Source: Lachnospiraceae bacterium
GTDB taxonomy: Bacteria > Bacillota > Clostridia > Lachnospirales > Lachnospiraceae
Length of the DNA stretch: 64,000 bases
Assembly (NCBI GenBank): GCA_021200475.1
Contig: JAJQGP010000003.1
Span: 18,836 to 82,835 of the forward strand
Direction: 5' to 3'
In this document: positions 1 to 64,000 of the stretch, one piece after another
How the letters are laid out: every line of letters begins with the position of its first letter
How positions within the stretch are numbered: the stretch's first letter is position 1
Program-made: the position numbers and the translations under genes
The notes under the pieces: generated by a model
Told to the model about the DNA's origin: nothing
What the model saw: only the letters and a program-made list of their open reading frames with translations
Database searches by the model: none

Positions 1-62
1 AGACCGGCGGAACCGGCGGTTACGCTTTTCAGGAAATCTCTTCTGCTAATGTCTTTACTCAT
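1..62 (-). CDS. N-terminus of a Tat-signal exported protein (runs off the left window edge)
   Basis: The minus strand reads AAGGAAGGTAAAGGACGCT-ATG, then MSKDISRRDFLKSVTAGSAG. This gives an SD-like sequence plus the twin-arginine motif SRRDFLK. Not in the ORF track. Confidence 0.8.
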   Translation of the reverse strand, partial: MSKDISRRDFLKSVTAGSAG

Positions 63-394
63 AGCGTCCTTTACCTTCCTTTCTTTTCATAACATTACAA
101 CCTTCAGACTCTCTGTCTTTTCGGCTGCCGGCTTTCGGCGAAAAAATTCTCCGGCAAACTGAGAAATGCCTGTAAGAAGAAGCCTGCGTTCTCATGTACT
201 TTTGATTATAATTGCTGACAAAAAAGGAAAAAAGCGGCAGTATTTTCAGGAATGGCAAAAAATGCGGACACGGGAAACAAATACGGGCGTTCCGGAACCG
301 TGCAAAAACTGCACAAACTGAAAAAAATGAAAATCCTGTTTTCAGCGATCTGCGAAGGGTGGATTGGCATTTTCACTATTTCCTCAACCGGGCG

Positions 395-422
395 TTGACA
401 AAATTCGGATATTATGTATAAT
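395..422 (+). promoter_or_regulatory. sigmaA-type promoter for the opp operon
   Basis: TTGACA (395-400), 16 bp spacer, TATAAT (417-422), upstream of the ATG at 595. Confidence 0.7.
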
Positions 423-594
423 GAACCTATGCGAAAGAAGAAAACTGGGGTTGATTTCGGAAAGAGCATTGTACAGGGACGTACAACGTGCTTTTTTGCT
501 ATTATGGACTTTGTGACTGCATAATGGCACAGCTTTAACACGGTAAATCGCCACAATTCTTTCCTACATTTATATATAGGAGGTAAAAATCATC

Positions 595-2754
595 ATGATT
601 GGAAAAATTTCCAGACGGGATTTTCTGAAGGGTTCCGCGGCGACGGCGGCTTCCCTGGCACTTTCCATGACGTTTGCGGGCGGCTTTTCACAGAGCGTAG
701 TACAGGCGTCGGAGGACATTGACTTTGATGAGTATTATACGACTTCTACCGAGATCTACAATGAGGTGCTCGGCGAATTCTATGACGCGTATATGGTATC
801 AAAGGATGCGGAGACGGTATCCGAGCGTTATGCGCTGATGGCAGTTGCAGAGGCGAAGATTATGGAGGCGGCTGTATTCCTGCCGACGAACTCAAACGGC
901 GGTTCATACCGTCTGACCAGAGTCGTTCCGTATTCCGCTACGACGACCCTCTGGGGCAATGATTCAGATCGGTATTTTACCGTGCTGGTTACCACGGAGA
1001 TGATCTCGCTTGAGGATTACAACGCACTGAAGACTCTGTGGAATGAGACCAGAGGCACCGGCACTTATGAGAGTGAGGCGCGTGCATATCTGGAGGAGCA
1101 CGGATATGAAGTAAAGGATGAATATAATCTCGCATATAACACAGATCCGGTGACCTGGGATGCTCTGGCGACTTCCCTTTCCGCGGACTCTGAGGCGATT
1201 GTCAATACCTATGACGGTCTGATGCTTTATGATGTAGAGAATGAGCTTCAGCCGGCGCTGGCAGAGAGCTATGAGGTTTCTGAGGATGGCCTGACCTATA
1301 CCTTCCACATTCGTGAGGGCGTGTCATGGGTGGATTCCCAGGGCAGAGAGGCGGCAGGCGTGGTTGCGGATGACTTCGTAGCCGGTATGCAGCACATGAT
1401 GGACGCACAGGGGGGGCTTGAGTACCTGATCGAGGGCATTATCGTGAACGCTTCCGAGTATATCTCCGGCGAAGTGACCGATTTTGCTGAGGTCGGCGTA
1501 GAGGCAGTGGATGATTATACACTTGTCTATACACTGGAAGCTCCGTGCTCTTATTTCCTGACGATGCTCGGCTACAATGTATTTGCGCCGATGAGCCGTA
1601 CGTATTATGAGTCTCAGGGCGGCAAGTTCGGTATGGAGTATGATTCCTCCGCAGCGGATTACAATTACGGCAAGAGCGCGGATACCATCGCTTACTGCGG
1701 TCCGTATCTTGTGACCGGACATACCGAGCAGAACTCCATCGTCTTCTCCGCGAACCCGACCTACTGGAACGCAGATGCGGTGAACATTCAGACTCTGACC
1801 TGGAAGTACGATGACGGCAGCGACCCGACGAAGCTTTACAATGACTTCCTCAATGGCACGGTTGACGCGGTTGGTCTGACCTCTTCGATTCTGGAACTGG
1901 CGAAGTCAGATGGTTATTTTGATGATTACGCTTCCGTTTCCGGTACGGATGCGACGACCTTCTTCAATATGTACAACCTGAACCGTGTTGCTCTCGTGAA
2001 CTTTAACGATGGCACGACCGCTCCTTCACCGAAGACCGAGGAAGAGCTGGAGCGCTCCAACGTGGCGATGAAGAATGTACACTTCCGCCGTGCGCTTTCC
2101 TATGCGACCGACCGTGCGTCCATGATGGCGCAGGTACGCGGCGATGAGCTGAAGTACACGAATATGCGCAACTCCTACACGCCGTGGAACTTTGTATCCC
2201 TTGAAGAGGATGTGACCATTGATATCAACGGCGAGGCGACGACCTTTGCGGCTGGCACCTATTATGGTGTGATCATGCAGGCGCAGCTGGATGCGGATGG
2301 AATTCCGATGAATGTTTATGACGCGTCTGCAGACGACGGCAACGGCAGCGGCGACGGCTATGACGGCATCTACAATGTAGACAATGCAGTAGCTGAGATG
2401 GCGACAGCTGTGGAAGAGCTGGCGGCAAAAGGTGTGGACATCAGCGCTGAGAACCCGATCTACCTTGATCTGGTATATCCGAGCCAGGTAGAAGCGTACA
2501 CGAACCGTGCGAACGCGTTCAAGCAGTCGATTGAGGGTGCTCTTGACGGACAGATCATCATCAACATGGTCGACGGCAGCGATTACTCAGGCTGGTATTA
2601 CGCGAATTATTACAACACCTATGGCTATGAGCAGAACAGCGATATCAACGATACGACAGGCTGGGGTCCGGACTACGGTGATCCATCCACCTATCTTGAT
2701 ACACTCCTTCCGGATTACGCGGGCTACATGACTAAGGGCTTTGGTATCTTCTAA
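595..2754 (+). CDS. oppA: Oligopeptide ABC substrate-binding protein (AmiA/OppA-like, family 5), circularly permuted, Tat signal
   Basis: Motifs DPVTWD, PALAESYEVSEDGLTYTFHIREG, GPY and WGPDYGDPSTYLD; SRRDFLK signal; SD GGAGG before the ATG. Confidence 0.9.
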   Translation: MIGKISRRDFLKGSAATAASLALSMTFAGGFSQSVVQASEDIDFDEYYTTSTEIYNEVLGEFYDAYMVSKDAETVSERYALMAVAEAKIMEAAVFLPTNSNGGSYRLTRVVPYSATTTLWGNDSDRYFTVLVTTEMISLEDYNALKTLWNETRGTGTYESEARAYLEEHGYEVKDEYNLAYNTDPVTWDALATSLSADSEAIVNTYDGLMLYDVENELQPALAESYEVSEDGLTYTFHIREGVSWVDSQGREAAGVVADDFVAGMQHMMDAQGGLEYLIEGIIVNASEYISGEVTDFAEVGVEAVDDYTLVYTLEAPCSYFLTMLGYNVFAPMSRTYYESQGGKFGMEYDSSAADYNYGKSADTIAYCGPYLVTGHTEQNSIVFSANPTYWNADAVNIQTLTWKYDDGSDPTKLYNDFLNGTVDAVGLTSSILELAKSDGYFDDYASVSGTDATTFFNMYNLNRVALVNFNDGTTAPSPKTEEELERSNVAMKNVHFRRALSYATDRASMMAQVRGDELKYTNMRNSYTPWNFVSLEEDVTIDINGEATTFAAGTYYGVIMQAQLDADGIPMNVYDASADDGNGSGDGYDGIYNVDNAVAEMATAVEELAAKGVDISAENPIYLDLVYPSQVEAYTNRANAFKQSIEGALDGQIIINMVDGSDYSGWYYANYYNTYGYEQNSDINDTTGWGPDYGDPSTYLDTLLPDYAGYMTKGFGIF

Positions 2755-2773
2755 AATTGCATCTTTTAAAATT

Positions 2774-2834
2774 GTTCAGAACAGCAGTGAAGTGAATGCA
2801 GGAACAGGTTTACCTGCGAAAGGGCTGGTTTGAA
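2774..2834. repeat. Degenerate family-A palindromic element
   Basis: Begins GTTCAGAACAGCAG like the other A copies and ends with a degenerate GCTGGTTTGAA. Confidence 0.45.
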
Positions 2835-3017
2835 GCATAGAGTAAAGTTTGGACCGCAGGGGGCCGGGGGTCTCCCCCGTTTTCCTGCGGTCGTTTCATG
2901 AGTAAGGCGTAGCTGCGCGGCTGGTTTGCGGTTACAGCCGGTACCAGAGCTTTTGCCCGGAAGATTCCCTTAAGGAGGGCAGAACCCGGAGGAACCCAAA
3001 AAGATAGGAGAGGCACA

Positions 3018-4589
3018 GTGGGAAAATATTTAGTCAAACGAATTATCACAGGCCTGTTGTCGGTCGTTGTCGTGGTCGCCTGTGTCATGATCATGGTTTA
3101 TTCTCTCCTGAATCGTGATCTGGTCTTTGCGGCGGATACGACATACACGCATCAGAGCAACAACCAGAAGACCGTTTATAAGTACTCTAAGTGGGAAGAG
3201 TACGGTTATCTGGATTATGTGACATATTCCGATTATCTGTCCATGCTCGTCGATGAGGGAGAGATCGATGAGGATACCCGGAGCTCGGCGGTGAGCTTTG
3301 GCCGGACCGCAGACGCGGATTCGGAGCTGGTATCCGAATATGTGCAGAAATTTACGGAGTATTATGAATCGAGAGGATATACGGTGACGCGGCTGGATGC
3401 GGTCATGATGAACGCGAAGAAGGTCGCGACCGGCGGGCAGCAGCAGCTCTACGCTTACAAGGATGTTCCGCTGATCACCAGGCTGATCAAATACTTCAGC
3501 GGAATGATCACCGTCGATAATATCCACAATGTTGAGGAAGACATCGGAGAGCGGGGACTGACGTTCACCCTTTATGACCCGGTTTACGGTGGAGACAAAT
3601 TATCGCCGGCGATTATGGGAAATGGTACGACGCATAAGTACCTGCTTTATATGACGTCGAGTTTTCCATTTATTCACCAGAACCTGGTATCGATCAATCT
3701 TGGCGAATCGTATACGGTCAACACGGGCGTGGACGTGTTTACGACAATGACGCGGAGCCAGGGCTCGTATGTCTCAAGTACGATCACCTACCCAACCGGG
3801 CTGACAGAGGAAAGCGCCGATGATCTGCACTCTGCGACCTATCTGGCAGGTTCTCTGGGGACGAGCCAGGTTTACGCGACCCGCTATACGGATGATTACA
3901 CGAGCGTGCAGACCGTGAAAAAGGGCGCTTCCAAGATTGGCTATTCTTTTATCATCGGTATTCTGGCAGTGGCGCTGTCTTATCTGCTTGGAGTGCCTCT
4001 TGGTATTCTGATGGCGCTCAAAAAGGATACGATTGTGGATCAGATCGGTACGGTTTATGTGATCTTTATCATTGCGGTGCCGTCCCTGGCGTATATTTTC
4101 CTTTTCAAAGCGATTGGCGGGAAGATTGGACTGCCCACGACCTTTGACGTCGAGAAGCTGAAGTGGACGATGTATGTGCTGCCGGTGATTTCGCTTGCCT
4201 TGCCGTCCATCGCGAGCCTGATGAAGTGGCTGCGCCGTTACATGATTGATCAGATGAATGCGGACTATGTGAAGTTCGCGCGGGCAGGCGGCCTGACGGA
4301 GTCGGAGATTTTCAGCCGGCATATTTTCAAAAACGCAGTGATCCCGATCGTGCAGGGTATCCCGGGCAGTGTCCTGGGCGCGCTGGTCGGCGCGATCATT
4401 ACGGAACGTGTGTACGTCGTTCCCGGCGCCGGCGGTTTGCTGACGGATGCGATTAACAAATACGACAATGGCGTGATTGTGGGCGTGACCCTGTTTTACG
4501 CGCTGCTGTCCGTGATTTCCATTATCCTCGGCGATGTGCTGATGTCCGTTGTGGATCCGAGGATTTCATTTACATCGAAAGACAGGTAG
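3018..4589 (+). CDS. oppB: Oligopeptide ABC permease (AmiC/OppB-like) with large extracytoplasmic loop
   Basis: N-terminal TM helix, large loop, EAA motif (DYVKFARAGGLTESEIFSRHIFKNA), TERVY.VPG.G; GTG start with GGAG SD. Confidence 0.9.
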   Translation: MGKYLVKRIITGLLSVVVVVACVMIMVYSLLNRDLVFAADTTYTHQSNNQKTVYKYSKWEEYGYLDYVTYSDYLSMLVDEGEIDEDTRSSAVSFGRTADADSELVSEYVQKFTEYYESRGYTVTRLDAVMMNAKKVATGGQQQLYAYKDVPLITRLIKYFSGMITVDNIHNVEEDIGERGLTFTLYDPVYGGDKLSPAIMGNGTTHKYLLYMTSSFPFIHQNLVSINLGESYTVNTGVDVFTTMTRSQGSYVSSTITYPTGLTEESADDLHSATYLAGSLGTSQVYATRYTDDYTSVQTVKKGASKIGYSFIIGILAVALSYLLGVPLGILMALKKDTIVDQIGTVYVIFIIAVPSLAYIFLFKAIGGKIGLPTTFDVEKLKWTMYVLPVISLALPSIASLMKWLRRYMIDQMNADYVKFARAGGLTESEIFSRHIFKNAVIPIVQGIPGSVLGALVGAIITERVYVVPGAGGLLTDAINKYDNGVIVGVTLFYALLSVISIILGDVLMSVVDPRISFTSKDR

Positions 4590-4595
4590 GGGCTT

Positions 4596-5567
4596 ATGAG
4601 CAGAGTAGATTATGAAAAATACGGTATGACCAAAGAGGAACTGTTCGCCCCTGTCGAGCACAGTGATCTTGAATCTGAGAAGATCACCGCTCCGCGATAC
4701 TCCTACTGGAACTCCGTGTTTCGTGTGTTTTTCCGTAAAAAGATTAATTTTGTAATACTTGGCCTTCTGGTCGTTATTTTACTGTTCACGTACGTTTATC
4801 CGGCATTGGTGGATTATGATCGGTTCGGGAACCTGCTGGATTCGACGACGAAGCACCTGGGGCCGCTTCAGGCAATGAAACAGCTGGGGTATAACATCCA
4901 CTGGATTCTGGGCTCGGGCAGCTCCGGACAGTCCACTTTTGACGCAGTCTGGTACGGCGCACGTATTTCTGTGTCACTGGCTTTCGTCTGTGCAGCGATC
5001 AACCTGACGATCGGTACGATTGTCGGTGCGCTCTGGGGGTTTTCCAGAAGAATGGATTCCATTATGATCCCGATTTATAATATTATCGGGAACGTGCCGA
5101 TGGTCCTGTTGGTTTCGGTGCTCGTCATGCTTCTGTCAGCGAGCTTCTGGACGCTGGTATTATCCCTGACGATTACCGAATGGCTGTTTGTTGCTTATTT
5201 TATCCGAACGCAGGTTATCATTATCCGTGACAGGGAGTACAATCTGGCGTCCAAGTGTCTGGGGTCCAGCTCGGTACGGATTACGATGAAGAATATTCTG
5301 CCGTTCATGACCTCTATAATCGTGACTCTGACAGCGACAGAGATTCCGTCCTATATTTCTTACGAAGTGTTCCTCGCCTACATTGGCATGGGTCTTTCGG
5401 AGATGTCGCTGGGGCGCCTGATTTACGCGGCGGAGAGCGCGATGGTGACGCCGGGATGGGAATTCGAATTCTGGTCTCCGGTAGCAGTCGTGGCGATCAT
5501 TACGGTCGTTCTGTATGTTGTGGGGCAGAACCTGGGCGACGCGACTGACCCGAGAACGCATATGTAA
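4596..5567 (+). CDS. oppC: Oligopeptide ABC permease (AmiD/OppC-like)
   Basis: SYWNSVFRVF N-terminal motif, EAA motif REYNLASKCLGSS, multiple TM helices. Confidence 0.9.
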   Translation: MSRVDYEKYGMTKEELFAPVEHSDLESEKITAPRYSYWNSVFRVFFRKKINFVILGLLVVILLFTYVYPALVDYDRFGNLLDSTTKHLGPLQAMKQLGYNIHWILGSGSSGQSTFDAVWYGARISVSLAFVCAAINLTIGTIVGALWGFSRRMDSIMIPIYNIIGNVPMVLLVSVLVMLLSASFWTLVLSLTITEWLFVAYFIRTQVIIIRDREYNLASKCLGSSSVRITMKNILPFMTSIIVTLTATEIPSYISYEVFLAYIGMGLSEMSLGRLIYAAESAMVTPGWEFEFWSPVAVVAIITVVLYVVGQNLGDATDPRTHM

Positions 5568-5579
5568 GGGAGGCCGGTT

Positions 5580-7331
5580 ATGGAAGAACAGAAGGTATTA
5601 TTATCGGTAAAGGATCTGTGGGTGAAGTTCCGTGTGCGCGGCCGGGTGCTGACTGCGATTCGTGGGATTTCCCTGGATATTTATGAGGGCGAGTCGATCG
5701 CCATCGTGGGCGAGTCTGGTTCTGGAAAGTCTGTGTTTACGAAGACTTTTTCCGGTATGAACGACGCGAACGGATTTATTGACCAGGGAACGATTATCTT
5801 CAATGACGAGGAACTGGCGGACACGACAGCTCCGCTGAATAACAGAGCGAAAAGGCTGATTGAGCGCTCCAGACGCCAGCTGGATCAGTATGCGAAGCTG
5901 GAACTGGGCGCTGCGGTTTACCGGAAGATGCAGGATCTCGAGTCAGAGAAGCACCGCAGGGAATGCGTCAGTGAGGAAGAGCAGAACCGGGAAAAAGAAG
6001 AACTGGATGGGCTGGTTGCGAAGCGGACGGATCTGTATAATCTGAAGCAGACGCTTGACCCGCATAAGGAAAAGGATAAGATTCATGAGATGTCCAGGCA
6101 GATTTCCGCGCTGGACAAACAGATCAAAGAAGTACAGAAAAAGGACGGGGAGCTTTTAAAAGAGCAGCAGAAAAAAGCTTCACAGGACACCACGTTTCTG
6201 AAGGAATATGAGCAGAAAAAAGCCGCGCTGCAGGCGGAATATGATAAGCTGATTCAGGGAGAGATTTCAGAAAAGACAAAGCAGCGCAATGAGATTCTTG
6301 CAAAGGAAATTTACCTGTCTATTGGCCGATACGATGGAAGACAGCGCAGCAAGCTGGCAAAAGGCCTGACGGAAGCGCTGAAGCAGGCGATGCAGATCGG
6401 GGTGGATCTGGATGACGAAAATGAGCGCAATAAGGTTTTCGATACGGTCGCGTTTCGTGTGCGGTATCTGGATGAGACAGCAGATACGATTCACGGCACC
6501 TGTGTGCTGAACCTGGCGAATGTGAAGTACGCGAAGGACTGGAGCCGCATCCGCGGCAGGAAGATCGCGACGGTGTTCCAGGATCCGATGACCTCTTTGA
6601 ACCCGATTCTGACGATTGGAAAGCAGATTACTTCTATTATAATTAAACATCAGGGCTGTTCAGAAGGCGAAGCCAGAAAACGTGCGCTGGTGCTGATGCA
6701 CAAGGTTGGCATTCCGAACGCGGAGGCGCGTTTTGACGATTATCCGTTCCAGTATTCGGGCGGTATGCGTCAGAGGATCGTCATCGCGATTGCACTTTCC
6801 TGCCAGCCGAAGATCCTGATCTGCGACGAACCGACCACCGCTCTCGATGTGACGATTCAGGCACAGATTTTGCAGCTGTTAAAAGACCTGCAGAAGGAGC
6901 TGGGCTTCACGATTGTCTTTATTACGCATGACCTTGGCGTTGTGGCCAACATTGCGGACCGCGTGGCTGTGCTGTATGCCGGACAGATTGTCGAGCTTGG
7001 CAAGGTGGAGGAGGTCTTTTACGACCCGCGCCACCCGTACACCTGGGCGCTTCTTTCCTCGCTGCCGCAGCTGGCGCAGCGGAACACGAAGCTGTACTCC
7101 ATCACAGGTACGCCGCCTTCGCTCTACAATCAGATCGTAGGCGACGCGTTTGCTCCCAGAAACCCGTATTGCATGAAGATCGACACTTTGGAGGAGCCGC
7201 CAATGTTCCCGGTCACAGAGACGCATTTTGCGAAGACGTGGCTGCTGGATGAGGACGCTCCGGAAGTGGAAGGCCCGGAGGCGATCCGGGACATCCACCA
7301 GAAGCTGCTTGATGCGTATCACCTGGCGTGA
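5580..7331 (+). CDS. oppD: Oligopeptide ABC ATPase (OppD) with long coiled-coil insertion
   Basis: Walker A GESGSGKS, FQDPMTSLNP, signature YSGGMRQR, Walker B ILICDEPT, HPYT oligopeptide C-terminal domain. Confidence 0.92.
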   Translation: MEEQKVLLSVKDLWVKFRVRGRVLTAIRGISLDIYEGESIAIVGESGSGKSVFTKTFSGMNDANGFIDQGTIIFNDEELADTTAPLNNRAKRLIERSRRQLDQYAKLELGAAVYRKMQDLESEKHRRECVSEEEQNREKEELDGLVAKRTDLYNLKQTLDPHKEKDKIHEMSRQISALDKQIKEVQKKDGELLKEQQKKASQDTTFLKEYEQKKAALQAEYDKLIQGEISEKTKQRNEILAKEIYLSIGRYDGRQRSKLAKGLTEALKQAMQIGVDLDDENERNKVFDTVAFRVRYLDETADTIHGTCVLNLANVKYAKDWSRIRGRKIATVFQDPMTSLNPILTIGKQITSIIIKHQGCSEGEARKRALVLMHKVGIPNAEARFDDYPFQYSGGMRQRIVIAIALSCQPKILICDEPTTALDVTIQAQILQLLKDLQKELGFTIVFITHDLGVVANIADRVAVLYAGQIVELGKVEEVFYDPRHPYTWALLSSLPQLAQRNTKLYSITGTPPSLYNQIVGDAFAPRNPYCMKIDTLEEPPMFPVTETHFAKTWLLDEDAPEVEGPEAIRDIHQKLLDAYHLA

Positions 7332-7351
7332 AAGGGAGAAGGGAGTAAGCT

Positions 7352-8659
7352 GTGGCGAAACAGAATCAGGAATTAGGATCCAGTGCGTCCCATCTGCCGG
7401 AGCACGGTCCGATTGATGAGCAGGGCAGAGAAATTTTATTATCCGTTAAAAATGTGGATATTACGTTTGGAAAGGGCGAGAATGCGGTTCGCGCCGTGAA
7501 GAACGCTTCTTTTGATATTTATAAGGGCGAGACCTTTTCCCTGGTGGGTGAGTCTGGTTCCGGCAAGACGACGATCGGGCGCGCGGTAATCCGCGTTAAC
7601 CCGTGCGCGGCTGGCGAGATCCAGTATAAGGGCGTCCGCATTTCCGGCAAGATTCCGCATTCCCTTGACCGGGAGGTCATCCGGAATATCCAGATGGTAT
7701 TTCAGGATCCGGCGGCTTCGCTGAATGAGCGTGCGACGGTCGACTATATTGTATCAGAAGGTCTGTACAACTTCCACCTGTACGAAAACGAGGCGGATCG
7801 TGTCCGTAAGGTGGAAAACATCATTGAAGAAGTAGGTCTTTTGAAAGAACATCTGACCCGCTATCCGCACGAGTTTTCCGGCGGACAGCGCCAGAGAATC
7901 GGTCTGGCGAGAGCGATGGTCATGGAACCGGAGCTGGTCGTAGCGGACGAGCCGATCTCCGCGCTCGACGTCTCCATCCGTGCGCAGGTGCTGAACCTGA
8001 TGAAGAAATTCCAGGAGGAAAAGGACGTCACCTACCTCTTTATCGCACATGACCTTTCCGTCGTGCGGTTCATCTCGGACCGCATCGGCGTTATCTACAA
8101 AGGCAATATTGTAGAGATTGCGGCAGCGGAAGAACTGTTTGACTTTCCATTGCATCCCTACACTCACTCGCTGATCTCGGCGATTCCGATCCCGGATCCG
8201 CAGCTGGAGAAAAACAAGGTGCTGTATACCTACGATCCTTCGATCCATGACTACAGTACAGATCAGCCGGAGCTGGTCAACATCGGTCATGACCATTATG
8301 TCTACGGAAACAAAAAAGAGATTGAGGAATACCGCAAGATCCGTGAGAAGGGAGAGATCCTGCAGCCGATCCGTATCCTGAAAGAAGGAGAGGAACGCCC
8401 GAAGGAGGAGAAGGACGGTTCGCTGACTGCGGCGGACGATCAGTTCCTGAAGGCGCCGGTACACGATACCGGCAGCGGGATTTATATGTTCCTGTCGTTC
8501 TTCCTGCCGATCATCGGACTGATCGCGGGGCAGATATTTAAGAGCAAGCAGTATTATCGAAACTATCACGCCTGCAAAAAGGGCGCGATCGCCGGCCTGA
8601 TCACGCTGGCGGTAATCATCGTCATCTTCCTGATCTTCCTGGGGCTGGCGATCATATGA
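7352..8659 (+). CDS. oppF: Oligopeptide ABC ATPase (OppF) with C-terminal two-TM extension
   Basis: [35 protein letters not shown]; hydrophobic C-terminal tail. Confidence 0.92.
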
Positions 8660-8667
8660 TTTAACCA

Positions 8668-8881
8668 GTTCAGAGCAGCAACAAAATGAAAAGACAGACT
8701 GTGCAGATTTATCTGCAAAAGGCTGTATTTTCATTTTGGGATGGGCGGGCGCTGAACGTCCAGTGGACGTTCGCTTAGCGCCGACCGAAGTGGAACGGAG
8801 ACGCCCATCAGCCACAGATATATGACGCGAAAGCGGCATATAGGCTGCGTAGCAGACGGTCTGTGGCCTGCTGCTCTGAAC
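8668..8881. repeat. Family-A MITE/REP-like palindromic element (long copy)
   Basis: Perfect 13 bp terminal IR GTTCAGAGCAGCA/TGCTGCTCTGAAC; internal hairpin GAACGTCC-AGT-GGACGTTC; shares blocks with 48450-48564. Confidence 0.8.
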
Positions 8882-9065
8882 GATTAGTAGTATTATCTTA
8901 ATAAAATAAGATAGCCGCAGGGAACCGTCAAAGGAGATTGGGCGGTTTACCTGCGGCTACACTTTTACAGGTGAGCCGCGCCGTGCAGAATTGCCTGCGG
9001 CAATGGCGCGGCCTGCGTTATAAGGAATCCTCCGGCAGGCCGGTTTCCCTTATGACATATCATGA

Positions 9066-10352
9066 ATGAAGAATGGAGCAGATGATTCTATGAAACGCAC
9101 CACAAGGGGACGAAGGTCGACGGACTCAGATTCCGGGAAAAATGTAGATATTAAGATAAAACACTGGAAACTGCGTCTGGTTTTTGTGATTCTGTTTGCC
9201 ATCGTCGGAATCAGTGCGCTGGCCAATGGCGTGCTTGGCCTCCTCAGTTCGGATGACGGCTGGCAGGAGATTGAGGCGGATTCTTCGTCGACCGGGAACA
9301 ACGGCAGCGAATTCATTTTTGAATATTATCTGGGCGCGAGCGGCCTTTCCGTGTCTGCGGAGAAAAAGGCATTGATCTCGCTCTATACATCTGCGCTGGA
9401 GACGGCTTATCAGAATTTTCACAACGAGGAGAGCTTCGACGGCGTCAATAATATTTGCTATATCAACGCACACCCAAATGAGGAGATCGTAGTGGACGAC
9501 ATTCTCTACGATGCGTTTGCCCTAATGGAGGAATCTGGCGGCCGACAGCTTTATCTGGGGCCAATTTATACCGAATACAACAACCTGTTTTACTGCAATG
9601 ATGACTGGGAGACTGCGGAGTATGACCCGTATCAGAATGAGGAGGTGGCGGAGTATTTCGCGGAGATTTTATCCTACGCCTCTTCGGACGAACAGATTGA
9701 ATTGCGTCTGCTCGGAGATAACACCATAATGCTTTATGTTTCGGATGAATACCTGGCCTATGCAAAGGAAACAGGGTTCCTCAGCTATATTGACTTCTTC
9801 TGGATGAAAAACGCTTTCATCATTGACTACCTTGCTGATACGTTGATTGAAAATGGCTATACGCTCGGCGCGATCTCCAGCTATGACGGTTTTGTGCGGA
9901 ATCTTGACACCAGCGGAACTGAATGGACCTTCAACATTTACAACCGTGTGGAGCAGACGGTTTACCAAGCGGCCTCTATGGAATATGAGGGCGCGCGCAG
10001 CATTGTTTTCCTGCGCGATTACATGATGAACAGCAGCTTCGACGTCCAGCATTATTATGAGCTGGAGGATGGAGAATTCCGCACCGCTTATATCGATACG
10101 GCGGACGGATACTGTAAATCCTCGATTGACAGCCTGGTTTCTTATTCGGAGAATCTGGGCTGCGCAGAAATTCTGCTGCGAATGCTTCCTATCTATATCG
10201 CAGATGAATTTGATGCGGACGCACTGGAGGAACTGAGGGAGGATGGAATCTATTCGATCTATTGTGAGGAGCAGGTGATTTACTGCAATGACCCGGATGT
10301 CAGCATTACGGATCTGTATGACGAGGATGATGTGACGTATGTACTTGAATGA
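9066..10352 (+). CDS. Membrane-anchored, divergent ApbE-like (FAD:protein FMN transferase fold) protein
   Basis: N-terminal TM helix. Segments NNICYINAHPNEEIVVD, IDFFWMKNAFIIDYLADTL and HYYELEDGEFRTAYIDTADGY follow the order of ApbE motifs but are degenerate. Alternative start at 9090. Confidence 0.6.
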   Translation: MKNGADDSMKRTTRGRRSTDSDSGKNVDIKIKHWKLRLVFVILFAIVGISALANGVLGLLSSDDGWQEIEADSSSTGNNGSEFIFEYYLGASGLSVSAEKKALISLYTSALETAYQNFHNEESFDGVNNICYINAHPNEEIVVDDILYDAFALMEESGGRQLYLGPIYTEYNNLFYCNDDWETAEYDPYQNEEVAEYFAEILSYASSDEQIELRLLGDNTIMLYVSDEYLAYAKETGFLSYIDFFWMKNAFIIDYLADTLIENGYTLGAISSYDGFVRNLDTSGTEWTFNIYNRVEQTVYQAASMEYEGARSIVFLRDYMMNSSFDVQHYYELEDGEFRTAYIDTADGYCKSSIDSLVSYSENLGCAEILLRMLPIYIADEFDADALEELREDGIYSIYCEEQVIYCNDPDVSITDLYDEDDVTYVLE

Positions 10353-10480
10353 AAAGATTCCCAATTCAAACGAAGGAGCTGTTGAAATAACTCATGCCTT
10401 TTGTATCGCCTGAGACATTGCATAAGGTGTTTTTCGATAGCTTTTGACGTCGATATTTCAGGGAGATGTGTGGGGAAAAA

Positions 10481-12046
10481 ATGAAAAAATATCTTAATAC
10501 GATACGTTGGTATATCGTCGGTACCATTGCGGCGAACTTTATAGAAGCAGTCATTAGCGCGGTTATGCTGCTGTTTCCCGGTTGGCTTATTGATAACTAT
10601 CAAAAAGGGTTTGCATATACAGGAAAACTTCTGGCTGCATACGCGGGTGTGTTCCTGATTTATCTTGTTGAGGCATATTGTTCCAATCGTCTGGCGGATT
10701 ACCGCCGCATCCGGTTCGAAAAAGCCATAAAGAAGGACTTTTTTGATGCCGTAATTCAGCGAGACTTTGGGACATTTCACCAGTATGATGTGGCGGAATA
10801 CATTTCCATGCAGGCAAATGACATTACAGAAATGTGCCAGAACTACTTGAGCCCTCTGCTTTCTATCATTCGCTCCGTTATGATGATCGCTGTATACGGA
10901 GTGTTTCTGGTGATTTTTGTAGATATCTCCATTGCTATGGTGATTCTGATTTTCTCTGTAGCGGTGGTTTTTGTGCCGAAGCTCACGGAGAAAGATCTGG
11001 CGAAGCGGAATAAGGGCTATATGGACGGGATTGGCCGCTATACCGCTTCCGCGAAGCTTCTGTATGAAGCTCATGATATTCTGAATTTTAAGGGACGAAA
11101 AAAACTCACTGAGCTTCACGACGGGGAGTTGGATCATGTTCTGAACCTTAATATGCATTTTCGGAAGCTGAACAGCCTGGCCATGGTATTGAACGGCGGT
11201 TCTGTGGAAGCAATTGGCGTGATTGTTTTTGCAGTGATAGCTATTTTACTTGGAAATCACGCCATTACCCTTGGGATGGCGGTCAACGCCTTTACCTACA
11301 GCACCAAATTCATTGACCCCATGTACGAAATGAATATTTGTATCGGCATGGTCAATTCCGTTCGTGAGATACAGAAAAAATTGTTGGAGATCATTGGAAG
11401 CGGCATGGACGATGCTCCCGCAGATCTGCCAGCTGCGCCGGAAATCCACAGAATTTCCGCGACAGCTATGAAAAAGCACTATGACAGCGCGGACATCCGA
11501 ACCCCGGCGGCAGAGCTGTCTTTTCCGAAAAAATATCTGGTTTTGGGAGAAAACGGTGCGGGAAAAAGTGTATTCTTTCGCCTGCTCATGCATTTTGAGG
11601 AAGCTGATTCCGGTGCGGTTTTCTATAACGGATGCAAGGAGAGTGATTTCATTTCTGAAAGTATCTGTTATGTGCCCCAGGCTCCGGTGATTTTTAATGC
11701 CTCCTATCTGGAAAACGTGACGGTCTATGGCGCTTATGATGGGAAGAAGCTAAAAGAATATGAAGCGTATTTTCCGGCCGACATGATTTCCCATATTAAG
11801 AGCAGCACGAATCCTCTGAACATGAGCGGTGGGGAGAAACAGGTGGTTGCTCTGCTTCGGGCGTTATGCAGCGGAAAGGATATGATATTTCTGGACGAGC
11901 CCTTTGCAGCCATGAACCAGCATACGATTGATGAATTTATGAAGCATATAGCACAAATAAACCGAACATTGGTTATCATTGCCCACAATTTAGAACCGTA
12001 TGCGGAACAATTCGACGAACAGATCTGGATTTGTCGTGAGATGTAG
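10481..12046 (+). CDS. ABC exporter, fused TM domain plus NBD
   Basis: About 6 TM helices, then Walker A GENGAGKS, signature MSGGEKQ and Walker B IFLDEP. Confidence 0.85.
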   Translation: MKKYLNTIRWYIVGTIAANFIEAVISAVMLLFPGWLIDNYQKGFAYTGKLLAAYAGVFLIYLVEAYCSNRLADYRRIRFEKAIKKDFFDAVIQRDFGTFHQYDVAEYISMQANDITEMCQNYLSPLLSIIRSVMMIAVYGVFLVIFVDISIAMVILIFSVAVVFVPKLTEKDLAKRNKGYMDGIGRYTASAKLLYEAHDILNFKGRKKLTELHDGELDHVLNLNMHFRKLNSLAMVLNGGSVEAIGVIVFAVIAILLGNHAITLGMAVNAFTYSTKFIDPMYEMNICIGMVNSVREIQKKLLEIIGSGMDDAPADLPAAPEIHRISATAMKKHYDSADIRTPAAELSFPKKYLVLGENGAGKSVFFRLLMHFEEADSGAVFYNGCKESDFISESICYVPQAPVIFNASYLENVTVYGAYDGKKLKEYEAYFPADMISHIKSSTNPLNMSGGEKQVVALLRALCSGKDMIFLDEPFAAMNQHTIDEFMKHIAQINRTLVIIAHNLEPYAEQFDEQIWICREM

Positions 12047-12094
12047 AAAATGAAAAGGTTTGCTGTTAGATTATAAGTGAAAGGGGATGCTATA

Positions 12095-12271
12095 ATGGGG
12101 GAAACAGGAATGTCAGAGAAGGTTTTAGTGGATCAGACAATACGGGAATATGTCAATTTACAGAGGATAAAGAACACGGATGACAAAGAGAAAGAGCTGG
12201 AATACCAGGAAAAGGTTTTGAAAGCCAGGTTATCATCGATGGGGATTCCGACAGAAAATCTGGAACCTTGA
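12095..12271 (+). CDS. Small charged hypothetical protein (start 12095 or 12110)
   Basis: SD-like AAGGGG; helical, charged sequence of ~55 aa (YVNLQRIK...ELEYQEK.LKARL..MGI); followed by a terminator-like hairpin. Confidence 0.7.
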   Translation: MGETGMSEKVLVDQTIREYVNLQRIKNTDDKEKELEYQEKVLKARLSSMGIPTENLEP

Positions 12272-12343
12272 AGTAACTGTAAAGGAATGGAACAGTTGAT
12301 TTTAAGGATTGCAGAGTGATTCTTACATATTACAGAGTGAGTG

Positions 12344-12374
12344 AGAGCCTGCCGTGTTATGCGGCAGGCTCTTT
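12344..12374 (+). terminator. Intrinsic terminator-like hairpin
   Basis: AGAGCCTGCCG-7 nt-CGGCAGGCTCT, followed by TT. Confidence 0.65.
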
Positions 12375-12504
12375 GACCGGAAAAGCTTATTGCCGTTTCA
12401 AAATTATACGGGTTTTTATTGAGGTGAATCGGAATATAAAAAGAAAATATTAAAATATTATAGGATTAACTTAAAAATAAAACAAAGCAAATAAATAATG
12501 CATG

Positions 12505-12532
12505 TTGACATTTCTGAATTAAGTGATATCAT
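12505..12532 (+). promoter_or_regulatory. Promoter of the Rpn-like gene
   Basis: TTGACA (12505-12510), 16 bp spacer, extended -10 TG-A-TATCAT. Confidence 0.6.
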
Positions 12533-12648
12533 ATAAAATATCTAACTGCAAAACAGAAACATATCATTTCATACATCAGATAAATCAGAAATCAAAGTGA
12601 AAATAATCCCAAAAATGAATAGCCAATAACGAAGAGATGGAGTAAAAT

Positions 12649-13674
12649 ATGAGAGATAAGACAAAGAATGTAGAAAAACAACTGCAAACAGAGGAACCGC
12701 CTCAGCAGGAGGTAAATGTACCTGGAGACTTGAATCAGATAGAAGATGGCGTCATGAAAAAAATGATGCAGTTTTTTGCTGATGAAATGCTTCCGGTTTT
12801 TGGCATTTCAAAGAAAGTAAAAGCTCTTGCACCTACGGAGCAGGTGCGCATGGAACTCAAAAAGGGATTGCAGGATTTCAATCTTGTGATGGAAGATAAC
12901 AGTATCGCACATTTTGAGTTTCAGTCGACCAATGGGGGCAGACGCGATTTGAGAAGATTTCGCCTGTATGAGGCAGATACCAGCTATCAGCTTCGCCAGC
13001 CTGTTACTACGTATGTATTGTTTTCGGGCAATATTAAGAATCCTAAGACAAAGCTTAAGGAAGGAATCAATACATATAAGATCATACCAATTATCATGAA
13101 GAAGCAGAATGCAGATCGTATCCTGAGGCAATTGAAAGAGAAACTGAAAACCGGTCAGCCATTAACTCGAAAAGATCTGGTGATTCTTCCCATGCTCCCA
13201 ATTATGGGTGGGAAGATTTCGATAAAAGATCGGATCAAAACCGCTTACAATATTACAAAGAATGCAAACCTTATATCACGAGACGATGTGCGACTGGTTG
13301 AGTCGGCCATCTATGCGATGGCTACAAAGTTTTTGGACAAAAATGCATTAAATGAAGTGAAGGAGGAATTTACAATGAATATATTCGGAGAACTTATTGT
13401 GGAAGGGAGAGAAAAGGGCCTTATGGAGGGTCGTAAGGAGGGCCGTAAGGAAGGCCGCAAAGAGGGTCGCATAGAGGGCCGCATAGAAGGCCGCAAAGAG
13501 GGCCGTAAAGAAGGCCGCATAGAAGGTCGACAAGAAGTAATTACCGAGCAGGTAGAAAAGAAATTGAAAAAAGGAAAGACTGTTGAAGAAATTGCGGATG
13601 CTTTAGAACTGGATGAAGTTACGATCAGAGAAGTAATTGAGAAATTGTCCGGAAAGCAGCTGGTGAATGCCTGA
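12649..13674 (+). CDS. Rpn-family-like PD-(D/E)XK nuclease / putative transposase
   Basis: QDF...AHFEFQS nuclease-type motif, EG(R)xEG tandem repeats and a C-terminal helix-turn-helix-like tail (KTVEEIADALEL), all typical of Rpn/YhgA-like proteins. Confidence 0.75.
   Translation: MRDKTKNVEKQLQTEEPPQQEVNVPGDLNQIEDGVMKKMMQFFADEMLPVFGISKKVKALAPTEQVRMELKKGLQDFNLVMEDNSIAHFEFQSTNGGRRDLRRFRLYEADTSYQLRQPVTTYVLFSGNIKNPKTKLKEGINTYKIIPIIMKKQNADRILRQLKEKLKTGQPLTRKDLVILPMLPIMGGKISIKDRIKTAYNITKNANLISRDDVRLVESAIYAMATKFLDKNALNEVKEEFTMNIFGELIVEGREKGLMEGRKEGRKEGRKEGRIEGRIEGRKEGRKEGRIEGRQEVITEQVEKKLKKGKTVEEIADALELDEVTIREVIEKLSGKQLVNA
13375..13674 (+). CDS. Putative intragenic small protein (RpnS-like, 99 aa), in frame with the Rpn-like gene
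   Basis: AAGGAGG at 13360-13366, 8 nt spacer, in-frame ATG at 13375. Confidence 0.6.
   Translation: MNIFGELIVEGREKGLMEGRKEGRKEGRKEGRIEGRIEGRKEGRKEGRIEGRQEVITEQVEKKLKKGKTVEEIADALELDEVTIREVIEKLSGKQLVNA
13426..13533 (+). repeat. Nine 12-nt tandem coding repeats (EGR[K/I/Q])
   Basis: Direct repeats of the GA(A/G)GGC/TCGY-type unit encoding EGRK/EGRI/EGRQ. Confidence 0.95.
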
Positions 13675-13720
13675 AAAGCAACTATTTTAGAGTAGCGTTC
13701 TGAAAATTGGGATAAAAACA

Positions 13721-14272
13721 ATGAATTATAAGATAATACGCAGCAACCGAAAAACAATTTCCCTCCAGGTAAGGGAAGAGGGCGTGATTGTCCGCGCACC
13801 GTATCGGATGTCGGACGCGGCGATCGCACAGTTCGTGCAGCAACATACGGACTGGATATTGAAGCAGCAGAATAAGCTTTCCGAGGCGCTGAAGAATCAG
13901 CCGGAGGTGGAGCGGCTTACTATGGAAGAGCTTCGCGCACTGGCGGATCAGGCTTTGAAGGTGATACCGGAGAGGGTGAGGTATTACGCTCCGCAGGTAG
14001 GCGTGACTTACGGGCGGATTACGATTCGGAATCAGAGATCACGCTGGGGAAGCTGTTCTGCAAAAGGGAATTTGAATTTTAATTGCCTGCTGATGCTGAC
14101 TCCGCCGGAGGTGATTGACAGCGTGGTGGTGCATGAGCTTTGCCATCGGAAGGAAATGAATCATTCGAAGGCTTTTTACGCGGAAGTGCTGCGCGTCTTT
14201 CCGGATTATTATAAATGGGACAGATGGCTCAAAGAGCATGGCAATGAATTGATGCGGCGAATGACCGGTTAA
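13721..14272 (+). CDS. YgjP/DUF45-like M48 metallopeptidase-family protein
   Basis: RSNRKTISL N-terminus, SRWGSC, VVVHELCH (HExxH), NHSKAFY. Confidence 0.85.
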   Translation: MNYKIIRSNRKTISLQVREEGVIVRAPYRMSDAAIAQFVQQHTDWILKQQNKLSEALKNQPEVERLTMEELRALADQALKVIPERVRYYAPQVGVTYGRITIRNQRSRWGSCSAKGNLNFNCLLMLTPPEVIDSVVVHELCHRKEMNHSKAFYAEVLRVFPDYYKWDRWLKEHGNELMRRMTG

Positions 14273-14313
14273 GATTTTATTCATTCTGCATATTTGGTGA
14301 TTGGGGGAAAAAG

Positions 14314-14634
14314 ATGATTTATACATTAGATGAACTCAAGTCAAGGGTAAATCCTGTCGCGAAAAAATATCAGTTGAAAGCAGTTTATCTTTTTGGTTCC
14401 TATGCCAGAAATGAAGCGACCGAAGAAAGTGATGTAGATATTCTTGTAGACAGACAGGGGTCTGTTATTCGAGGCCTGTTTGAGATGGGTGGACTATACA
14501 ATGACTTAAAGGAGAGCGTAGGTAAGGAAATTGACCTTGTAACCACACAGATGTTGGAGCAGAAAAGTACCCGGGAACGAACTCCGTGGTTCGTTGATAA
14601 TTTAAAAGAGGAGATGGTGAAAATATATGAATAA
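14314..14634 (+). CDS. Minimal nucleotidyltransferase (MNT) antitoxin
   Basis: YLFGSYARNEATEESDVDILVD (GSx10DxD). Confidence 0.9.
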   Translation: MIYTLDELKSRVNPVAKKYQLKAVYLFGSYARNEATEESDVDILVDRQGSVIRGLFEMGGLYNDLKESVGKEIDLVTTQMLEQKSTRERTPWFVDNLKEEMVKIYE

Positions 14635-14972
14635 AAGTGATAAAGAGCGGTTGATCCATATCTGCAGGCATTGCAAGGATATTGAGGAGTTTATTCAGCG
14701 GTTTGGCAATGATTTTTACGTTTTTACAAATGATAGAGCATATGTGAATGCGGTTTGTATGAGCGTCCTTCAAATTGGCGAATGGCCTTTCAGAAGAATA
14801 TCGGTCTGAGACGAAAAATCTCATGCCATGGGGAATGATACGTGGAATGCGAAATTGGCTTGCGCATGCATATTCTTCTATGGATGAGAGCATCATATGG
14901 GAAACAGCAACGAATGATATTCCGGCGTTATTAAGGTTTTGCTGCGACCAATTGAGCGATGAAAAGAATTAA
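14627..14972 (+). pseudogene. HEPN/DUF86 toxin, frameshifted
   Basis: Two overlapping ORFs (…LQIGE in one frame, ANGLSEE…RNWLAH… in another); the Rx4H motif is intact; overlaps the MNT stop codon. Confidence 0.85.
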
Positions 14973-15049
14973 ATGGAAACCAGAAGGAGTGTACACACTA
15001 TATAAGCGAGCAGGAGACTGATATGTGTCTCCTGCTCACAACAATTACA

Positions 15050-17047
15050 TTACAGCGCCGCCACGATTTTTGCCGCGCGGCGGCCAAAGGTCATGGTGCG
15101 GCCGCAGGCCAGTCCGGTGAAGAGATTCGGGTAGGTCTGGGAGAAGAAGCCGCCGGTGCAGTCGCCGGTTGCGTACAGGCCTTCGATGGCGGTGCCGTCC
15201 TCGCGGATGACCTGCATATCGGTGTTGATGCGGCAGCCGTTCAGGGTGGTCAGGTGCCATGCGCCGGTGCGGACGCCGTAGAATGGCGCGGTGTCGACCG
15301 GGGTCATGCGGTGCGCTTCTTTGCCATAGTCCTCATCTACGCCTGCCGCGCACAGCTCGTTATAGCGCTCAACGGTGGTGACGAAGGTACCTGCCGGGAT
15401 ATTCAGCTTTTCTGCGAGCTCTTCGAGGGTGTCGGCTTTCTGCACATAGCCGTCCTCGATCAGAGTCTCGACGGAGCTCCATACATAATCATAGGTCATA
15501 TTGGAGAGCGCGCCGTTCGGGAACGCAAACAGACGGCAGCAGCCGACCTCGTCAAACTGTTCCGCATACTGCTCGTTATTCGCGTCGAAAATGTCACAGT
15601 AGGTATGATTGGGCTGCATACACATCGAGTGGAGCATGAATTCATACGGGCCGGACTCGTTGCAGAAGCGCTCACCGTTTAAGTTTACCTTCAGGAAGGG
15701 CTGCTCGCCAAACCAGAACCAGCGGCCGGTGGTCTCGTATCCGGCTGTCTCGGTCGGCAGACAGCAGCAGCGGTTGAACATCATGGACGCATGGGTCGGG
15801 TCAAGTGCGGCTCCTGCCCAGAGCATGGCTTTGATGCCGGAGCCGTCGCAGGTGGAGCCAAGGGTGTAATTGATTTTCATATCCAATGTCTGCGGCTGAA
15901 GCGCTTTCATCATCTGCGTGTTGGTTGCGTAGCCGCCCGTGCACATGATGACGCCCTTTGTCGCGGTGATACGAATATAATGCTCGTCGTTCTGATCCTG
16001 CGCGATGATGCCGGTCACTTTTCCGGCCGAATCCTGTTCCAGCCTGATCAGCGCGGTAGAGAGCTTCCATTCTACGCCGAGCTCATCGCAATGTGCCTGG
16101 AATGTCGTATTTAATGTGGTGCCTTCCGGAGCGTCATCGGTAGTGTGCGGGCTGTGGCCGGTTGCGTAGGCTTTGTCACGTCCGGGATCGTCCGTATTGC
16201 CGACGCCGCCTTCCAGACTCATGTACCAGTTCCCGGTGCTCTCCAGCAGCTCGGTCAGCCAGTCCACCAGCTCACCGCTGTTGTCCTCCCAGCAGCGGAT
16301 CAGGTTGGAATCCACATAGCCTCCGCCGTAGCGGACGATATCCTGCATGGCCTCAATTTTATCAATCTCAAATTCCGGGTATTCCTCAAAGGAAGCCAGC
16401 TGAAGGGAAGAATTGATCGCACCGATGTCCTCGCGCGGTCCGGTCGGGGATTCCCGTTTCTCAACAACGAGCACTTTCGCGCCCTCTTCTGCAGCGGTCA
16501 TGGCGGCAATCCATCCGCCGGAGCCGCAGCCGACCACGAGTACTTCTGTTTCCAGCTCTTCTGTGATGTCGGACTCCGCAATTTCCGGAGCCTCGCCCAG
16601 CCATTCGGCCGCTTCCTCTTCCTCGCCGCTGACGGTCACGGAAATACCGGACGCCTGAGAAATACAGTTCGCCGCGGCCTGTTTCACTGCGTCGCTGGTC
16701 ACGGTAGCACCGGACACTGCGTCCACGTCACAGCTCTGGGAGTTTAGAATTGCCTGTACCATCTCATCGCCGATGTCGGCGCCGATGCCGGCCGTCTCGC
16801 CGGAAACATCGATCTGCACATCGGTAATGCTTGTCTCATCAAAGGTCATGGTGACTGTCACAACACTGCCGATGCCCTTGGCCACCGCGGAATAGGTCCC
16901 TGGGGTGTAGGAGAGTGCCTCGGCGGCCAGTACCTTTGCACCTGCGGCGCTCTCTGCGCCTGGCAATACATGGATCGCTGCCGCACCTGCGGCGGTCGCT
17001 GCCATCGTTTTGATGAAATCTCTGCGTGAAATTGATTGCTTTGCCAT
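15050..17047 (-). CDS. Tat-exported flavoprotein reductase: FMN-binding domain plus FAD-binding (flavocytochrome c/fumarate reductase superfamily) domain
   Basis: Start 17047 with GGAGG SD; SRRDFIK signal; flavinylation motif DAVSGATVTS (16694-16723); GCGSGG FAD motif; GLYATGD. Confidence 0.88.
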   Translation of the reverse strand: MAKQSISRRDFIKTMAATAAGAAAIHVLPGAESAAGAKVLAAEALSYTPGTYSAVAKGIGSVVTVTMTFDETSITDVQIDVSGETAGIGADIGDEMVQAILNSQSCDVDAVSGATVTSDAVKQAAANCISQASGISVTVSGEEEEAAEWLGEAPEIAESDITEELETEVLVVGCGSGGWIAAMTAAEEGAKVLVVEKRESPTGPREDIGAINSSLQLASFEEYPEFEIDKIEAMQDIVRYGGGYVDSNLIRCWEDNSGELVDWLTELLESTGNWYMSLEGGVGNTDDPGRDKAYATGHSPHTTDDAPEGTTLNTTFQAHCDELGVEWKLSTALIRLEQDSAGKVTGIIAQDQNDEHYIRITATKGVIMCTGGYATNTQMMKALQPQTLDMKINYTLGSTCDGSGIKAMLWAGAALDPTHASMMFNRCCCLPTETAGYETTGRWFWFGEQPFLKVNLNGERFCNESGPYEFMLHSMCMQPNHTYCDIFDANNEQYAEQFDEVGCCRLFAFPNGALSNMTYDYVWSSVETLIEDGYVQKADTLEELAEKLNIPAGTFVTTVERYNELCAAGVDEDYGKEAHRMTPVDTAPFYGVRTGAWHLTTLNGCRINTDMQVIREDGTAIEGLYATGDCTGGFFSQTYPNLFTGLACGRTMTFGRRAAKIVAAL

Positions 17048-17309
17048 AGCATTTTCCTCCTGAAAGAATAGATGATTTGGTTTTTCTGATGCATTCATTT
17101 TACTATAACCCGCAGGAAATGAAAAGTAAAAAAACAGGTGATTCCAGAAGAATACCAAAAGGTATGGTTTACGATGGATGCTGATGCCCGAATTGGATGT
17201 AAAATGAATTTGCCGAAGAAAAATGCATTGACGGGGAAGCGGTTTCTATTTTATGATAGCGGCATAAAGGTTTTCCTTCGTAACTGGGTTATAATAGGAC
17301 AGGGGATGG

Positions 17310-19973
17310 ATGCATATGAGGGAATCAGGCTGGATGACAATCCCGGAATGGAATTCGGTGAAACAAAGAAACATTTACGGCAGAGAGCAGGAGGATCAAG
17401 TGGTTCCTGAGAAAGATACGCCGGAAAATTTTCACGTGCTGGTGCGGGGGATGGTGGAGCTGCCTGCGCAGGACTGTGAGCTTCTGGTGGCCGCGGATGA
17501 CCATTATCAGATCTGGATTGACGGGGTCTACCGGGGGCAGGGACCGGCTGCTTCTTTTGCGGACTGCTGTTTTTATGACAGATATCTGATAGAAGCTCCC
17601 CTGGATACAGATGATACAGAGTGTTTCTGTAAAAAGAAAGCTTACGCAGAAAAAGATCATACGGAAAAGGTTTATATAGAGGCAAAGCGGACGGTCACGG
17701 TTGCCCTGCATCTATACTATCATGGGAAAATCAGTCGTTCCTGGACGAGCGGTGACGGGCGTTTTGGGCTGTGGCTTTCTATAGTGCTGGCCAAACGCAC
17801 AGCGTTCTCTGCATGGCCGACGCGACTTGCCCTCGCCGGGGGGCATTCTTGTCCTTCGGACGGGATATCCGCCGAGCCTTGGCGAGGGGGCATTTCTATG
17901 TGCCGGGAAGGAAATTCTCCGGATGATGAGCCGGAAAAAGAAGTGGCACACTGCGATGAGACCTGGCGTTATCGGGTTTGCAAGGCTTACAGTGGAGAGA
18001 CCGTAGGGTACGATACACAGTTTCTGGAAAACTTTGACAGCCGTCTCTGGCCGGAGGGCTGGGAGAGGCCAGACTTTTATACCGGTTTTGATGAGGAAAA
18101 CGACGGCTGGGGATATTTAGTCCCGGCTTTGTGGGCGGACTACCGTATGCTGCCCCGCCCAATCCGGATGCTGGAGGAGAAAACGGTTTATCCGATGCAA
18201 AGGTGGGAAGAAACGACCGGACAGGAGGTGATTGCGAAACAGGAACCTGCCTTGCACGGCCTGCGGACGGATGATGCATGGGAGGCCGGCTGTCATAGAC
18301 TGGTACTGGATTTTGGACGGGAAATCACTGGGGCGATCGTAGCGGAAGCGGCGGGTGCGGCCGGAACCCGGGTTGTGATCCGGTGTGGAGAAGAACTGGA
18401 AGAAACGTCAGGTCAGGCGCATTTTTGCGGAGAATTACAGGAAAAAGAGCTCTTGCCTGGCGAAGAATGTGAAAAAAACAGCGGGGACGCGGGAACAGAG
18501 GCAGGGTATGGGGGAATCCCACGCGTGCGCTGGGATATGCGCTGCGGCTGTGCGTATCAGGAAATCTGGACGCTGGGAGAGGGCATCAGCCGTCTGCATC
18601 CGTATGATTACAAGGGATTTCGCTACGCGGAACTGCTATACCCGAAAACGGTAAAGCTGCGGCAGGTATACGCCTGGGTGCGCCATTATCCGATGGAGGA
18701 TGCGTGTACATTAAAGTGCAGTCAGGATGCACGGGCACTCAGAAACCTGCCAGGAAGCCTGGACGCACAAAACAGGGAAAGTGTTTTGTGCGCACAGGCG
18801 GGGGGAGAATCGCCAGAAGCGGTGAGCGGCCCGGAGATGGAACAGATTTTTGAAATCTGCAAAAATGCGGTTCGCTGCTGTTCGCAGGATGGCTATCTGG
18901 ACTGCCCGACGCGGGAGAAGGGGCAGTATCTGGGAGATGCGCTGGTCACTGCCCGGTCGCAGGTGTGGCTGACCGGCAGCACGGAGCTTTTGCGCAAATG
19001 CATCGGGGATTTTATTTCCTCGGGGACGATCTCGCCGTCGCTGATGGCTGTTTCACCGGGCAGTGTGATGCAGGAGATCGCAGACTTTTCGCTGCTGTTT
19101 CCACTGCTGCCCCTGACGGATTATATGTTTACCGGAGATGGCACCTATCTGGCCAGGTGTTATCCGGTCGTCCGGGCACTGACCGAATCCTTCCTCATTT
19201 ATCAGAGAAGGGACGGCCTGCTGGAAAATGTGAGTGCTCTGTGGAATCTTGTTGACTGGCCGGAGAATCTGCGGGACGGATATGATTTTCCCCTGACCCG
19301 CCCGGTTGTCGGCGAAGGCTGCCACAATGTCGTCAATGCGCTCTGGTATGGGGCGAATGTCATGCAGGAGGAGATGGAAAAGCTGCTGGCGCTCCCCATT
19401 ACAGGGCGGAGCGCGCAGATCGCGGATTCCTTCCGGCACAGCTTTTACCGCAGGGAACAGCAGCTGTTTGCGGACAGTGAGAGCAGCGGGCATTGTTCGA
19501 TTCACGCGAATCTGTATGCGGCGTTTTTTGGCCTTTTGCCAGGGGAAAGTGAGGAGACATATGTGCGTCTGCTTCAGACGCCGGAACGTGTCTGCGGGGT
19601 GCTGCCGGCCTGGTTCGCGCTGAAAAGCCTTGCCCGGATGGGCAGGCAGGAGGTCTGCTTTGAACGAATGATGCGCGCGGATGCGTATGGCTGGAGAAAT
19701 ATGGTCCGCGAAGGTGCGAGCACTTCATTTGAAGCCTGGGGCAAAGACCAGAAGTGGAACACCAGCCTGTGTCATGGCTGGAGCAGCGGATTTTTGTCTC
19801 TCTTTATTGAGGAAATTGCAGGGCTGCACCCGGATCCGGCGGCGCCGGACGGCTATCGGTTTGAACCGCCCCGGATCGCGGATTGTCCGGAATTTGAACT
19901 GAACGTGCCGTGGAGAGGAAGCGCGCTGCATATCGTGAAAGAGAAACCGGAAAGCCGTGCCAGGATTCTATAG
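17310..19973 (+). CDS. alpha-L-rhamnosidase (GH78)
   Basis: VLDFGREITG, DCPTREKGQYLGD, LVDWP and TSLCHGWS motifs; no signal peptide. Confidence 0.85.
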   Translation: MHMRESGWMTIPEWNSVKQRNIYGREQEDQVVPEKDTPENFHVLVRGMVELPAQDCELLVAADDHYQIWIDGVYRGQGPAASFADCCFYDRYLIEAPLDTDDTECFCKKKAYAEKDHTEKVYIEAKRTVTVALHLYYHGKISRSWTSGDGRFGLWLSIVLAKRTAFSAWPTRLALAGGHSCPSDGISAEPWRGGISMCREGNSPDDEPEKEVAHCDETWRYRVCKAYSGETVGYDTQFLENFDSRLWPEGWERPDFYTGFDEENDGWGYLVPALWADYRMLPRPIRMLEEKTVYPMQRWEETTGQEVIAKQEPALHGLRTDDAWEAGCHRLVLDFGREITGAIVAEAAGAAGTRVVIRCGEELEETSGQAHFCGELQEKELLPGEECEKNSGDAGTEAGYGGIPRVRWDMRCGCAYQEIWTLGEGISRLHPYDYKGFRYAELLYPKTVKLRQVYAWVRHYPMEDACTLKCSQDARALRNLPGSLDAQNRESVLCAQAGGESPEAVSGPEMEQIFEICKNAVRCCSQDGYLDCPTREKGQYLGDALVTARSQVWLTGSTELLRKCIGDFISSGTISPSLMAVSPGSVMQEIADFSLLFPLLPLTDYMFTGDGTYLARCYPVVRALTESFLIYQRRDGLLENVSALWNLVDWPENLRDGYDFPLTRPVVGEGCHNVVNALWYGANVMQEEMEKLLALPITGRSAQIADSFRHSFYRREQQLFADSESSGHCSIHANLYAAFFGLLPGESEETYVRLLQTPERVCGVLPAWFALKSLARMGRQEVCFERMMRADAYGWRNMVREGASTSFEAWGKDQKWNTSLCHGWSSGFLSLFIEEIAGLHPDPAAPDGYRFEPPRIADCPEFELNVPWRGSALHIVKEKPESRARIL

Positions 19974-20088
19974 ACAGACAGGAACCGTGCCGGGCAGTAC
20001 ACTGCATTTACAACGCATTCATATGAAAAAATATGGTTTGCAGGAAAAAGAGATATGAAAATGAATCAGAAGAAGGAGGAAACACACA

Positions 20089-21999
20089 ATGCTATATCCA
20101 CAAGTAAACGAATCCCGTATGCGGATTGACCTGAATGGGATCTGGAGCTTTCAGACGGCGGGAGCCGAGGCTTATGAGGAAAATCAGGTGAAAAAGCCGC
20201 TGGAACAGCCCATGACGATGGCGGTTCCGGCTTCCTACAACGACCAGAAGGATGATGTGAATCTGCGCAGTCATTATGGCTGGGCGGTGTACCAGCGCAC
20301 GTTCAAAGTGCCGCGCCGTCTTCAGGGAGAACGGCTTGTCCTGCGCTTTGGCGCGGTTACCCATCAGGCGGAGGTATATCTGAACGGGGAGTATCTGGGC
20401 AGCCATAAGGGCGGTTTCCTTCCGTTTGAATTTGATGTGACAGAGCGTATCCTGGAAAAGGGGGAAAACCTTCTCTCTGTGGCAGTGGACAACCGGGTGA
20501 ATTTTGGAACTCTGCCGGTCGGAAATGAGAATAATGTGGCTTTCTTCGGCTCAGACAACCCGGGGATTCCGTCTATCGAGCTGGCGAAATCCCGCTGCAA
20601 GCCACAGAATAAGCCGAATTTTGACTTTTTCAACTACGCCGGCATTATTCGTCCGGTCTGGCTTTATACGACACCGAAGGACTATATTCAGGATGTCAGC
20701 CTGGTGACGGATGTGGATGGAAAAGACGGAATCGTGAAATTCCAGGTCGAGACGCTATCTTCGGAACAGCCGGGAGAGGCTTCGAAAGATTGTGGCTGTG
20801 AAAATGTGAGTCCGGAGAGTCCAAAGCCGGAAGATGGGAAAGCAGCGGAAGGACAGGTTCGGATTACAATTCTGGACGAAGACGGTCAGATTGTGGCAGA
20901 AAAGGAAGCTGCCGCTAACCCGGATGCGAACGATTCATGCGCCGGCACCTGCGTCATCCCCGACGTTCACCTCTGGAACCCCGGCGCGGCTTATCTTTAC
21001 ACTGCGCGCGTGACGTTTGGCGAGGATGTCTATGAGCAGACCTTCGGCGTCCGCACGGTGGAGGTGAAGGGGACACAGTTTCTGATCAATGGAAAACCAT
21101 TTTATTTCAAAGGCTTTGGCAAGCACGAGGACAGCTTTTTCCGCGGGCGCGGCACGGATTCCTGCCTGAATGTAAAGGACCTTTCTCTGTTTCGCTGGAT
21201 GCACGCGAATTCCTTCCGCACCAGCCATTATCCTTACGCGGAGGAGATGTATGACCTCTGCGACCGGGAGGGCATTCTCGTGATTGATGAAACTCCGGCA
21301 GTCGGCATTGGCGTGGGCGGCGGTCAGAACGCGTATCAGGAGCTGCATATCCACGAACATCACCGGGATGTCATCCGGGATATGATCGCACGGGATAAAA
21401 ACCATCCCTGCGTGGTGATGTGGTCTCTGGCGAACGAGCCAGATCTGGCAAACTTCCCGCAGGACGCGCTGGATTATTTTACCCCGCTGTATGAGCTGGC
21501 GCACAGCTGCGATCCGCAGAATCGCCCGGTGACGCTGGTCTGCTGTCAGAACAATTATGAGAAAGACCTCACGACCAGAACAATGGATGTCGTCTGCCTG
21601 AACCGTTATTACGGCTGGTACAATCTGGGCGGAGACCTGGATGCGGCCTGCGACGCACTGAATACGGAGCTGGATTTCTGGGAAAAGCAGGGCAAGCCGG
21701 TGATGTTCACCGAATACGGCGCGGACACCTATGCGGGCATCCACAACACAAACGGTGAAATGTTCAGCGAGGAATATCAGGCAGACTATTATATGCGGAT
21801 CGGCGCAGAGATCGACAAACGCCCCTTCTTTATCGGAGAGCAGCTCTGGAATTTCGCGGATTTCGCTACCATTCAGGGTCCGATGCGCGTAGACGGCAAT
21901 AAAAAGGGCGTCCTTACCAGGGATCGCAGGCCGAAGCTGGCGGCGCACGCCCTGCGCAGACGGTGGAATGAGATACCGGATTTCGGGTATAAAAAATAA
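20089..21999 (+). CDS. uidA: beta-glucuronidase (GH2)
   Basis: NSFRTSHYPY, WSLANEP (acid/base), FTEYGAD (nucleophile), GNKKG (N-K motif of glucuronidases). Confidence 0.92.
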   Translation: MLYPQVNESRMRIDLNGIWSFQTAGAEAYEENQVKKPLEQPMTMAVPASYNDQKDDVNLRSHYGWAVYQRTFKVPRRLQGERLVLRFGAVTHQAEVYLNGEYLGSHKGGFLPFEFDVTERILEKGENLLSVAVDNRVNFGTLPVGNENNVAFFGSDNPGIPSIELAKSRCKPQNKPNFDFFNYAGIIRPVWLYTTPKDYIQDVSLVTDVDGKDGIVKFQVETLSSEQPGEASKDCGCENVSPESPKPEDGKAAEGQVRITILDEDGQIVAEKEAAANPDANDSCAGTCVIPDVHLWNPGAAYLYTARVTFGEDVYEQTFGVRTVEVKGTQFLINGKPFYFKGFGKHEDSFFRGRGTDSCLNVKDLSLFRWMHANSFRTSHYPYAEEMYDLCDREGILVIDETPAVGIGVGGGQNAYQELHIHEHHRDVIRDMIARDKNHPCVVMWSLANEPDLANFPQDALDYFTPLYELAHSCDPQNRPVTLVCCQNNYEKDLTTRTMDVVCLNRYYGWYNLGGDLDAACDALNTELDFWEKQGKPVMFTEYGADTYAGIHNTNGEMFSEEYQADYYMRIGAEIDKRPFFIGEQLWNFADFATIQGPMRVDGNKKGVLTRDRRPKLAAHALRRRWNEIPDFGYKK

Positions 22000-22063
22000 A
22001 GTTGTTCCGGGCAATTTACGGAAGGCTTTTACGAGTGTGGAGTGAAAGTATGAGGACATATTT

Positions 22064-23014
22064 ATGAAGAGAGAGATTGCTTTTGGCTCTTTGAGGTGTA
22101 TGCCTGGCGAAAAAGTACAGGGTATGATGGACTTCGCGGATACAGGGATTTCGTCTCCGCTTACGCTGATTTGTGGCGAAAAAGAGGGGAAGACAGTGCT
22201 TCTGACCACCGGGATCCACGGGGGAGAGTACCCGAGCATTGAGAGTGTGATCGAGCTGGCGCAGGAGCTGCAGCCAGAGGATATCTGCGGTGCTCTGGTG
22301 ATTTTTCATCCGGTAAATACAGCAGGGTTTCTGGAGCGGGTCAGCGCCGTTTATCCGGAATCAGGGGAAAATCTGAACCGGCAGTATCCGGGCAGTCCGA
22401 CCGGCACCATTGGCCAGCGCTTTGCCTATGCGCTGACGCAGGAGGTGATACGGAAATGTGATTTTATGATTGATACTCATGGAGGAGACCTCCATGAGGT
22501 GCTGCCGCCCTATGTGTATTATCCGGGCGTCGGGGATCAGGAGGTCGCGGAGCGCTCAAGGCAGGCTGCGCTGCGGGTCAATTCCCGCTATATGGTGCGT
22601 TCGCAGGCGAACTCCAACGCTTACCATATGTGCAATCGTTACGGGATTCCCAGTATCCTGATTGAAATGGGAGGCCGTGGACTGTGGTCAAAGGAAGAGG
22701 TGGACGCATACAAAGACAATATTACGAATGTCCTGCGCTATCTGGACGTTCTGCCGGGCGAAGCCCAAATGCCGTCCGAGCCGGCTTATGTGATTACGAA
22801 TGCAGCTTATATTGACGCTTCACAGTCCGGCTGCTGGTATCCGCAGGTGAGCCTGGAGCAGCGCGTGAAAAAAGGGGAACTTCTGGGCGTCATTAAGGAC
22901 TTTTTCGGCAATACCCTGGAGGAGGTTTACGCGGAATTCGATTCCATTATTCTGTTTTACACGGTTTCACTGGCGATAAAGGCCGGCGATCCGATTATTA
23001 CTTATGGGATATGA
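22064..23014 (+). CDS. Succinylglutamate desuccinylase/aspartoacylase-family (M14) Zn hydrolase
   Basis: GIHGGEY (HxxE), NLNRQYPG, IDTHGG, IEMG, C-terminal biotinyl-like fold. Confidence 0.85.
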   Translation: MKREIAFGSLRCMPGEKVQGMMDFADTGISSPLTLICGEKEGKTVLLTTGIHGGEYPSIESVIELAQELQPEDICGALVIFHPVNTAGFLERVSAVYPESGENLNRQYPGSPTGTIGQRFAYALTQEVIRKCDFMIDTHGGDLHEVLPPYVYYPGVGDQEVAERSRQAALRVNSRYMVRSQANSNAYHMCNRYGIPSILIEMGGRGLWSKEEVDAYKDNITNVLRYLDVLPGEAQMPSEPAYVITNAAYIDASQSGCWYPQVSLEQRVKKGELLGVIKDFFGNTLEEVYAEFDSIILFYTVSLAIKAGDPIITYGI

Positions 23015-23037
23015 GGATGCAGAAAAAGGATTGCGCA

Positions 23038-23074
23038 GGCGAGCAGGATTCGGCAAGCCGTCTCCTGCTCGATT
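23038..23074. repeat. Family-C hairpin element
   Basis: 35/37 identical to the reverse complement of 52895-52931. Confidence 0.8.
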
Positions 23075-23098
23075 CGTTGTCAAAGAAGGAATGTCAGA

Positions 23099-24505
23099 AT
23101 GCAGACAGAATTGTCACAAAAAGATGAAAAATATCGGGTATTTGCGCTGGAAGCGCCGATGTGGAGGGTCATCCTGTACGTCGGCGTTCCGCTTGCTCTG
23201 TATGAGAGCCTGAATCAGCTGTTTAAGATCCTGGATACGATGATGGCCTCGCACATCAGCGCGAATGCGGTGTCAACGGTCGCTTATCTTTCGCAGATCA
23301 ATCTGATGCTCTCTGCGATCGGCGGCGGTCTGGCGGTTGGCGCAGGGATGAAGATCAGCGAGGCATACGGCGCGGGAAAGCTGGAACTGGTGAAGCGCCG
23401 TGTGAGCACGGTATTCGCGCTGTGCGCCGTGCTCGGCGGTGTGCTTCTTCTGGCACTGGTTCCATTTGCACGGGGATTTTTGAAACTTATGAATACGCCG
23501 GATGAAATCCTTGGGGAAGGGACGGTTTATTTTCGGCTGGAGTTGTTTGGACTTGTGCTTTCTTTTTTTAACAGCATCTACATTGCCATGGAGAGAGCGC
23601 GGGGAAATTCCAGACGAATTTTACACCTGAATACGGCCGTGATCGTGGTCAAGCTCTCCCTGACGGCTCTGTTTGTGTATGGGATGGGCGGCGGCGTCAG
23701 CATGATTGCGGTCGCGACACTTGCCTCGCAGGCCGTGCTGTTTGCGGCGGCGCTGGTCCATATGAATCAGAGGGAAAGCGCGTTCGGCTTTTCCCTGAAA
23801 GCAGTTTCCATGAGAGGAGAGGTGCTCTCTCCGATGCTGCACCTTTCTTTCCCTGTGATTGTAGAGAAGGCGGCCTTTTCTATGGGGAAGGTGATCGTCA
23901 ATTCGATGAGTACCGTCTATGGCACCTGGACGGTGGGCGCACTGGGAATTTCGAACAACATCGACGGAATCACGACCAGTCCGCAGAATGGCTTCCAGTC
24001 AGGCGGAGCGGCGGTGATCAGCCAGAACCTGGGTGCGAAAAAGCCGGAGCGGGCCCTCGCCGCCTTCCGGTGGACGCTGCTTATGAATGTTCTGGTCGGG
24101 TTTGTTCTGGTGAGTCTTACTCTGCTTTTTCTGGATCCCATTGTTTCTCTGTTCGCGGAGGGGAATGAAGCATTCGCGGGTATGATTAAAGAAATTTATC
24201 TTCTGGAAGCGCTCGGCGCGGTTCCGCTTGGTGTGAATGCGGCGGTGATGGCGCTCCTGTATGGCTTTGGCAAAACAAAAATCACACTGGCAATGAATTT
24301 CTGCCGGATTTTTCTGTTCCGCATCCCGGTACTTTGGGGACTGCAGCGCTTCACCGACCTTGGCAATGTCAGCGCGGGGATTGTGATGGCGGTCAGCAAT
24401 ATTTTAAGCGGTGTGCTGGCGGCGGTGGTCGCAGTGGTTGTTGTGCGGGAGATACGCAGAAGCTATGGCATTTCCATATCGGGGTTTTCGGGGCAGGAGC
24501 GGTAA
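23099..24505 (+). CDS. MATE-family efflux transporter
   Basis: About 12 TM helices, DTMMAS, two-fold internal repeat, QNLGA motif. Confidence 0.9.
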   Translation: MQTELSQKDEKYRVFALEAPMWRVILYVGVPLALYESLNQLFKILDTMMASHISANAVSTVAYLSQINLMLSAIGGGLAVGAGMKISEAYGAGKLELVKRRVSTVFALCAVLGGVLLLALVPFARGFLKLMNTPDEILGEGTVYFRLELFGLVLSFFNSIYIAMERARGNSRRILHLNTAVIVVKLSLTALFVYGMGGGVSMIAVATLASQAVLFAAALVHMNQRESAFGFSLKAVSMRGEVLSPMLHLSFPVIVEKAAFSMGKVIVNSMSTVYGTWTVGALGISNNIDGITTSPQNGFQSGGAAVISQNLGAKKPERALAAFRWTLLMNVLVGFVLVSLTLLFLDPIVSLFAEGNEAFAGMIKEIYLLEALGAVPLGVNAAVMALLYGFGKTKITLAMNFCRIFLFRIPVLWGLQRFTDLGNVSAGIVMAVSNILSGVLAAVVAVVVVREIRRSYGISISGFSGQER

Positions 24506-24622
24506 GAGGAACGGATTGTCTGCCGTGCCTGCCCCACGTGAAGCGTATCTGAAAGGGGCGCGCAGACGGAAGATATGGTGGTTATGAGCAGGTGCTTCAT
24601 GAGAATAAATGTTACGAAATAG

Positions 24623-24686
24623 GTAACAATTCAGAACAGCAGGCCGCAGGTCTACGCTCCGCTTCGATGCTGTTCTGAACTGTTAC
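24623..24686. repeat. Family-A element, internally deleted copy
   Basis: 19 bp terminal IR GTAACAATTCAGAACAGCA/TGCTGTTCTGAACTGTTAC (1 mismatch). Confidence 0.85.
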
Positions 24687-24892
24687 CGAAAATAGAACGT
24701 TTGCTAACGAAACAAAGGGCATACTGGATAATGTCGACAAAAAAATAACAGTAATGTGACAGAACTTCGAACAAAGCGTGAAAAATTTCTAAAAAAAATA
24801 TAAAAAAAGTGATGCAATTTAACGGGCGCTGTGTTAGAATAAGTACACGTGGGGATTTCCCGACAAAATTACGTGAAAAGGAGAAATGAGTA

Positions 24893-26182
24893 ATGAAAAA
24901 GAATGGTTTCAGACGCGCGATTGCTGTCGGCCTGGTTGGCGCTATGGCGCTTACGATGGCTCCGGCTGTCAGTGCAGCAGATTACGAAGAGTGCACCCTG
25001 ACGATTTCCTGGTGGGGCGGTGATTCCAGACATGAGGCGACGCTGGAAGCGATCGACGCTTTCATGGAAGCATATCCGGGTATCACAGTTGAGTCCACCT
25101 ATTCCGCATGGGACGGCTGGGAAGAGAAGATGGCTACCGCTTTTGTGGCAGGCACCGAGCAGGATATCAACCAGGTGAACTGGAACTGGATCACACAGTA
25201 TGATTCCGACGGATCGATTTTCCTGAACCTGTATGATTACGCGGATACGATTGATCTGACCCAGATCGGTGAATCCTATCTGGAGATGTGTGAGGCTTCT
25301 GACGGTTCTCTGGCAGCACTTCCGGCTTCCATGACCGGCCGTATTTTCTACTGGGACAAGACCACCTTCGATGAGGTTGGCGTAGAGATCCCGACCACTC
25401 TGGAAGAGCTGCTTGCGTGCGGCGAAGCATTTGCTGCGTATGATGAGAGCTATTATCCGATCGCCCTTGGCGAATATGACAGAATGATTCTTATGGTTTA
25501 TTATCTGGAGAGTGTTTACGGCACAGACTGGGTAATTGACAACGAGCTGCAGTATACGGCTGAGCAGATTCAGGAAGGCCTTCAGTTCATCCAGGATCTG
25601 GAAGACGCTCATGTAACTCCGACCATCGCGAAGATCACCGGCGACGGCGCTTCTTCTCTGGATCAGAACATGAACTGGATTGATGGCCACTATGCTGGTA
25701 TCTTCGAGTGGGATTCTTCCGCAGCGAAGTATCAGGGAGCTCTGGAAGAGGGCCGTGAGTTCGTAGTAGGCGATTATCTGACAGACCTTGGCGAGTATCA
25801 GGGAGGCTACACAAAGGTTTCTCTTGGCTGGGCGATCAGCACGAGAACGGAGCATCCGTATGAGTGCGCACTTCTTCTGAACTATCTGATGAACGACGCT
25901 GACGCGGCAGTGATTCTTGGTTCCGAGAGAGGTATCCCGGTATCTGAGTCCGCACTGACAGCTGCATCTGAAGCTGGCATTCTGAATGAGACGACAGTAG
26001 AAGCAAATGGCAAGGTTCTGGCATGGTGCAGCAACGCACTGGATCCGCTCTTTGAGGATTCGACTCTGAAGAGCAGCGACGGTGTTTACTATGATGTAAT
26101 GGCTGGTCTGAGCTACGGTGACTACAGCATCGAAGAGGCAGCTGAGATTCTGATCGATGGCATCAACGATGTTCTCGGCTGA
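24893..26182 (+). CDS. Sugar (oligogalacturonide-type) ABC substrate-binding protein
   Basis: ISWWGGDSRH (TogB/YesO-like), Sec signal ending AVSA-A, adjacent to two permeases. Confidence 0.88.
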   Translation: MKKNGFRRAIAVGLVGAMALTMAPAVSAADYEECTLTISWWGGDSRHEATLEAIDAFMEAYPGITVESTYSAWDGWEEKMATAFVAGTEQDINQVNWNWITQYDSDGSIFLNLYDYADTIDLTQIGESYLEMCEASDGSLAALPASMTGRIFYWDKTTFDEVGVEIPTTLEELLACGEAFAAYDESYYPIALGEYDRMILMVYYLESVYGTDWVIDNELQYTAEQIQEGLQFIQDLEDAHVTPTIAKITGDGASSLDQNMNWIDGHYAGIFEWDSSAAKYQGALEEGREFVVGDYLTDLGEYQGGYTKVSLGWAISTRTEHPYECALLLNYLMNDADAAVILGSERGIPVSESALTAASEAGILNETTVEANGKVLAWCSNALDPLFEDSTLKSSDGVYYDVMAGLSYGDYSIEEAAEILIDGINDVLG

Positions 26183-26310
26183 TGATATTGAAGCAAATCC
26201 ATCAAAGCGACATGCTGTAAGGAAGGAGCTGTGCAGGCAAATCGTCCACTGGGCGGGGCACGCACGGCCTGCATCCTCAGCTCACACTGTGAAATGAGGA
26301 CATGTGGTAA

Positions 26311-26347
26311 GGGAGCTGCTGTTGGAGAGATAGCAGCTCCCTTTTAT
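26311..26347 (+). terminator. Hairpin plus U-tract between the binding protein and the permeases
   Basis: GGGAGCTGCT...AGCAGCTCCC-TTTTAT. Confidence 0.7.
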
Positions 26348-26366
26348 AATAAGGGAGGGATTTCAT

Positions 26367-27308
26367 TTGGCTAACAAAAGCAATTCTGCAGCCGTGATCC
26401 CACACAAGGTAAAGAGAAAAGGATTGAAAGGTTTTTGCAGGGATAATATTGGTTTTTTCTTTATTTTGCCGTGGCTGATCGGTTTTCTGATTTTTAAGCT
26501 TTATCCGATGGCTTCTTCACTGTACTACAGTTTTACCGATTATAACCTCTTCCAGGGGATCAGCGTGGTTGGTACACTGCAGAACTATATTGATGTATTT
26601 ACGACATCGAAGATTACAAAAGCAATGGGAATCACATTCCGGTACGCATTTATCACCGTGCCGCTGAAGCTGATCTTTGCTCTGTTTGTTGCATACATAC
26701 TGAACTTTAAGATTAAGGGCGTGAACCTTTTCCGTACCATCTATTATATTCCTTCCATTCTTGGTGGTTCGGTGGCGATCGCCGTTCTCTGGAAAGCGGT
26801 TTTCCGTGATGAGGGTCTTCTGAATGGCGCGCTTGCGCTGATCGGGATCACCGGGCCGAGCTGGCTGAGCGATACCAGATACTCGCTGATGGTCATCTGC
26901 CTGCTGCGTGTATGGCAGTTTGGTTCTTCCATGGTCATTTTCCTGGCCGCACTGAAGGGCGTTTCGGCAGATCTCTATGAGGCAGCTGCGATTGACGGAG
27001 CGGGCAAATGGCGCCAGTTTTTCTCGATCACCGTACCGCTGATTACGCCGGTTATTTTCTACAACCTGGTAACACAGCTCTGTCAGGCCTTCCAGGAATT
27101 CAATGGACCGTACATCATTACATCCGGCGGACCGAGAAACTCTACCACATTGCTTTCACTGCTGATTTATAACAGTGCGTTTAAACAGTATGATATGGGT
27201 ATGGCGAGCGCAATGGCATGGGTATTATTTGTCATCCTGATGTTCTTTACGGTGATTGCATTCCTGTCCCAGAAATACTGGGTATTCTATTCAGATGAGG
27301 AGGGTTGA
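26367..27308 (+). CDS. Carbohydrate ABC permease
   Basis: EAA motif LYEAAAIDGAGKWRQFFSITVP. Confidence 0.92.
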   Translation: MANKSNSAAVIPHKVKRKGLKGFCRDNIGFFFILPWLIGFLIFKLYPMASSLYYSFTDYNLFQGISVVGTLQNYIDVFTTSKITKAMGITFRYAFITVPLKLIFALFVAYILNFKIKGVNLFRTIYYIPSILGGSVAIAVLWKAVFRDEGLLNGALALIGITGPSWLSDTRYSLMVICLLRVWQFGSSMVIFLAALKGVSADLYEAAAIDGAGKWRQFFSITVPLITPVIFYNLVTQLCQAFQEFNGPYIITSGGPRNSTTLLSLLIYNSAFKQYDMGMASAMAWVLFVILMFFTVIAFLSQKYWVFYSDEEG

Positions 27309-27310
27309 GT

Positions 27311-28174
27311 ATGGCTGCGGAAAGTAAAACCAAGCATTATACGATGCTTTTTCTGAGATATTTTGTCCTGATCGCGGTCGGCTTTATTATGATTTACCCT
27401 CTGCTTTGGATGGTGGGTGCGACCTTTAAGTCGAATGCGGAGATTTTCTCCAGCATCAGCTTTATTCCCAAAAATCCGACTCTGGAAGGTTATAAAGCCG
27501 CGATGAGCAGCTACGGCGGTGATATCAATATCTGGAAGGCAATGATTAATACCTATTCCTATGTAATTCCGAAGGTTGTCTTTACGGTAATCTCTGTTAC
27601 AATTACTGCGTATGGGTTTGGCCGTTTCCAGTTCAAGGGACATAATATTCTGTTTGCGATTTTGATGGCGACGCTGTTTCTGCCGCAGGTAGTATTGAAT
27701 GTCCCGCAGTTTATTATGTTTTCCAAATTTGGCTGGGTAGACTCCAAGCTGTACCTGCCAATCATCGTGCCGACTCTTTTCGCGACAGATACGCTGTTTG
27801 TATTTCAGCTGATCCAGTTTCTGCGCGGTGTGCCGAAGGATCTGGATGAAGCGGCGAAAATTGACGGATGTAATGCGGTACAGACGCTGACTAAGGTCAT
27901 CGTTCCGATGCTTTCTCCGGCGATTACCTCTATCACACTGTTCCAGTTCATGTGGTCTTCGAACGACTTTATGGGTCCGCTGCTTTATGTGAACACACCG
28001 GCGAAATATCCGCTGGCGATTTTCGTAAAGCTGTCGATGGATGCGGATTCCGGATTCCAGTGGAACAGAGTCCTTGCTCTTTCCCTGATCTCGATTATCC
28101 CGTCGCTGGTGGTATTCTTCCTGGCGCAGGATAAGTTCGTGGATGGTATCTCTGCGGGCGGCGTAAAGGGCTGA
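27311..28174 (+). CDS. Carbohydrate ABC permease
   Basis: EAA motif LDEAAKIDGC, WSSNDFMGPL; ATG at 27311 behind GAGG. Confidence 0.92.
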   Translation: MAAESKTKHYTMLFLRYFVLIAVGFIMIYPLLWMVGATFKSNAEIFSSISFIPKNPTLEGYKAAMSSYGGDINIWKAMINTYSYVIPKVVFTVISVTITAYGFGRFQFKGHNILFAILMATLFLPQVVLNVPQFIMFSKFGWVDSKLYLPIIVPTLFATDTLFVFQLIQFLRGVPKDLDEAAKIDGCNAVQTLTKVIVPMLSPAITSITLFQFMWSSNDFMGPLLYVNTPAKYPLAIFVKLSMDADSGFQWNRVLALSLISIIPSLVVFFLAQDKFVDGISAGGVKG

Positions 28175-28192
28175 CTGAAAACGTTTAACAGG

Positions 28193-28223
28193 AAAAAGGG
28201 TGGCAGGTCTGTCGCCCTTTTTT
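28193..28223 (+). terminator. Intrinsic terminator
   Basis: AAAAAGGGTGGCAG-GT-CTGTCGCCCTTTTTT. Confidence 0.7.
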
Positions 28224-28249
28224 ACCATAGAGACTGAGGAAATAATAGA

Positions 28250-29836
28250 ATGAATATTCGGCTTGTCATGAAGACCGCCAGAAGTGTTTCTCTGGAACTG
28301 GATGATGGCGGGATTTATAACACAAAAGAGACCTATCGCATTTTGCAGAATGGTGAGGCAGTAAAAGAGACGGATACGGTGATTACCTCTCTCTATGGCC
28401 TGCTGCCGGACTCGGACTATATGATCTGGGTAGAAAACTTAGAGGGCGAGCGGGTCGGCTCGTTCGCGTTCCGCACAGATCGGGAGTCAGTGACTTTGAA
28501 TGTGAGGAGCTTTGGTGCGAAGGGAGACGGAGAATCCGATGACACGGTCTGCATTCAGGCGGCGATCATGGCCTGCCCGGCAAATGGACGCGTGCTGATT
28601 CCGGTGGGGACTTACCGGATCACGAGTATCTTTTTAAAGAGCGGAGTGCGGATAGAGCTCAGGAAGGATGCCTGCCTGCGCGCGTTTACAGAACGGTCGC
28701 GTTTCGCGATTTTTCCCGGTTCGGTGGAGACGACCGACGGAAAGGAAGAGTACCAGCTTGGAAGCTGGGAGGGCAATCCGCTGCCGATGTTTACCGGTAT
28801 CATCACCGGTGTGGATGTATCGGATGTGGTGATTTACGGCGAAGGCAGTATTGACGGCGCAGCGGGTTATGAGAACTGGTGGAAAAACGAAAAGGTCATG
28901 GAGACGGCCTGGAGGCCGCGGCTTCTGTTTCTGAACCGTTGTGAAAACATTCGCGTACAGGGACTGCTGCTTCACGACAGTCCGTCATGGACGGTGCATC
29001 CGTATTTTAGCGAGGAGCTGCTGTTCTGTGATTTTGCGATTGAGAATCCGCAGGTTTCTCCGAATACGGATGGAATTGACCCGGAATCCTGCCGGGATGT
29101 CACGATCTGCGGCGTCCGCTTTACGCTGGGCGACGACTGCATTGCGGTAAAGTCCGGTAAAATCTATATGGGAAAGAAATATAAAACTCCATCCTCTAAC
29201 ATCCGTATTTATCAGTGCCTGATGGAGAATGGGCATGGCGCTGTCACGGTCGGCAGTGAGATGGCCGGAGGCGTGAACGGGCTGGTGGTGGAAAAGTGCC
29301 GTTTTTACCATACGGACCGCGGTTTGCGCATTAAGACGCGGCGCGGACGCGGAAAGGACGCGGTGCTTGACAACATTATCTTCCGGGACCTTCTGATGGA
29401 TCAGGTGATGAGCCCGTTTACCGCAAATGCTTTTTACTTCTGCGACCCGGACGGGCGGACGGAGTTTGTGCGTTCCCGTGAGAAATACCCGGTGGACGAG
29501 GGAACCCCCTCGATGAAGCGTTTTTATTTTGAAAATATCCGGGCGACCAACTGCCATGTGGCGGCACTCTGGTTTGAGGGTCTGCCGGAGCAGAAGATTG
29601 AACAGATGGAGATGCGCAATATCGAGATTTCCTTCGCAGACGACGCGAAATGCGATGTCCCAATCATGTCAGAAGGAGTGGATGCGTGCAGCAAAAGAGG
29701 TATTTTTGTGAGAAACGTGAAAAAACTCATTCTTGACCACGTGACGATTGAGGGATGCGAAGGGGAGCTGCTTGAATTGCATGATGTGGAGGAAGTGGTA
29801 CAAGAGAGACTTGCGCCGCAGAACGGAATCTGTTAG
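28250..29836 (+). CDS. Polygalacturonase (GH28), cytoplasmic
   Basis: NTDGID, GDDCIAVKSG, GHG and RIK conserved GH28 motifs; no signal peptide. Confidence 0.92.
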   Translation: MNIRLVMKTARSVSLELDDGGIYNTKETYRILQNGEAVKETDTVITSLYGLLPDSDYMIWVENLEGERVGSFAFRTDRESVTLNVRSFGAKGDGESDDTVCIQAAIMACPANGRVLIPVGTYRITSIFLKSGVRIELRKDACLRAFTERSRFAIFPGSVETTDGKEEYQLGSWEGNPLPMFTGIITGVDVSDVVIYGEGSIDGAAGYENWWKNEKVMETAWRPRLLFLNRCENIRVQGLLLHDSPSWTVHPYFSEELLFCDFAIENPQVSPNTDGIDPESCRDVTICGVRFTLGDDCIAVKSGKIYMGKKYKTPSSNIRIYQCLMENGHGAVTVGSEMAGGVNGLVVEKCRFYHTDRGLRIKTRRGRGKDAVLDNIIFRDLLMDQVMSPFTANAFYFCDPDGRTEFVRSREKYPVDEGTPSMKRFYFENIRATNCHVAALWFEGLPEQKIEQMEMRNIEISFADDAKCDVPIMSEGVDACSKRGIFVRNVKKLILDHVTIEGCEGELLELHDVEEVVQERLAPQNGIC

Positions 29837-29889
29837 TATCATAGTACTAAACCATTCAGAACAGCTACTGGAATCAGGAGGGAAATAAA

Positions 29890-30732
29890 ATGCAGATAGG
29901 AATTCGTCTTCATGACGTCAAACAGGCACCGCTGGCTGAGCGCCTTGCGACCGCACATGAGCAGGGCTTTTCCTGCGCACATCTTGCGCTTACAAAGGTG
30001 ATTTCGGAGAATCCGGTAGACGACGGAGCGCTTACGCCCGGCTATGCGATGTATCTGAGAAAGCTTTTTGCAAAGCATGAGCTGGATATTGCGGTGCTCG
30101 GCTGTTACCTGAATCTGGCGAACCCGAACGCGGTGAGTCTGGCTAAAACAGCAAAACGCTATATGACCAATATTCGCTTTGCGTCTCTGCTTGGCGCGGG
30201 AGTAGTTGGCACAGAGACGGGCGCACCAAACGAGGACTATCGGTTTGAGGAAGCCTGCCATACGGACGAAGCGCTGGAGACTTTTATCCGGAATGTGCGC
30301 CCGGTAGTGGAATACGCAGAGAAGATGGGCGTGATTCTGGCAATTGAGCCGGTGTACCGCCATATCGTATGCAATCCGAAGCGCGCGCGGAAAGTGCTTG
30401 ATGCGATCGGATCGCCGAACCTTCAGATTATCTTTGACCCGGTCAATTTGCTGGACATGGATAATTACAGGAATAGCGATGAGATTTTTGCCGAAGCGAT
30501 TGATCTTTTCGGGGAGGACGTCGCGGTGATGCATCTGAAGGATTATCGGATCGAAAATGGTCAGCTGATTTCGACGGCGGCCGGAACCGGGGAGATGGAC
30601 TACTCCAGAATCATCCGTTTTATGAAGGAAAGAAAGCCTTATATTCATGCGACACTGGAGGACACGGTGCCGGAGAATGCCGTGCAGGCGAGAATGCACA
30701 TCCAGAAGCTGTGGGACGCATGCAAAGTGTGA
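29890..30732 (+). CDS. Xylose-isomerase-like TIM-barrel sugar isomerase/epimerase
   Basis: Metal-ligand pattern LAIEP, FDPVN, HLKD, LED. Confidence 0.85.
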   Translation: MQIGIRLHDVKQAPLAERLATAHEQGFSCAHLALTKVISENPVDDGALTPGYAMYLRKLFAKHELDIAVLGCYLNLANPNAVSLAKTAKRYMTNIRFASLLGAGVVGTETGAPNEDYRFEEACHTDEALETFIRNVRPVVEYAEKMGVILAIEPVYRHIVCNPKRARKVLDAIGSPNLQIIFDPVNLLDMDNYRNSDEIFAEAIDLFGEDVAVMHLKDYRIENGQLISTAAGTGEMDYSRIIRFMKERKPYIHATLEDTVPENAVQARMHIQKLWDACKV

Positions 30733-30775
30733 GTGAATTGTGATAATGGAAGCGCGAGTGAGAATGAACCGTGCG

Positions 30776-30837
30776 GTTACAGGTCACACCTGCAGTGGTT
30801 GAAAGAAAGCAGGTTTGGCTATGGTGTGACCTGTAAC
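30776..30837. repeat. Family-B 62 bp element
   Basis: Perfect 15 bp IR GTTACAGGTCACACC/GGTGTGACCTGTAAC. Confidence 0.9.
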
Positions 30838-30908
30838 CCGTGCGGAAGTAGAAGTGCGGGGGAATCAGTCGCGGATGGAAACGCAAGGATGGAAGGATGG
30901 AAAGCATC

Positions 30909-31685
30909 ATGCTGGAAAGAATTTTTGACGTGGATAACCCCGTGTGGCGGGCAATTGATAAGGTGGGTAAGATTTTTTTGCTGAACCTGGTCTGGGTGAT
31001 CTGTTCTCTGCCGGTTTTTACGATGGGAGCCGCGACGACGGCGCTGATGTACAGCAGTATGAAGCTGCAGCAAAATGAGGGTTACTGGTACAAAAATTTT
31101 TTCCATTCCTTTGTACAGAATTTTAAACAGGCGACCGGCATATTTCTGCTTTATCTGGTCGTGGGGATTTTACTGGTGGCGGATTTCATCCTCGGCGGGC
31201 AGCAGGGGGGCGCGTTTGGAATGTTGCTGCAGTGCGGTGCGGGCATTATTGCGATCCCGTATCTTTTGTCACTGCTGTATGTGTTCGGGGTGCAGGCGAA
31301 ATTTGTGAATCCGGTGAAGGCAACGATTCGCTACGCGTTTTTCATGGCACTTCATAATTTGAAGGGAACGCTCCAGATGGTGATTTTGATGGTGCTCTTT
31401 ATCTGGGTCAATACCCTGACACAGCTGGCAAATTACCTGACGATTATATACGGATTTGGGCTGATTGGTTATTGCATGGCAGCGTATCAGAGAAAGGCGT
31501 TTGAGAAATACATCAGGAGCGCAGAAAGCCCGGCGGAGTATGGAGAAGAGAGCAGTGAGTTTGTGATATCCGAGGAAGGCCTGGATGCACTGGCCCGGGA
31601 GCAGGGAAAGCTGGAAGGAGCGCCTGGAAAACCAGTGGGCGCAGCAGATGAATCGCAGAGGGAGAGAATGAAAGCTGAAAAATAA
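30909..31685 (+). CDS. YesL/DUF624-family membrane protein
   Basis: LNLVWVICSLPVFTMGAATTAL, FFHSFVQNFKQAT; sits in a sugar ABC cluster. Confidence 0.85.
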   Translation: MLERIFDVDNPVWRAIDKVGKIFLLNLVWVICSLPVFTMGAATTALMYSSMKLQQNEGYWYKNFFHSFVQNFKQATGIFLLYLVVGILLVADFILGGQQGGAFGMLLQCGAGIIAIPYLLSLLYVFGVQAKFVNPVKATIRYAFFMALHNLKGTLQMVILMVLFIWVNTLTQLANYLTIIYGFGLIGYCMAAYQRKAFEKYIRSAESPAEYGEESSEFVISEEGLDALAREQGKLEGAPGKPVGAADESQRERMKAEK

Positions 31686-31736
31686 AAGGCAGGGGATTCG
31701 CTGACAAAAGAAGAACGAGGGAGGCGATAAGAAAAA

Positions 31737-32879
31737 ATGGACAGGATTGAGAAGTACATAGATGAGCTGCTGGCAAAGAGTACGCCGGATCAGCCCGCGT
31801 GGAACATTGAAAAGATTTTGCAGGGGCTGAAGTCGAACTGGAATTACATCGACGGCTGTATGATTAAGGCAGTTCTGGAGATGTACGCGATCACCGGAAA
31901 TCAGAAATATTTTGCTTTTGCGGATGCGTTTATCGACGCGAAGGTACGCGAGGACGGAACGATTGACGGCTACTCGGTCGAGGAGCTGAACATCGATAAT
32001 GTCAATGCCGGTAAGACACTTTTTGAGCTCTATGATCTGACCGGAAAGGAAAAATACCGCAGGGCGATTGATCTGGTATACAGCCAGATCGGGCAGATGC
32101 CCCGCACGAAGGAAGGCAGCTTCTGGCACAAAAATATTTATCCGAATCAGGTGTGGCTGGACGGACTGTATATGTGCCAGCCGTTTTACATGGAGTACGA
32201 GACCCGATTTGATGAGAAAAAGAAGTACGACGACATTTTTCGCCAGTTCTTTACTGTGCAGGAAAATATGAGAGACCCGAAGACCGGCCTTTATTATCAT
32301 GCGTGGGACTCCTCGCGGCAGATGTTCTGGTGTGACCGGGTGACAGGTCTGAGCCAGAATTTCTGGCTGCGCGCACTGGGCTGGTTTTCCATGGCCCTGC
32401 TGGATACGCTGGATAAGACGGACGCTTCGGCGGCTCCGGAGGCATACGGCCGGATGAAGGAGATGTTCCTCGATCTGATGGACGCGCTCCTGAAGTATCA
32501 GGACGAGAGTGGCATGTGGTACCAGGTTGTCAATTTCGGCGGCATGGAGAAGAACTATCTGGAGACGAGCGGCAGTTCGATTCTGGCGTATGCGCTGTTA
32601 AAAGGCGTGCGACTTGGATTTTTGCCGGAATCGTACCGGGAATATGGCGAGAAAGCCTTTCATGGTGTCTGTGAGAACTATCTGTCGGAGGATGAGCATG
32701 GAAGCCTGCATCTGGGCGGTATCTGCCTGGTAGCGGGACTCGGCGGCAAGGGCAACCGGCCGGGAACGTATGATTATTATATGTCGGAGCCGGTGGTAAA
32801 GGATGACGCGAAGGGTGTGGGGCCGTTTTTGCTGGCCTATACCGAAATGCGCAGAGCCGGGAAGATAGATAAAAGGTAA
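31737..32879 (+). CDS. Unsaturated (rhamno)galacturonyl hydrolase (GH105, YteR/YesR-like)
   Basis: WNYIDG, LDGLYM, YYHAWD, FWLRALGW, ETSGS motifs. Confidence 0.9.
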   Translation: MDRIEKYIDELLAKSTPDQPAWNIEKILQGLKSNWNYIDGCMIKAVLEMYAITGNQKYFAFADAFIDAKVREDGTIDGYSVEELNIDNVNAGKTLFELYDLTGKEKYRRAIDLVYSQIGQMPRTKEGSFWHKNIYPNQVWLDGLYMCQPFYMEYETRFDEKKKYDDIFRQFFTVQENMRDPKTGLYYHAWDSSRQMFWCDRVTGLSQNFWLRALGWFSMALLDTLDKTDASAAPEAYGRMKEMFLDLMDALLKYQDESGMWYQVVNFGGMEKNYLETSGSSILAYALLKGVRLGFLPESYREYGEKAFHGVCENYLSEDEHGSLHLGGICLVAGLGGKGNRPGTYDYYMSEPVVKDDAKGVGPFLLAYTEMRRAGKIDKR

Positions 32880-32930
32880 AAATGGAAAAAGAAAGGAACG
32901 GTTCTGAACGATTGCAAAGGAGGGAGAGGC

Positions 32931-34019
32931 ATGGAACACAAAAATCCGCTGCTTGAGGAGCGGGACACGGCGGAGAAATTTATCACCATCGGTGAGATTA
33001 TGCTGCGTCTGACGCCGCCGAATTACGAGAAAATCCGCGTGGCGACATCGTTTGAGGCCAGCTACGGAGGCAGTGAGGCGAACATTGCGCTGGCGCTCGC
33101 AAATCTGGGGATTGACAGCACATTCTTTTCGGTTGTGCCGAACAACAGTCTGGGAAAGAGCGCAATCCGTATGCTTCGGAGCAATGATGTACACTGTACT
33201 CCGGTGATCTTAAGCAGTCCGGAGCAGACGCCGACGCACCGGCTGGGGTCATACTATCTGGAGACCGGTTATGGGATCCGCGCAAGCAAGGCGACCTATG
33301 ACCGGAAGCACAGCGCCATCTCGGAATTTGATTTCAGCGAGATTGACCTGGATGCGCTGTTTAAGGGCTTTACCTGGCTGCATCTGAGCGGCATTACGCC
33401 GGCTCTGGGACAAAACTGCCGCGACCTGATCCTGCGCAGTCTGAAGACAGCGAAGGAGAAGGGAATGACTGTCAGCTTTGACGGAAATTTCCGCAGTAAG
33501 CTCTGGGCCTGGGAGGAGGCACGGGATTTCTGTACACTGTGTCTTCCCTACGTGGACGTTCTGCTCGGGATTGAACCCTATCATCTCTGGAAGGATGAGA
33601 ATGACCACAGCAAGGGCGATGTGAAGGACGATATCCCGTTCCGTCCGGCTTATGAGGAGCAGGACGAAGTCTTTCAGGTCTTTGTGGAGCGCTATCCGAA
33701 CCTCAAGTGCATCGCACGCCACGTCCGCTACGCGCACAGCGGCAGCGAGAACAGCCTCAAGGCTTTTATGTGGTATGAGGGGCATACCTTTGAGAGTAAA
33801 ATGTTTACCTTCAACATCCTCGACCGCGTGGGTGGCGGCGATGCTTTTGCGAGCGGCCTGATCTACGCGATGATGCACAAATACCGTCCGATGGATATGA
33901 TCAATTTTGCAGTGGCGAGCAGTGCGATTAAGCACACGATTCGCGGCGATGCGAACATCACGGACGATGTGTCCACCATCCGCAACCTGATGAATATGAA
34001 TTACGATATCAAGAGGTGA
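32931..34019 (+). CDS. kdgK: 2-keto-3-deoxygluconate kinase (PfkB family)
   Basis: GEIMLRL, GGSEANIA, DGNFR, DRVGGGDAF; uronate gene context. Confidence 0.85.
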   Translation: MEHKNPLLEERDTAEKFITIGEIMLRLTPPNYEKIRVATSFEASYGGSEANIALALANLGIDSTFFSVVPNNSLGKSAIRMLRSNDVHCTPVILSSPEQTPTHRLGSYYLETGYGIRASKATYDRKHSAISEFDFSEIDLDALFKGFTWLHLSGITPALGQNCRDLILRSLKTAKEKGMTVSFDGNFRSKLWAWEEARDFCTLCLPYVDVLLGIEPYHLWKDENDHSKGDVKDDIPFRPAYEEQDEVFQVFVERYPNLKCIARHVRYAHSGSENSLKAFMWYEGHTFESKMFTFNILDRVGGGDAFASGLIYAMMHKYRPMDMINFAVASSAIKHTIRGDANITDDVSTIRNLMNMNYDIKR

Positions 34020-34028
34020 CGTGCGCGG

Positions 34029-35252
34029 ATGGACACGAATTATAATCTGAAACAGAGGAATGCCGGGTATGCTGCTTTTTTTCTCAGTGGAATCTGTGCG
34101 ATCAGCAGCAGCATTGTGGTCAGCCGCCTGCAGGGGAGCTATGGGTTTGCCTATGGGATGACCGGTACGCTTTTATCGCTGATGAGCATCGGAAATCTGA
34201 TCTCAGGGTTTCTGACCGGGTTTTTGCCGACGAAAATCGGCACCCGGCTGACGGTGGCGCTTCTGACCACAGGATACGCGATCGGTTATTTTGCCATGGG
34301 GCTGACCGGGTGGATGGGGATTCTGATGCTGGCGTTTGTACTGGCAGGGCTGGCAAAGGGCTGTACGCTTAACACGTGCACGATTCTTGTGGGCAACAAT
34401 TCCCCTGACCGTACCAGAGGCATGAATGTCATGCACGCCTGCTACGCGCTCGGTGCGCTGCTCTGCCCGTTTTTCATTTCGGCGGCGGCGAGGGCGGGCA
34501 GTTTTGTTCCCCTGTTTGTACTGGCCGCGTTTGGCCTGGTATTGTGGCTGGTTTTCCTCTGTACGCCGCTGGAGATGCGAACAGCTGCGAACGAAAACGG
34601 AACGGCTGCGAAAAGCGGCGAAACCGTCGTGTGTGAAAATGGAAAAACGGCGAAAGCGCAGGGCAGAGCGCTGACGGGGAAAAAGACGGACTGGAGCTTT
34701 CTGAAAAGTAAGAAATTCTGGCTGCTGACGGGACTGATCTTCTGTCAGAATGCGGCGGAATACAGCGTCAATGGCTGGATGGTGACGTATTTTAAAAACA
34801 GCGGGATTATTTCCGGAAATTTCAGCACCTATACGGTTACGGTGATGTGGGGCGCAACCCTGCTGGGGAGATTGCTGATCGCGTTTGTCTTCCCAATCAA
34901 AAATGCCTGCCGGGCGATGATCCGCATGAGCCTGGGCTGCATTGTATTTTATCTGGGACTGATGCTGGTCGGCAGTCAGATTCCGGCTGTCCTGCTGCTG
35001 TTTGCGTTTGCGTTTTCCATGGCGGGCATGAATCCGACCGCGGTCGCCAGCGCAGGGCGTATGACAAGCGCCGCGAGTATGGGAATCATGCTTCCGGTCG
35101 CGGGCATCGGAGCGATTGTGATGCCGTGGATTGCGGGCGTGATTTCAGAGCACGCGGGACTCGGCGTAGGGATGACTTCCAATATTGTGCCGTGTGTGGG
35201 ATTGTTTGTGTTCGCGGTTCTGGTGGCACGGGTGCGTGAGGAGGGAAATTAG
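34029..35252 (+). CDS. MFS transporter
   Basis: About 12 TM helices in 6+6 arrangement, NVMHACYALG motif. Confidence 0.88.
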   Translation: MDTNYNLKQRNAGYAAFFLSGICAISSSIVVSRLQGSYGFAYGMTGTLLSLMSIGNLISGFLTGFLPTKIGTRLTVALLTTGYAIGYFAMGLTGWMGILMLAFVLAGLAKGCTLNTCTILVGNNSPDRTRGMNVMHACYALGALLCPFFISAAARAGSFVPLFVLAAFGLVLWLVFLCTPLEMRTAANENGTAAKSGETVVCENGKTAKAQGRALTGKKTDWSFLKSKKFWLLTGLIFCQNAAEYSVNGWMVTYFKNSGIISGNFSTYTVTVMWGATLLGRLLIAFVFPIKNACRAMIRMSLGCIVFYLGLMLVGSQIPAVLLLFAFAFSMAGMNPTAVASAGRMTSAASMGIMLPVAGIGAIVMPWIAGVISEHAGLGVGMTSNIVPCVGLFVFAVLVARVREEGN

Positions 35253-35354
35253 CGGATGCGGCAGTAATCAATCATAAAAACGGCGGTGGACCTGTCACAC
35301 AGGAACCATCCGTTTTGTATAAAAAGTAAATAATTTCATATGGAGGGATGAAAA

Positions 35355-36854
35355 ATGGAGAAGTTAAATTATGCAGTGCTGAAGGAAACCGGCTACAAGG
35401 GTTACATTCTGGAAAAGGCACCGGAGAAGGTGATGCAGTTTGGGGAAGGTAATTTCCTGCGCGCATTTGTGGATTACTGGTTTGACCTGGCGAATGAAAA
35501 AGCCGGCTGGAATGGCAAGTGTGTCCTGGTGCAGCCGATCGGCGGCGGTCTCGCGAAGATGATCAATGAACAGGAAGGACTTTATACGCTGCATCTGCGC
35601 GGCAGCCAGAATGGGGAAAAGGTAGACGACGCACGTGTGATCTCCAGCGTCAGCCGCTGCCTGAATCCGTATGAAAAAGAAGATTATGATAAGATGATGG
35701 CGGTAGCCGAAAGCGACGACCTGGAGATCATCGTTTCAAATACGACGGAGGCTGGTATCGTTTATGATCCGGCATGTCAGGAAGAGGATTGCCCGCCTTC
35801 CAGCTTTCCGGCGAAGCTGACCCAGGTGCTGCTGCGCCGTTATCATGCCGGGAAGCCGGGGATTATTATGCTGGCGTGCGAGCTGATTGATAACAATGGG
35901 AAGGAGCTTCTGAAATGTGTCAATCAGTACATTGACCAGTGGGGACTGGAGGATGGATTCCGGAAATATGTCAATGAGGACTGTACGTTCTGCGGTTCTC
36001 TGGTAGATCGTATTGTGCCTGGCCGTATCCGTGACCCGAAAGAAGTGGCGGCGCTCGAGGAGTTTCATGGCTACGCTGATCCGCTTCTTGACGTAGGTGA
36101 GGTCTTTGGTCTCTGGGTGATTGAGGGGGATGAATCGCTGAATGATGTTCTTCCGTTTGCAAAAGCGGGACTGAAGGAACGGGTATTTGTTACGCCGGAT
36201 ATGAGCCCGTATAAAAAGCGCAAGGTTCGTATCCTCAATGGCGCGCACACCGGCTTTGTGCTGGGCGCATACCTGTCTGGCGAGAACATTGTGCGCGACT
36301 GTATGTATGACGAGACCATCAAAGGTTTCATGAATAAAATGCTCTACGATGAGGTGATTCCGACGCTTCCGCTGGATAAGGATGACCTGCTGGCGTTCGC
36401 CTCTGCGGTACAGGATCGTTTCAACAATCCGTTCGTGGACCACGAGCTGATGAGCATTTCCCTGAACTCGACCTCCAAGTGGAAGGCCCGCAATATGCCG
36501 TCCTTCCTTGAGTACATCGAGCTGAAAGGGGAGCTGCCGATCTGCCTGACCACTTCGCTGGCGGCGTACATCGCGTTCTACAGCAATGACATCCAGGAGC
36601 TGACGGACAAAGGCCTTGTGTGCAGACGGCCGGCAGGAAATGAATACGTGATCAGCGACGACCGCTGGGCGCTGGAATTCTACTATGAGCACAGAGCGGA
36701 CAGTGCAGAGGAGCTGGTGCACGCGGTTCTGACCAATGAGAAGATGTGGGGGCAGGATCTGGCGCAGATCGCCGGACTGGAAGCAAAGGTGGTTGAAATC
36801 TTAAAGAAAATCCGCACGGAAGGAGCAAAGGCGGCATATGCGGCCTGCCTGTAA
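35355..36854 (+). CDS. uxaB: Tagaturonate reductase (altronate oxidoreductase)
   Basis: QFGEGNFLRAF, SNTTEAGI, LVDRIVPG, KVRILNGAHT. Confidence 0.95.
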   Translation: MEKLNYAVLKETGYKGYILEKAPEKVMQFGEGNFLRAFVDYWFDLANEKAGWNGKCVLVQPIGGGLAKMINEQEGLYTLHLRGSQNGEKVDDARVISSVSRCLNPYEKEDYDKMMAVAESDDLEIIVSNTTEAGIVYDPACQEEDCPPSSFPAKLTQVLLRRYHAGKPGIIMLACELIDNNGKELLKCVNQYIDQWGLEDGFRKYVNEDCTFCGSLVDRIVPGRIRDPKEVAALEEFHGYADPLLDVGEVFGLWVIEGDESLNDVLPFAKAGLKERVFVTPDMSPYKKRKVRILNGAHTGFVLGAYLSGENIVRDCMYDETIKGFMNKMLYDEVIPTLPLDKDDLLAFASAVQDRFNNPFVDHELMSISLNSTSKWKARNMPSFLEYIELKGELPICLTTSLAAYIAFYSNDIQELTDKGLVCRRPAGNEYVISDDRWALEFYYEHRADSAEELVHAVLTNEKMWGQDLAQIAGLEAKVVEILKKIRTEGAKAAYAACL

Positions 36855-36919
36855 TACAAGGATTTTGAAGCGAAGCATGAAGAAATCCGTCGTATTACAT
36901 AAATTAAGGGAGAAGCACC

Positions 36920-38407
36920 ATGAATTCAATAAAAACCATACAGATCGCCCCAGATGACAACGTTGCAGTGGCGCTCCATCCGATCGCGAAGGGCGAGCAG
37001 CTGGAGATGGGAGGCCAGACGCTGGCAGCTCTGGAGGACATTCCGCAGGGGCATAAGATCGCCATTCGTGCGATCAAAGAAGGAGAGAACGTCATAAAAT
37101 ACGGGTTTCCGATCGGCCACGCGACGAGTGACGCGGCGGCGGGGACCTGGATGCATACGCATAATGTAAAGACCAACCTCTCCGGGGAAGTCGCGTATAC
37201 ATACCAGCCGGCACTGGATTATCCGGAGCCGGTCGAGCCGGAGCTGTTTTCCGGCTTTCGCAGAAAGGACGGGCGTGCAGCGATCCGCAACGAGATCTGG
37301 ATTATTCCGACTGTGGGCTGTGTCAATGATATCGCAAAGAATCTGGTAAGGGAAAACCAGGATCTGGTAACGGGAACCATCGACGGACTGTATGCCTTCA
37401 CGCATCCGTTCGGCTGCAGCCAGACCGGCGCAGATCACGCGCAGACCAGAAAGCTTCTGGCGGCGCTGGCGCGGCACCCGAACGCGGCGGCGGTGCTGGT
37501 GCTGAGCCTGGGCTGTGAGAATCTGACGCACGAGCAGTTTCTGGAGGAGCTGGGAGAATACGATGCCGATCGCGTAAAATTTCTGACCTGTCAGGAGGTA
37601 GAGGATGAATACGAAGCAGGCCGTGCGCTTCTTACGCAGTGCGCCCAATACGCCGCACAGTTTGTGAGAGAGCCGATTCCGGTGAGCGAGCTGGTGGTCG
37701 GCATGAAATGCGGCGGTTCCGATGGTCTGTCCGGCATTACCGCGAACCCGGCGGTCGGCCGTTTCAGTGATATGATGATTGCCCGCGGCGGTTCCACGGT
37801 ATTGACAGAAGTACCGGAGATGTTCGGCGCGGAGGGCTTCCTTATGAACCGCTGCGCGGATGAGAAGATCTTTGAAAAAGCGGTAGATATGATCAACGGC
37901 TTCAAAAACTATTTCCTCAGCCACAACGAGGTGGTTTACGAAAATCCAAGCCCAGGCAATAAAAAGGGCGGCATTACGACCCTCGAAGACAAATCCTGCG
38001 GCTGTGTGCAAAAGGGCGGCACCGCTCCGATCATGGATGTGATCGGGTACGGCGATCCGGTGGTAACAAAAGGACTGAACATGCTTTACGGCCCGGGCAA
38101 TGATCTGGTCTCCGCGACTGCAATGACTGCGGCAGGGGCACACATGATCCTCTTTACAACCGGCCGCGGCACTCCATTTGGGGCACCGGCACCGACCGTA
38201 AAGATCGCGACGAACAGCCAGCTGGCCGCGAAGAAAAAAGGCTGGATTGACTTTGATGCGGGTACCATTGCGGACGGAGAGCCGATCGACGCCGCGGCAG
38301 AGCGGCTTTTAAAGCTCGTGATTGAGATCGCCAGCGGCCGGCAGACTCTGACCGAGCAGCATGGCTGCCGGGAAATCTCCATTTTTAAGGATGGCGTGGT
38401 ACTGTAA
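36920..38407 (+). CDS. uxaA: Altronate dehydratase
   Basis: N-terminal SAF domain, PTVGC, HPFGCSQ, GMKCGGSDG, NPSPGNKKGG, FTTGRGTP. Confidence 0.93.
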   Translation: MNSIKTIQIAPDDNVAVALHPIAKGEQLEMGGQTLAALEDIPQGHKIAIRAIKEGENVIKYGFPIGHATSDAAAGTWMHTHNVKTNLSGEVAYTYQPALDYPEPVEPELFSGFRRKDGRAAIRNEIWIIPTVGCVNDIAKNLVRENQDLVTGTIDGLYAFTHPFGCSQTGADHAQTRKLLAALARHPNAAAVLVLSLGCENLTHEQFLEELGEYDADRVKFLTCQEVEDEYEAGRALLTQCAQYAAQFVREPIPVSELVVGMKCGGSDGLSGITANPAVGRFSDMMIARGGSTVLTEVPEMFGAEGFLMNRCADEKIFEKAVDMINGFKNYFLSHNEVVYENPSPGNKKGGITTLEDKSCGCVQKGGTAPIMDVIGYGDPVVTKGLNMLYGPGNDLVSATAMTAAGAHMILFTTGRGTPFGAPAPTVKIATNSQLAAKKKGWIDFDAGTIADGEPIDAAAERLLKLVIEIASGRQTLTEQHGCREISIFKDGVVL

Positions 38408-38500
38408 TACATGAAACAGAGATGACTGGATGGATCCGCAGGAAGGCATGCTGCTGTCCTGCGGATTATCTATGCGCAGGGGCGCGAGAGGAAGATTAAG

Positions 38501-38863
38501 ATGAACGAATTTTACAAAGCAGTGGTTGATGCGGATGACGCGCCGATTGTAATCTGTGATACGGAACATACGATCGTTTATATGAACCCGACCGCCATAA
38601 AAAGATATGAAAAGCGCGGCGGGGAGAAATTGGTTGGCCGGTCGATCTTTGACTGCCATAACGCACATTCCAGAGAGATCATTCAGTCGGTGGTTGAGAA
38701 ATTCAGGGACAATGCGGATTTAGATAAGGTCTATACATACGCCAAAAACTGGGGCGGCGAGGACAGCGATGTCTATATGGTTGCCCTGAGGAACGGGAAG
38801 AGGGAACTGATCGGCTATTATGAGAAGCATGAGAGCCGGATCCATGAGACGGAGCGGCCCTGA
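38501..38863 (+). CDS. Stand-alone PAS-domain protein
   Basis: IVICDTEHTIVYMNP...LVGRSIFDCH PAS-like pattern. Confidence 0.8.
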   Translation: MNEFYKAVVDADDAPIVICDTEHTIVYMNPTAIKRYEKRGGEKLVGRSIFDCHNAHSREIIQSVVEKFRDNADLDKVYTYAKNWGGEDSDVYMVALRNGKRELIGYYEKHESRIHETERP

Positions 38864-39023
38864 AAAATCTTAAGGAAATCTTCACATGGATGCAAAGAAA
38901 ATTCTGATTCGATAAGCTATAATGAAGTCAGAAAAAGAACGGGAACGGCGTTTTTTGTTTGTTGAAGAATCAGAAAATCTGGTAACTGGGAGCGGTTTCG
39001 TACATTCGTGGGAGGAAAAGAAA

Positions 39024-39722
39024 ATGAGAAAAAAAGGATTTGTTTTATTATGCCTGCTGGCTCTTTTTTCATCAGGAACAGTGTATGCCGAAGAGAGCAG
39101 GGCTTCGATCCTGCCGCTGCCGGCGGCAATTGATCTGGAAGCCATCGGGGATGGCATTCCGTATACCATACGGATTGTGCGCAGCGATCTTTCGGTTTTT
39201 GAGGGTCCCGGATATGATTATAGCTGCTGTAGCGCGATCTGGGAGAGCGGTACCTATACGATTGTTGAGGAAGCGCAGGATGAAGAAGGCAGCCTCTGGG
39301 GAAAGCTGAAATCCGGCATTGGCTGGGTGAATCTGGAGGAAGCAGTAAGCGAAGAAGCGGCGCAGTTCCCAATTACAGCGGTGTATGCAGAGGAGCAGAT
39401 GCTGGAAGAATACCGCTGCGTGGAATATCAGGCCACCGATTCGGAACAGCTTGTGAAGGTGGCGTTTCGCCCCAATGAGGCGCTTAAGGACGTGAAGCTT
39501 TCTCTGCTTGCATACGGCGAGGACGGCACCTGGGAGCTGGGAGAGGAGCTGTACGTATTGTCTGAGCTGCTGCCCGGGATGGCTTTTGTGGCAGGCGTTG
39601 AGTTCTATGGTGATATGACGGCCTATGGAATTTCCTTCACGGATGCGGACGGTTCGGAACGCAGCTTTGCGGTTCATATCAGCGGCAGAAATGGAGAACT
39701 TCTTCTGGATGAGTATAAGTAG
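39024..39722 (+). CDS. Secreted protein with SH3-like domain
   Basis: Signal peptide MRKKGFVLLCLLALF..VYA; GPG....; WGKLKSGIGWVNL SH3b-type motif. Confidence 0.7.
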   Translation: MRKKGFVLLCLLALFSSGTVYAEESRASILPLPAAIDLEAIGDGIPYTIRIVRSDLSVFEGPGYDYSCCSAIWESGTYTIVEEAQDEEGSLWGKLKSGIGWVNLEEAVSEEAAQFPITAVYAEEQMLEEYRCVEYQATDSEQLVKVAFRPNEALKDVKLSLLAYGEDGTWELGEELYVLSELLPGMAFVAGVEFYGDMTAYGISFTDADGSERSFAVHISGRNGELLLDEYK

Positions 39723-40074
39723 TTACTGGTCATACCCTGACCAGATTTACCTTATTTTGTAACAGTTCAGGATAAAAACAAAGCACGGGCAGGGAGAAAA
39801 TCTCCCTGCTCGATTCTGTTCCGGGTTTGTTCTGGCGGTGCTACAGGTCACACCTGTAGTGGCTAAAAGAACGTAAATTGGTCAAGGTGTGACCTGTAAC
39901 CTGGCGTTACTGGTCACAACCCGACCACGCACTTGCTGCGTGGTCAGGGTTGAAAACGTAGTGGAAACAGCATCCGGCCCCATCGCGCAGCGATTTCAAT
40001 TGGCCGGATGCCGTTATAGGTCACACCCGTAGAGGTAAAAATAAGGTTAATTTGGTCGGGGTGTGACCTGTAAC
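39722..40074. repeat. Mosaic cluster of family-B elements (39722-39770 partial, 39840-39900, 39906-39955 variant, 40013-40074) with a C-like hairpin at 39786-39816
   Basis: Repeated GTTAC(A/T)GGTCACAC ends and GGTGTGACCTGTAAC ends. Confidence 0.85.
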
Positions 40075-40200
40075 AACCTGGCGGAAAAAGAAAAGAGGGC
40101 GGTCAGGTTCTGCTTGCAGAAGAGAGAAAATACAGGTATAATCTGTGAAAATGAAAAGAGGTCTGGATGATAGACCGGATGAACTGGAGGAATTATCAGG

Positions 40201-43200
40201 ATGCGATTATTCAATGACAACTGGGAATTTTCAAAAAATGAAGAAGCATTTTCTCCTGTAGGTCTGCCCCATGACTGGGCGATTGCCGGTACGGAAACAT
40301 TTTATGAGGATGCTCTTGGCCGTTACAGGAAATTTTTTACATGGAAGAGACAGCCGGATGAACGGGTTTTTCTGCGCTTTGACGGTGTATATATGGACAG
40401 CCGCTATTATCTGAATGGAGTGCTTGTCTGGGAGTGGAAGTATGGGTATTCCGCATTTGAGTTTGAGATTACGGATGCTCTGAAGGAGGGGGAGAATGAG
40501 CTCCTGGTGACGGTGGATTTCCGCAATCCGAACAGCCGCTGGTATTCCGGCGCGGGTATTTACCGGAACGTGTGGCTGCGTACGACGCACGAGCAATACC
40601 TGGCCGCCGATGGCATATACTTCCATACGGAACGGCGCCCATCGCGAAAGAATTCCGGAACGGACGCTGCGGTCTGCTGCCAATCGCAGGGAAGGAGCGA
40701 TTCCATACGGCGAAAGGATCTGGAAACGGACTCTGCGTCAGGAGAGCTCTGGGAGGTTCAGCTTCAGGTGGAGGTATGGGGATCAGGAGTGGAAGTGGAG
40801 GTTGCGCTTCTGGACGGAGAGAATACCGTCTTTTTGTCCGGAAAAGGAGAATTGCAGCCGAAGGAGGAAGCATATTCCCTTTATCGCTTCTGCGGTCAGG
40901 TGGAGAACCCGGTGCTCTGGGATATTGAGAATCCGTATCTATACTGTCTGCGTGTGGATTTGCTTCGGGATGGCGAGGTCATCCAGCGTAAGGAGCAGAT
41001 GATCGGATTCCGCACGACGGAATTTACCCCGGAGGAAGGGTTCTTATTAAATGGAAGAAAGGTGAAGCTGAACGGTGTCTGCGATCACCATGACCTCGGC
41101 TGCCTGGGCAGTGCATTTCATCCGCAGGCGATGGAACGGAAGCTGCGGATTTTAAAGGAGATGGGAACCAATGCGCTTCGCCTGTCTCATAATATGCCGG
41201 CGGCGGGACTGATGGAGCTGACGGACCGGCTGGGGATTCTGGTGGTATCGGAGGCGTTTGATATGTGGGAATCGCCAAAGACCCCCTACGATTACGCGCG
41301 GTTTTTCCCGGAATGGTATCAGGCGGATGTGGCGAGCTGGATTCGGCGAGACCGGAACCGGCCGAGTGTGATCATGTGGAGCATTGGAAATGAGATTCAT
41401 GATACGCATGCCAGTGAAAAGGGACAGGAATGGACGCGCCGCCTGCTCGCCGAGGTGGCGAAGCATGACCCGCTTAAAAATGCGCGCCCGACGATCGGCT
41501 CAAACTATATGCCGTGGGAGAACGCGCAGAAATGTGCGGATATTGTGAAGCTGGCGGGCTATAATTACGGGGCAAATTATTATGAGGAACATCACCGAAA
41601 ACATCCCGACTGGGTGATTTATGGGAGCGAGACGGGGTCGGTGGTGCAGAGCCGGGGAATTTACCATTTCCCGTACACGAAATCGGTACTGGCGGATGAG
41701 GATCAGCAATGCTCTTCCCTGGGAAATTCGACGACAAGCTGGGGTGCGAAATCGCATGAGGAGTGCATCGCGGCGGAGTGGGAGCATCCGTATTCCTGCG
41801 GGCAGTTTTTGTGGTCCGGATTTGATTACATCGGGGAGCCAACCCCCTATCATACGAAAAATTCTTATTTTGGCCAGGTGGATACGGCGGGCTTCCCGAA
41901 GGATTCGTATTACTGCTATCAGGCAGCCTGGACGGATTACCGGAAAAAGCCGATGGTGCACCTGTTTCCTTACTGGGATTATAACGAAGGACAGGAGATC
42001 GATGTGTGCGTGTATTCGAATGCGCCCGCGGTAGAGCTGTTTCTGAACGGGGAAAGCCAGGGAATCAGGGTCTTACACAGCAGAGGAGGCGATACGGACG
42101 GTGCTGTCCTCTGCCAGGAAAAATCCGCAAAGCCGGAGGAGCTGCATGCGCGGTCAGAGAAGGACCGCCGTATTTCCGCGACCTGGCGCATGCTTTACCG
42201 GGCGGGCGAGATCCGCGCGAAAGCATATGACGAAAATGGAAGGCTGATTGCGGAGGATGCGCATCGGTCTTTTGGTGAATCTGCGAAAATCATCCTGACG
42301 CCGTCTTTGCCGCAGAATCCTGTGTGCAGTGTGCCCGAAACGGATGCCGTCCCCTGCCGCAGGCAGCAGGGGAGGGGCGATTCCCTGCTGCCGGGAAGAC
42401 TGACGGCGAATGGCAATGATCTGCTTTTTGTAGAAATTACCATGGAAGACGCGCAGGGAAATCCGGTAGAAAACGCGGTAAATCGGGTAAAGGTATCTGT
42501 GACAGGCGCAGGTGCACTGGTCGGCACGGATAATGGGGACAGTACCGACCGGGAGAGCTATAAAAGCGGCAGCCGCAGGCTGTTTAGCGGCAAATTGCTT
42601 GCGGTGGCTAAGACCGGAATGAAAGCCGGTGAACTGGTGATGACCGTCACTTCACCGGGACTGCCGGCGGCGGTGCTGACTGTGCCGGTGGCGGAAGGAA
42701 CACCGGAACCGGGCAGCAGTCCGCTGGCCTATCTGGCGGACCCGGCGGGCCTGGAAACAGAGAATGATATCATTGGCGGGGAGGAAGCAGCAGCGGATGA
42801 CATTCCGGTGCGCGCGATCCGACTGAAAAGCATGGACGGGATTCACCTTACGAAGGAACATCCCAAGATCCTTGTGACCGCGACGATCTGTCCCGCATCC
42901 GCGACGGACCGGTCGCTGGCCTGGAGTGTTGTGGATGATGCCGGCATTCCGCTTTCCATTGCCGCGCTGGAACCGCTGGATGCTTCCTTCCGGCAGCCGG
43001 ATGCGGATGCATGCGTTCTTGTCCGGGCGAAGAGTGATGGCAAATTCCGCCTGCGCTGTACCTCCCGGAGCGGGAAAAAAGAGGTGCGCATGATTTCCCA
43101 GCTGGAATTTACCGCGGAAGGTCTGGGAACTGCGTTCCTGGATCCATATGGTTTTATTACAGGCGGCCTCTATGACTACAGCCAGGGCGAACCGGGAAAC

Positions 43201-43896
43201 GGAAATGAACACGGGGTGGCGACCGGGCGCGACGGGGAGACACAGGTGGGGTACCATTTCATCGACTTCGGACCGGAGGGCTCCAATGAGATCACCCTGC
43301 CGATTTTCGCACTGGAGGGAGAACCGCACCGGATTCAGATTTATGAAGGGATGCCTGGTGAGGACGGCGCGGAGCTGATCGGGGATGTCGTCTATCAGAA
43401 GCCGTCGATCTGGAACACCTATCAGGCGGAAACCTATCGTCTGAAGTGGCATCTGCGGGGGGTGACAAGCCTGTGCTTTGTCCTGCAGGAGAAGATTCAT
43501 ATTAAGGGCTTTTCGTTTGCCCGTCAGATCCGCGCGTATGAGCAGCAGAATGCATATGACTGCATCAATGTCTACGGTGACTGCTTTGCGCGGGATGGCG
43601 AGTGGGTGCGCGGGATCGGAAACAATGTCACGCTGGAGTTTGGCGAGATGGATTTTGGGGAAGAAGGCGCCGTCCGGATTACGATTGCCGGCTGGACGCC
43701 GCTTGAGAAAAACAGCATTGTTTTACGTTTGGAAGCAGACGCCCAGGAGCGTGTTGTATTGGAATATACGGGCGGACAGGAAGAACAGAGCTTCGCGGTC
43801 GGGCCAATCCGCGGGAAACAGAAGGTGAGCTTTGTCTTTCTGCCGGGCTGTCAGTTCGATTTCCACTGGTTTCAATTTACCGGAGCGCAGGCATAG
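40201..43896 (+). CDS. Large GH2 glycosidase (beta-galactosidase-like)
   Basis: LRFDGVY, RWYSGAGIYR, NALRLSHN, WSIGNEI, YGSE, WSGFDYIGEP. Confidence 0.9.
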   Translation: MRLFNDNWEFSKNEEAFSPVGLPHDWAIAGTETFYEDALGRYRKFFTWKRQPDERVFLRFDGVYMDSRYYLNGVLVWEWKYGYSAFEFEITDALKEGENELLVTVDFRNPNSRWYSGAGIYRNVWLRTTHEQYLAADGIYFHTERRPSRKNSGTDAAVCCQSQGRSDSIRRKDLETDSASGELWEVQLQVEVWGSGVEVEVALLDGENTVFLSGKGELQPKEEAYSLYRFCGQVENPVLWDIENPYLYCLRVDLLRDGEVIQRKEQMIGFRTTEFTPEEGFLLNGRKVKLNGVCDHHDLGCLGSAFHPQAMERKLRILKEMGTNALRLSHNMPAAGLMELTDRLGILVVSEAFDMWESPKTPYDYARFFPEWYQADVASWIRRDRNRPSVIMWSIGNEIHDTHASEKGQEWTRRLLAEVAKHDPLKNARPTIGSNYMPWENAQKCADIVKLAGYNYGANYYEEHHRKHPDWVIYGSETGSVVQSRGIYHFPYTKSVLADEDQQCSSLGNSTTSWGAKSHEECIAAEWEHPYSCGQFLWSGFDYIGEPTPYHTKNSYFGQVDTAGFPKDSYYCYQAAWTDYRKKPMVHLFPYWDYNEGQEIDVCVYSNAPAVELFLNGESQGIRVLHSRGGDTDGAVLCQEKSAKPEELHARSEKDRRISATWRMLYRAGEIRAKAYDENGRLIAEDAHRSFGESAKIILTPSLPQNPVCSVPETDAVPCRRQQGRGDSLLPGRLTANGNDLLFVEITMEDAQGNPVENAVNRVKVSVTGAGALVGTDNGDSTDRESYKSGSRRLFSGKLLAVAKTGMKAGELVMTVTSPGLPAAVLTVPVAEGTPEPGSSPLAYLADPAGLETENDIIGGEEAAADDIPVRAIRLKSMDGIHLTKEHPKILVTATICPASATDRSLAWSVVDDAGIPLSIAALEPLDASFRQPDADACVLVRAKSDGKFRLRCTSRSGKKEVRMISQLEFTAEGLGTAFLDPYGFITGGLYDYSQGEPGNGNEHGVATGRDGETQVGYHFIDFGPEGSNEITLPIFALEGEPHRIQIYEGMPGEDGAELIGDVVYQKPSIWNTYQAETYRLKWHLRGVTSLCFVLQEKIHIKGFSFARQIRAYEQQNAYDCINVYGDCFARDGEWVRGIGNNVTLEFGEMDFGEEGAVRITIAGWTPLEKNSIVLRLEADAQERVVLEYTGGQEEQSFAVGPIRGKQKVSFVFLPGCQFDFHWFQFTGAQA

Positions 43897-44045
43897 ATGC
43901 AGGGAGAAAAACGATACCGTTTAAGCAAAAAGTGAGCAGTGGAAAGCAATTATTTTGGAGCAGAAAAGAGAGAAACTTTTTATAATAGACTGATCGGAAG
44001 AAGTCAACGATAGGAATAACGGAATTGGAAGGGACGGATCGTTTT

Positions 44046-47000
44046 ATGGCGGAACTGAGGCTGGAAGGCTACATAAATGTGATTCTGGATCCCGCGGCTG
44101 CGCAGGGAATTCGCAGGATTGGAGCAAAGGTGGCCGTGGATGTTGAAGCGGTAACGGGAGCAAAGAGCCAGATTATTATGCCGGGAGGGCATTTGCCGCA
44201 GGCAATTCTGGTCGCGGAGCTGGGACATGATGCGCTGGCAGATGTTCTGGTGGAGCGAATCCCGGAGCTTGGCACACTGAAGGACAAATGGGAGAGCTAT
44301 GGCTTTTATCTGGTGGAGCATCCGCTGCCGGAGGTGGAGCAGGGACTTGTGATTGTGGGAAGTGACCGGATTGGCACCATTTACGGAATGTTCCATCTGT
44401 CAGAGCTCCTCGGCGTGACTGCGTGGGGCTTTTGGGGAGATGCCAGGCCGCCGAAGCTGGGAAGTGTGCTTCTGACGGATCAGGAGAGGGTGCAGCCGGA
44501 AGAGACGGCAGTTTCTGAAGCAGGCAGGTATCCTTACAACAAGGCCAAAACGGACAAAACAGCCATGTATCTTTCGGCGGCTGGAATGAGCGGCTTTCTG
44601 AATGACCAGCAGCCCCCTCAGACACCGTGCGATGCGGCTGTCATTCCGGTAAAAAATGGGATTTCAAAAGAGCCTTCGGTGAAATACCGCGGATTTTTTA
44701 TTAACGATGAATGGCCGTGCTTTGGCAGCTGGACGTTTTCTCACTATAAGGGGTTCACTGCCGAGATGTATGACAGAATATTTGAATATCTGCTGCGCAT
44801 GAAGGGAAATTATCTGTGGCCAGCCATGTGGTCTTCTTCCTTTTTGCTGGACGGGCCGGGGCTTGCCTCCATGGAGCTGGCGACGGAATACGGTATTTTT
44901 ATCGGGATGTCCCATCATGAGCCGTGTATGCGCTCCGGTGAGGAGTTTTCCATTTTTAAGGGCGAGCATTCCCCTTATGGAAAGGACTGGAGCTATGAGA
45001 AGAATAAGGAAGGGCTGCTGAAGTTCTGGGAGGACGGCTTGAGCCGTGTGAAAGGGCAGAATATTTTCCCAACGATCGGTATGCGCGGGGAGAATGATTC
45101 GAAGATGCTGGGTGAGGATTCGACCGTGCAGGAAAATGTCCGCCAGCTAAAGGAGATCATCACGGAGCAGAGAAAGCTGATTGCAAAACATATTAACCCG
45201 GATCTGAAGCAGGTGCCGCAGCTCCTTGCCATTTATAAGGAAGTAGAGGATTACTTTTTTGGAAACAGCGAGTCTGCGGGACTGCGGGATTTTGAAGAGC
45301 TGGACAATGTGACGCTGATGTTCTGCGAAGACAATTTCAACAACATGCGTGCGCTGCCGCAGGACTTCTGCCGCTGTGTGGATGACGGGCAGACGGCGGA
45401 TGGAAAGCTGCGCTCTCATGCGGGCGGCTATGGGATGTATTATCATGTGGATTACCACGGCAGCCCGATTTCCTATGAGTGGGTGAACTCTACGCCGCTT
45501 ACGAAAATCTGGGAGCAGATGACACAGGCCTGGGAATATGGCATTCGTGAAGTCTGGATTCTCAACGTCGGCGATGTCAAATTTAATGAATATCCGCTGG
45601 GGTATTTTCTGTCGCTGGCGTACGACTTTGAAACTTACGGGTGTGCGGACCCGACGAAGCCTTCCTGTGATGCTTTGCATCGTAAAAACGCAGATGTGCC
45701 CGGCAGCGCGCAGATGGCGGAGGCTTCCAAGGGGCAGGCTGCGGAAGCATTTTATGGAAGAAAAGGCTATGAAAACACGCTTGCCTATCCTGCAGTCTGG
45801 GTGCGTTCCCTGTTTGACGCTTACGCAGACGAAGAGCAGCTGACCGATATTACCTGGGTGCTGGAAGAGTCCACGCGGCTTCACAGTCTGCGCAGGGCGG
45901 AGGCATTGAACGATACGATTTACCACCCGGCGCACTACGGGGAGGCGAAGAGAATGCTGACCCGTGCGGAAGCGCTGGAGAAGAAAAATGAGGAACTGCG
46001 GGGAATGCTTGAGAAGACGCCCTGCGGGGATGGATACTACAGTATCATTTATTTTCCGGCGGCCGGTATCGCGAATCTTCTGAAAATGCACCTGTATGCA
46101 GGACTGAATCATCTGTACAGCGCACAGGGCAAGGCGGCCGCGAACCAGTATGGAGAAAAGCTGGAAGCCTGCATGGAAAGAGATCGGGCGCTTGCAGCGG
46201 AGATGGCTGCATTTAAAGGCGGAAAATGGAGCGGTATGGAGCGCGAAGAGCATATCGGTTTTGTAAACTGGAATGATGAGGATTACCGCTATCCGGTGCG
46301 TCATGTGATGACACTCCCGAATCACCCGCGTCTGGTGGTATCGCGCGCGGATCGGACGCAGACCTTTACAAATCAGTATTTTCCGGTGCCGCTGGTGATT
46401 GACGATTTCCGGAATGCCGGAGCTGATGAGGTAGTCCTTGAGATCGCAAATGGCGGCCAGGGCGCAGTTGACTGGAAGATTGAGGGAGCAGACGACTGCT
46501 TTGAGATTACCCCGAAGGAAGGCCGCACGGAGCTGATCACGGAAGTGCGGATCCGTTTCCTGCGGGAGCGGTTTCTGGAAAAGAGGCGCGCCGATGCGTC
46601 CGCGCAGGAAAAGCAGGATTCTTTCTGCGGGCATGAAGCGGCAGTTCACAGCGAAGGGTGTGACAGCGCAGAATTCCCGTGTGCGGTTGTCGCCGGACGG
46701 GAGCGTGTGCCGCTGCTGCTCCGGGCGGGAATAAAAGATCTGGAGGCGGTGCCGGACGGAGCATTCCTGGTTCAGGATGGCATCTGCGTCTGGGATGCAG
46801 CTGCGTTTACGGATCATACCTCCATCGGCAGTGCCGCCTTCCAGGTGCTGGAGGAGTACGGAAAATACGATTCAGCCGTGAAGGTCTTCCCGACTACGGT
46901 GCGATTTGGAAAAGAAGAGTGGAGCCAGAGTGCTGCGCCGTCTCTCACCTATGAAATCTGGGCGGAGGAGGCCGGAGCGTATTGTCTGACGCTGCATACC

Positions 47001-47312
47001 TCCCCGGCAAATCCGCTCATCTACGGCGGGAAGCTTCGTGTGGGCCTGGCGGTCAACGGAGCGAATCCGGAGACGGTGACCATCACCGGCGAGGGCTACC
47101 GGGGCGGCGATCCGGGCTGCGCCGCATGGTGTCAGGCGGTGCTTGACCAGGAGCATAAAGCGAATACGTGTGTAAGCCTGCGGGAAGGCTTAAACCGGAT
47201 TACCGTTTACGCAGGGGATGCCGGGATTGCGCTGGAACGCTTTACCCTGGTAAAAGAGGGGGCGGAGCTTCTGCCGTCCTATCTGGGAGCAGATGTCAGC
47301 TATCGAAAGTAG
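44046..47312 (+). CDS. GH115 alpha-glucuronidase
   Basis: EPSVKYRGFFINDEWP, YLWPAMW, SHHEPC, GMRG, GMYYHVDY, NVGDVK. Confidence 0.88.
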   Translation: MAELRLEGYINVILDPAAAQGIRRIGAKVAVDVEAVTGAKSQIIMPGGHLPQAILVAELGHDALADVLVERIPELGTLKDKWESYGFYLVEHPLPEVEQGLVIVGSDRIGTIYGMFHLSELLGVTAWGFWGDARPPKLGSVLLTDQERVQPEETAVSEAGRYPYNKAKTDKTAMYLSAAGMSGFLNDQQPPQTPCDAAVIPVKNGISKEPSVKYRGFFINDEWPCFGSWTFSHYKGFTAEMYDRIFEYLLRMKGNYLWPAMWSSSFLLDGPGLASMELATEYGIFIGMSHHEPCMRSGEEFSIFKGEHSPYGKDWSYEKNKEGLLKFWEDGLSRVKGQNIFPTIGMRGENDSKMLGEDSTVQENVRQLKEIITEQRKLIAKHINPDLKQVPQLLAIYKEVEDYFFGNSESAGLRDFEELDNVTLMFCEDNFNNMRALPQDFCRCVDDGQTADGKLRSHAGGYGMYYHVDYHGSPISYEWVNSTPLTKIWEQMTQAWEYGIREVWILNVGDVKFNEYPLGYFLSLAYDFETYGCADPTKPSCDALHRKNADVPGSAQMAEASKGQAAEAFYGRKGYENTLAYPAVWVRSLFDAYADEEQLTDITWVLEESTRLHSLRRAEALNDTIYHPAHYGEAKRMLTRAEALEKKNEELRGMLEKTPCGDGYYSIIYFPAAGIANLLKMHLYAGLNHLYSAQGKAAANQYGEKLEACMERDRALAAEMAAFKGGKWSGMEREEHIGFVNWNDEDYRYPVRHVMTLPNHPRLVVSRADRTQTFTNQYFPVPLVIDDFRNAGADEVVLEIANGGQGAVDWKIEGADDCFEITPKEGRTELITEVRIRFLRERFLEKRRADASAQEKQDSFCGHEAAVHSEGCDSAEFPCAVVAGRERVPLLLRAGIKDLEAVPDGAFLVQDGICVWDAAAFTDHTSIGSAAFQVLEEYGKYDSAVKVFPTTVRFGKEEWSQSAAPSLTYEIWAEEAGAYCLTLHTSPANPLIYGGKLRVGLAVNGANPETVTITGEGYRGGDPGCAAWCQAVLDQEHKANTCVSLREGLNRITVYAGDAGIALERFTLVKEGAELLPSYLGADVSYRK

Positions 47313-47368
47313 AAAAAGTGCGGGATGCCACCTGGCGTTTCCGATGCTTCAAAGAAAGGAGAGCAATT

Positions 47369-48418
47369 ATGAACGGAACAATGAAAACGGCGGTTATGAC
47401 AGATATCCGCAAGGTTGAGATTCAGAGACGGCCGATCCCGGTACCCGAAGAGGATGAGGTCCTGGTAAAAATCGAGTACGTAGGTATCTGCGGTTCTGAC
47501 CTGCACTATTATGAGGCGGGAAGAATCGGAGATTTTATCGTGGAACCGCCATTCGTGCTTGGACATGAGGCGGGCGGCACAGTCGTCGAGGTTGGCAGCA
47601 ATGTAAAAAACCTGAAGGTCGGCGACCGTGTGGCACTGGAACCGGGCAAGACCTGCGGGCACTGCGAATTCTGTAAACAGGGCAAGTATAACCTGTGTAA
47701 GGATGTGGTCTTCTTCGCTACGCCGCCGGTGGACGGTGTCTTTCAGGAGTATGTGGCGCATGAGGCAGGACTTTGCTTCAAGCTTCCGGAGAACGTAAGT
47801 ACGCTGGAGGGAGCGCTGATTGAGCCGCTGGCGGTCGGTATGCACGCAGCAAACCAGGGCGAGGCGCATCTGGGACAGACAGCGGTTGTAACCGGTGCCG
47901 GCTGCATCGGTCTGGTATCTCTTCTTTCTCTGAAAGCGAGAGGTGTTTCTAAAGTCATTGTTGTGGATGTGATGGACAAGCGCCTGGAGAAAGCGAAGGA
48001 GCTGGGCGCGGACGAGGTGATTAACGGTGCGAAGGAAGACACGGTGGCACGGATCGCTGAGATTACCGGTGGTGCGGGCTTTGATCTGGGCATTGAGACA
48101 GCCGGCTCACAGATCACAGCGCAGCAGCAGATCCGCGCGGCAAAGAAGGGTGCGACGATTGTCTTTGTAGGCTACAGCCCGTCCGGCGATATGACGCTTC
48201 CGATCGGAACTGCGCTTGACAAGGAGCTGACCTTTAAGACGGTCTTCCGCTACCGCAATATCTACCCGATGGCAATTGACGCGGTATCCTCCGGTAAAAT
48301 TCACATCAAAGATATCGTGACCAATTATTTTGAGCTGGATGACATCCAGAATGCGCTGGATTCCTGTGTGGACAATAAGGCGGAGATAGTAAAGGGCGTA
48401 ATCCGGGTTGCGGAATAA
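47369..48418 (+). CDS. Zn-dependent NAD(P) polyol dehydrogenase (sorbitol/xylitol dehydrogenase family)
   Basis: GICGSDLH, GHE, structural-zinc Cys cluster, FATPPVDG, GAGCIG; AGGAG SD before 47369. Confidence 0.9.
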   Translation: MNGTMKTAVMTDIRKVEIQRRPIPVPEEDEVLVKIEYVGICGSDLHYYEAGRIGDFIVEPPFVLGHEAGGTVVEVGSNVKNLKVGDRVALEPGKTCGHCEFCKQGKYNLCKDVVFFATPPVDGVFQEYVAHEAGLCFKLPENVSTLEGALIEPLAVGMHAANQGEAHLGQTAVVTGAGCIGLVSLLSLKARGVSKVIVVDVMDKRLEKAKELGADEVINGAKEDTVARIAEITGGAGFDLGIETAGSQITAQQQIRAAKKGATIVFVGYSPSGDMTLPIGTALDKELTFKTVFRYRNIYPMAIDAVSSGKIHIKDIVTNYFELDDIQNALDSCVDNKAEIVKGVIRVAE

Positions 48419-48449
48419 ACCCAGACCACGAGCGGTAATGAAAAGTCAC

Positions 48450-48564
48450 GTAACTATTCAAAGCAGCAGCCCGCAGGTTTACGCTCCGCTTCGGTCGGCG
48501 CTAAGCGAGCGCCACTGGCGCTCCGCACCTGTCTTTTCATTTCGATGCTGTTCTGAATTGTTAC
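48450..48564. repeat. Family-A element
   Basis: GTAACTATTCAAAGCAGCA...TGCTGTTCTGAATTGTTAC; internal hairpin GAGCGCC-ACT-GGCGCTC. Confidence 0.85.
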
Positions 48565-48629
48565 AAAGTCACATATGAAGAAACAGGCGGGATTCGCATG
48601 TCTGAGATTGTGCGAATCCCGTGAACATT

Positions 48630-48837
48630 TTTTGCACACCCGGGAGACTGGCTATTTGCTGGTTTTTCCCGGGTTATTCACATTATCCACAATTTTATGC
48701 ACACCTGTGCCCGGGAGGAAAAAGGAAAATTTTGTGGATAACAAGATTTACATAATTATTCGACAAAATCCGCCAGTTTAGGGTTCTGGAATCTGGAAAA
48801 AGGAATTATTGTCAACCAGTTATCCACATTATCCACA
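48630..48837. promoter_or_regulatory. DnaA-box cluster
   Basis: Perfect TTATCCACA at 48683, 48733 (reverse), 48820 and 48829; TTWTNCACA matches at 48630, 48674 and 48695. Confidence 0.85.
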
Positions 48838-48892
48838 CAATTCACAGGAAAAGTGGCGGGGAAAACTCTTTCCCCCGGTGGAAAAGTAGCGG

Positions 48893-48921
48893 TTCTCATT
48901 TTGGAAGAAGTATGTTATACT
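48893..48921 (+). promoter_or_regulatory. Putative dnaD promoter
   Basis: TTCTCA, 17 bp spacer, TATACT with extended -10 TG. Confidence 0.55.
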
Positions 48922-48942
48922 CTTCCAAAGATGAAAAAGCGG

Positions 48943-49004
48943 GCTACAGGTCACACCTTGACCAGATTTATCTTATTTATACATTTACAGGTGTGACCTG
49001 TAAC
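48943..49004. repeat. Family-B 62 bp element (opposite orientation)
   Basis: GCTACAGGTCACACC...GGTGTGACCTGTAAC. Confidence 0.9.
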
Positions 49005-49080
49005 GGAATCCGGAGGCAGCAGTCATTTCTTTTTATTCCCGGATTTCGAAAAAGGATCATGACAGGGAAGGCGCACAGAG

Positions 49081-50349
49081 ATGAAGATATATACCGATAA
49101 TCCGGAGGGATCCACGGTGATCCGGAATTCATTTATTGATCAGTACATGCCCCATGCCAATGGGGAGTTTGTGAAAGTCTATCTGTATCTGCTTCGCTGC
49201 GCGAACAGCGGACGTGAGCTGTCCCTCTCCTCGATCGCAGATGTGTTTGAGCATACGGAAAAGGATGTGCAGCGTGCACTGACCTACTGGGAGCGGCAGA
49301 ATCTGCTTCAGTCAAAGCTTTCGCCGGATGGGACACTGGAATCGGTGACATTTCTGGACCCGGGATATTATTCTACACCGGTGATTCTGGCGGATGCCCT
49401 GCAGGAGTCGTCCGATCTTTACAGCGACGGGATGGCTTCCTACCGGGAGCCGGTTCCCGCCCGGCCGCATGGTCATGCGGCGGAACGGCAGCCGGAATCC
49501 GCCGGGGCGGCATCGCGCAGAGGTGCCTCCTGCCGGGAGAATACCCCGGGACGTCCGGCGACGATCCTGCGGATGAGAGAACCGGGCGGTGCGATGGCAG
49601 ATCAGCAGGGAAGTGTGCCGGAAGCTCCGGCGGCGGAGCAGGTGAGAGAACCGGAAGCGGATCAACCGAACGGGGGGGATTCCCCTCTGCTGTCGCAGAT
49701 GGATCCGGCGGTGCAGGGTGCGATTCGCGAGCTTTATTTTGTGGCGGAGCAGTATCTGGGGCGTCCGCTTTCTTCCACGGAGCAGAACGATTTTGTCTAT
49801 TATTATCATACGCTGGGGTTTTCGACGGACCTGATCGAATATCTGCTTGAATATTGTATTATGCGGGGGTCTTTCAGCCGCTATTATATGAATAAGGTCG
49901 CGCAGAGCTGGGCGGAGGCCGGTATCACGACTGTACTGGAAGCGAAGAAGGAATCCAGCCTTTACAATAAAAAATATTTTTCCGTGCTAAAAGAGTTTGG
50001 GATCAAGGGGCGGAATCCGGCCCGGTCGGAGCAGGATCTGATCGACCGCTGGCTGAATGAGTACGGCTTTGACATGGAAATGATTCTGGAGGCCTGCCGC
50101 CGCACGATCCGTCAGATACACGAACCGAATTTTCAGTATGCGGACAAGATTTTATCCCGATGGCATACGTCCGGGGTTCATACGATGAAGGACGCCGAGG
50201 CCGCAGATCTAAAATGGGAGCAGGAGCAGAAGGCGAAGAAACTCGCGCAGAGCCAGAAGGGCGGCGGCAATGCGGGACAGTTCAACAATTTTACGCAGAG
50301 AGAGTATAACTATGACAGCCTGGAGAAGAAGCTGTTTGGTCAGTCGTGA
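49081..50349 (+). CDS. dnaD: DnaD/DnaB-domain replication protein
   Basis: NSFIDQYMPHANGEFVKVYLYLL N-terminus; two DnaD-type domains (AEQYLGRPLS; YADKILSRW). Confidence 0.85.
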   Translation: MKIYTDNPEGSTVIRNSFIDQYMPHANGEFVKVYLYLLRCANSGRELSLSSIADVFEHTEKDVQRALTYWERQNLLQSKLSPDGTLESVTFLDPGYYSTPVILADALQESSDLYSDGMASYREPVPARPHGHAAERQPESAGAASRRGASCRENTPGRPATILRMREPGGAMADQQGSVPEAPAAEQVREPEADQPNGGDSPLLSQMDPAVQGAIRELYFVAEQYLGRPLSSTEQNDFVYYYHTLGFSTDLIEYLLEYCIMRGSFSRYYMNKVAQSWAEAGITTVLEAKKESSLYNKKYFSVLKEFGIKGRNPARSEQDLIDRWLNEYGFDMEMILEACRRTIRQIHEPNFQYADKILSRWHTSGVHTMKDAEAADLKWEQEQKAKKLAQSQKGGGNAGQFNNFTQREYNYDSLEKKLFGQS

Positions 50350-50430
50350 ACAGAGACGGACAGATAACGCTTCATGGGGCTGTCTGGCAGCATTGGAGCA
50401 GGAATCAGGGATGCTCATGGGTGGAGTGAT

Positions 50431-51522
50431 ATGGGACTGACAAATACGCAGTACGATGAGATTATGCGGGAGTATCAGCGCCGCCAGAATCAAACGCGGC
50501 AGGAGCTTTATGAGCGGGAACAGGAGGCGTATCGCCGGATACCGGAGCTGTCTGTGCTGGATGCGCAGATTGCGGCGATGAGTACGGCATGTGCACGGGA
50601 GCTGCTGGCCGGGCCTGTGGAAGAAGCTCCGGCAGATGACCGTATCCGGTCCGGGGATGATCGGCCTGGGACGGCCCGGTCGGAACAGACAGAAGAGCCG
50701 GTATTCCCCGCTTCCATCCGTTCGCTTCGCGGGCAGATTGAGGAGATCAGTGTGAAAAAAGCACAGCTTTTGCGGAATGCAGGGTTTCCGGAGGGGTATC
50801 TGCAGCCGCAGTATCGTTGCCCGGACTGCCAGGATACCGGCTACATCGGGCGGGAGAAGTGTCATTGCTTCCGGCAGGCGACCATCGACCTGCTCTATAC
50901 ACGGTCCAACCTGCGCGACGACATCCGGGAGGAGAATTTTGCTGCATTTTCTCTGGAGTATTACCCGGAGACGATGACGGATCCTGCTACCGGTCTCACT
51001 GCTGCCGCACTGGCTGCGCGCGCTCTTCAGGAATGCCAGCGCTTTGTGAGGGAGTTCGACGGGGAAGAGGCCGCGAACCTGTTTCTCACCGGGGATACAG
51101 GACTGGGCAAGACATTCCTCTCCCACTGTGTCGCCAATGCGCTGCTGGAAAGCACCCACTCCGTGATTTATTTTTCCGCATTCCGGCTGTTCGAGCTGCT
51201 GGCGGATTCCTCCTTCGGGCGCACCGATGAGCATGAGACGAGTGAGCTGGAACGGCATATTTTTGCGTGTGATCTTCTGATTATCGATGATCTGGGGACG
51301 GAACTGGTAAATTCTTTTGTTGCGTCCCGGCTGTTTCTGATCCTGAATGAACGGATGCTTCGCCGGAAGAGTACCATGATATCGACGAATCTGTCGCTGG
51401 CAGCGATTGCTGAGCGTTATTCAGAACGTGTCCTCTCCCGGATTTCCAGCGACTACCGGATGCTGCGCCTGATCGGGGATGATATCCGAATCCGCAGGAA
51501 GCTCGCGGCGCGGTATAATTAA
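50431..51522 (+). CDS. DnaI/DnaC-like helicase-loader ATPase
   Basis: Zn ribbon CPDCQDTG...CHC, Walker A GDTGLGKT, LLIIDDLG, STNL, YSERVLSRI. Confidence 0.88.
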   Translation: MGLTNTQYDEIMREYQRRQNQTRQELYEREQEAYRRIPELSVLDAQIAAMSTACARELLAGPVEEAPADDRIRSGDDRPGTARSEQTEEPVFPASIRSLRGQIEEISVKKAQLLRNAGFPEGYLQPQYRCPDCQDTGYIGREKCHCFRQATIDLLYTRSNLRDDIREENFAAFSLEYYPETMTDPATGLTAAALAARALQECQRFVREFDGEEAANLFLTGDTGLGKTFLSHCVANALLESTHSVIYFSAFRLFELLADSSFGRTDEHETSELERHIFACDLLIIDDLGTELVNSFVASRLFLILNERMLRRKSTMISTNLSLAAIAERYSERVLSRISSDYRMLRLIGDDIRIRRKLAARYN

Positions 51523-51713
51523 AAGTATTAAAAAAAGACCGCGGCGGGGGCTTGACCGCAGGTGGTTTTATGGTATGATGGAAACGGATTCTGGGAGTGC
51601 CGGGAGGACTGCGCGGTTCTTTTCCGGAAGACGGGCAGACGGCCGGCCTGACAGATCATTGATGATTACAGAGGAATACCTGCTTTTCAGAAGGCAGGTC
51701 TGAGGAGGAAAAA

Positions 51714-52904
51714 ATGCAGACAGGTTATGAGCGGAATCTGAATTCGATCCCGGTCGGGGATCTGGGTATTATCGCGCTGAGAAGCTGCGAAGAGCTGGGC
51801 AGGAAGATCGATGCCCATATTGTCAACTGGCGATCGGAGCGTGTGCATGAGCATCAGGGAAGTCCGCTGCTCCTGGGGTATGATAAGACCTCCTATCTGG
51901 TGAGTACAGATGTGCCGCGTTTTGGCTCCGGTGAGGCAAAGGGACAGGTAAATGATTCGGTGCGGGGCAAGGACATCTATATCCTGGTGGATGTATGCAA
52001 CTACAGTCTCACATATTCCTTAAACGGTTATACGAACCGCATGTCCCCCGATGACCATTACCAGGACCTGAAGCGCGTGATCGCAGCGATCGGCGGGAAG
52101 ACGCGCCGGGTCAATGTCATTATGCCATTTCTTTACGAGAGTCGTCAGTTTACACGGGCGGGACGCGAGTCACTGGACTGTGCGATAGCCCTGCAGGAGC
52201 TGACGAAGATGGGCGTAGAGAATATTATTACGTTTGATGCGCATGACCCGCGGGTACAGAACGCGATTCCGCTTCATGGGTTTGAGACGGTTCTTCCGGT
52301 TTATCAGTTTATCAAAGGCCTGTTCCGCGCGGCACCGGATCTGACGATTGACCCGGAGCATCTGACGGTGATCAGCCCGGATGAGGGAGCAGCCGGCCGC
52401 GCGATTTATATGGCGAACCTGCTTGGCGTGGATATGGGGATGTTTTACAAGCGGCGTGATTACGCCCACGTCAAAGACGGCAAGCATCCCGTGGTGGCGC
52501 ATGAGTTCCTTGGCAGAGAGATAGAGGGGCAGGATGTGGTTCTCATTGACGATATGATTGTCACGGGTAACAGTATGATAGAGGCTGCCAGACAGCTCAA
52601 AAAGAGAAAGGCGAAACGCGTGCTGATCTGCGCGACCTTTGGCCTGTTCACTAACAGCCTGGAGAAGTTTGACAAGGCCTATGAGGAGGGACTGTTTGAC
52701 GCGCTGGTGACGACGAATCTGGTTTATCAGTCGCCGGAGCTGCTCTCGAAGCCTTACTACACGGGCTGCGACCTCAGCAAATATATTGCGCTGATTATTG
52801 ACACGCTGAATCATGATGGTTCCATGAGCGATCTGCTCACGCCGACTGCAAGGATTCATAAATTCCTGGCAAAACACAGAAAAACGGATAAGGCAATCGA
52901 GTAG
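51714..52904 (+). CDS. prs: Ribose-phosphate pyrophosphokinase
   Basis: RFGSGEAK, MPFLYESRQ, FDAHD, SPDEG, PRT motif VVLIDDMIVTG. Confidence 0.88.
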   Translation: MQTGYERNLNSIPVGDLGIIALRSCEELGRKIDAHIVNWRSERVHEHQGSPLLLGYDKTSYLVSTDVPRFGSGEAKGQVNDSVRGKDIYILVDVCNYSLTYSLNGYTNRMSPDDHYQDLKRVIAAIGGKTRRVNVIMPFLYESRQFTRAGRESLDCAIALQELTKMGVENIITFDAHDPRVQNAIPLHGFETVLPVYQFIKGLFRAAPDLTIDPEHLTVISPDEGAAGRAIYMANLLGVDMGMFYKRRDYAHVKDGKHPVVAHEFLGREIEGQDVVLIDDMIVTGNSMIEAARQLKKRKAKRVLICATFGLFTNSLEKFDKAYEEGLFDALVTTNLVYQSPELLSKPYYTGCDLSKYIALIIDTLNHDGSMSDLLTPTARIHKFLAKHRKTDKAIE

Positions 52905-52931
52905 GAGGCGGCTTGCCGAATCCTGCTCGCC
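52895..52931. repeat. Family-C hairpin element overlapping the prs stop codon
   Basis: AATCGAGTAGGAGGCGGCTTGCCGAATCCTGCTCGCC; near-identical inverted copy at 23038-23074. Confidence 0.8.
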
Positions 52932-52995
52932 GCGCGAGGCGCATCCGGCGATGGCTGGAAAACTTTCATATGCGCCTCTGTGCATAAAAAAAGAG

Positions 52996-53024
52996 GGACA
53001 GGGAAGTGCTTTTCTTCCCTGTCC
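52996..53024. terminator. Hairpin between convergent prs and murC
   Basis: GGACAGGGAAG/CTTCCCTGTCC, 11 bp IR preceded by an A-tract. Confidence 0.7.
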
Positions 53025-53053
53025 GATTTCGTTTTCCTAACCGTTCAGAATCA

Positions 53054-54511
53054 TTACTGTTTTCCAAGCAGCTTTTCACCGATTCGCACGACATCTCCCG
53101 CCCCCATGGTAATCAGCAGGTCACCGGGAAGACAGTTTTCCAGAAGAAATGTCTCAATCTCATCAAAGGACGGAAAATACCAGGCTTCTTTTCCTTTCTC
53201 TTCAAGCTTATCACGCAGCAGAGCAGAGCTGACGCCGAGTGTGTCGGTCTCCCGTGCTGCATAAATGTCGGCCAGAACGATCCGGTCAGCTAAAGTGAGC
53301 GCGTCCGCAAATTCATCGAGCAGCGCTTTCGTGCGCGAGTAGGTGTGCGGCTGAAATACGCACCAGATCCGGTTTGCCGGATATTTCTGCGCGGCACGCA
53401 GAGTTGCGCGGATTTCGGTCGGATGATGGGCATAATCGTCTATAATAGTCACACCGCCGATGACTCCTTTTTTCTGGAAACGCCGGTCTGTGCCGTGAAA
53501 ACCGGCAAGACCGTCCGCGATACAGGCCGCGGGAACACCGAGCAGGTCTGCACATGCGATCGCTGCCGCAGCATTCCCTGCATTGTGTTCGCCTGGAACA
53601 TGCAGGGAAAAATGACCAAGGAGCCGGTCCCGGCATTCTTCTGCGGCATGCGTTCCCGGCTTCGGTGCGCCATCTGTGGCAGCGTCCGGCAAAGCCGCAG
53701 TTTCCTGTCTGACATACAGGTCGAAGCTGGCACAGCCCATTTCATCCCAGGTGAGGTTTTCTGCGTGATAGTCGCCGCAGCCGGAACCAAAGGTGACGAC
53801 CCGGCAGCGCAGCCCGGCGGTAAAAGCGTCCAGCTCCGGTATTTGTGCGTGAATGATGAGTGTTCCTTCCGGAGGAATCTTTTCCGCGAATAGCCGGAAG
53901 GAGTGGCGGATATCATCGAGATCTTTGAAAAAGTCCAGGTGATCGGCGTCAATGTTGAGGATCAGTCCGTACAGGGGGGTCAGATGCAGAAAGCTGTTTG
54001 TGTACTCGCAGGCTTCTGTCAGGAAGCAGTCGGAAGCGCCCACCCGTACGTTCCCGCCGATGGAAGGGAGGATGCCGCCGACGGAGATGGTCGGGTCCAT
54101 GTTCTGTTCCATCATAATATGGGCGAGCATGGAGGTCGTGGTGGTTTTTCCATGTGTTCCGGCCACAGCCACAGAGGTCGGATAATTGTCCATCAGCTGT
54201 CCGAGAAGCTCCGCACGGGACATCAGAGGGATCCCTTTCTCTACAGCTGCCGCATACTCCGGGTTATCCGGGTGAATGGCCGCCGTATACACGATCAGAT
54301 CAATGTCATCTGTCACGTTCGCTGCGCTTTGCGGGATGGCAACCCTGGCTCCCAGACCGGTCAGCCAGGCGGTCAGCTCGCTTTTTCTGGAATCAGAACC
54401 AGTCACTGTGAAGTGACGGTTTAAAAGAACTGCCGCCAGTCCACTCATACTGATGCCGCCGATCCCGATAAAATGAATGTGGATTGGCTGCGCGAAATTT
54501 ATCTGATACAT
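53054..54511 (-). CDS. murC: UDP-N-acetylmuramate--L-alanine ligase
   Basis: IHFIGIGGISMSG, GTHGKTTT, EACEY, DDYAHHPTE, FQPHTYSRT; true start MYQINF at 54511. Confidence 0.96.
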   Translation of the reverse strand: MYQINFAQPIHIHFIGIGGISMSGLAAVLLNRHFTVTGSDSRKSELTAWLTGLGARVAIPQSAANVTDDIDLIVYTAAIHPDNPEYAAAVEKGIPLMSRAELLGQLMDNYPTSVAVAGTHGKTTTTSMLAHIMMEQNMDPTISVGGILPSIGGNVRVGASDCFLTEACEYTNSFLHLTPLYGLILNIDADHLDFFKDLDDIRHSFRLFAEKIPPEGTLIIHAQIPELDAFTAGLRCRVVTFGSGCGDYHAENLTWDEMGCASFDLYVRQETAALPDAATDGAPKPGTHAAEECRDRLLGHFSLHVPGEHNAGNAAAAIACADLLGVPAACIADGLAGFHGTDRRFQKKGVIGGVTIIDDYAHHPTEIRATLRAAQKYPANRIWCVFQPHTYSRTKALLDEFADALTLADRIVLADIYAARETDTLGVSSALLRDKLEEKGKEAWYFPSFDEIETFLLENCLPGDLLITMGAGDVVRIGEKLLGKQ

Positions 54512-54832
54512 TTTAGAAACTCCTTCTGTATATAATAAAAGATAAAAGCAATCACTGTTCGATCTACCGTATCTGATTATACTCAGTTTTTTCCAAATGT
54601 CTATCAGAAAATACGCTGCTGCGGATCTCGAAGCGAGGTGGAGCGAAATCACGAAAACAACAAAAAAAGCCCTTCTGTCGCTTGAAAAAAGTAACAACTA
54701 TATTCATTACATCTGTTATTTATTCCAAATACCATAAAAAAATATAGAAATAATTGTAAAAAATGTTCACTATTCGAAAAAGGTGTGGTATAATTTGCCT
54801 TGAAACAATACTTTGACTGCAGAGGTGATAAC

Positions 54833-56125
54833 GTGATCAAGAAAGAAATGATAGCAATGCTGCTGGCTGGCGGGCAGGGAAGCCGTCTGGGGGTGCTGAC
54901 CTCGAAGGTGGCGAAGCCGGCAGTTGCTTTTGGGGGAAAGTACCGAATCATCGATTTTCCACTCAGCAACTGCATTAATTCCGGCATTGACACGGTGGGT
55001 GTCCTGACCCAGTATCAGCCGCTTCGCCTGAACAGCCATATCGGCATTGGTATTCCGTGGGACCTTGACAGAAATGTGGGAGGAGTGACCGTCCTTCCGC
55101 CCTATGAGAAAGTAGGAAAGACAGAATGGTACACCGGTACTGCGAATGCGATCTATCAGAACCTTACCTACATGGAGTCTTTCCATCCCGATTATGTCCT
55201 GATTCTGTCAGGCGATCATATTTACAAGATGGACTATGAAGTGATGCTCGACTTCCATAAAGCGCATAATGCGGATGTCAGTATCGCTGTGATGCCTGTC
55301 CCTCAGGAAGAGGCCAGCCGTTTTGGCGTCGTTGTGACGGATGGGAACGGCCGCATTCTTGAGTTCCAGGAGAAGCCGGAACAGCCTAAGAGTAACCTTG
55401 CGCCCATGGGAATCTATATTTTTACATGGAAAGCCCTGAAGGAAGCGCTTTTAGCCCTTTCAGAGCAGAGCGGGTGTAACTTCGGAAAGCATGTGATCCC
55501 ATACTGCCATGAAAAAGGCGAAACACTCGTGGCTTATGAGTTTAATGGATACTGGAAGGATGTCGGCACTCTTGGCTCGTACTGGGAAGCCAATATGGAG
55601 CTGATTGACATTATCCCGGAATTTAACCTTTATGAGGAATTCTGGAAGATTTACACGAAGAACGATATTCTGCCTCCACAGTTTGCCTCCGGGAATTCTG
55701 TGATTGAGCGCTGCCTGGTGGGGGATGGCTCCGAGATTTATGGAAAGGTTTACAATACGATCATCGGCTGTGGCGTAGTGATTGAAGAAGGCGCTGTGGT
55801 ACGCGATTCCATCATTATGCAGAATACGGTCATTAAAGCTGGTGCACAGATCAATAAGGCGATCATTGCAGAGAATGTGATCGTAGGAGAGCGTGTGCAG
55901 ATGGGAATCGGGGAAGAAGTGCCGAACCGCGAAAAGCCGTCGGTATATTCTTTCGGACTGGCTGTTATAGGGGAAAATTCGGTGATTCCTTCTGACGTCA
56001 GTATCGGAAAGAATACGGCGATTTCCGGTGTGACCGTGCCGGAAGACTATCCGGGCGGATGGCTTATGTCGGGAGAAACCCTGGAACGTCAGGAGGGACT
56101 CGGAGAGGCAGGTGATGCGTTATGA
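54833..56125 (+). CDS. glgC: Glucose-1-phosphate adenylyltransferase
   Basis: [39 protein letters not shown]; GTG start with GAGGTG SD; extended -10 TGGTATAAT at 54786-54794. Confidence 0.95.
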
Positions 56126-57249
56126 GAGCGGTAGGTATGATTTTAGCCGGAGGAAACAACTATCGGATGAGAGAACTCTCGAACCGGCGTGCCATCGCAG
56201 CTATGCCGATTGCCGGGAGCTTCCGGGCAGTGGACTTTGCACTGAGCAGCATGTCCAATTCAGGGATCCAGAAAGTAGCCGTGCTGACGCAGTTCAATTC
56301 CAGATCACTGGACCAGCATCTGAGCTCTTCCAAATGGTGGGATTTCGGCAGAAAACAGGGTGGGCTGTTTATCTTCCCTCCGATGCTTACGGCAGACAAC
56401 AGCTACTGGTATCGGGGAACAGCGGACGCGATTCATCAGAATCTGGATTTTCTGCGGCAGTGCCATGAGCCATATGTTGTGATTGCTTCAGGCGACGGCG
56501 TCTATAAGCTTGATTATGGAAAAGTACTTGAATATCACATTGCGAAAAAGGCAGATATTACCGTGATTTGCCGGGAATTTCCGCCGGATGAGGATGTCAC
56601 TCGATTTGGGCTGGTTCAGATGAACGATGACAACCGGATTGTTCAGTTTGAGGAAAAGCCGATGGCAGCAGTTTCCCATACGGTGTCCTGTGGAATTTAT
56701 GTGATTCGCCGCAGACTGCTGATTGAACTGATCGAGCAGGCGGTATACGAGGGACGGCATGACTTTGTGAGAGATGTCCTGATCCGGTATAAGGATGTAA
56801 AAAGAATTTACGGATATGTAATGGAGAGCTATTGGAGCAATATCGCCTCTGTGGACTCCTACTATCGAACCAACATGGATTTTCTGAAAAAGGAAGTGCG
56901 GGACTTTTTCTTCCACGAGCATCCGGACGTTTACTCCAAAGTAGACGACAATCCGCCTGCCAAGTACAATCCGGGGAGCAACGTGAGGAACAGCCTGGTT
57001 GCAAATGGCTGCATTATCAACGACACGGTAGAAAATTCTGTGATTTTCAAAAAGGTGTTTGTCGGAAATAACTGTGTGATTAAGAATTCGATTGTGCTGA
57101 ATGATGTCTATCTGGGTGATAATACATACCTGGAAAACTGCATTGTAGAGAGCCACGGTACGATCCGCGCGGACTCCCGCATTGTGGGGGAAGACGGGGT
57201 AAGAATTGTGATTGCGTCCGATGACAGATATCCGATGGCGGGAATATAA
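56122..57249 (+). CDS. glgD: ADP-glucose pyrophosphorylase subunit GlgD
   Basis: GlgC paralog lacking the catalytic motif; overlaps glgC (ATGA). Confidence 0.9.
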
Positions 57250-57300
57250 ACCGGATAGCCGGCAGGAAGCACAAACAACCAAAGACATGGGGGAAAGGAC

Positions 57301-57576
57301 ATGACTATTACCGACGTAAGGGTGAGAAAGGTAGCGAAAGAGGGCAAGATGAGAGCAATCGTGTCCATTACGCTGGATGATGAATTTGTAGTACATGACA
57401 TCAAAGTAATCGAAGGAGAGAAAGGCCTGTTTATCGCGATGCCGAGCCGAAAGGCGGCAGACGGTGAATACCGCGACATCGCTCATCCGATTAATTCCCA
57501 GACGCGCGAGAGGATACAGCAGATTATCTTAGAGGAATATGAGAAGACAGCGGCACAAGAGCCGCAGGATGAATGA
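57301..57576 (+). CDS. spoVG: SpoVG
   Basis: [10 protein letters not shown]...[22 protein letters not shown]. Confidence 0.97.
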
Positions 57577-57581
57577 GACGC

Positions 57582-57626
57582 AAGGGCGGCAGTTCCTGGA
57601 AAACGGGAGCTGCCGCCTTGGATTTT
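57582..57626 (+). terminator. Terminator-like hairpin after spoVG
   Basis: GGCGGCAGTTCC...GGGAGCTGCCGCC followed by TTGGATTTT. Confidence 0.65.
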
Positions 57627-57700
57627 CGCTGCTGCAGCTGACTCGCTGCGTCTTACGGAAACAATCCCTTGCCAGCCTGCCGAAGGGATGATAAAATATT

Positions 57701-57770
57701 GGCAGGCGGTCTGTGGCCTGCTGTTCTGAACAGACGATTATTCAGAACAGCATCGAAATGAAAAGACAGG
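57701..57770. repeat. Family-A ends in tail-to-head arrangement
   Basis: CGGTCTGTGGCCTGCTGTTCTGAAC followed by TTCAGAACAGCATCGAAATGAAAAGACAGG. Confidence 0.8.
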
Positions 57771-57788
57771 AATAAGGGGAATTATAGA

Positions 57789-59216
57789 ATGATTTTTTTT
57801 CCGGAAGACAGGGAGAATGAAACAGAAAAGGAAAAAGAAGCAGCAAAGATAACAGGGGGAACAGAAGAGAAAACAGAAAATTCTGCCGGAACAGAGGCTG
57901 AAAACGGCATGGAAGGAGAATTATCCGGCCCGGAGGAGGAGCAGGAGCTTCTGATACAGACGCTGAAGAAGCAAGGCCAGAGGCGATTTTTCAATGGAAT
58001 GCTTCTTGGCATGCTGCTGGCGATTGCGGCGCTGGCCGTGGGGGTGTTTGCTCCGCGCGTGGTGCGGAACCTTCTTGGAAGGGGGAATCCGGGGGCCGAG
58101 GTGCTGACCAGCAGCAGTACGCTTTCCAAGCTGGCTGAGGTACAGGAGCTGATCGAAGCTTATTATCTGGACGAGGTAGACGGCGAATACCTGGAGGCTT
58201 ACCTGTTTAAGGGGATAGCGGCCGGACTGGAGGATGATTACGCGAATTATTACACGGCGGAGGAGCTTTCCTCTGTGGTAGACTCGACGAAGGGAGAGTA
58301 TTACGGAATTGGGGCGTCGATCGGGACGGATGCGGACACCGGTGAGTTTTACGTCGGTGAGGTCTATGAGGACAGTCCCGCCGAGGAGGGCGGCCTGCTG
58401 GTAAATGATGTAGTGCTGGCGGTGGATGGCGAAGCCGTGGATGCACTTACGCTGACGGAGCTGGTCTCGCTGATTAAGTCGAAGGATACGTTTGTCCTGT
58501 CCGTCTATCGGCCGGAGACAGAGGAGGAATTAGAGCTTACCATTACCTGCGGCGAGGTGATACCGACTTATGTGACATACGAGATGCTGGAAGACCAGGT
58601 TGGATACCTGATCCTGACAGAGTTTACCGCAAGTGCGGTGGATCAGTTCCAGGAGGCCATAGAGGAGCTGAACAGTCAGGGGATGGAGGCGCTGATTGTG
58701 GATTTGCGCGATAACCCGGGCGGTCTGCTTACCTCGGTATGTGATATTCTGGATGAGCTTTTGCCTGCTGACAGCCTGATGGTCTATACAGAAGATAAAA
58801 ATGGAAAGCGGGTGGAATACACGGCGGAGGGAGATCCCAGTGTGACCTGTGAGATAGCGGTGCTGGTCAATAATGGGAGTGCGAGCGCATCAGAGATTTT
58901 TGCGGGGGCCATCCAGGACTACGGACTCGGCCCAATCATCGGCACGCAGACGTATGGCAAAGGCGTTGTACAGAAAACCTACTCTCTCTCGGATGGCTCT
59001 GCATTTAAGCTGACGGTGGAAAATTATTATACGCCGAATGGACAGGAGATCGATGGCAGCGGCATTACGCCGGATATTATTGTGGAAGAGGATTCCCAGG
59101 GGGAGACCGGGACAGAAGAAGCAGCAGAGACCGCGGTGGATGAGGCCGGGGCAGAAGGCCTGGCGGAGGCAGACGACGCGGTTCTGATACGTGCGTGGGA
59201 GGAATTGACAGACTAA
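57789..59216 (+). CDS. ctpA: S41A C-terminal processing protease with PDZ domain
   Basis: GIGA PDZ motif, DLRDNPGGLL, SASASEIF, TYGKG.VQ; one TM helix. Confidence 0.92.
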   Translation: MIFFPEDRENETEKEKEAAKITGGTEEKTENSAGTEAENGMEGELSGPEEEQELLIQTLKKQGQRRFFNGMLLGMLLAIAALAVGVFAPRVVRNLLGRGNPGAEVLTSSSTLSKLAEVQELIEAYYLDEVDGEYLEAYLFKGIAAGLEDDYANYYTAEELSSVVDSTKGEYYGIGASIGTDADTGEFYVGEVYEDSPAEEGGLLVNDVVLAVDGEAVDALTLTELVSLIKSKDTFVLSVYRPETEEELELTITCGEVIPTYVTYEMLEDQVGYLILTEFTASAVDQFQEAIEELNSQGMEALIVDLRDNPGGLLTSVCDILDELLPADSLMVYTEDKNGKRVEYTAEGDPSVTCEIAVLVNNGSASASEIFAGAIQDYGLGPIIGTQTYGKGVVQKTYSLSDGSAFKLTVENYYTPNGQEIDGSGITPDIIVEEDSQGETGTEEAAETAVDEAGAEGLAEADDAVLIRAWEELTD

Positions 59217-59217
59217 G

Positions 59218-60021
59218 ATGGAGAACAGAATCATTTTTCGCGAAAAACTGACAGAACTGAAAGCAGCCGCGGAGGAGAAAGGCGGAATCCTGACCCGGGC
59301 GGAAATACGGGAAATGCTGAAAACCATGCCGCTGGAGGAAAAACATTTTCAATTAATTTTCGATTATCTTGCGGAACAGAAGATTCGTGTGGTAGAATCA
59401 GAGGAGGAGGCGAAGCTGGAGAATGCCGGCAAGGGCAAGGCCGGGATGGAAAGCGCCGGATATGATGAGGACTCCGAAACTGTCCCGGATGAAGAAGAGC
59501 GGCGCAGCCTCTCTCTTTATGTAGATGAGCTTTCTTCCCTTTCTGAGATCAATGACGCGCAGGAGCTTCGGCTGCTGGAGCAGATCCGCGGTGGGGATGA
59601 TGGGGCGAAGGAGAGCCTGATTGGTATTTACCTCCCGCTGATTTGCTCAATGGCAGAGGAGTATGGAGAAGAGGTACTTCCGGCGGAGGATCTGATTCAG
59701 GAAGGAAACCTTGGACTTCTTTCGGCGGTAAACTCCCTGGGGGAATTTGACAGTGCGGCGGCCTGCCGCGCCCATATTCTGAACCAGATCCGGGAAGCAA
59801 TGGAACAGGCGGTAAGCCAGGGACAGGATAAGCATCAGATGGATGAGGGACTGTTAAGCCGGATTAATCATCTGAATGAGGCTGTCCATAACCTGGAGCG
59901 TGATCTGGGGCACAAGGTGTCCGCGGAGGAGGTATCCGCATATCTGGAAATGCCGGTGGAGGAGATCGAGGATCTGCTGCGGGTGACCGGGGATCAGATC
60001 GAGACGGAATCGTTTCAGTAA
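59218..60021 (+). CDS. Truncated sigma70 (RpoD-like) paralog: regions 1.1, 1.2, 2 and 3, no region 4
   Basis: SLYVDEL, DLIQEGNLGLL, LERDLGHKVSAEEVS. Confidence 0.8.
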   Translation: MENRIIFREKLTELKAAAEEKGGILTRAEIREMLKTMPLEEKHFQLIFDYLAEQKIRVVESEEEAKLENAGKGKAGMESAGYDEDSETVPDEEERRSLSLYVDELSSLSEINDAQELRLLEQIRGGDDGAKESLIGIYLPLICSMAEEYGEEVLPAEDLIQEGNLGLLSAVNSLGEFDSAAACRAHILNQIREAMEQAVSQGQDKHQMDEGLLSRINHLNEAVHNLERDLGHKVSAEEVSAYLEMPVEEIEDLLRVTGDQIETESFQ

Positions 60022-60087
60022 ATCATGTACGTGTGATGGAAAGCCCGAAATCGTCATGCAGGCACAAGCAATCTGGAGGAAAGGAAA

Positions 60088-61527
60088 ATGAAAAAAACAA
60101 AAATTATCTGTACAATGGGACCGGCGTCGGATGACCGGGAAGTGATGAAAGCGCTGGCGCAAAGCGGGATGGATATCGCGCGCTTTAATTTTTCTCATGG
60201 AACGCATGAAGAACAGAAAGCGCGTTTCGACCAGCTCAAAAGCATCCGTCAGGAGATCAAAAAGCCGATTGCGATTCTTCTGGATACAAAGGGACCGGAG
60301 ATTCGCACAGGTCTGCTGAAAAATGGCGGTCCTGTAACGCTTCAGAGCGGAGCGGAATTTACGCTGACCTCTGAGACGATTGAAGGCGATGAGACAAGGG
60401 TCTGTCAGACCTATCCGCAGCTGGCGGAGGATGTGAAGCCGGGCGATACGATCCTCATTGACGATGGTCTGATTGGACTGACGGTGAAGGAGATTAAGGG
60501 TGCGGATATTGTCTGTACAGTGGAAAATGGCGGCAGCCTGGGACAGCGCAAGGGTGTAAATGTCCCGAATGTAAAGGTGAATCTGCCGGGCATCACGGAA
60601 AAAGACCGCGAGGATATTCTTTTTGGCATTCAGGAGGGGATCGATTTTATAGCAGCTTCCTTTGTGCGCGACGCGGAAGCGGTCAAAGAGATTAAGAATA
60701 TTCTGAAGGAGAATCATGCGGAGCAGATCAGCGTAATTGCAAAGATTGAAAATGCGGAGGGCATTCAGAATATTGATAAGATTATCCAGGCCGCGGATGG
60801 CATTATGGTGGCGCGCGGCGATATGGGAGTGGAGATTCCGCCCTATGATGTGCCGCACGTACAGCGGACGATTGTTGAGAAGTGCAATAAGAAATACAAG
60901 CCGGTCATCATTGCGACCCAGATGCTGGATTCTATGATCCGCAATCCGCGTCCGACCAGGGCAGAGGTGACGGACGTGGCGAATGCCATCCGTGAAGGCA
61001 CGGACGCGATTATGCTTTCCGGCGAGACTGCTGCCGGCCGGTATCCGCTGGAGGCGTTGAAGATGATGGTGCAGATTGCGGAGACAACCGAGAGCTATAT
61101 GACAGATGAGGTAATTACAAAAGAATTTTACGAGCTGCGCGGGGATGCGAATGTGTCGAGCGCGGTCGGTCTGGCGGCGATCCGTACGGCGCTGAATGTA
61201 AAGGCAGACTGTATCGTAACACCGACGATGAGCGGGCAGACGGCCCGCCTGATGTCGACCTTCCGTGCGCCGATGCCGATCTACGCGATCTCGCCGAATG
61301 ACTGGGCACTGCGGAAAATGCAGATCTACTGGGGCGTGACACCGCTGCAGGGCTACGCGGAGGATACGACGGAGCATATCATTTCTCATGCGATGTATAT
61401 CGTGAAACGCGATGGTTATGTCAAGCCTGGCGATATGGTGGTGCTCACAGCGGGCGACCCGGCGACCAACATGGTGAAGGGCAAGGGTGCGATGACGAAT
61501 ATGATGCATGTCATTCAGGCAAGATAA
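60088..61527 (+). CDS. pyk: Pyruvate kinase
   Basis: KTKIICTMGP, RFNFSHG, DTKGPEIR, KIEN, MVARGD, ATQML, MLSGETA. Confidence 0.97.
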   Translation: MKKTKIICTMGPASDDREVMKALAQSGMDIARFNFSHGTHEEQKARFDQLKSIRQEIKKPIAILLDTKGPEIRTGLLKNGGPVTLQSGAEFTLTSETIEGDETRVCQTYPQLAEDVKPGDTILIDDGLIGLTVKEIKGADIVCTVENGGSLGQRKGVNVPNVKVNLPGITEKDREDILFGIQEGIDFIAASFVRDAEAVKEIKNILKENHAEQISVIAKIENAEGIQNIDKIIQAADGIMVARGDMGVEIPPYDVPHVQRTIVEKCNKKYKPVIIATQMLDSMIRNPRPTRAEVTDVANAIREGTDAIMLSGETAAGRYPLEALKMMVQIAETTESYMTDEVITKEFYELRGDANVSSAVGLAAIRTALNVKADCIVTPTMSGQTARLMSTFRAPMPIYAISPNDWALRKMQIYWGVTPLQGYAEDTTEHIISHAMYIVKRDGYVKPGDMVVLTAGDPATNMVKGKGAMTNMMHVIQAR

Positions 61528-61661
61528 ATGCTGCTGCAAACCTAAGAAAAACTTAATGATTTTATGACAGGAATTTAACCGGCTTCTGCTAGACTGATCT
61601 GGCAGAAGCCGATGGCCTGTCTGCGGGACACGGCGGTTTCGGCAGAAAGGAGAAGCTGAAT

Positions 61662-62360
61662 ATGTACAACATTCTGGTTTGCGATGATGAGAAGGAGATT
61701 GTCGATGCGATTGAAATCTATCTGACGCAGGAAGGGTTCCGCGTGATCAAGGCCTACGACGGGGAGCAGGCTCTGGAGATTCTGAAAAAGGAGGAGATTC
61801 ACCTTCTGATCCTGGATCTGATGATGCCGAAAATGGATGGAATTCACGCGATTATGAAGATTCGTGAGGAGAGCAGTATCCCGATCATTATCCTCTCCGC
61901 AAAGACGCAGGATACGGACAAGGTACTGGGCCTGAATCTTGGTGCGGATGATTATGTGGCGAAGCCGTTTAACCCGCTGGAGCTGATCGCGCGGGTAAAG
62001 TCGCAGATCCGGCGCTATACGAATTTTGGAGCGGCGGCAGAGGCGGCGAATACAGAGCAGGTTTATTCGACGGGCGGCCTGGTGATCAATGACGACCGCA
62101 AAGAGGTCACGGTGGATGGCGAGCTGGTGAAGCTGACCCGGATCGAGTATAATATTCTGCTGTTTCTGGTAAAAAATAAGGGCAAGGTCTTTTCGATCGA
62201 TCAGATCTACGAGGAGATCTGGAAAGAAGAGGCTTTTGGGGCGGACAATACGGTGACGGTTCACATTCGCCATATCCGGGAGAAGATCGAGATTGACCCG
62301 AAAAATCCGAAGTATCTGAAGGTGATCTGGGGGATTGGCTACCGGGTGGAAAATATCTGA
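61662..62360 (+). CDS. OmpR-family response regulator
   Basis: CDDE, LDLMMP, GADDYVAKPF, HIRHIREK winged helix. Confidence 0.95.
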   Translation: MYNILVCDDEKEIVDAIEIYLTQEGFRVIKAYDGEQALEILKKEEIHLLILDLMMPKMDGIHAIMKIREESSIPIIILSAKTQDTDKVLGLNLGADDYVAKPFNPLELIARVKSQIRRYTNFGAAAEAANTEQVYSTGGLVINDDRKEVTVDGELVKLTRIEYNILLFLVKNKGKVFSIDQIYEEIWKEEAFGADNTVTVHIRHIREKIEIDPKNPKYLKVIWGIGYRVENI

Positions 62361-62426
62361 ATCGCTCCTTGCGCGAAGATCGTATGAAACCTGTCATATT
62401 CTCGCCGAAGCTGGAGGCTTTGCCAT

Positions 62427-64000
62427 ATGAAACGACTGATTTTGAAAAAGCCGGTAAAAGTTCTGCTGGTTTTGCTGCAGGCCGCGGCGGTCGGGGGGAT
62501 CGTGCTTTGCCTGTTTCATATCGGCTTCTGGATGGAAGATTCCTGGAGTCTGAATGAGCTTTCCCAGAGCTATGAGGAGTCCGACCTTTATTACCGTCAG
62601 GTGGAGGAAATCCTTTCCAATAAGATAGAAGGGCAGGACAATGTGCGTCTTCTGGAGACGGACGGAGAATTCAGCCGTGACAAACAGATTGACATCCAGT
62701 CCTATGATACGGTTGGAAATACCGTACAGGATATGAATACCACGTATCTTCTGGGGGATCTTCTGGATTATTATGAAAATGGCGGCTGGCAGATGCTGCA
62801 TGACGCGATTGCCGCGGCATCCGGAGACAGTACACGGGATGCGGGAGAACTCCTGGCTGAGCAGTCTGCGACCCTGGAGACCATTACCCCGATGACGGGA
62901 ATTACCCTGGAGGAGTGTTCCCACTGGTATTCTGATTCTGCCGGCTATGTGGAGCAGATGTATACGCTGCTTGACGAGGCGGTCGTGGATCTATATACGC
63001 GATATACAGAATATACGACCATACAGGATGAAAGCTGGTCCTCTGAGGCTCCGTCAAATTTACTGTATTATATCGAGAATACATCAAACGGCCTGGTCTA
63101 TACCAACATCAGCGCCGGTTCTTATGACGAAGCGGTTGCGGCCGCGGAGGCGGATGAGGAATATACCAGCCTTTATGAGGGGGAACGCAGCTTTAATATT
63201 ATGGTGACCAATCCGGAGCGTGTTTTGAACTCGGCCGCCTCGGAGTGGTTTCTGGGGAAACGGTTTGTGGCGACAAATGAAAAGGTCTATGTAGCGGTGA
63301 ATCTGTCTTATCCGGTGAGCGATGAGCTGCAGACCTGGGCGGAGTATTACGCGCAGCGGGAGACGATTATTCAGAGCTCTGTGGTCGGTGCGATTTTTTC
63401 CCTTGTTCTTCTGGGCTTCTGCTTTGCCGGATCTCTGCTGGGCGCCGGAACAAAACTGCTGTGGATGGATACCATCCCGACGGAGCTGGCTGCGGGGATT
63501 TATCTGATTCTTGCGATTTTATATTTCCTGCTGGCTTCCGAATGGGGGCGGGTAGCCGCAATTCTTCCGGAGCAGGAGAAAGTGCTGGGAGCGGCCGCGG
63601 CCTCCTCCGCCTGGCTGGTATTTTTGTCCGCCTGTCTGGGATTCCTGCGGCGGGCGCGATCGAAAACGCTTTGGACCAATTCGGTTACCCGTACGCTGAT
63701 CCGGACCTGGAAGCAGATCAATTCTGCGCGCGCGGCTTCCAGACAGCTGCTGTTCTTTTATATTGGTTTTTTTATTCTGAATATCCTTTTTTTACTTTTG
63801 TTTGGGCGTGCGGGTCTGGTTCTGGTCATTCTGCTGGATATGGCTGTGCTTTTGTATCTGCTGCGGGATATCGCCGGCAAACAGAGTATTTATGAAGGCA
63901 TTCATCAGCTCTCACAGGGGGATCTGAATTACCGGATTGACACCTCGACGCTGTCCGGAGAGTCACTGAAGATGGCGGAAGCGGTCAATGAGATGGGAGA
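62427..64000 (+). CDS. Sensor histidine kinase, N-terminal part (runs off the right edge)
   Basis: ATG at 62427 behind GGAGG; MKRLILKK plus TM helix, extracellular domain, further TM helices, HAMP-like end (QLSQGDLNYRID...AEAVNEMG); follows the response regulator. Not in the ORF track. Confidence 0.85.
   Translation, partial: MKRLILKKPVKVLLVLLQAAAVGGIVLCLFHIGFWMEDSWSLNELSQSYEESDLYYRQVEEILSNKIEGQDNVRLLETDGEFSRDKQIDIQSYDTVGNTVQDMNTTYLLGDLLDYYENGGWQMLHDAIAAASGDSTRDAGELLAEQSATLETITPMTGITLEECSHWYSDSAGYVEQMYTLLDEAVVDLYTRYTEYTTIQDESWSSEAPSNLLYYIENTSNGLVYTNISAGSYDEAVAAAEADEEYTSLYEGERSFNIMVTNPERVLNSAASEWFLGKRFVATNEKVYVAVNLSYPVSDELQTWAEYYAQRETIIQSSVVGAIFSLVLLGFCFAGSLLGAGTKLLWMDTIPTELAAGIYLILAILYFLLASEWGRVAAILPEQEKVLGAAAASSAWLVFLSACLGFLRRARSKTLWTNSVTRTLIRTWKQINSARAASRQLLFFYIGFFILNILFLLLFGRAGLVLVILLDMAVLLYLLRDIAGKQSIYEGIHQLSQGDLNYRIDTSTLSGESLKMAEAVNEMG

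Follow-up and report, generated by a model that had tools for sequence, protein, structure and literature searches.

The window, a 64,000-nt stretch of DNA from an uncultured gut Lachnospiraceae bacterium, carries several dispersed copies of a palindromic element, Family A, the coordinates of which are counted here from the first letter of the window. Matches to TTCAGAACAGCA with not more than one mismatch numbered nine, as compared to 0.32 expected, and none of 100 shuffles reached nine. Every copy listed in the original prediction was located, and each was found between long ORFs, in agreement with the claim that all copies are intergenic. The features are as follows.

2775..2834, + strand: left-end fragment with a diverged hairpin A remnant (CAGGTTTACCTGCGAAAGGGCTG)
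8662..8887, + strand: full-length copy, 226 bp, the core of which is the 8668-8881 element of the original prediction
8740..8790, + strand: B-unit hairpin, with outer stem GGCGCT/AGCGCC, inner stem GAACGTCC/GGACGTTC and loop AGT, followed by GACCGAAG
24623..24686, - strand: 64-bp deletion derivative, equal to the 115-bp form less 51 nt between two TTCG
29855..29866, + strand: solo left terminus TTCAGAACAGCT, the remainder of the element being deleted in this genome
48450..48564, - strand: 115-bp copy, containing both termini, half of hairpin A, a B unit and GACCGAAGCGGAGCGTAAACCTGCGGGC
57702..57731, + strand: right-end fragment GCAGGCGGTCTGTGGCC-TGCTGTTCTGAA
57741..57770, + strand: left-end fragment TTCAGAACAGCA-TCGAAATGAAAAGACAGG

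The full-length copy consists, in this order, of the left terminus, long hairpin A, hairpin B, branched hairpin C and the right terminus, with hairpin B sitting inside the GATGGGCG/CGCCCATC stem, and its RNA fold was calculated to be -113 kcal/mol (z = -10.8). The outer GTAAC of this copy is degenerate (TAACCAG / CGATTAG) and its target duplication (TSD) is gone, thereby marking it as an old copy. At the same site, the sister species G015 has a 173-bp run of tandem B units without termini. The 115-bp copy is bounded on either side by the exact 8-bp TSD AAAGTCAC (48442-48449 and 48565-48572), and the corresponding site of G015 is occupied by a terminus-loop-terminus form of 49 bp, the TSD of which is AAAGTCAC/AAAATCAC. 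Alignment of the 64-bp copy with the 115-bp form revealed one 51-nt gap bounded by TTCG, confirming the proposed TTCG-to-TTCG deletion. The flanks of this derivative, CGAAATAG (24615-24622) and CGAAAATAG (24687-24695), represent a decayed TSD, and the copy lies inside a 5-kb stretch (about 23072-28039) that is missing from G015. The tail-to-head end pair described originally does consist of two fragments, first a right end and then a left end, and only the left-end fragment is present at the same site in G015. The sequences at 2775-2834 and 29855-29866 were likewise confirmed as left-end fragments, and at the second of these sites an element of roughly 180 bp is still there in G015. Between orthologous copies, the differences consist of internal deletions and lost termini, and the same-site comparisons between the two genomes show that short forms and solo ends come largely from in-place deletion. 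An extra 82 bp of G015 near window position 51525 was found to be a different sequence from Family A.

Termini, target duplication and mobility

The ends of Family A are 19-nt inverted repeats, GTAACnnTTCAGAACAGCA, of the form GTAAC(AG/TA)TTCAGAACAGCA. The boundary of the element is the outer GTAAC, beyond which lies the 8-bp target duplication, a feature missing from the original prediction. The 3.2-Mb genome (G000) contains 138 exact matches to TTCAGAACAGCA, as compared to 0.4 expected, and 72 exact matches to the 19-nt ends, which are in inverted orientation at both ends of the element, as against none in the control. When up to 4 mismatches were allowed, 502 TIR-like sites were obtained, as compared to 33 with the reversed-pattern control. 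An exact 8/8 TSD was present in 13 of 87 paired elements and a 7/8 TSD in another 5, while shifted offsets gave 0-2; the duplicated 8-bp targets are mostly A+T-rich and intergenic. Family A elements range in size from 38 to 328 bp and occupy at least 158 BLAST-detectable loci, with about 290-470 termini. Genome-wide, 250 of 290 termini were intergenic, with about 88% of the genome being coding. The exact terminus occurs in 17 of the 63 species of the genus, the heaviest loads (39-72 matches) being those of G000 and its four nearest relatives. No transposase was found between any terminus pair.

Search for empty sites in relatives, as suggested by the original prediction, identified two copies with precise empty sites in sister species. 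By alignment, the copy on contig C27 of G000 is missing from G015 and G072, where the target AAATTCGA is present once, and the copy on contig C104 is missing from G015, where the target TAACATAG is present once. Some insertions postdate the sister-species split. Among five species (G000, G015, G072, G073 and G074), copies of the 176-bp master form show 99-100% identity, as compared to 78-98% for the flanking DNA. That MITE copies are identical in species with 8-20% genome divergence points to a source of transposase that travels among gut species, and the source appears to have passed between species of the genus recently. The 176-nt element was absent from the plasmid collection and from the phage collection, and eight terminus matches on viral contigs lay inside genes and were dismissed as chance.

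The original prediction was of a non-autonomous MITE mobilised in trans, to be examined by a genome-wide count and to be abandoned if only a few copies without polymorphic sites existed. The count gave hundreds of copies, with filled and empty sites between species, which together with the TIRs, the fixed 8-bp TSD and the lack of coding capacity bear this reading out. Family A thus has several features expected of a MITE, namely TIRs, a TSD of fixed length, a small non-coding sequence in many copies and insertion polymorphism with precise empty sites, and it is a recently mobile MITE, intergenic in an uncultured gut Lachnospiraceae bacterium.

Hairpin structure and its variation

The interior of the element folds as a closed multi-branch structure comprising long hairpin A, hairpin B or B' and branched hairpin C, and the z values for this nested-hairpin interior were -11.0 for the RNA fold and -14.0 for the DNA fold. 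In the 176-nt form, 13 base pairs showed double-sided changes. The B inner stem occurs in 54 instances and 14 variants, in which 407/407 positions were paired, with the AGT loop and the flanks of the unit invariant throughout. When both B stems were considered, the paired fraction was 0.984, as compared to 0.911 or less in 1000 re-deals. The stems are kept by compensatory changes, and the compensatory change pointed out originally is therefore real and wider than was first described. Two observations are puzzles that a plain MITE model leaves unexplained: of 44 B hairpins, 15 are not enclosed by a pair of termini, and one-sided stem changes on one strand favour G·T over A·C (9:0 and 14:5).

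It is conceivable, though we consider it unlikely, that the MITE is a vehicle and that the hairpin units, above all B, are functional single-stranded structures under selection, either as RNA (a stabiliser, a processing site or a protein-binding site) or as ssDNA, spread by the ends and also independently of them. Complete pairing of the inner stem over its 14 variants, the invariant AGT loop and flanks, the identity of the master copy across species, and the recurrence of B units in many contexts, including tandem arrays and sites without termini, are all in keeping with such selection, and the same-strand changes to G·T but not to A·C are a signature of selection on one strand. However, wobbles are few, some of the instances are of common descent, and template switching at palindromes can return stems to perfect pairing in the absence of selection. 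Neither a promoter nor an intrinsic terminator was found within the element, and its orientation with respect to the flanking genes is random (29 vs 28); the data thus do not require a host-level RNA role. The Rfam search proposed in the original prediction gave no match in the window at gathering scores, which also speaks against selected hairpins. Relaxing the threshold to E <= 1 brought up nothing but weak matches of microRNA-precursor type (21-30 bits, as against gathering scores of 68-100), on the 277-bp copy on L262, and these were read as chance. There is a small likelihood that the B unit (two-tier hairpin, AGT loop and GACCGAAGCG tail), and perhaps other hairpins, form a structure-selected module which was captured by an IS66-type MITE and spread horizontally in the genus, a reading kept open by the strand-asymmetric G·T tolerance and by the terminus-free and tandem copies. 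Under the MITE reading itself, palindrome-driven slippage or template switching would erode copies to 38-64-bp terminus-only palindromes and solo ends, and could also restore perfect stems.

Relationship with the IS66 family

Inverted repeats starting with GTAA and 8-bp direct repeats are the signature of the IS66 family (PMC11946415), and both the GTAA start and the 8-bp duplication are present in Family A. A DDE_Tnp_IS66 transposase bounded by the 15-nt core of the terminus was found in other genomes, as in L141 (1281-3095). The 484-aa ORF P0002 found there scored 253.9 bits against the NCBIfam model NF033517 'IS66 family transposase' (cut-off 180) and matched PF03050 (DDE_Tnp_IS66) with E = 1.9e-44, and the IS bearing it has GTAACTGTTCAGAACC at both ends and the TSD CAAATTTT. 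This 1.8-kb IS66-family clade is common in Lachnospiraceae and in gut metagenomes, and G002, which belongs to the same genus as G000, contains a truncated copy. When 80 metagenome loci belonging to the clade were examined, a pair of ends spaced 1.6-1.9 kb from each other was recognised in 64; these ends read GTAACT(A/G)TTCAG(A/C/T)ACC, and exact 8-bp TSDs were present in 14 of the 64. The 1.8-kb single-ORF type is presumably the ISBst12-like subgroup of ISfinder.

Alignment showed that the ends of the MITE and of the 1.8-kb single-gene IS are identical across the first 15 nt, GTAAC..TTCAGAAC. Positions 16-19 of the terminus are AGCA in the MITE as against CCCC, CCAC and similar in the IS, and the similarity from nt 16 onwards (TCGAAATGAA vs TCGAAAATGAA) was not significant (p = 0.08-0.8 by shuffles). 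Family A therefore resembles IS66-family IS in its GTAA-starting TIRs and 8-bp duplication, but differs from them at positions 16-19, in having no gene and in its unrelated interior. The earlier failure to match the element to a named family is superseded by the GTAA start, the 8-bp duplication and the 15-nt identity with the IS66-family clade. Agreement of the termini with a described IS family had been listed as evidence against the MITE reading, which it refines rather than refutes.

The full 19-nt terminus (...GAACAGCA) was not found on any IS in the 80 metagenome loci or in some 35 genome loci belonging to the clade, which without exception have ...GAACC, and searching genomes across the family gave no such IS either. 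No IS66-type transposase was detected in G000, G015 and G072-G074, which are fragmented MAGs that would drop such an IS, or in five rumen MAGs carrying a sister MITE of the same terminus. The G000 MAG is 98% complete but fragmented and has no contig below 2.5 kb, and a collapsed 1.8-kb IS would therefore have been dropped from it. Large terminus pairs of G000 (1.1-2.6 kb) enclosed housekeeping ORFs only, and so did those of other MAGs. The canonical IS66 copies of G001 and G019 were rejected as the partner since their ends differ (GTAAATGTAAAACC). A divergent IS66-type IS on contig C116 of G021 (GTTACTATTCACAG ends, TSD ACTATTTT) is related and yet not the partner; it was this IS that pointed to the 1.8-kb clade. 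Literature search yielded no paper on the Family A element or on IS66-derived MITEs in Lachnospiraceae.

Family A is very probably a non-coding MITE that depends for its movement on an IS66-family DDE transposase. The 1.8-kb single-gene IS, or a close unseen relative of it, would supply the transposase, which would bind the common 15-nt terminus and move the MITE in trans. It is improbable that the element is a MITE of another transposase family and that the 15-nt identity with the ends of the IS66 clade is coincidental or convergent. The absence of the cognate IS from every MITE-bearing genome searched and the different bases at positions 16-19 would suit such an origin, but the 13 specified bases match exactly at both IS boundaries, the 8-bp TSD length is shared, MITE and IS occur in one host family, the genus itself contains a truncated copy of the IS, and the GTAA start with an 8-bp direct repeat is diagnostic of IS66.

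Comparison with known repeats and significance

REPINs depend on RAYT (Y1) transposases for their movement and do not combine TIRs with a TSD. The 'REPIN-like' part of the original prediction, by which palindromic units would move as single-stranded hairpins through a domesticated Y1 transposase, is highly improbable and was rejected: Family A does share with REP/BIME and REPIN elements an intergenic mosaic of palindromic units, hairpin-rich with compensatory stem variation and in part without termini, but Y1_Tnp (PF01797) had 0 matches in the 98% complete, fragmented genome, with controls positive in 6 of 14 genomes, and the element has long TIRs, a fixed 8-bp TSD, clean empty sites and termini that match a DDE IS.

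BOX elements of Streptococcus pneumoniae have the organization boxA-(boxB)n-boxC. Like these, Family A is modular: two end modules pair, and between them a hairpin unit is repeated in tandem from 0 to several times. Both kinds of repeat are numerous, lie between genes and are highly structured. They resemble each other in architecture only, and no sequence relation between the two is to be expected. Family A is set apart by its clear 19-nt TIRs, its 8-bp TSD and an IS family that can be identified, and the hosts differ (Clostridia for Family A, Bacilli for BOX). The Correia elements of Neisseria, the enterobacterial ERIC sequences and other bacterial MITEs are, like Family A, short, non-coding and TIR-bounded, and have in common with it a TSD, intergenic sites, long hairpins and size variants arising by internal deletion. 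Family A differs from these in its termini and TSD length (Correia elements duplicate TA), and in its branched multi-hairpin interior, the units of which are also found without termini.

Family A is an ordinary kind of element and opens no new category of system, but it is a well-documented new family. It provides a worked example of a recently active IS66-linked MITE in uncultured Lachnospiraceae of gut and rumen, and explains many of the contig breaks in these MAGs. Its insertion polymorphisms are markers for separating strains and species. Family A also shows in-place remodelling of palindromic repeats by deletion, terminus loss and unit amplification, and these data can help to tell structural selection from self-correction of palindromes.

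Termini, copy number and mobility of family A

All six places at which the original prediction had put copies of family A were read in the window (G000:C49:18836-82835), and the observation was real. The 12-mer TTCAGAACAGCA occurred there nine times with at most one mismatch against 0.32 expected, a count reached by no shuffle, and its exact form occurred 138 times in the whole G000 assembly (3.22 Mb in 180 contigs, 50% G+C), against about 0.4 expected. Extension of the 12-mer outwards revealed the true end of the element, a 19-nt inverted repeat. One end reads GTAAC-AG-TTCAGAACAGCA followed by TCGAAATGAAAAGACAG, and the other GTAAC-TA-TTCAGAACAGCA followed by GGCC(A/G)CAGACC. Termini with up to 4 mismatches numbered 502 in G000, as compared to 33 for a reversed-pattern control, and BLAST with the longer copies retrieved 158 loci covering 12.3 kb, or ~3% of the non-coding DNA. 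Most termini (250/290) were intergenic, while ~88% of the genome is coding. Several contigs begin or stop within the element, which thus breaks the assembly.

An 8-bp direct repeat lies directly outside GTAAC. Among 87 paired elements, this target-site duplication (TSD) was exact (8/8) in 13 and matched at 7/8 in 5, whereas shifting the comparison by 1, 2 or 8 nt gave 0-2 matches. Examples are AAATTCGA, TAACATAG, CAGAATTG and AAATGAGG, and the window copy at 48450 is flanked by AAAGTCAC. A 176-bp copy on contig C27 of G000 had a precise empty site in the related genomes G015 and G072, with the target AAATTCGA single (alignment A7), and a copy on C104 had one in G015, with TAACATAG single (alignment A8); a third copy, on C175, is present in G015 as well. 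Six copies in G000 measure 176 bp; the 8-bp TSD is exact at four of them, and at the other two it has decayed or is displaced by 1 nt. Not every form of the element transposes in its own right; the 176-bp form is the main one that does. The hundreds of termini and two precise empty sites in sister species uphold the reading as a mobile MITE, and the contrary picture, of few copies without polymorphic sites, fails on both the copy counts and the polymorphic sites. Family A is confirmed as a recently active, new MITE family.

The description "REPIN-like" was not borne out, and a REPIN/RAYT system was rejected, as the element has terminal inverted repeats and a TSD and G000 gave no Y1 transposase match. 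A known RNA family was excluded at Rfam thresholds. Family A works like the bacterial MITEs Correia, ERIC and RUP but belongs to none of them. In pneumococcal BOX elements, a hairpin unit that can be repeated lies between the end modules; family A is similarly built, a likeness of architecture only, and is not a BOX member. We found no paper describing the element; the family is new, but its kind, the MITE, is already known.

Structure, covariation and size variants

When folded, the 176-nt form gives a closed, multi-branch structure in which the stem of paired termini encloses hairpin A (57 nt), the short hairpin B' (GATGGGCG-GAA-CGCCCATC) and the branched hairpin C. The RNA fold reached -94 kcal/mol (z = -11.0) and the DNA fold -62 kcal/mol (z = -14.0). 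In the 226-bp window copy, a 50-nt two-tier B unit is inserted in the B' loop. Two-sided, pairing-preserving changes were found at 13 base pairs among 20 distinct 176-nt copies. The outer 6-bp stem of the B unit occurred as the compensated pairs GGCGCT/AGCGCC, GGTGCT/AGCACC, GTCGCT/AGCGAC and GTTGCT/AGCAAC, and the inner stem (7-8 bp) in 14 variants with 407/407 positions paired over 54 instances, around an invariant AGT loop. Pairing in the B unit was 0.984, whereas re-dealing the 3' arms gave a mean of 0.886 and a maximum of 0.911. The predicted covariation of the hairpin was therefore correct.

G000 and G015, which are 94-97% identical, were compared at orthologous sites, and the same-site differences represent remodelling in place.

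Family A sites that differ between G000 and G015 (window positions)
8662: full 226-bp element in G000; 173 bp of tandem B units without termini in G015
29855: left terminus alone left in G000; ~180-bp element in G015
48450: 115 bp in G000; the same TSD around a 49-bp terminus-loop-terminus form in G015
57702: extra right-end fragment in G000; fragment absent from G015

The 64-bp copy at 24623 is, as had been proposed, the 115-bp form less 51 nt between two TTCG motifs. Given this deletion and the same-site remodelling, the majority of short forms and solo ends are products of decay. The decay probably takes place at palindromes, through slippage or template switching. As the latter would also restore perfect pairing in the stems, covariation by itself is no proof of selection on RNA.

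The plain MITE model leaves two observations unaccounted for. One-sided stem changes on the same strand gave G·T over A·C at 9:0 in the B unit and 14:5 in the 176-nt form, and 15 of 44 B units in G000 lay outside any terminus pair, some adjoining another hairpin family. An independent function of the hairpin units as modules is nevertheless doubtful; family A was randomly oriented with respect to adjacent genes (29 vs 28), and no promoter or terminator was found inside it.

A third palindromic repeat (GAGCAGGAG...CTCCTGCTCGCC) recurs 3' of genes and directly adjoins terminus-less B units on contigs C17, C46, C143 and C106 of G000.

Third palindromic repeat in the window
15004-15037
23038-23074
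52895-52931

The hairpin at 23038-23074 forms the left edge of a 5-kb stretch (~23072-28039) that is absent from G015 at the orthologous place; the 64-bp MITE copy lies in this stretch together with several genes. At window ~51525, G015 has 82-85 bp extra between two genes (L254:4457-4545); this is not family A and seems to have arisen by local duplication of the CAGGAAGCTTGCGGCGCGGCATAATTAA segment before it. A 12-nt tandem repeat of at least nine copies, with EGRK-like coding, lies at 13391-13541 inside the ORF at 12649-13674.

Distribution, age and related MITEs

Of 63 species genomes in the genus, 17 contained the exact terminus, whereas none of 24 genomes sampled from other families of the order did. 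Loads were greatest in G000 (72) and in the genomes closest to it, G015 (65), G073 (59), G074 (50) and G072 (39). A scan of all species genomes gave matches for the most part in MAGs of uncultured Lachnospiraceae from the rumen and gut. Among G000, G015, G072, G073 and G074 the 176-nt form is 99-100% identical, the orthologous flanks at those loci being 78-98% identical. Unusually strong constraint would be an alternative account of this identity; near-identity across species, taken with the post-speciation insertions, implies a recently shared source, i.e. between-species transfer, of the 176-nt form.

Rumen Lachnospiraceae MAGs (loci L001-L108, e.g. L040, L062, L029 and L057) harbour another MITE, whose 19-nt end GTAACTATTCAGAACAGCA is identical but whose interior is A+T-rich (cataaattttaaaatatgaaccgtcaagc...) and unlike that of family A. 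A further MITE, family B (61-62 bp, ends GTTACAGGTCACACC), had 215 termini in G000 as compared to 6 in the control. These termini made up 53 pairs, and an exact 8-bp TSD was seen in 6 cases. In starting with GTTAC and duplicating 8 bp, family B resembles the IS66 clade typified by an IS of genome G021, with ends GTTACTATTCACAG.

Family B in the window
30772-30837
39719-39758
39836-39901
40004-40077
48940-49013

An IS66-family clade as candidate transposase source

No transposase was found between the termini of any pair, in G000 or other MAGs. The shortest G000 contigs are at least 2.5 kb, and since a multi-copy 1-2-kb IS would have collapsed and dropped out, its absence from this assembly tells little. 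A GTAA start and an 8-bp duplication are the signature of IS66 (PMC11946415). Since the ends of family A carry it, we examined the IS66-type genes of relatives. Canonical IS66 copies were rejected as the partner, their ends being different (GTAAATGTAAAACC). The IS of G021 is a divergent, single-gene element with an 8-bp TSD, and its protein, used as query in 400 Lachnospiraceae genera, led to a more distant IS clade of ~1815 bp with GTAACT(A/G)TTCAGAACC at both ends. One member, L141:1281-3095, is flanked by the TSD CAAATTTT and has one ORF only, P0002 (484 aa), which scored 253.9 bits against the NCBIfam model "IS66 family transposase" (cut-off 180) and E = 1.9e-44 against Pfam DDE_Tnp_IS66, with DUF6444 at its N-terminus. 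In 64 of 80 further clade members from gut metagenomes, paired ends of the form GTAACT(A/G)TTCAG(A/C/T)ACC lay 1.6-1.9 kb apart, with an exact 8-bp TSD in 14 of the 64.

The termini of family A and of these ISs are identical over GTAAC..TTCAGAAC (alignment A1), and differ at positions 16-19, where family A has AGCA and most of the ISs have CCCC or CCAC. Likeness further inwards was not significant, and no IS66-type transposase of this clade was detected in the assemblies of MITE-rich genomes. G002, of the same genus, holds a truncated copy of the IS. It is unlikely, though possible, that another transposase family lies behind family A, since 15 nt match exactly at either boundary of the IS and the TSD has the same length as that of the IS clade. 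Judged by its ends, family A groups with the IS66 family, and the terminal identity, the 8-bp TSD, the P0002 scores and the truncated IS in the same genus point to the clade of L141 as the most likely source of its transposase. Neither the 80 metagenome loci nor a family-wide genome search yielded an IS carrying all 19 nt of the end; one probably exists somewhere, since the MITE of the rumen MAGs shares this 19-nt end. If the IS66 link is true, a ~1.8-kb IS with a PF03050 transposase, bounded by GTAACnnTTCAGAACAGCA, would be expected in these species.

Follow-up and report, generated by a model that had tools for sequence, protein, structure and literature searches.

Gene organization of the opp locus

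The window, i.e., the whole analysed stretch of 64,000 nucleotides from a Lachnospiraceae bacterium, encodes five proteins of an Opp-type peptide importer followed by a membrane-anchored ApbE-fold protein (Table 1). The canonical Opp design consists of five proteins. The ApbE-fold gene is in obligate operon linkage with an atypical Opp importer: oppF was located directly upstream of it in 77 of 80 loci, while no upstream DNA was available for the remaining three. The gap between the two genes was usually 1 bp, also in distant homologs. The two-helix tail of OppF was present in 74 of 75 loci, and in a sample of 41 genomes the ApbE-fold gene and the OppF hairpin occurred together in 7 and were both absent from 34, which is perfect co-occurrence. 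The ApbE-fold gene was found between oppF and oppA in three loci (L017/L039, L078, and L085). The genes downstream of it were not conserved.

In the window, a dispersed structured repeat is inserted between oppF and the ApbE-fold gene. It has 64 matches in its own genome and a fold z-score of −10.8, and no family was matched in an Rfam search of the ~400-bp gap 5′ of the ApbE-fold gene.

Table 1 Features of the opp locus and of the ApbE-fold gene in the window.
Feature	Position	Strand	Basis or remark
OppA/AmiA-like SBP_bac_5 binding protein	595..2754	+	Pfam/NCBIfam
oppB-like permease, ~285-aa extracytoplasmic insert between TM1 and TM2	3018..4589	+	Pfam/NCBIfam, hydropathy
oppC-like permease	4596..5567	+	Pfam/NCBIfam
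oppD-like ATPase with long insertion	5580..7331	+	708 bits to Mollicutes OppD NF043079 (cut-off 740)
oppF-like ATPase, two C-terminal TM helices (377-395, 417-435)	7352..8659	+	Pfam/NCBIfam, hydropathy
Inserted dispersed structured repeat	8660..9065	+	This genus only
Membrane-anchored ApbE-fold protein gene	9066..10352	+	ORF list; 428 aa as called
N-terminal transmembrane anchor, residues ~34-60 (predicted)	9165..9245	+	AF2 helix 34-60; hydrophobic 19-mers at 31-56
Extracytoplasmic ApbE-fold domain, residues ~63-428 (predicted)	9252..10349	+	Foldseek alignments; HHalign residues 34-413
Remodelled motif 1, D243-D254 (ApbE DLGGIAKGY..D)	9792..9827	+	HHalign, census
Remodelled motif 2, S271-D281 (ApbE NLGG[ND])	9876..9908	+	Census
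Remodelled motif 3 region, S312-Y331 (ApbE TSGDYER)	9999..10058	+	HHalign, census
Remodelled motif 4, R339-G348 (ApbE HHIxDPxTG)	10080..10109	+	HHalign, census
Remodelled motif 5, C366-L371 (ApbE ADALST)	10161..10178	+	HHalign, census

Coevolution of the subunits was evaluated by mirror-tree analysis. The ApbE-fold protein and OppF gave partial correlations of 0.26-0.31, which were no stronger than those within OppF: the ectodomain covaried with both halves of OppF about as much as the halves did with each other, and OppA covaried with OppD. This signal looks best explained by linkage, that is, by recombination blocks rather than contacts.

Start codon, topology, and fold of the ApbE-fold protein

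The start of the ApbE-fold gene is probably ATG 9090, giving a protein of 420 amino acids, because this second Met (MKRT...) is where the homologs begin, and a GGAG sequence is present at 9075-9078, 11 nt 5′ of this ATG. Since the transmembrane helix follows a basic cytoplasmic tail (the median net charge across the family is +4), the ApbE-fold domain is predicted to be located outside the cell in a type-II membrane-anchored protein. The anchor and the tail were the least conserved part of the protein, and therefore no specific TM-TM contact was indicated. No recognisable fused domain was found in the family members of 444-534 amino acids. An acidic, Tyr-rich composition was common to the ApbE-fold protein, OppA, and the OppB insert, and was thus not specific to the first of these.

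The likeness to ApbE, which had been noticed from the sequence alone, was invisible to direct sequence searches: Pfam and NCBIfam (up to E ≤ 10) and PDB (phmmer) yielded no significant match to the protein, none of 32 sampled family members matched PF02424 even at E ≤ 10, and an hmmsearch of the PDB with the family profile gave as its best match 1vrm, an ApbE structure, with an E value of 0.68 and covering the HPNE segment only. As a control, the canonical ApbE of the same genome scored 303 bits. In contrast, when the AF2 model (pLDDT 86, pTM 0.81) was compared with known structures by Foldseek, the best 30 matches were all ApbE/Ftp/FmnB proteins with E values of 1e-12 to 2e-7, and the next fold appeared only at E 0.86. 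The ApbE fold consists of tandem T-fold domains and a helical insert. The target TM-score was up to 0.74, and the alignments spanned 369-395 columns against ApbE chains of 309-330 residues. Profile-profile alignment by HHalign, with 146 family members on one side and 27 canonical ApbEs on the other, gave a probability of 94.1% and an E value of 1.3e-7 over 327 columns. The predicted structure and the profile alignment showed descent of this protein from the ApbE/Ftp flavin-transferase fold.

Remodelling of the former active-site motifs

In characterized ApbE-type enzymes, the catalytic His (Vc H257/Tp H256/FmnB H273) is the general base and also holds FAD in the pocket (PMC12052999). The essential Lys of the AKG motif corresponds to FmnB K190/Tp K165, and K190A abrogates FmnB activity; the Mg ligands are an Asp (Tp D284/FmnB D301) and a Thr (Tp T288/FmnB T305), and both D284A and T288A abolish Ftp activity (PMC8906456, PMC4436053). 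Ala substitutions at the K190, H273, T305, S257, and R262 positions abolish or reduce the activity of FmnB or Ftp (PMC8906456, PMC4436053). We compared these positions in 146 diverse family members sharing at most 50% mutual identity with those in the 27 canonical ApbEs, in which K190, S257, R262, H273, H274, and T305 (FmnB numbering) were 93-100% invariant.

HHalign confirmed that DLGGIAKGY of ApbE is replaced by DFFWMKNAF in motif 1. The essential Lys (100% in ApbE) was replaced by N249 (97% Asn), while D254 was conserved in 100% of the family. The Gly-Gly pair gave way to a bulky aromatic residue (F/W246), and the backbone Gly-Gly/Ala Mg site is not kept; the G186 position (100% Gly in ApbE) was variable (Gly 25%, Tyr 21%, Phe 19%), and the A187 position was occupied by W246 (75% Trp). 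For motif 2, the preliminary description had read GGD as YDG. This register was one off, as HHalign pairs L-G-G-N with Y-D-G-F. Conserved residues of this motif were S272 (96%), D274 (95%), G275 (99%), F276 (Phe or Tyr, 98%), and R278 (93%).

Motif 3 contains an insertion of 7-8 residues. The replacement of TSG.Y by LRDY agrees with the strand register, whereas HHalign prefers S323-S324; the position of the catalytic Ser (100% in ApbE) corresponds to L316 (64% Leu) in the former and S323 (24% Ser) in the latter, and a conserved Ser is absent under either register. R317 (82%) and D326 (83%) were well conserved in this region, and the Arg position of YER (100% in ApbE) was His in 30% and Arg in 25%. 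In motif 4, HHI.DP.TG aligned with TAYIDTADG, as had been proposed, and the catalytic His (93% in ApbE) was replaced by T340 (Thr 53%, Ser 14%, His 8%, Asn 8%). The adjacent His (100% in ApbE) was mostly Pro (42%) or Ala (18%), and G348 was retained in 95%. The alignment of ADALSTA with AEILLRM in motif 5 was likewise reproduced by HHalign, although the change of the Mg-binding Asp to E368, which had not been flagged, is conservative: this position was Glu in 62% and Asp in 19%, i.e., acidic in 81%, and Gln, Ala, and Lys also occurred. The Mg-binding Thr (100% in ApbE) was replaced by hydrophobic residues (Leu, Met, Ala, Val, or Ile), and C366 was invariant (100%).

D187 was conserved in 98%, H136 in 69%, and H329 in 30% of the family. 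A total of 18 positions were at least 95% conserved among the members sharing at most 50% identity. Neither the His nor the Mg ligands were retained in the profile alignment, except for the Asp that is partly kept as Glu/Asp. Because the catalytic and Mg-binding set has been replaced family-wide, the FAD-dependent FMN-transfer chemistry is most probably no longer present in this family.

Selection and distribution

The dN/dS ratio of the ApbE-fold gene was 0.06-0.12 in seven comparisons, indicating that the gene is under purifying selection and not decaying. The earlier term "eroded" is therefore misleading, and the motifs hold conserved residues of their own (N249, D254, S272, D274, R278, and C366). 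The ApbE-fold protein was nevertheless the fastest-evolving subunit of the operon.

The family comprised 829 clusters at 90% identity and 959 at 50%. The gene accompanied the peptide-uptake pump in ~260 gut Lachnospiraceae species, with a patchy distribution across Lachnospiraceae; among 101 genera of this bacterial family, both the gene and a full-length long OppD were found only in the source genome (G000). No plasmid matches were found. Carriers included cultured, health-associated butyrate producers, namely Roseburia hominis, R. inulinivorans DSM 16841, and Fusicatenibacter faecihominis.

Proposed function

The obligate linkage to Opp and the lost residues point to a component of the importer rather than a flavin transferase. 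We slightly favor, at a little better than even, the explanation that the non-flavinylating ApbE-fold ectodomain is a dedicated sixth, accessory subunit of an OppA-B-C-D-F-X peptide importer. Its status as a subunit rests on operon linkage and co-occurrence, and we infer a non-catalytic role from the residues that have been replaced. The gene would be translationally coupled to oppF in most species. The former FAD cleft appears to have been rebuilt with the bulky aromatics W246 and F276 and a new conserved polar set consisting of N249, S272, D274, R278, R317, D326, and C366, and may offer a binding site for a ligand or for the surface of a partner on the outer side of the transporter. The protein would thus be a non-catalytic auxiliary subunit of a Mollicutes-like, Ami/Opp-type importer, serving in recognition or as a scaffold.

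On the other hand, the Cys that is 100% conserved begins the helix by which ApbE binds Mg-diphosphate, and along with the conserved Arg and Asp it could just as well belong to a new catalytic site. The ApbE scaffold would then carry C366 at a helix N-terminus along with R278, R317, D274, D326, and N249, and would process cargo outside the cell before import by Opp, for example by de-modifying peptides or peptide conjugates. The strict conservation of C366, D254, D187, N249, S272, D274, and R278, their location in the five former active-site motifs, the strong purifying selection, and a process-then-import logic that fits the coupling to an importer are all consistent with such an enzyme. However, no His was invariant, H136 and H329 being too variable, and no other residue was an obvious general base; sequence searches linked the protein to none of the Cys-dependent enzyme families; and rapid evolution relative to the other subunits is a trait of binding or surface proteins more than of enzymes. 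We consider this explanation possible but clearly the less likely one.

A further candidate role is that of a tether or dock, in which the ApbE-fold domain, whose ancestor recognised proteins, holds OppA at the membrane. The OppA encoded in the window has a Tat signal and an AXA-type cleavage site but lacks both a Cys and a lipobox; in a monoderm, such a protein would need to be retained, and the ApbE-fold protein is membrane-anchored and would be co-expressed with it. This type of OppA was confined to the window's own clade, whereas OppA was an ordinary lipoprotein in at least 49 of 57 loci that carry the ApbE-fold gene, which was thus still kept there. Moreover, in one locus (L018) OppA had been swapped for an allele of 68% identity while the ApbE-fold protein remained ~97% identical, and the partial correlation between the ApbE-fold protein and OppA was −0.04. 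A tether for OppA was accordingly rejected as the general role, and we regard it as improbable.

It is still less probable that the protein acts as a flavin transferase or FAD binder via non-canonical residues, serving an FMN_bind reductase or other flavinylated proteins. In favor of this role are the ApbE fold, the predicted extracytoplasmic location, the mostly acidic nature of the position of the Mg-binding Asp, and a flavinylation target encoded ~6 kb away, which had been pointed out before. The DAVSGATVTS motif of this target was confirmed: it is located at 16723 on the minus strand, inside an ORF with Tat, FMN_bind, and FAD_binding_2 features (15050-17158), 6.4 kb from the ApbE-fold gene, and the source genome encodes 10 FMN_bind domains. 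But an FMN_bind reductase was a neighbor in only 1 of 80 loci, so that the proximity is coincidental, and a search for the D-x-x-[ST]-G-A-[ST] flavinylation motif found it in none of the six operon proteins; the link was rejected on these two grounds. The equivalents of K190, H273, T305, S257, and R262 were also all replaced family-wide. A canonical apbE was identified elsewhere in the source genome (G000:C122:5416-6288, 303 bits), as the preliminary description had proposed to check, and since canonical ApbE was present in all seven sampled genomes carrying the ApbE-fold gene, the ApbE-fold protein is not a replacement for ApbE. Finally, the notion of a functionless, decaying relic of an apbE duplicate has next to no probability: apart from the lost catalytic residues and the fast evolution, it could draw on one member of the genus with an in-frame TGA and one with a split gene, but decay is effectively refuted by the low dN/dS, and the reading frame was full-length and intact in nearly all copies examined among the 260 species, with the 18 highly conserved positions and the abutting position after oppF preserved.

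To our knowledge, ApbE has been described solely as a flavinylating enzyme acting on extracytoplasmic redox proteins. A recruitment of its fold as a new kind of sixth extracytoplasmic subunit, either as a second, chemically distinct recognition site or as an ecto-enzyme that relies on Cys366 to process cargo just before import, is a tentative proposal with rather low odds. If it is true, the Lachnospiraceae variant of Opp would be an undescribed six-component transporter with a membrane-tethered OppF, a long OppD, and an enlarged OppB ectodomain. A family of ~960 clusters at 50% identity that is covered by neither Pfam nor NCBIfam models, has lost the flavinylation chemistry, and is tied to a peptide importer would represent the first case of a pseudoenzyme, or of neo-functionalisation, among ApbE proteins, and would add an unexpected component to the five-protein design. 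Our literature search brought up neither an ApbE pseudoenzyme nor an ApbE linked to Opp; PMC3534369 describes generic peptide/nickel operons only. The cultured carriers make an experimental approach possible. These results also caution that the family should not be labelled as flavin transferases and that a fold-based annotation by itself is no basis for assuming a capacity for flavinylation.

Comparison with known systems

The protein resembles ApbE/Ftp/FmnB (PF02424; 4IFU, 7ESA, 1VRM, 6NXI, 4XGV, and 3PND) over the whole domain, with TM-scores of 0.73-0.74. Both are extracytoplasmic and membrane-attached (by prediction in the present case), conservation in the new family is still highest at the five motif positions that line the central cleft, and the motif-1 Asp (D243, 85%) is kept along with the Asp of the following helix (D254). 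In contrast to ApbE/Ftp/FmnB, the protein is held by an N-terminal TM helix and not by a lipid, its family is below the threshold of every sequence model, and its gene invariably accompanies an Opp importer and never shows linkage to Nqr/Rnf/FMN_bind substrates.

Pseudoenzymes are described in the reviews PMC5106787 and PMC10211241 as catalytically deficient homologs kept as binders, scaffolds, or regulators. The present family has an enzyme fold, has lost the catalytic residues, is under purifying selection, and has a fixed genomic partner, its non-catalytic status being deduced from sequence. Fold, profile homology, and the family-wide residue census thus agree with the earlier suggestion of a possible pseudo-enzyme.

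For all five transporter genes, the best NCBIfam match was the Mollicutes Opp system (NF043077-NF043081, MMSYN1_0165 to 0169), although all scores were below the equivalog cut-offs. This likeness is drawn from the models, which cover five subunits and include no sixth, ApbE-like one. OppD in the window matched its model over the full length (positions 1-557 of 561), with the long insertion covered as well, and the Butyrivibrio-type gene order B-C-D-F-X-A resembles the Mollicutes order, in which oppA is last. Relative to this Mollicutes type, OppF in the window is extended by a two-helix membrane tail, and the extracytoplasmic insert of OppB is larger.

Gene and family

Homologs of the target ORF begin at its second Met, whose ATG is preceded by GGAG at a distance of 11 nt; hence this codon is probably the true start. 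The protein consists of a basic N-terminal tail, a single hydrophobic helix (residues ~34–60), and a domain of ~365 aa that is predicted to lie outside the membrane. The target alone gave no match in Pfam, NCBIfam, or PDB sequences. It belongs to a large unannotated family, comprising 829 clusters at 90% identity and 959 representatives at 50% identity. This target family was found in 260 species-representative genomes, nearly all of Lachnospiraceae, with Roseburia hominis, R. inulinivorans DSM 16841, and Fusicatenibacter faecihominis among the carriers. Damaged copies were observed in two same-genus relatives (genome:contig:position, G181:C212:23496–24761 and G169:C47:1528–3003): an in-frame TGA interrupts one, and the other is split in two. 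These could represent occasional pseudogenisation or assembly errors.

Features of the target region (positions in the window)
Feature	Position	Strand	Remark
Transporter genes oppA to oppF	595–8659	+	five genes
oppA	595–2754	+	
oppF	7352–8659	+	
Dispersed modular repeat	8660–9065		406 bp, between oppF and target
Target ORF	9066–10352	+	428 aa
Probable start codon of target	9090	+	ATG
Codon of C366	10161–10163	+	
Region 3' of target	10466–17158		
DAVSGATVTS	16723	−	flavinylation motif

ApbE-like fold

An AlphaFold2 model of the target, built from a 32-sequence alignment, was confident, with a pLDDT of 86 and a pTM of 0.81. Foldseek of this model against PDB gave 30 matches with E-values of 1e-12 to 2e-7, all to ApbE, Ftp, or FmnB structures, which were matched full length with a target-normalised TM-score of ≤0.74; the first non-ApbE match had an E-value of 0.86. 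When an alignment of 146 target-family members was compared by HHalign with 27 canonical ApbEs of the phylum, the probability was 94% and the E-value 1.3e-7 over 327 columns, and the motif pairing was identical in a shallower global run. PF02424 matched none of the target-family members checked, even at E ≤10. The ApbE-like fold proposed in the preliminary description was thus borne out by Foldseek and HHalign, and the target is ApbE-like by fold and remote homology, by no family model.

Former active site

The functional ApbE residues compared were taken from published studies. ApbE has a conserved Ser-His-Asp core (S241/H257/D285 in Vc ApbE, corresponding to S257/H273/D301 in FmnB) and two Mg2+ ions (PMC12052999). 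In T. pallidum Ftp, D284 and T288 are metal ligands, and S240, E244, R245, H256, and K165 are functional residues (PMC4436053); functional positions in FmnB include K190, R262, N216, and the A187 carbonyl (PMC8906456). Canonical ApbEs and the target family were compared position by position in a column census.

Column census of functional ApbE positions (FmnB numbering)
Position	Canonical ApbE	Target family
Lys (K190)	100%	Asn 97%
Ser (S257)	100%	variable
Arg (R262)	100%	His 30%, Arg 25%
His (H273)	93%	Thr 53%, Ser 14%, His 8%
Second His (H274)	100%	Pro/Ala
Mg-binding Asp (D301)	96%	Glu 62%, Asp 19%
Mg-binding Thr (T305)	100%	hydrophobic
Gly-Gly	100% / Gly 56% + Ala 44%	variable / Trp 75%

The register of TSGxYER in the target was ambiguous, as HHalign and the predicted strand differed by a 7-residue insertion; its serine was unconserved in the family under both registers. 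From the census and this comparison, the list of altered motifs given earlier was essentially right, apart from one register slip at GGD, the ambiguity at TSG, and the unmentioned Asp-to-Glu change.

The dN/dS of the target was 0.06–0.12 in seven comparisons with relatives, and the gene is under purifying selection. The most conserved segments were the five former active-site motifs, with a family-specific set of N249 (97%), D254 (100%), S272 (96%), D274 (95%), G275 (99%), R278 (93%), R317 (82%), D326 (83%), and C366 (100%). Purifying selection, together with the conserved set in the former motifs, argues that the active site has been rebuilt and not simply lost. The motifs had been described as eroded, which is a misleading term. 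The rebuilt site may now be filled in as part of the core, may form a cleft for binding, or may be catalytic in a new way. C366, invariant among the 146 divergent members, lies at the N-terminus of a helix matching the Mg/diphosphate-binding ADALST helix of ApbE, and may be a reactive thiol or a core residue.

Flavinylation

The genome has ten FMN_bind domains and a canonical apbE, the presence of which had been raised in the preliminary description; its product is the only one and contains every classical motif. Canonical ApbE was kept in 7/7 target-bearing genomes of the sample and in 92/100 other genera. The flavinylation target noted ~6 kb from the ORF is real: DAVSGATVTS is the sole such motif of the window when all six frames are considered, and lies inside a Tat+FMN_bind+FAD_binding_2 reductase. 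However, among 80 loci drawn from species-representative genomes, this reductase was a neighbour of the target in only one, that of a near-identical relative, and none of the operon proteins contained the motif. Therefore, a functional link was rejected, and the proximity is coincidental.

Operon context

The gene directly 5' of the target was oppF, on the same strand, in 77 of the 80 loci; the remaining three had no upstream sequence. Three homologs ~50% identical to the target were preceded, with a gap of 1 bp, by the same five genes (large SBP_bac_5, 523-aa permease, permease, 582-aa ATPase, and 437-aa ATPase), and their 3' genes were unrelated. At L017/L039, L078, and L085, the binding-protein gene has been relocated to a position 3' of the target, which places the target inside the operon.

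The C-terminus of OppF forms two TM helices (residues 377–395 and 417–435), a feature that importer ATPases do not usually have. This tail was present in 74/75 target-linked loci. A sample of 41 genomes covered 24 further species of the genus and 16 other families; in it, exactly the same 7 genomes carried the target and the tail, on the same contigs. Sampling of 100 other genera of the family found no target and no full-length long OppD, and the target was found in 0/350 genomes sampled across the phylum. Therefore, the six-gene unit is rare, has a patchy distribution, and is inherited as a block.

The repeat between oppF and the target is an insertion specific to the window's genus; the two genes abut in other species. 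It had 64 matches across the genome, with modules at ~7–221 and 310–405 of its 406 bp, was strongly structured (RNA fold −194.7 kcal/mol, z-score −10.8), and matched no Rfam family. It looks like a MITE/REP-like element. The region 3' of the target encodes an ABC exporter, an Rpn-like ORF, a YgjP-like metallopeptidase, an MNT nucleotidyltransferase, and the Tat-FMN_bind reductase, each shared by at most 1/80 related loci; the operon thus adjoins a variable region.

Role of the target

Its inheritance within the block and the gap of 1 bp that couples it to oppF suggest that the target is a dedicated partner, produced along with the transporter. Conservation is lowest in the anchor and tail and higher in the ectodomain, which places the function in the ectodomain. 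The target evolves faster than any other subunit (Kimura distance 0.83 vs 0.56 for OppA and 0.23–0.37 for the others). Fast evolution is typical of exposed binding proteins.

We lean, by a small measure, towards a non-flavinylating accessory ectodomain, which would act on the outer side of the importer by binding either a ligand or the surface of a partner. We consider the main rival, an enzyme re-tooled around the invariant Cys366, improbable. A general role as OppA tether was rejected: OppA was an ordinary lipoprotein with a classical lipobox in at least 49/57 loci, the partial correlation between target and OppA was ~0, and the OppA allele of L018 was only 68% identical, with ~97% for the target and 94–100% for the five non-OppA genes, which suggests that this binding protein was replaced by recombination. 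OppA of the window and its own clade (L018–L020, L023) had a Tat signal and no lipobox; the export signal in L021/L022 was of the Sec signal-peptidase-I type.

Target and OppF co-varied (partial r 0.26–0.36), but co-variation between one half of OppF and the other was at least as strong, and this is therefore explained by linkage. In 57 complete operons (L018–L097), distances co-varied in two blocks after control for the permeases, OppF-target (0.26–0.36) and OppA-OppD (0.28); this pattern points to a breakpoint of recombination within the operon and not to physical co-evolution.

Our literature search found no description of an ApbE pseudoenzyme or an Opp-linked ApbE homolog. OppB carries an ecto-insert of ~285 aa. 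The best NCBIfam matches of all five transporter proteins were the Mollicutes Opp models NF043077–NF043081 (MMSYN1_0165 to 0169), and OppD, at 708 bits vs a 740-bit cut-off, matched its model full length, including the long insert.

Follow-up and report, generated by a model that had tools for sequence, protein, structure and literature searches.

A family of 61- to 62-bp noncoding inverted-repeat elements in a Lachnospiraceae genome, probably mobilized in trans by an ISBst12-like IS66-family transposase

Results

Family B in the window

The window analyzed here is a stretch of 64,000 nucleotides from a Lachnospiraceae bacterium (GenBank assembly GCA_021200475.1, contig JAJQGP010000003.1, positions 18,836 to 82,835 of the forward strand). 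It contains four complete copies of a short repeat, family B, located where the original prediction had placed them. The first copy is flanked by genes for a xylose-isomerase-like TIM-barrel protein and a DUF624 protein, and the last has a promoter-like site (48893-48921) on one side and a dnaD-like gene (from 49081) on the other. A profile search (nhmmer) added a fifth, truncated copy to the window, which begins on the final base of the upstream stop codon. The features are as follows:

30769..30775, no strand: target-site duplication of copy 1, left (CCGTGCG, 7 of 8 bp readable)
30776..30837, plus strand: solo B copy 1 (62 bp, core in the plus direction)
30838..30844, no strand: target-site duplication of copy 1, right (repeats CCGTGCG)
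39722..39758, minus strand: truncated B copy (model positions 26-62)
39840..39900, plus strand: solo B copy B1 (61 bp)
39906..40074, plus strand: composite MITE of 169 bp (A module, spacer hairpin, and B module)
39906 to ~39966: A module of the composite
39970-39979 and 40002-40011: hairpin arms of the composite
40013..40074, plus strand: B module of the composite, B2, the third of the four complete copies (62 bp)
48943..49004, minus strand: solo B copy 4 (62 bp, core inverted; duplication not readable)

All four complete copies carry the predicted termini, G(T/C)TA(C/T)AGGTCACACC ... GGTGTGACCTGTAAC (B end sequence: GTTACAGGTCACACC), as inverted repeats of 15 to 16 bp that are perfect in several copies, and family A is bounded by the same GTTAC/GTAAC, as had been remarked. 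The core contains A-tracts and is, as claimed, alignable and directional, pointing the same way in the copies at 30776-30837, 39840-39900, and 40013-40074 and the opposite way in the copy at 48943-49004. Family B has no coding capacity, 61 to 62 bp being too short for an ORF of its own, although every copy could form an RNA stem of 15 to 16 bp (−26 to −30 kcal/mol). An Rfam search of the window returned nothing, whether the gathering threshold or E values up to 1 were applied, and the Clostridiales-1 motif was likewise not matched. A promoter role for the core was considered and dropped: the −10 of the consensus core is poor, and the sole 9-of-12 sigma-70-like match occurs in copy 4.

Family B in the genome

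With up to 2 mismatches allowed, the window has 16 matches to the 12-mer ACAGGTCACACC where 2.9 would be expected, and 16 was reached by none of 100 shuffles; the exact paired-end pattern occurs 7 times in the genome, versus 0 for the reversed control. Across the genome assembly (G000, 98% complete and fragmented), the profile search recovered 109 distinct B loci on many contigs, so that the genome-wide count proposed with the original prediction yields about 110 dispersed copies and disposes of the concern, raised alongside it, that no others might exist. Of these loci, 76 are full length, comprising 49 solo copies and 27 right-hand modules of composites that measure 167 to 208 bp and are ordered family A, hairpin, family B. 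Most full-length copies (66/76) are intergenic and sit beside unrelated genes, whose arrangement may be tandem, convergent, or divergent, with no enrichment between convergent genes (9 of the 66). Because the neighboring genes are unrelated, the copies do not form an operator confined to one regulon, the other outcome that would have spoken against the prediction.

The “fixed length” attributed to the element describes its mode: 52 of 71 end pairs span 61 to 62 bp, but variants of 55 to 68 bp also occur, and the composites, at 167 to 208 bp, share these outer ends. When 55 copies were compared in pairs, identity was 79% over the whole element, with the ends (87%) exceeding the core (72%), a contrast that is inflated by the copies having been picked via their ends. 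Many contig breaks in this genome, and many of its “mosaic” intergenic repeats, are explained by such elements: together, families A, B, and C amount to several hundred copies in 3.2 Mb.

Target-site duplications and empty sites

Flanking octamers that match with at most 2 mismatches border 25 of the 49 solo full-length copies (0, 1, and 2 mismatches in 6, 13, and 6 copies, respectively), where re-paired flanks lead one to expect 0.8; in about half of the 49, the duplication is not readable. Perfect 8-bp duplications border eight composites when measured from the left end of A to the right end of B. These are the composite in the window, which has AACCTGGC at 39898-39905 and 40075-40082, and seven further composites (167-208 bp) outside it. 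The window composite thus moved as a single transposing unit, and the left end of B2, GTTATAGG, is internal to that unit; B modules of the composite type, with the left flank ...GGATGCC, mostly have the GTTATAGG variant too.

Relatives provide the empty sites that the original prediction had proposed to look for. The copy at C1:31117 of G000 is missing in the sister species G015, where the octamer is single and the flanks are 94 to 96% identical. Copy 1 of the window is present in G015 and absent from G055, whose homologous place holds the target once, as a single CCGTGCGG. A Logan assembly represents an identical strain, and exact-protein look-ups for strain-level polymorphism returned nothing or an identical strain; metagenomes scanned with the right flank of the composite yielded no match.

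The “mosaic” region at 39722-40074 consists of insertions nested in one another, and each has a duplication of its own. Solo copy B1 is flanked by CTGGCGG(T) at 39832-39839 and, on the other side, by CTGGC..GG, which was split by the later insertion of the composite; B1 is missing in G015 (flanks about 95% identical), which also lacks the hairpin and B2 part of the composite. A family-C terminus, GTAACAGTTCAG (39759-39771), interrupts the truncated copy within its AT-rich core. Its break point, after ...TTATTTT, recurs at three other genome loci, and G015 is without the 39722-39758 stretch. Copy 4 is present in G015 with 6 substitutions, and other sequence occupies its site in G021 and G055.

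These duplications, empty sites, and dispersed copies bear out the MITE half of the “REPIN/MITE” reading first offered for family B. They go against the proposal that a protein recognizes two sites at fixed spacing: perfect duplications flank elements whose length ranges from 57 to 208 bp and whose ends are the same, so no fixed spacing is required. The notion of a protein reading the ends survives, and that protein is most plausibly a transposase.

Distribution among relatives

Family B is restricted to 10 of 63 species of the genus (carriers include G015, G021, G051, G054, G055, and G056) and was found in 0 of the 399 further genera searched within the family. Since the insertions vary between species that are ~96% identical, they can serve as markers of strain and species history in this uncultured gut clade.

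Orientation of the copies

Full-length B copies are oriented along the leading strand, as inferred from GC skew, in 63 of 76 cases (83%). Between codirectional genes, the core follows the direction of the genes in 38 of 46 copies; the bias is 17:2 among the youngest copies (duplications with at most 1 mismatch) and still 22:8 where the flanking genes lack a single direction. In the same genome, family C shows 34:22, which is not significant. Such a bias is not expected of a DDE element with symmetric ends, and a specialist would not predict 83%.

Two explanations come to mind, neither of which we would put forward as more than tentative. It is possible that insertion of A/B-type elements favors one orientation with respect to the replication fork or transcription; if true, this would imply a strand-aware targeting step that is undescribed for IS66-family transposases and hard to square with near-symmetric ends. 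Somewhat more doubtful is an addition to the MITE reading whereby copies, once inserted, were filtered or kept according to an orientation-dependent effect on transcripts. One orientation would place a small hairpin and a T-rich run on the mRNA strand, resembling a weak terminator, and would be purged from operons while the other is tolerated. The 38 of 46 copies that follow their codirectional neighbors fit such filtering, as do the RNA stem available to every copy and the rarer orientation itself, in which GGTCACACC(T/C)TGACC is followed by a T-rich tail and was flagged as terminator-like. The flagged stem, however, has just 5 pairs, and copy 4 stands in the “bad” orientation within what is probably the 5′ leader of the dnaD-like gene. 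Moreover, the 17:2 bias of the youngest copies fits an insertion bias better than slow purging, and the bias persists where flanking genes share no direction.

Search for the mobilizing transposase

The original prediction had suggested looking for a transposase flanked by the motif, and none was found in G000 or in the genus. More broadly, no IS with the exact ends of family B was found in the genus or among 118 loci of ISBst12-like transposase homologs drawn from genome and metagenome collections. G000 yielded no IS66-type transposase (no PF03050 match; best tblastn E value with the G021 transposase, 0.45), and the B-carrying G015, G054, G055, and G056 are likewise without one; the B-carrying genomes searched are draft assemblies or MAGs, which frequently lose IS copies. 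Searches of G000 for an autonomous B element, through long-range end pairs and a duplication-guided search within 6 kb of unpaired ends, yielded only composites and solo A elements. Where contig C138 ends, a B-like half element was rejected as an IS end, as it continues into ordinary genes. The cognate IS is missing from, or unassembled in, G000.

Genus-mates offer a close counterpart. In G021, a 2,267-bp IS bounded by the ends GTTACTATTCACGG/AG is flanked by a perfect 8-bp duplication and encodes a protein of 520 aa, for which DDE_Tnp_IS66 (E = 1.9e-10) and the NCBIfam “IS66 family transposase” model (E = 8.9e-41, under the model's cut-off) both gave matches. Both ends are present at 64 of the 118 related loci, invariably in the form GTTAC[TCA][AG]TTCAC[AG]G, and perfect 8-bp duplications occur in 13. 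These ISBst12-like ISs measure 1.8 to 2.7 kb, are found in genus-mates and other gut Firmicutes, and co-occur with family B in G021 and G051; their ends are nearly invariant, though their transposases are only 41 to 50% identical.

Family B shares 10 to 11 of 14 end positions with the ISBst12-like ISs, the nearest differing at 3 of 14. Both begin GTTAC, family C begins GTAAC, and a common pattern, GT(T/A)AC-NNN-TCA(C/G)A, covers the ends of families A, B, and C and of the ISBst12-like elements, ISDge4 included. None of the 30 loci with canonical IS66 copies in the genus has A-, B-, or C-like ends, except for a truncated IS66-type element in G002 that has the exact family-C end, GTAACTATTCAGAAC.

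Discussion

The most probable mobilizer

We conclude that family B is, very probably, a non-autonomous MITE, and that it is probably mobilized in trans by an ISBst12-like IS66-family transposase. The assignment of the transposase to this group is the most plausible one, judging from the like ends (GTTAC-NNN-TCACA) and the same 8-bp duplication. In the mechanism that we propose, a DDE transposase supplied in trans would bind both ends of an element laid out as two terminal inverted repeats of 15 to 16 bp flanking a 32-bp AT-rich noncoding core, and would excise or copy that element. Insertion would take place at a staggered 8-bp cut, the repair of which would leave the 8-bp target-site duplication. 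The units of 167 to 208 bp (family A, hairpin, and B) would be moved by the same ends, such that only the outer ends would matter.

A MITE moved by a transposase from outside IS66 (with ISL3, IS256, IS1595, and IS6 as candidates) strikes us as improbable. These families, too, generate 8-bp duplications, no IS with the exact ends of family B was found, and the only transposase fragment that the Y1/RAYT, IS66, and ISL3 searches detected in G000, where contig C140 begins, is ISL3-like. Yet no B-like end adjoins that fragment, which was rejected as a partner, and the ISBst12-like pattern in the ends of all three families and the family-C end of the truncated G002 element both count against a mobilizer of another kind.

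Alternatives to transposition of a MITE

Family B could also be viewed as a selected host operator or nucleoid-protein site with two half-sites at fixed spacing, akin to the architectural site that the original prediction had entertained, a reading that we regard as very improbable. Its appeal lies in the length, mostly 61 to 62 bp, in the A-tracts of the core, and in paralogous ends that appear more conserved than the core (87% versus 72%, in copies selected by their ends). Orthologs do not show this extra conservation: in four G000/G015 pairs, the ends have diverged by 5.8%, the core by 4.7%, and the flanks by 3.3%. As the ends have changed no more slowly than either core or flanks, their conservation among copies reflects which copies were competent to transpose and not a selected host site, and the comparison indicates that the B ends are under no host constraint. 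The duplications and empty sites, moreover, mark insertion events, the duplicated variants include those with other spacings, and the neighboring genes have nothing in common.

Least credible of all is a REP/REPIN-type repeat handled as single-stranded hairpin DNA by a Y1 (RAYT) transposase: although family B is short, has palindromic ends, is mostly intergenic and often in BIME-like mosaics, and has an orientation that tracks the inferred replication strand, as that of single-strand transposons does, PF01797 (Y1_Tnp) has no match in G000 (6 of 14 control genomes matched), copies are not enriched between convergent genes, and 8-bp duplications are the mark of staggered double-strand integration, whereas Y1 transposition leaves none.

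Comparison with known systems

Among known elements, the ISs of the ISBst12 group resemble family B most directly in that they start with GT(T/A)AC-NNN-TCA(C/G)A and generate an 8-bp duplication. ISDge4 of Deinococcus geothermalis, for example, has the ends GTAACTGCTCAGCA, beginning GTAAC/GTGAC, and an 8-bp repeat (PMC12898284). These ISs differ in being coding elements of 1.8 to 2.7 kb, versus the noncoding 62 bp of family B, and the B ends depart from every sampled IS end at 3 to 4 of 14 positions. Members of IS66 at large produce 8-bp direct repeats, and canonical IS66 ends begin GTAAGCG (PMC11946415), whereas family B begins GTTACAGG, with GTTAC and not GTAA.

REP/REPIN sequences and BIME mosaics of Proteobacteria are, like family B, short palindromic intergenic repeats that form mosaics with other modules. 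REPINs, however, need RAYT (Y1) and make no target duplication, whereas family B has clear 8-bp duplications in a genome without a RAYT match; the REPIN half of the initial reading is abandoned.

The bacterial MITEs, including Correia of Neisseria, RUP of pneumococcus, Chunjie, and QMITE (PMC10969869), share with family B a short, noncoding structure with inverted repeats and target duplications, multiple and mostly intergenic copies, size variants, and the habit of inserting into each other. The review of these elements does not mention IS66, and hence no IS66-derived MITE (PMC10969869), and we found no published description of such MITEs in the literature searched. Family B adds one more MITE family to this well-known class. 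Most bacterial MITEs are roughly 100 to 400 bp long and family B, at 62 bp, is far shorter; with only 32 bp between its ends, it constitutes a stringent natural substrate for end pairing by an IS66-type transposase.

Family B elements in the window

Family B is a transposon and shows all the defining features of a MITE apart from a demonstrated cognate IS. The window is part of contig C49 of the source genome, G000 (3.22 Mb in 180 contigs, 50% GC), with gene content (DnaD-like, DUF624) pointing to gut Lachnospiraceae. The four copies of family B, a 61-62 bp repeat, that the original prediction had placed there match its coordinates exactly; an nhmmer profile search added a truncated fifth.

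Copies of family B in the window
30776-30837, copy 1, core in the same direction as B1 and B2
39722-39758, truncated copy from the profile search
39840-39900, B1, core in the same direction as copy 1
40013-40074, B2, core in the same direction as copy 1
48943-49004, copy 4, core in the opposite direction

Each of the four is bounded by (C)GTTACAGGTCACACC, 15-16 bp long, and the inverted counterpart of that end; the AT-rich core of 32 bp between them has a directional sequence. The end motif matches 16 times in the window (versus 2.9 expected; no shuffle reached 16), and the paired-end pattern read backwards, as a control, gave 0 matches. Because of its inverted repeats, every copy folds, as RNA or single-stranded DNA, into a stem of 15-16 bp closed by a loop of 30 nt (-26 to -30 kcal/mol; z of about -5 to -6); an Rfam search matched no family.

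The spacer holding copy 1 (30733-30900) is a purine-rich, degenerate tandem repeat with units like GAGTGAGAGTGAA(A/C)CGCG, such that the insertion target would have sat within a repeat unit; this repeat is expanded in a genus-mate, G055 (L002). Copy 4 has on one side a promoter-like site (48893-48921, extended -10) and on the other the start of a dnaD-like gene (region 48893-49081), an arrangement that would place it in the 5′ leader of that gene. In its orientation, it contains the only sigma-70-like match inside any B copy (TTGACC-16-TACATT).

Genome-wide census

Pairing of end matches across G000 yields 71 elements, most often 61-62 bp long, and an nhmmer profile built from 55 copies detects 109 distinct loci, 76 of them full length. 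Identity among paralogous copies is 79% over the full element, rising to 87% in the ends and falling to 72% in the core, a contrast that is partly built in, as copies were selected on their ends. B occurs in 10 of the 63 species of the genus. Searches outside it, covering 16 further genera of the order and, with one genome per genus, 399 further genera of the family, gave no hit. Two 27-bp “mini” elements (C65:8416-8442 and C18:8326-8352) are just two fused B ends, GTTACAGGTCACACC-TGACCAGTAAC, with no clear duplication; they probably arose via internal deletion between GGTCA repeats.

Target-site duplications and composite elements

With the boundaries of solo copies set by the profile model and 8 bases compared on each side (n = 49), the flanking octamers are perfect duplications in 6 cases and carry one mismatch in 13 and two mismatches in 6; re-paired flanks gave 0.8 such duplications, versus 25/49 observed. 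Twenty-seven B copies have one common left flank (...GGCCGGATGCC) and make up the right-hand part of longer units of 167-208 bp, ordered family-A element, spacer hairpin, and then B. When these composites are measured from A left end to B right end, eight loci show a perfect 8-bp duplication, among them the window composite (39906-40074, octamer AACCTGGC). The region 39840-40082 can be read from its sequence as two nested insertions: B1 would have inserted first, duplicating CTGGCGG, and the composite would then have entered AACCTGGC, an octamer to which B1 contributes its final three bases and its flank the other five. This order recreates the region base for base. The original prediction also envisaged a protein recognizing two sites at fixed spacing, a requirement contradicted by elements of 57, 61-62, 167-170, and 208 bp, all of which have duplications.

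Family A (window 39906-39966; 73 left ends across G000) consists of GTTACTGGTCACAACC plus a hairpin with a 12-bp stem and is also mobile alone, as 61- to 66-bp elements that likewise have 8-bp duplications. Its left end has 18/22 bases in common with the inverted B right end, and other A-led composites have a different interior (…CTTATCCCGCACGAAGTGTGGGATGCCACCC…). Family C, a third MITE family (window 24623-24686 and about 48450-48567, and also genome-wide in G000), has ends GTAACAGTTCAGAAC / GTAACTATTCAGAAC (96 end matches with ≤1 mismatch), a length of 38-277 bp, and 8-bp AT-rich target duplications that are perfect at at least 10 loci; at several loci, it is inserted in the AT-rich core of B.

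Empty sites and divergence in relatives

The sister species G015, whose flanks are 94-98% identical to those of G000, also carries copies 1 and 4 of the window, along with two further copies flanked by perfect duplications. G015 has no B copy at the site of G000 C1:31117, where a single octamer abuts the right flank; B1 and the hairpin-B2 portion of the composite are likewise missing there. G055 is without copy 1, with a single CCGTGCGG in its place. B insertions thus took place both before and after the species split. Within 39722-39771, 42 bp are missing from G015 (L007), taking in the truncated B copy and the opening bases of a family-C terminus, and the composite of G015 stops inside the spacer (…GTAGTGGCAGCAAGCA|AAAAAG); these two losses look like microhomology deletions taking parts of elements, not whole ones.

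Across four pairs of G000/G015 orthologues, divergence is 26/797 in flanks, 7/120 in ends, and 6/128 in the core, a small sample with no sign that the host conserves B ends. As an operator, B fails the tests; the conserved ends of paralogues are as expected from a transposition filter.

Gene context and orientation bias

Rough ORF-based gene calls place 46 of the 76 full-length copies between co-directional genes, 11 between divergent genes, and 9 between convergent genes, with 8 overlapping an ORF and 2 at contig ends. These counts approximate those expected from how much of each kind of spacer there is, and B is therefore without 3′-end enrichment. The core runs along the gene direction in 38 of the 46 tandem contexts and along the leading strand, as inferred from GC skew, in 63/76 copies; since gene direction and local GC skew are correlated and the contigs are unordered, replication and transcription effects are inseparable here. 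Orientation ratios are 22:8 where neighbors have no single direction and 17:2 among the youngest solo copies. A marker-based count gave 50:23 for family A and 34:22, no significant bias, for family C. In one orientation of B, the sense strand carries a 5-bp hairpin and then a T-rich stretch, flagged as terminator-like by a scan, and selection against this orientation could contribute to the bias. That the youngest copies are already biased argues for an origin at insertion. The orientation bias is the one unexplained feature of B.

Candidate transposase

Neither a full-length element with B ends nor an IS66-type gene was detectable in the G000 assembly, and no IS66-type gene was found in 4 of the 9 other B-bearing genomes; the absence of this gene is weak evidence, because draft assemblies commonly lose IS copies. 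Among the families searched (Y1/RAYT, IS66, and ISL3), the only transposase in G000 is an ISL3-family fragment at a contig start (C140:1-456), without an A-, B-, or C-like end.

Another genus-mate, G021, carries on contig C116 (L022 1218-3484) a 2267-bp IS with ends GTTACTATTCACGG/AG and a perfect 8-bp duplication. Its 520-aa product has weak DDE_Tnp_IS66 and zf-IS66 matches and, along its entire length, a match to the NCBIfam IS66 transposase model that stays under the cut-off (140 versus 180 bits); this copy also has an extra upstream ORF (102 aa, coiled-coil-like). Homologues were collected from 118 loci in gut Firmicutes genomes and metagenomes; the 64 with both ends all read GTTAC[TCA][AG]TTCAC[AG]G. 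These 64 span 1.77-2.71 kb; in 13, the 8-bp duplication is perfect. This single-transposase group (L062-L180) is widespread in gut Lachnospiraceae, Bacilli, Erysipelotrichaceae, and Acidaminococcus, with nearly invariant ends (GTTACTATTCACAG) and transposases only 41-60% identical.

IS66 members produce 8-bp repeats (PMC11946415), and ISDge4, a single-ORF member of the ISBst12 group, has ends GTAACTGCTCAGCA and GTGACTACTCAGCA (PMC12898284). The ends of B (GTTACAGGTCACAC), A (GTTACTGGTCACAA), and C (GTAACAGTTCAGAA) all match GT(T/A)AC-NNN-TCA(C/G)A, and a truncated IS66-type element in the genus-mate G002 has exactly the right end of family C. Given this common end pattern, the 8-bp duplication, and the G002 end, an ISBst12-like element would be the best candidate for the partner of B. 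B ends differ from those of every IS sampled at at least 3/14 positions, indicating that the true partner is not among them.

Comparison with known elements

Of the REPIN and MITE readings in the original prediction, the latter is borne out by flank duplications, empty sites in relatives, and 109 dispersed loci. As a REPIN, B fails: no Y1/RAYT gene was found in G000, and REP elements are enriched at 3′ ends, whereas B is not. A 2024 review of prokaryotic MITEs makes no mention of IS66 (PMC10969869), and a literature search for MITEs of Lachnospiraceae found no paper. B is real and belongs to an ordinary, known kind of element, within which it forms a new family; its very small size, modular composites, and orientation bias stand out.

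Follow-up and report, generated by a model that had tools for sequence, protein, structure and literature searches.

Control of helicase-loader genes by DnaA has a precedent in B. subtilis, whose dnaB(-dnaI) promoter is cited as subject to DnaA-dependent regulation (Goranov et al. 2005 in Ishikawa et al. 2007, PMC2533591) and whose sda gene requires its upstream DnaA boxes for expression (PMC2533591). The same chromosome carries the clusters known as DBCs, at sda, ywlC, yydA, gcp-ydiF, trmE-jag and ywcI-vpr (PMC2533591, PMC3245932); initiation occurs earlier when six clusters are removed, and a cluster that is put back is most effective close to oriC (PMC3245932). From E. coli, datA and DARS1/2 are introduced in the latter study as high-affinity non-origin clusters that modulate the availability or nucleotide state of DnaA (PMC3245932), and E. 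coli DnaA prefers closely spaced box pairs (Stringer, Fitzgerald and Wade 2024, PMC11317965). Here we analyse a window of 64,000 nucleotides (contig C49:18836-82835) from a Lachnospiraceae draft genome of 3.22 Mb (180 contigs, 50% G+C) and describe a dense group of DnaA boxes upstream of its helicase-loader operon, which on balance we take to be a non-origin DnaA-binding region for the operon's promoter, one that would combine DnaA-dependent control with concurrent titration of the initiator.

The first gene of the operon (49081-50349, plus strand) encodes a 422 aa initiation protein of the DnaD/DnaB family with two DDBH2 domains (Pfam DnaB_2 twice, 5e-41; TIGR01446 DnaD_dom twice), and the second (50374-51522, plus strand) a 382 aa DnaI/DnaC-like AAA+ helicase-loader ATPase (Pfam IstB_IS21 and Bac_DnaA) that reaches 345 bits with NCBIfam NF005304 (cut-off 215) and scores under the cut-offs of the DnaI and DnaC models. 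The earlier note had labelled this pair dnaD-dnaI, a label to be corrected for the first gene, whose product has an architecture nearer to B. subtilis DnaB than to DnaD. PF07261, the DnaB_2/DnaD domain family, is found in this one gene only in the genome, which suggests that one DnaD/DnaB-type protein, carrying two DDBH2 domains, is all that the organism has; in B. subtilis, DnaD and DnaB are separate proteins. The third gene, syntenic across relatives, is prs for ribose-phosphate pyrophosphokinase (51714-52904, plus strand). Upstream of the boxes lie genes for a GH115 glycosidase and a Zn-dependent alcohol dehydrogenase, both on the plus strand, the latter ending in a strong intrinsic terminator (48587-48622, plus strand; a T run after a 14 bp stem) that is evident from a terminator scan and from the sequence. 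As annotated, the two open reading frames (44025-47312 and 47168-48418, the second with a GTG start) overlap by 145 nt (47168-47312), and since the dehydrogenase matches Pfam only from residue 95 on, its gene probably begins downstream of the annotated start. An Rfam scan for RNA elements in 47000-50000 returned ctRNA_pGA1 as its sole match, which at E = 0.6 and 20.6 bits against a 45-bit cut-off we regard as noise.

Between 48630 and 48837 the earlier note had read seven boxes, four perfect TTATCCACA and three TTWTNCACA, with abutting tandem runs at 48674/48683 and 48820/48829, and re-reading the sequence recovers every one of them. The distal group comprises R1 (TTATTCACA, one mismatch, 48674-48682), the perfect TTATCCACA box R2 that it abuts (48683-48691) and, after a 3 bp gap, R3 (TTATGCACA, one mismatch, 48695-48703), all on the plus strand, followed by R4, a perfect box in reverse orientation (48733-48741, minus strand; TGTGGATAA on the plus strand) that is recognised from sequence and conservation alike. 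The proximal group is made up of R5 (48820-48828) and the abutting R6 (48829-48837), both perfect TTATCCACA on the plus strand, and of the degenerate R7 (CAATTCACA, 48838-48846, plus strand), which abuts R6 at a position that is conserved in relatives and is occupied by a one-mismatch box in several of them. Two weak sites with two mismatches each lie further out: TTTTGCACA (48630-48638, plus strand), which overlaps the T run of the terminator, and the reverse box TTTTCCACC (48878-48886, minus strand), whose position is likewise conserved, with TGTGGAAAA, equal to TTTTCCACA with one mismatch, found there at four loci (L006, L007, L012, L013). Six boxes with at most one mismatch, four of them perfect, fall within 156 bp, where a DBC has at least four in about 100-200 bp; with the weaker sites included the cluster totals seven to nine boxes.

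Perfect boxes are otherwise sparse, with 44 in the 3.22 Mb genome or about 0.003 per 250 bp, and the expectation for four of them in 155 bp, about 1e-5 per genome, excludes chance as the source of the cluster. When DnaA-box clusters of the draft genome are ranked by boxes per 250 bp, that of the loader operon comes first (six boxes with at most one mismatch, four perfect) and the dnaA-dnaN origin second (five boxes, four perfect), which is of relevance to origin-prediction tools, as box counting alone would rate the loader-operon cluster as high as the true origin. Among the clusters ranked next, one (C27:27908-27971) lies upstream of a gene for a cell-wall-binding-repeat surface protein and combines an abutting perfect pair with two one-mismatch boxes and a GGTTTACATA motif, and another (C90:21046-21112) has two perfect boxes between the gene for a 1703 aa surface protein and a transposase-like gene.

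Compared with the described systems, the locus comes close to the B. subtilis dnaB promoter as portrayed in PMC2533591, with which it would share the regulator and does share a DnaD/DnaB-family gene preceding a DnaI-type gene and boxes in the promoter region. B. subtilis dnaB is, however, absent from the eight regions of stable high-affinity DnaA binding defined by ChAP-chip (PMC2533591), whereas the site described here is the densest in its genome, has a fixed two-module layout and belongs to a Clostridia-class gut anaerobe in which one DnaD/DnaB-family gene was detected. Like the B. subtilis DBCs, some of which regulate a neighbouring gene, the cluster is intergenic and has at least four consensus or near-consensus boxes outside oriC; unlike them, it sits at the loader operon, where none of the six B. 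subtilis DBCs is found, its position is conserved family-wide and it is joined by two conserved non-box motifs. With datA and DARS it has in common that it is a non-origin cluster of high affinity, as judged by its sequence, with the opposed box orientations and set spacing that datA and DARS require, but these need IHF and act via ATP hydrolysis or nucleotide exchange, and the resemblance is one of boxes alone. Finally, R2 and R3, co-oriented and 3 bp apart, correspond to the 'double DnaA box' preferred by E. coli DnaA in vivo (PMC11317965), while the best-conserved pairs, R1-R2 and R5-R6, have no spacing between their boxes (0 bp), an arrangement not described as preferred (PMC11317965).

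Conservation upstream of the loader genes, which the earlier note had proposed as a check, is strong across Lachnospiraceae; the relatives are gut MAGs and isolates of this family, among them Candidatus Choladousia and Candidatus Choladocola. In counts that are uncorrected for kinship and come from loci that are not phylogenetically independent, at least two perfect boxes precede the loader operon in 22 of the 24 assessable loci of the genus (protein identity 46-96%), as they do in 25 of 27 named Lachnospiraceae records; the other genera of the family have at least two boxes in 24/27 loci and at least three in 21/27, which together with closed or near-closed genomes from five further genera (5/5) brings the cluster to 29 of 32, and in other families of the order it is found in 7 of 16, that is in 6/8 with murC-loader synteny and in 1/8 without. 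Ancestrally and across the family, murC is followed by the cluster, the loader operon and prs. In other genera the boxes set in 4-10 nt past the murC stop with a tandem pair, which a third box follows at a gap of 3-5 bp, and minimal three-box versions place the boxes upstream of the murC terminator hairpin. We did not count TGTTGATAA, a one-mismatch 'box' about 60 bp inside the murC 3' end, since the conserved LLITMG motif gives rise to it.

In this genome and its nearest relatives, the dehydrogenase gene with its own terminator replaces murC upstream, and cluster and promoter stay with the loader operon. Here murC lies convergently at 53054-54697 on the minus strand, no longer upstream of the cluster, which fits an inversion of the cluster-to-prs segment. 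Since the cluster stayed with the operon after its separation from murC, this natural experiment argues that it serves the loader operon rather than murC, and across species the linkage between boxes and operon outlasts replacement of the upstream gene. The relocated murC has its own terminator hairpin downstream, the T run of which continues into a lone TTATGCACA box (52979-52987) that may be a remnant of ancestral murC-proximal boxes after inversion. As to exceptions, one genus locus (L011 of G001) keeps the promoter with boxes degenerated to TTATCCGCAATATCCGCC, and at further loci of the comparison (L023 of G007, L084, L102, L043, L044) murC abuts the loader operon and the cluster is lost; in some of the cluster-less lineages the murC-loader gap is 16-30 nt, with neither boxes nor a separate intergenic promoter. 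Hence, being lost or degraded in some lineages, the cluster is dispensable. The loader operon of this genome is co-directional with replication and murC is head-on. In three closed or near-closed relatives (G071:C1:1.675 Mb, G103:C1:2.555 Mb, G160:C1:2.198 Mb) the whole murC-loader-prs block is head-on, with replication direction inferred from the position of dnaA and, in G071, also from skew; head-on orientation is unusual for essential genes in Firmicutes.

Within the genus, 15 loci were aligned without gaps, with the proximal pair as anchor; the majority fraction is 0.93-1.00 for the boxes as against 0.45-0.60 for spacers and flanks, with 0.95-0.97 in the distal R1-R3, 0.93 in R4 and 0.99-1.00 in R5 and R6. 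Spacing is invariant in all anchored genus loci (50 bp from R2 to R4, 87 bp from R4 to R5), and the distance from cluster to start codon varies from about 100 to 440 nt. The layout is thus one of two modules: three co-oriented boxes and a reverse box, then the invariant 87 bp spacer edged by non-box motifs, then the second tandem array. The two motifs, both on the plus strand, are GATTTACATAA (48745-48755, majority fraction 0.90) and TTATTGTCAAC (48806-48816, majority fraction 0.97), which ends 3 nt before R5. We considered and rejected them as operator of a regulon: the exact 11-mer TTATTGTCAAC occurs once in the whole genome, GATTTACATAA turns up dispersed through coding sequence, and a whole-genome search gave no genome-wide motif behind GATTTACATAA. 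Promoters inside the spacer were set aside too, as its conserved -35-like elements (TTTACA/TTGACA on the plus strand, TTGACA on the minus strand) have, by eye, no conserved -10 at 16-18 bp in relatives. The spacer between the box groups also contains TTCGACA (48759-48765), the complement of the Spo0A '0A box' TGTCGAA; as the motif occurs in only about 6 of the 15 genus loci, we did not adopt a Spo0A reading.

The predicted promoter of the loader operon (48893-48921, plus strand) consists of a -35 TTCTCA (48893-48898), a 17 bp spacer, an extended TG and a -10 TATACT (48916-48921). The earlier note had placed a promoter about 55 bp downstream of the boxes, and a promoter scan arrived at it independently. 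Boxes adjoin this promoter, as they do in regulated ones, with R6 ending 55 bp and the weak reverse box 6 bp before the predicted -35. Across the genus the signature 'TGTTCTCATTTT...TGnTATACT' is kept, and other genera have TGnTATAAT. With TTGTCAAC as an unambiguous anchor in 18 genus loci, the distance between the end of R6 and the -10 falls into two length classes that account for 16 of them, 67-69 bp (seven loci) and 78-79 bp (nine loci), with outliers at 104 and 172 bp; despite these classes, the intervening sequence has diverged past easy alignment. The 10-11 bp between the classes amounts to one helical turn, which is suggestive of the kind of spacing expected from a contact, of a protein with the polymerase or with another protein, that needs one face of the DNA. 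In other genera such classes recur (68-69, 77-79, 87-90), and a cross-genus Rayleigh test yields a broad peak at 9-11 bp in which the helical period is not separable from the 9 bp box register. Downstream, where transcription is predicted to start near 48928, the leader measures 166 nt from -10 to ATG, compared with 33-76 nt for the majority of genus loci. This greater length goes along with further leader sequence absent from most relatives and with a 61-62 bp inserted element (48943-49004, seen in sequence and as a hairpin), which is bounded by terminal inverted repeats of roughly 15 bp and does not belong to the DnaA site.

From boxes and promoter we infer that DnaA would bind here, that binding would affect transcription and, with more reserve, in which direction. 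DnaA would occupy the high-affinity tandem boxes of the distal (R1-R3 plus reverse R4) and proximal (R5-R7) groups, and ATP-DnaA might then oligomerise cooperatively from these anchors toward the weak reverse box that a gap of 6 bp separates from a weak -35. Access of RNA polymerase would be altered and the supply of loader proteins coupled to how much DnaA is present or how active it is. If B. subtilis dnaB is a guide, repression is the more likely sign, and activation, as at sda, may be kept in mind. The cluster would also act as a DnaA sink because it holds 4 of the 44 perfect boxes of the genome and so matches in number the dnaA-dnaN part of oriC, which is assembled without the region upstream of dnaA.

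Sequence alone cannot separate regulation from titration, and the most serious alternative, which we consider possible though clearly the less probable view, is that the site is mainly one of DnaA titration or inactivation, akin to a DBC or datA, that buffers free DnaA and delays re-initiation and whose synteny with the loader operon is accidental. Abutting perfect-consensus boxes that are near-identical across the genus and rank first in the genome speak for it, as do strong boxes that stay outside the core promoter; these do not cover it but stop 55 bp short of the -35, which fits a sink or a roadblock no less than an operator. The locus is, moreover, fairly near dnaA wherever both share a contig, and B. 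subtilis DBCs are most effective near oriC (PMC3245932). Ten of the eleven same-contig distances (90, 137, 166, 175, 177, 227, 239, 262, 287, 338 and 667 kb) are within 90-338 kb of dnaA, but draft assemblies skew such distances short; in the five closed or near-closed genomes the distance amounts to 4-9% of the chromosome in four cases and to 22% in the fifth, and in the present draft the origin, placed on another contig, lies leftward of the cluster by more than 67 kb. A pure sink, however, need not remain beside one promoter once the upstream gene has changed, nor does it need fixed box-to-promoter length classes or a weak box close to the -35. Sink and regulation are not mutually exclusive, and we favour DnaA-dependent control of the loader operon with titration as its companion.

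The two-module layout invites a further idea, namely that the site is no simple operator but a dedicated nucleoprotein device, for example a loader homeostat or a DnaA-state switch, which we regard as rather unlikely. In one variant, DnaA bound to the cluster could recruit the operon's own DnaD/DnaB-like product and so form a self-closed loader homeostat; in another, the site together with a second protein on the non-box motifs could alter the activity state of DnaA in the manner of datA or DARS. Still less probable in our minds is a DnaA-dependent roadblock or insulator that stops read-through from the upstream gene, ancestrally murC, or aids termination. The boxes do start 4-10 nt past the murC stop in most of the family and precede the murC hairpin in minimal versions, as such a role would have it, but here murC is not upstream and a strong terminator (48587-48622) already precedes the cluster, yet the full cluster is kept.

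The earlier note had also entertained an atypical origin, while pointing out that it saw neither dnaA nor dnaN nearby nor a DnaA-trio run. Both genes are indeed elsewhere, on contig C91 (dnaA 64-1392, dnaN 1797-2888), and the cluster, on C49, has no run of three or more [CT]TA or TA[GA] triplets. The dnaA-dnaN gap holds 4 perfect boxes of the same consensus as those of the cluster, a trio-like run (TTATTATTA) after a GC cluster and a 27-mer of 93% AT, as compared with 81% for the most AT-rich 27-mer of the cluster. Nor is there an inversion of GC skew, which the note had named as the mark of oriC: in 41 bins of 2 kb the 83.7 kb contig averages about +0.15 and is positive with a single exception (-0.014, in a bin some 32 kb upstream of the cluster), with +0.14 to +0.17 around the cluster itself. 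In G071, a closed 2.77 Mb genome from another genus of the family, skew turns from negative to positive at 1.42-1.44 Mb, where dnaA lies, and is uniformly positive around the cluster and loader operon at 1.676 Mb, 239 kb from that switch. By position, skew and the lack of a trio run or strong AT-rich element, the cluster is therefore outside oriC, as DBCs are. So a second or atypical chromosomal origin, for which one could invoke a box density equal to that of the dnaA-dnaN origin and neighbouring genes whose products load the helicase, is to our minds highly improbable, given a complete canonical origin on C91, the missing trio run, the lower AT content and a skew that does not switch here; with no skew inversion and with strong conservation at the loader operon, we reject it and let the regulatory and titration readings stand.

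Both non-origin DnaA-box clusters and DnaA-regulated promoters are known kinds of element, and the locus, which is one of the former, likely belongs to the latter as well. In the literature that we searched, no DnaA-box cluster at a helicase-loader operon is reported outside B. subtilis; measured against it, the new features are the helicase-loader operon as target, conservation throughout Lachnospiraceae, a density equal to that of oriC and a fixed two-module layout with extra conserved motifs. To our knowledge, the control of replication initiation in Clostridia-class gut anaerobes has been little studied. With a target of about 260 bp, the site is compact. Found family-wide, with very high affinity as predicted from its boxes, and placed directly before genes that act immediately after DnaA in initiation, it points to a conserved feedback that may link the initiator to how much loader protein is supplied.
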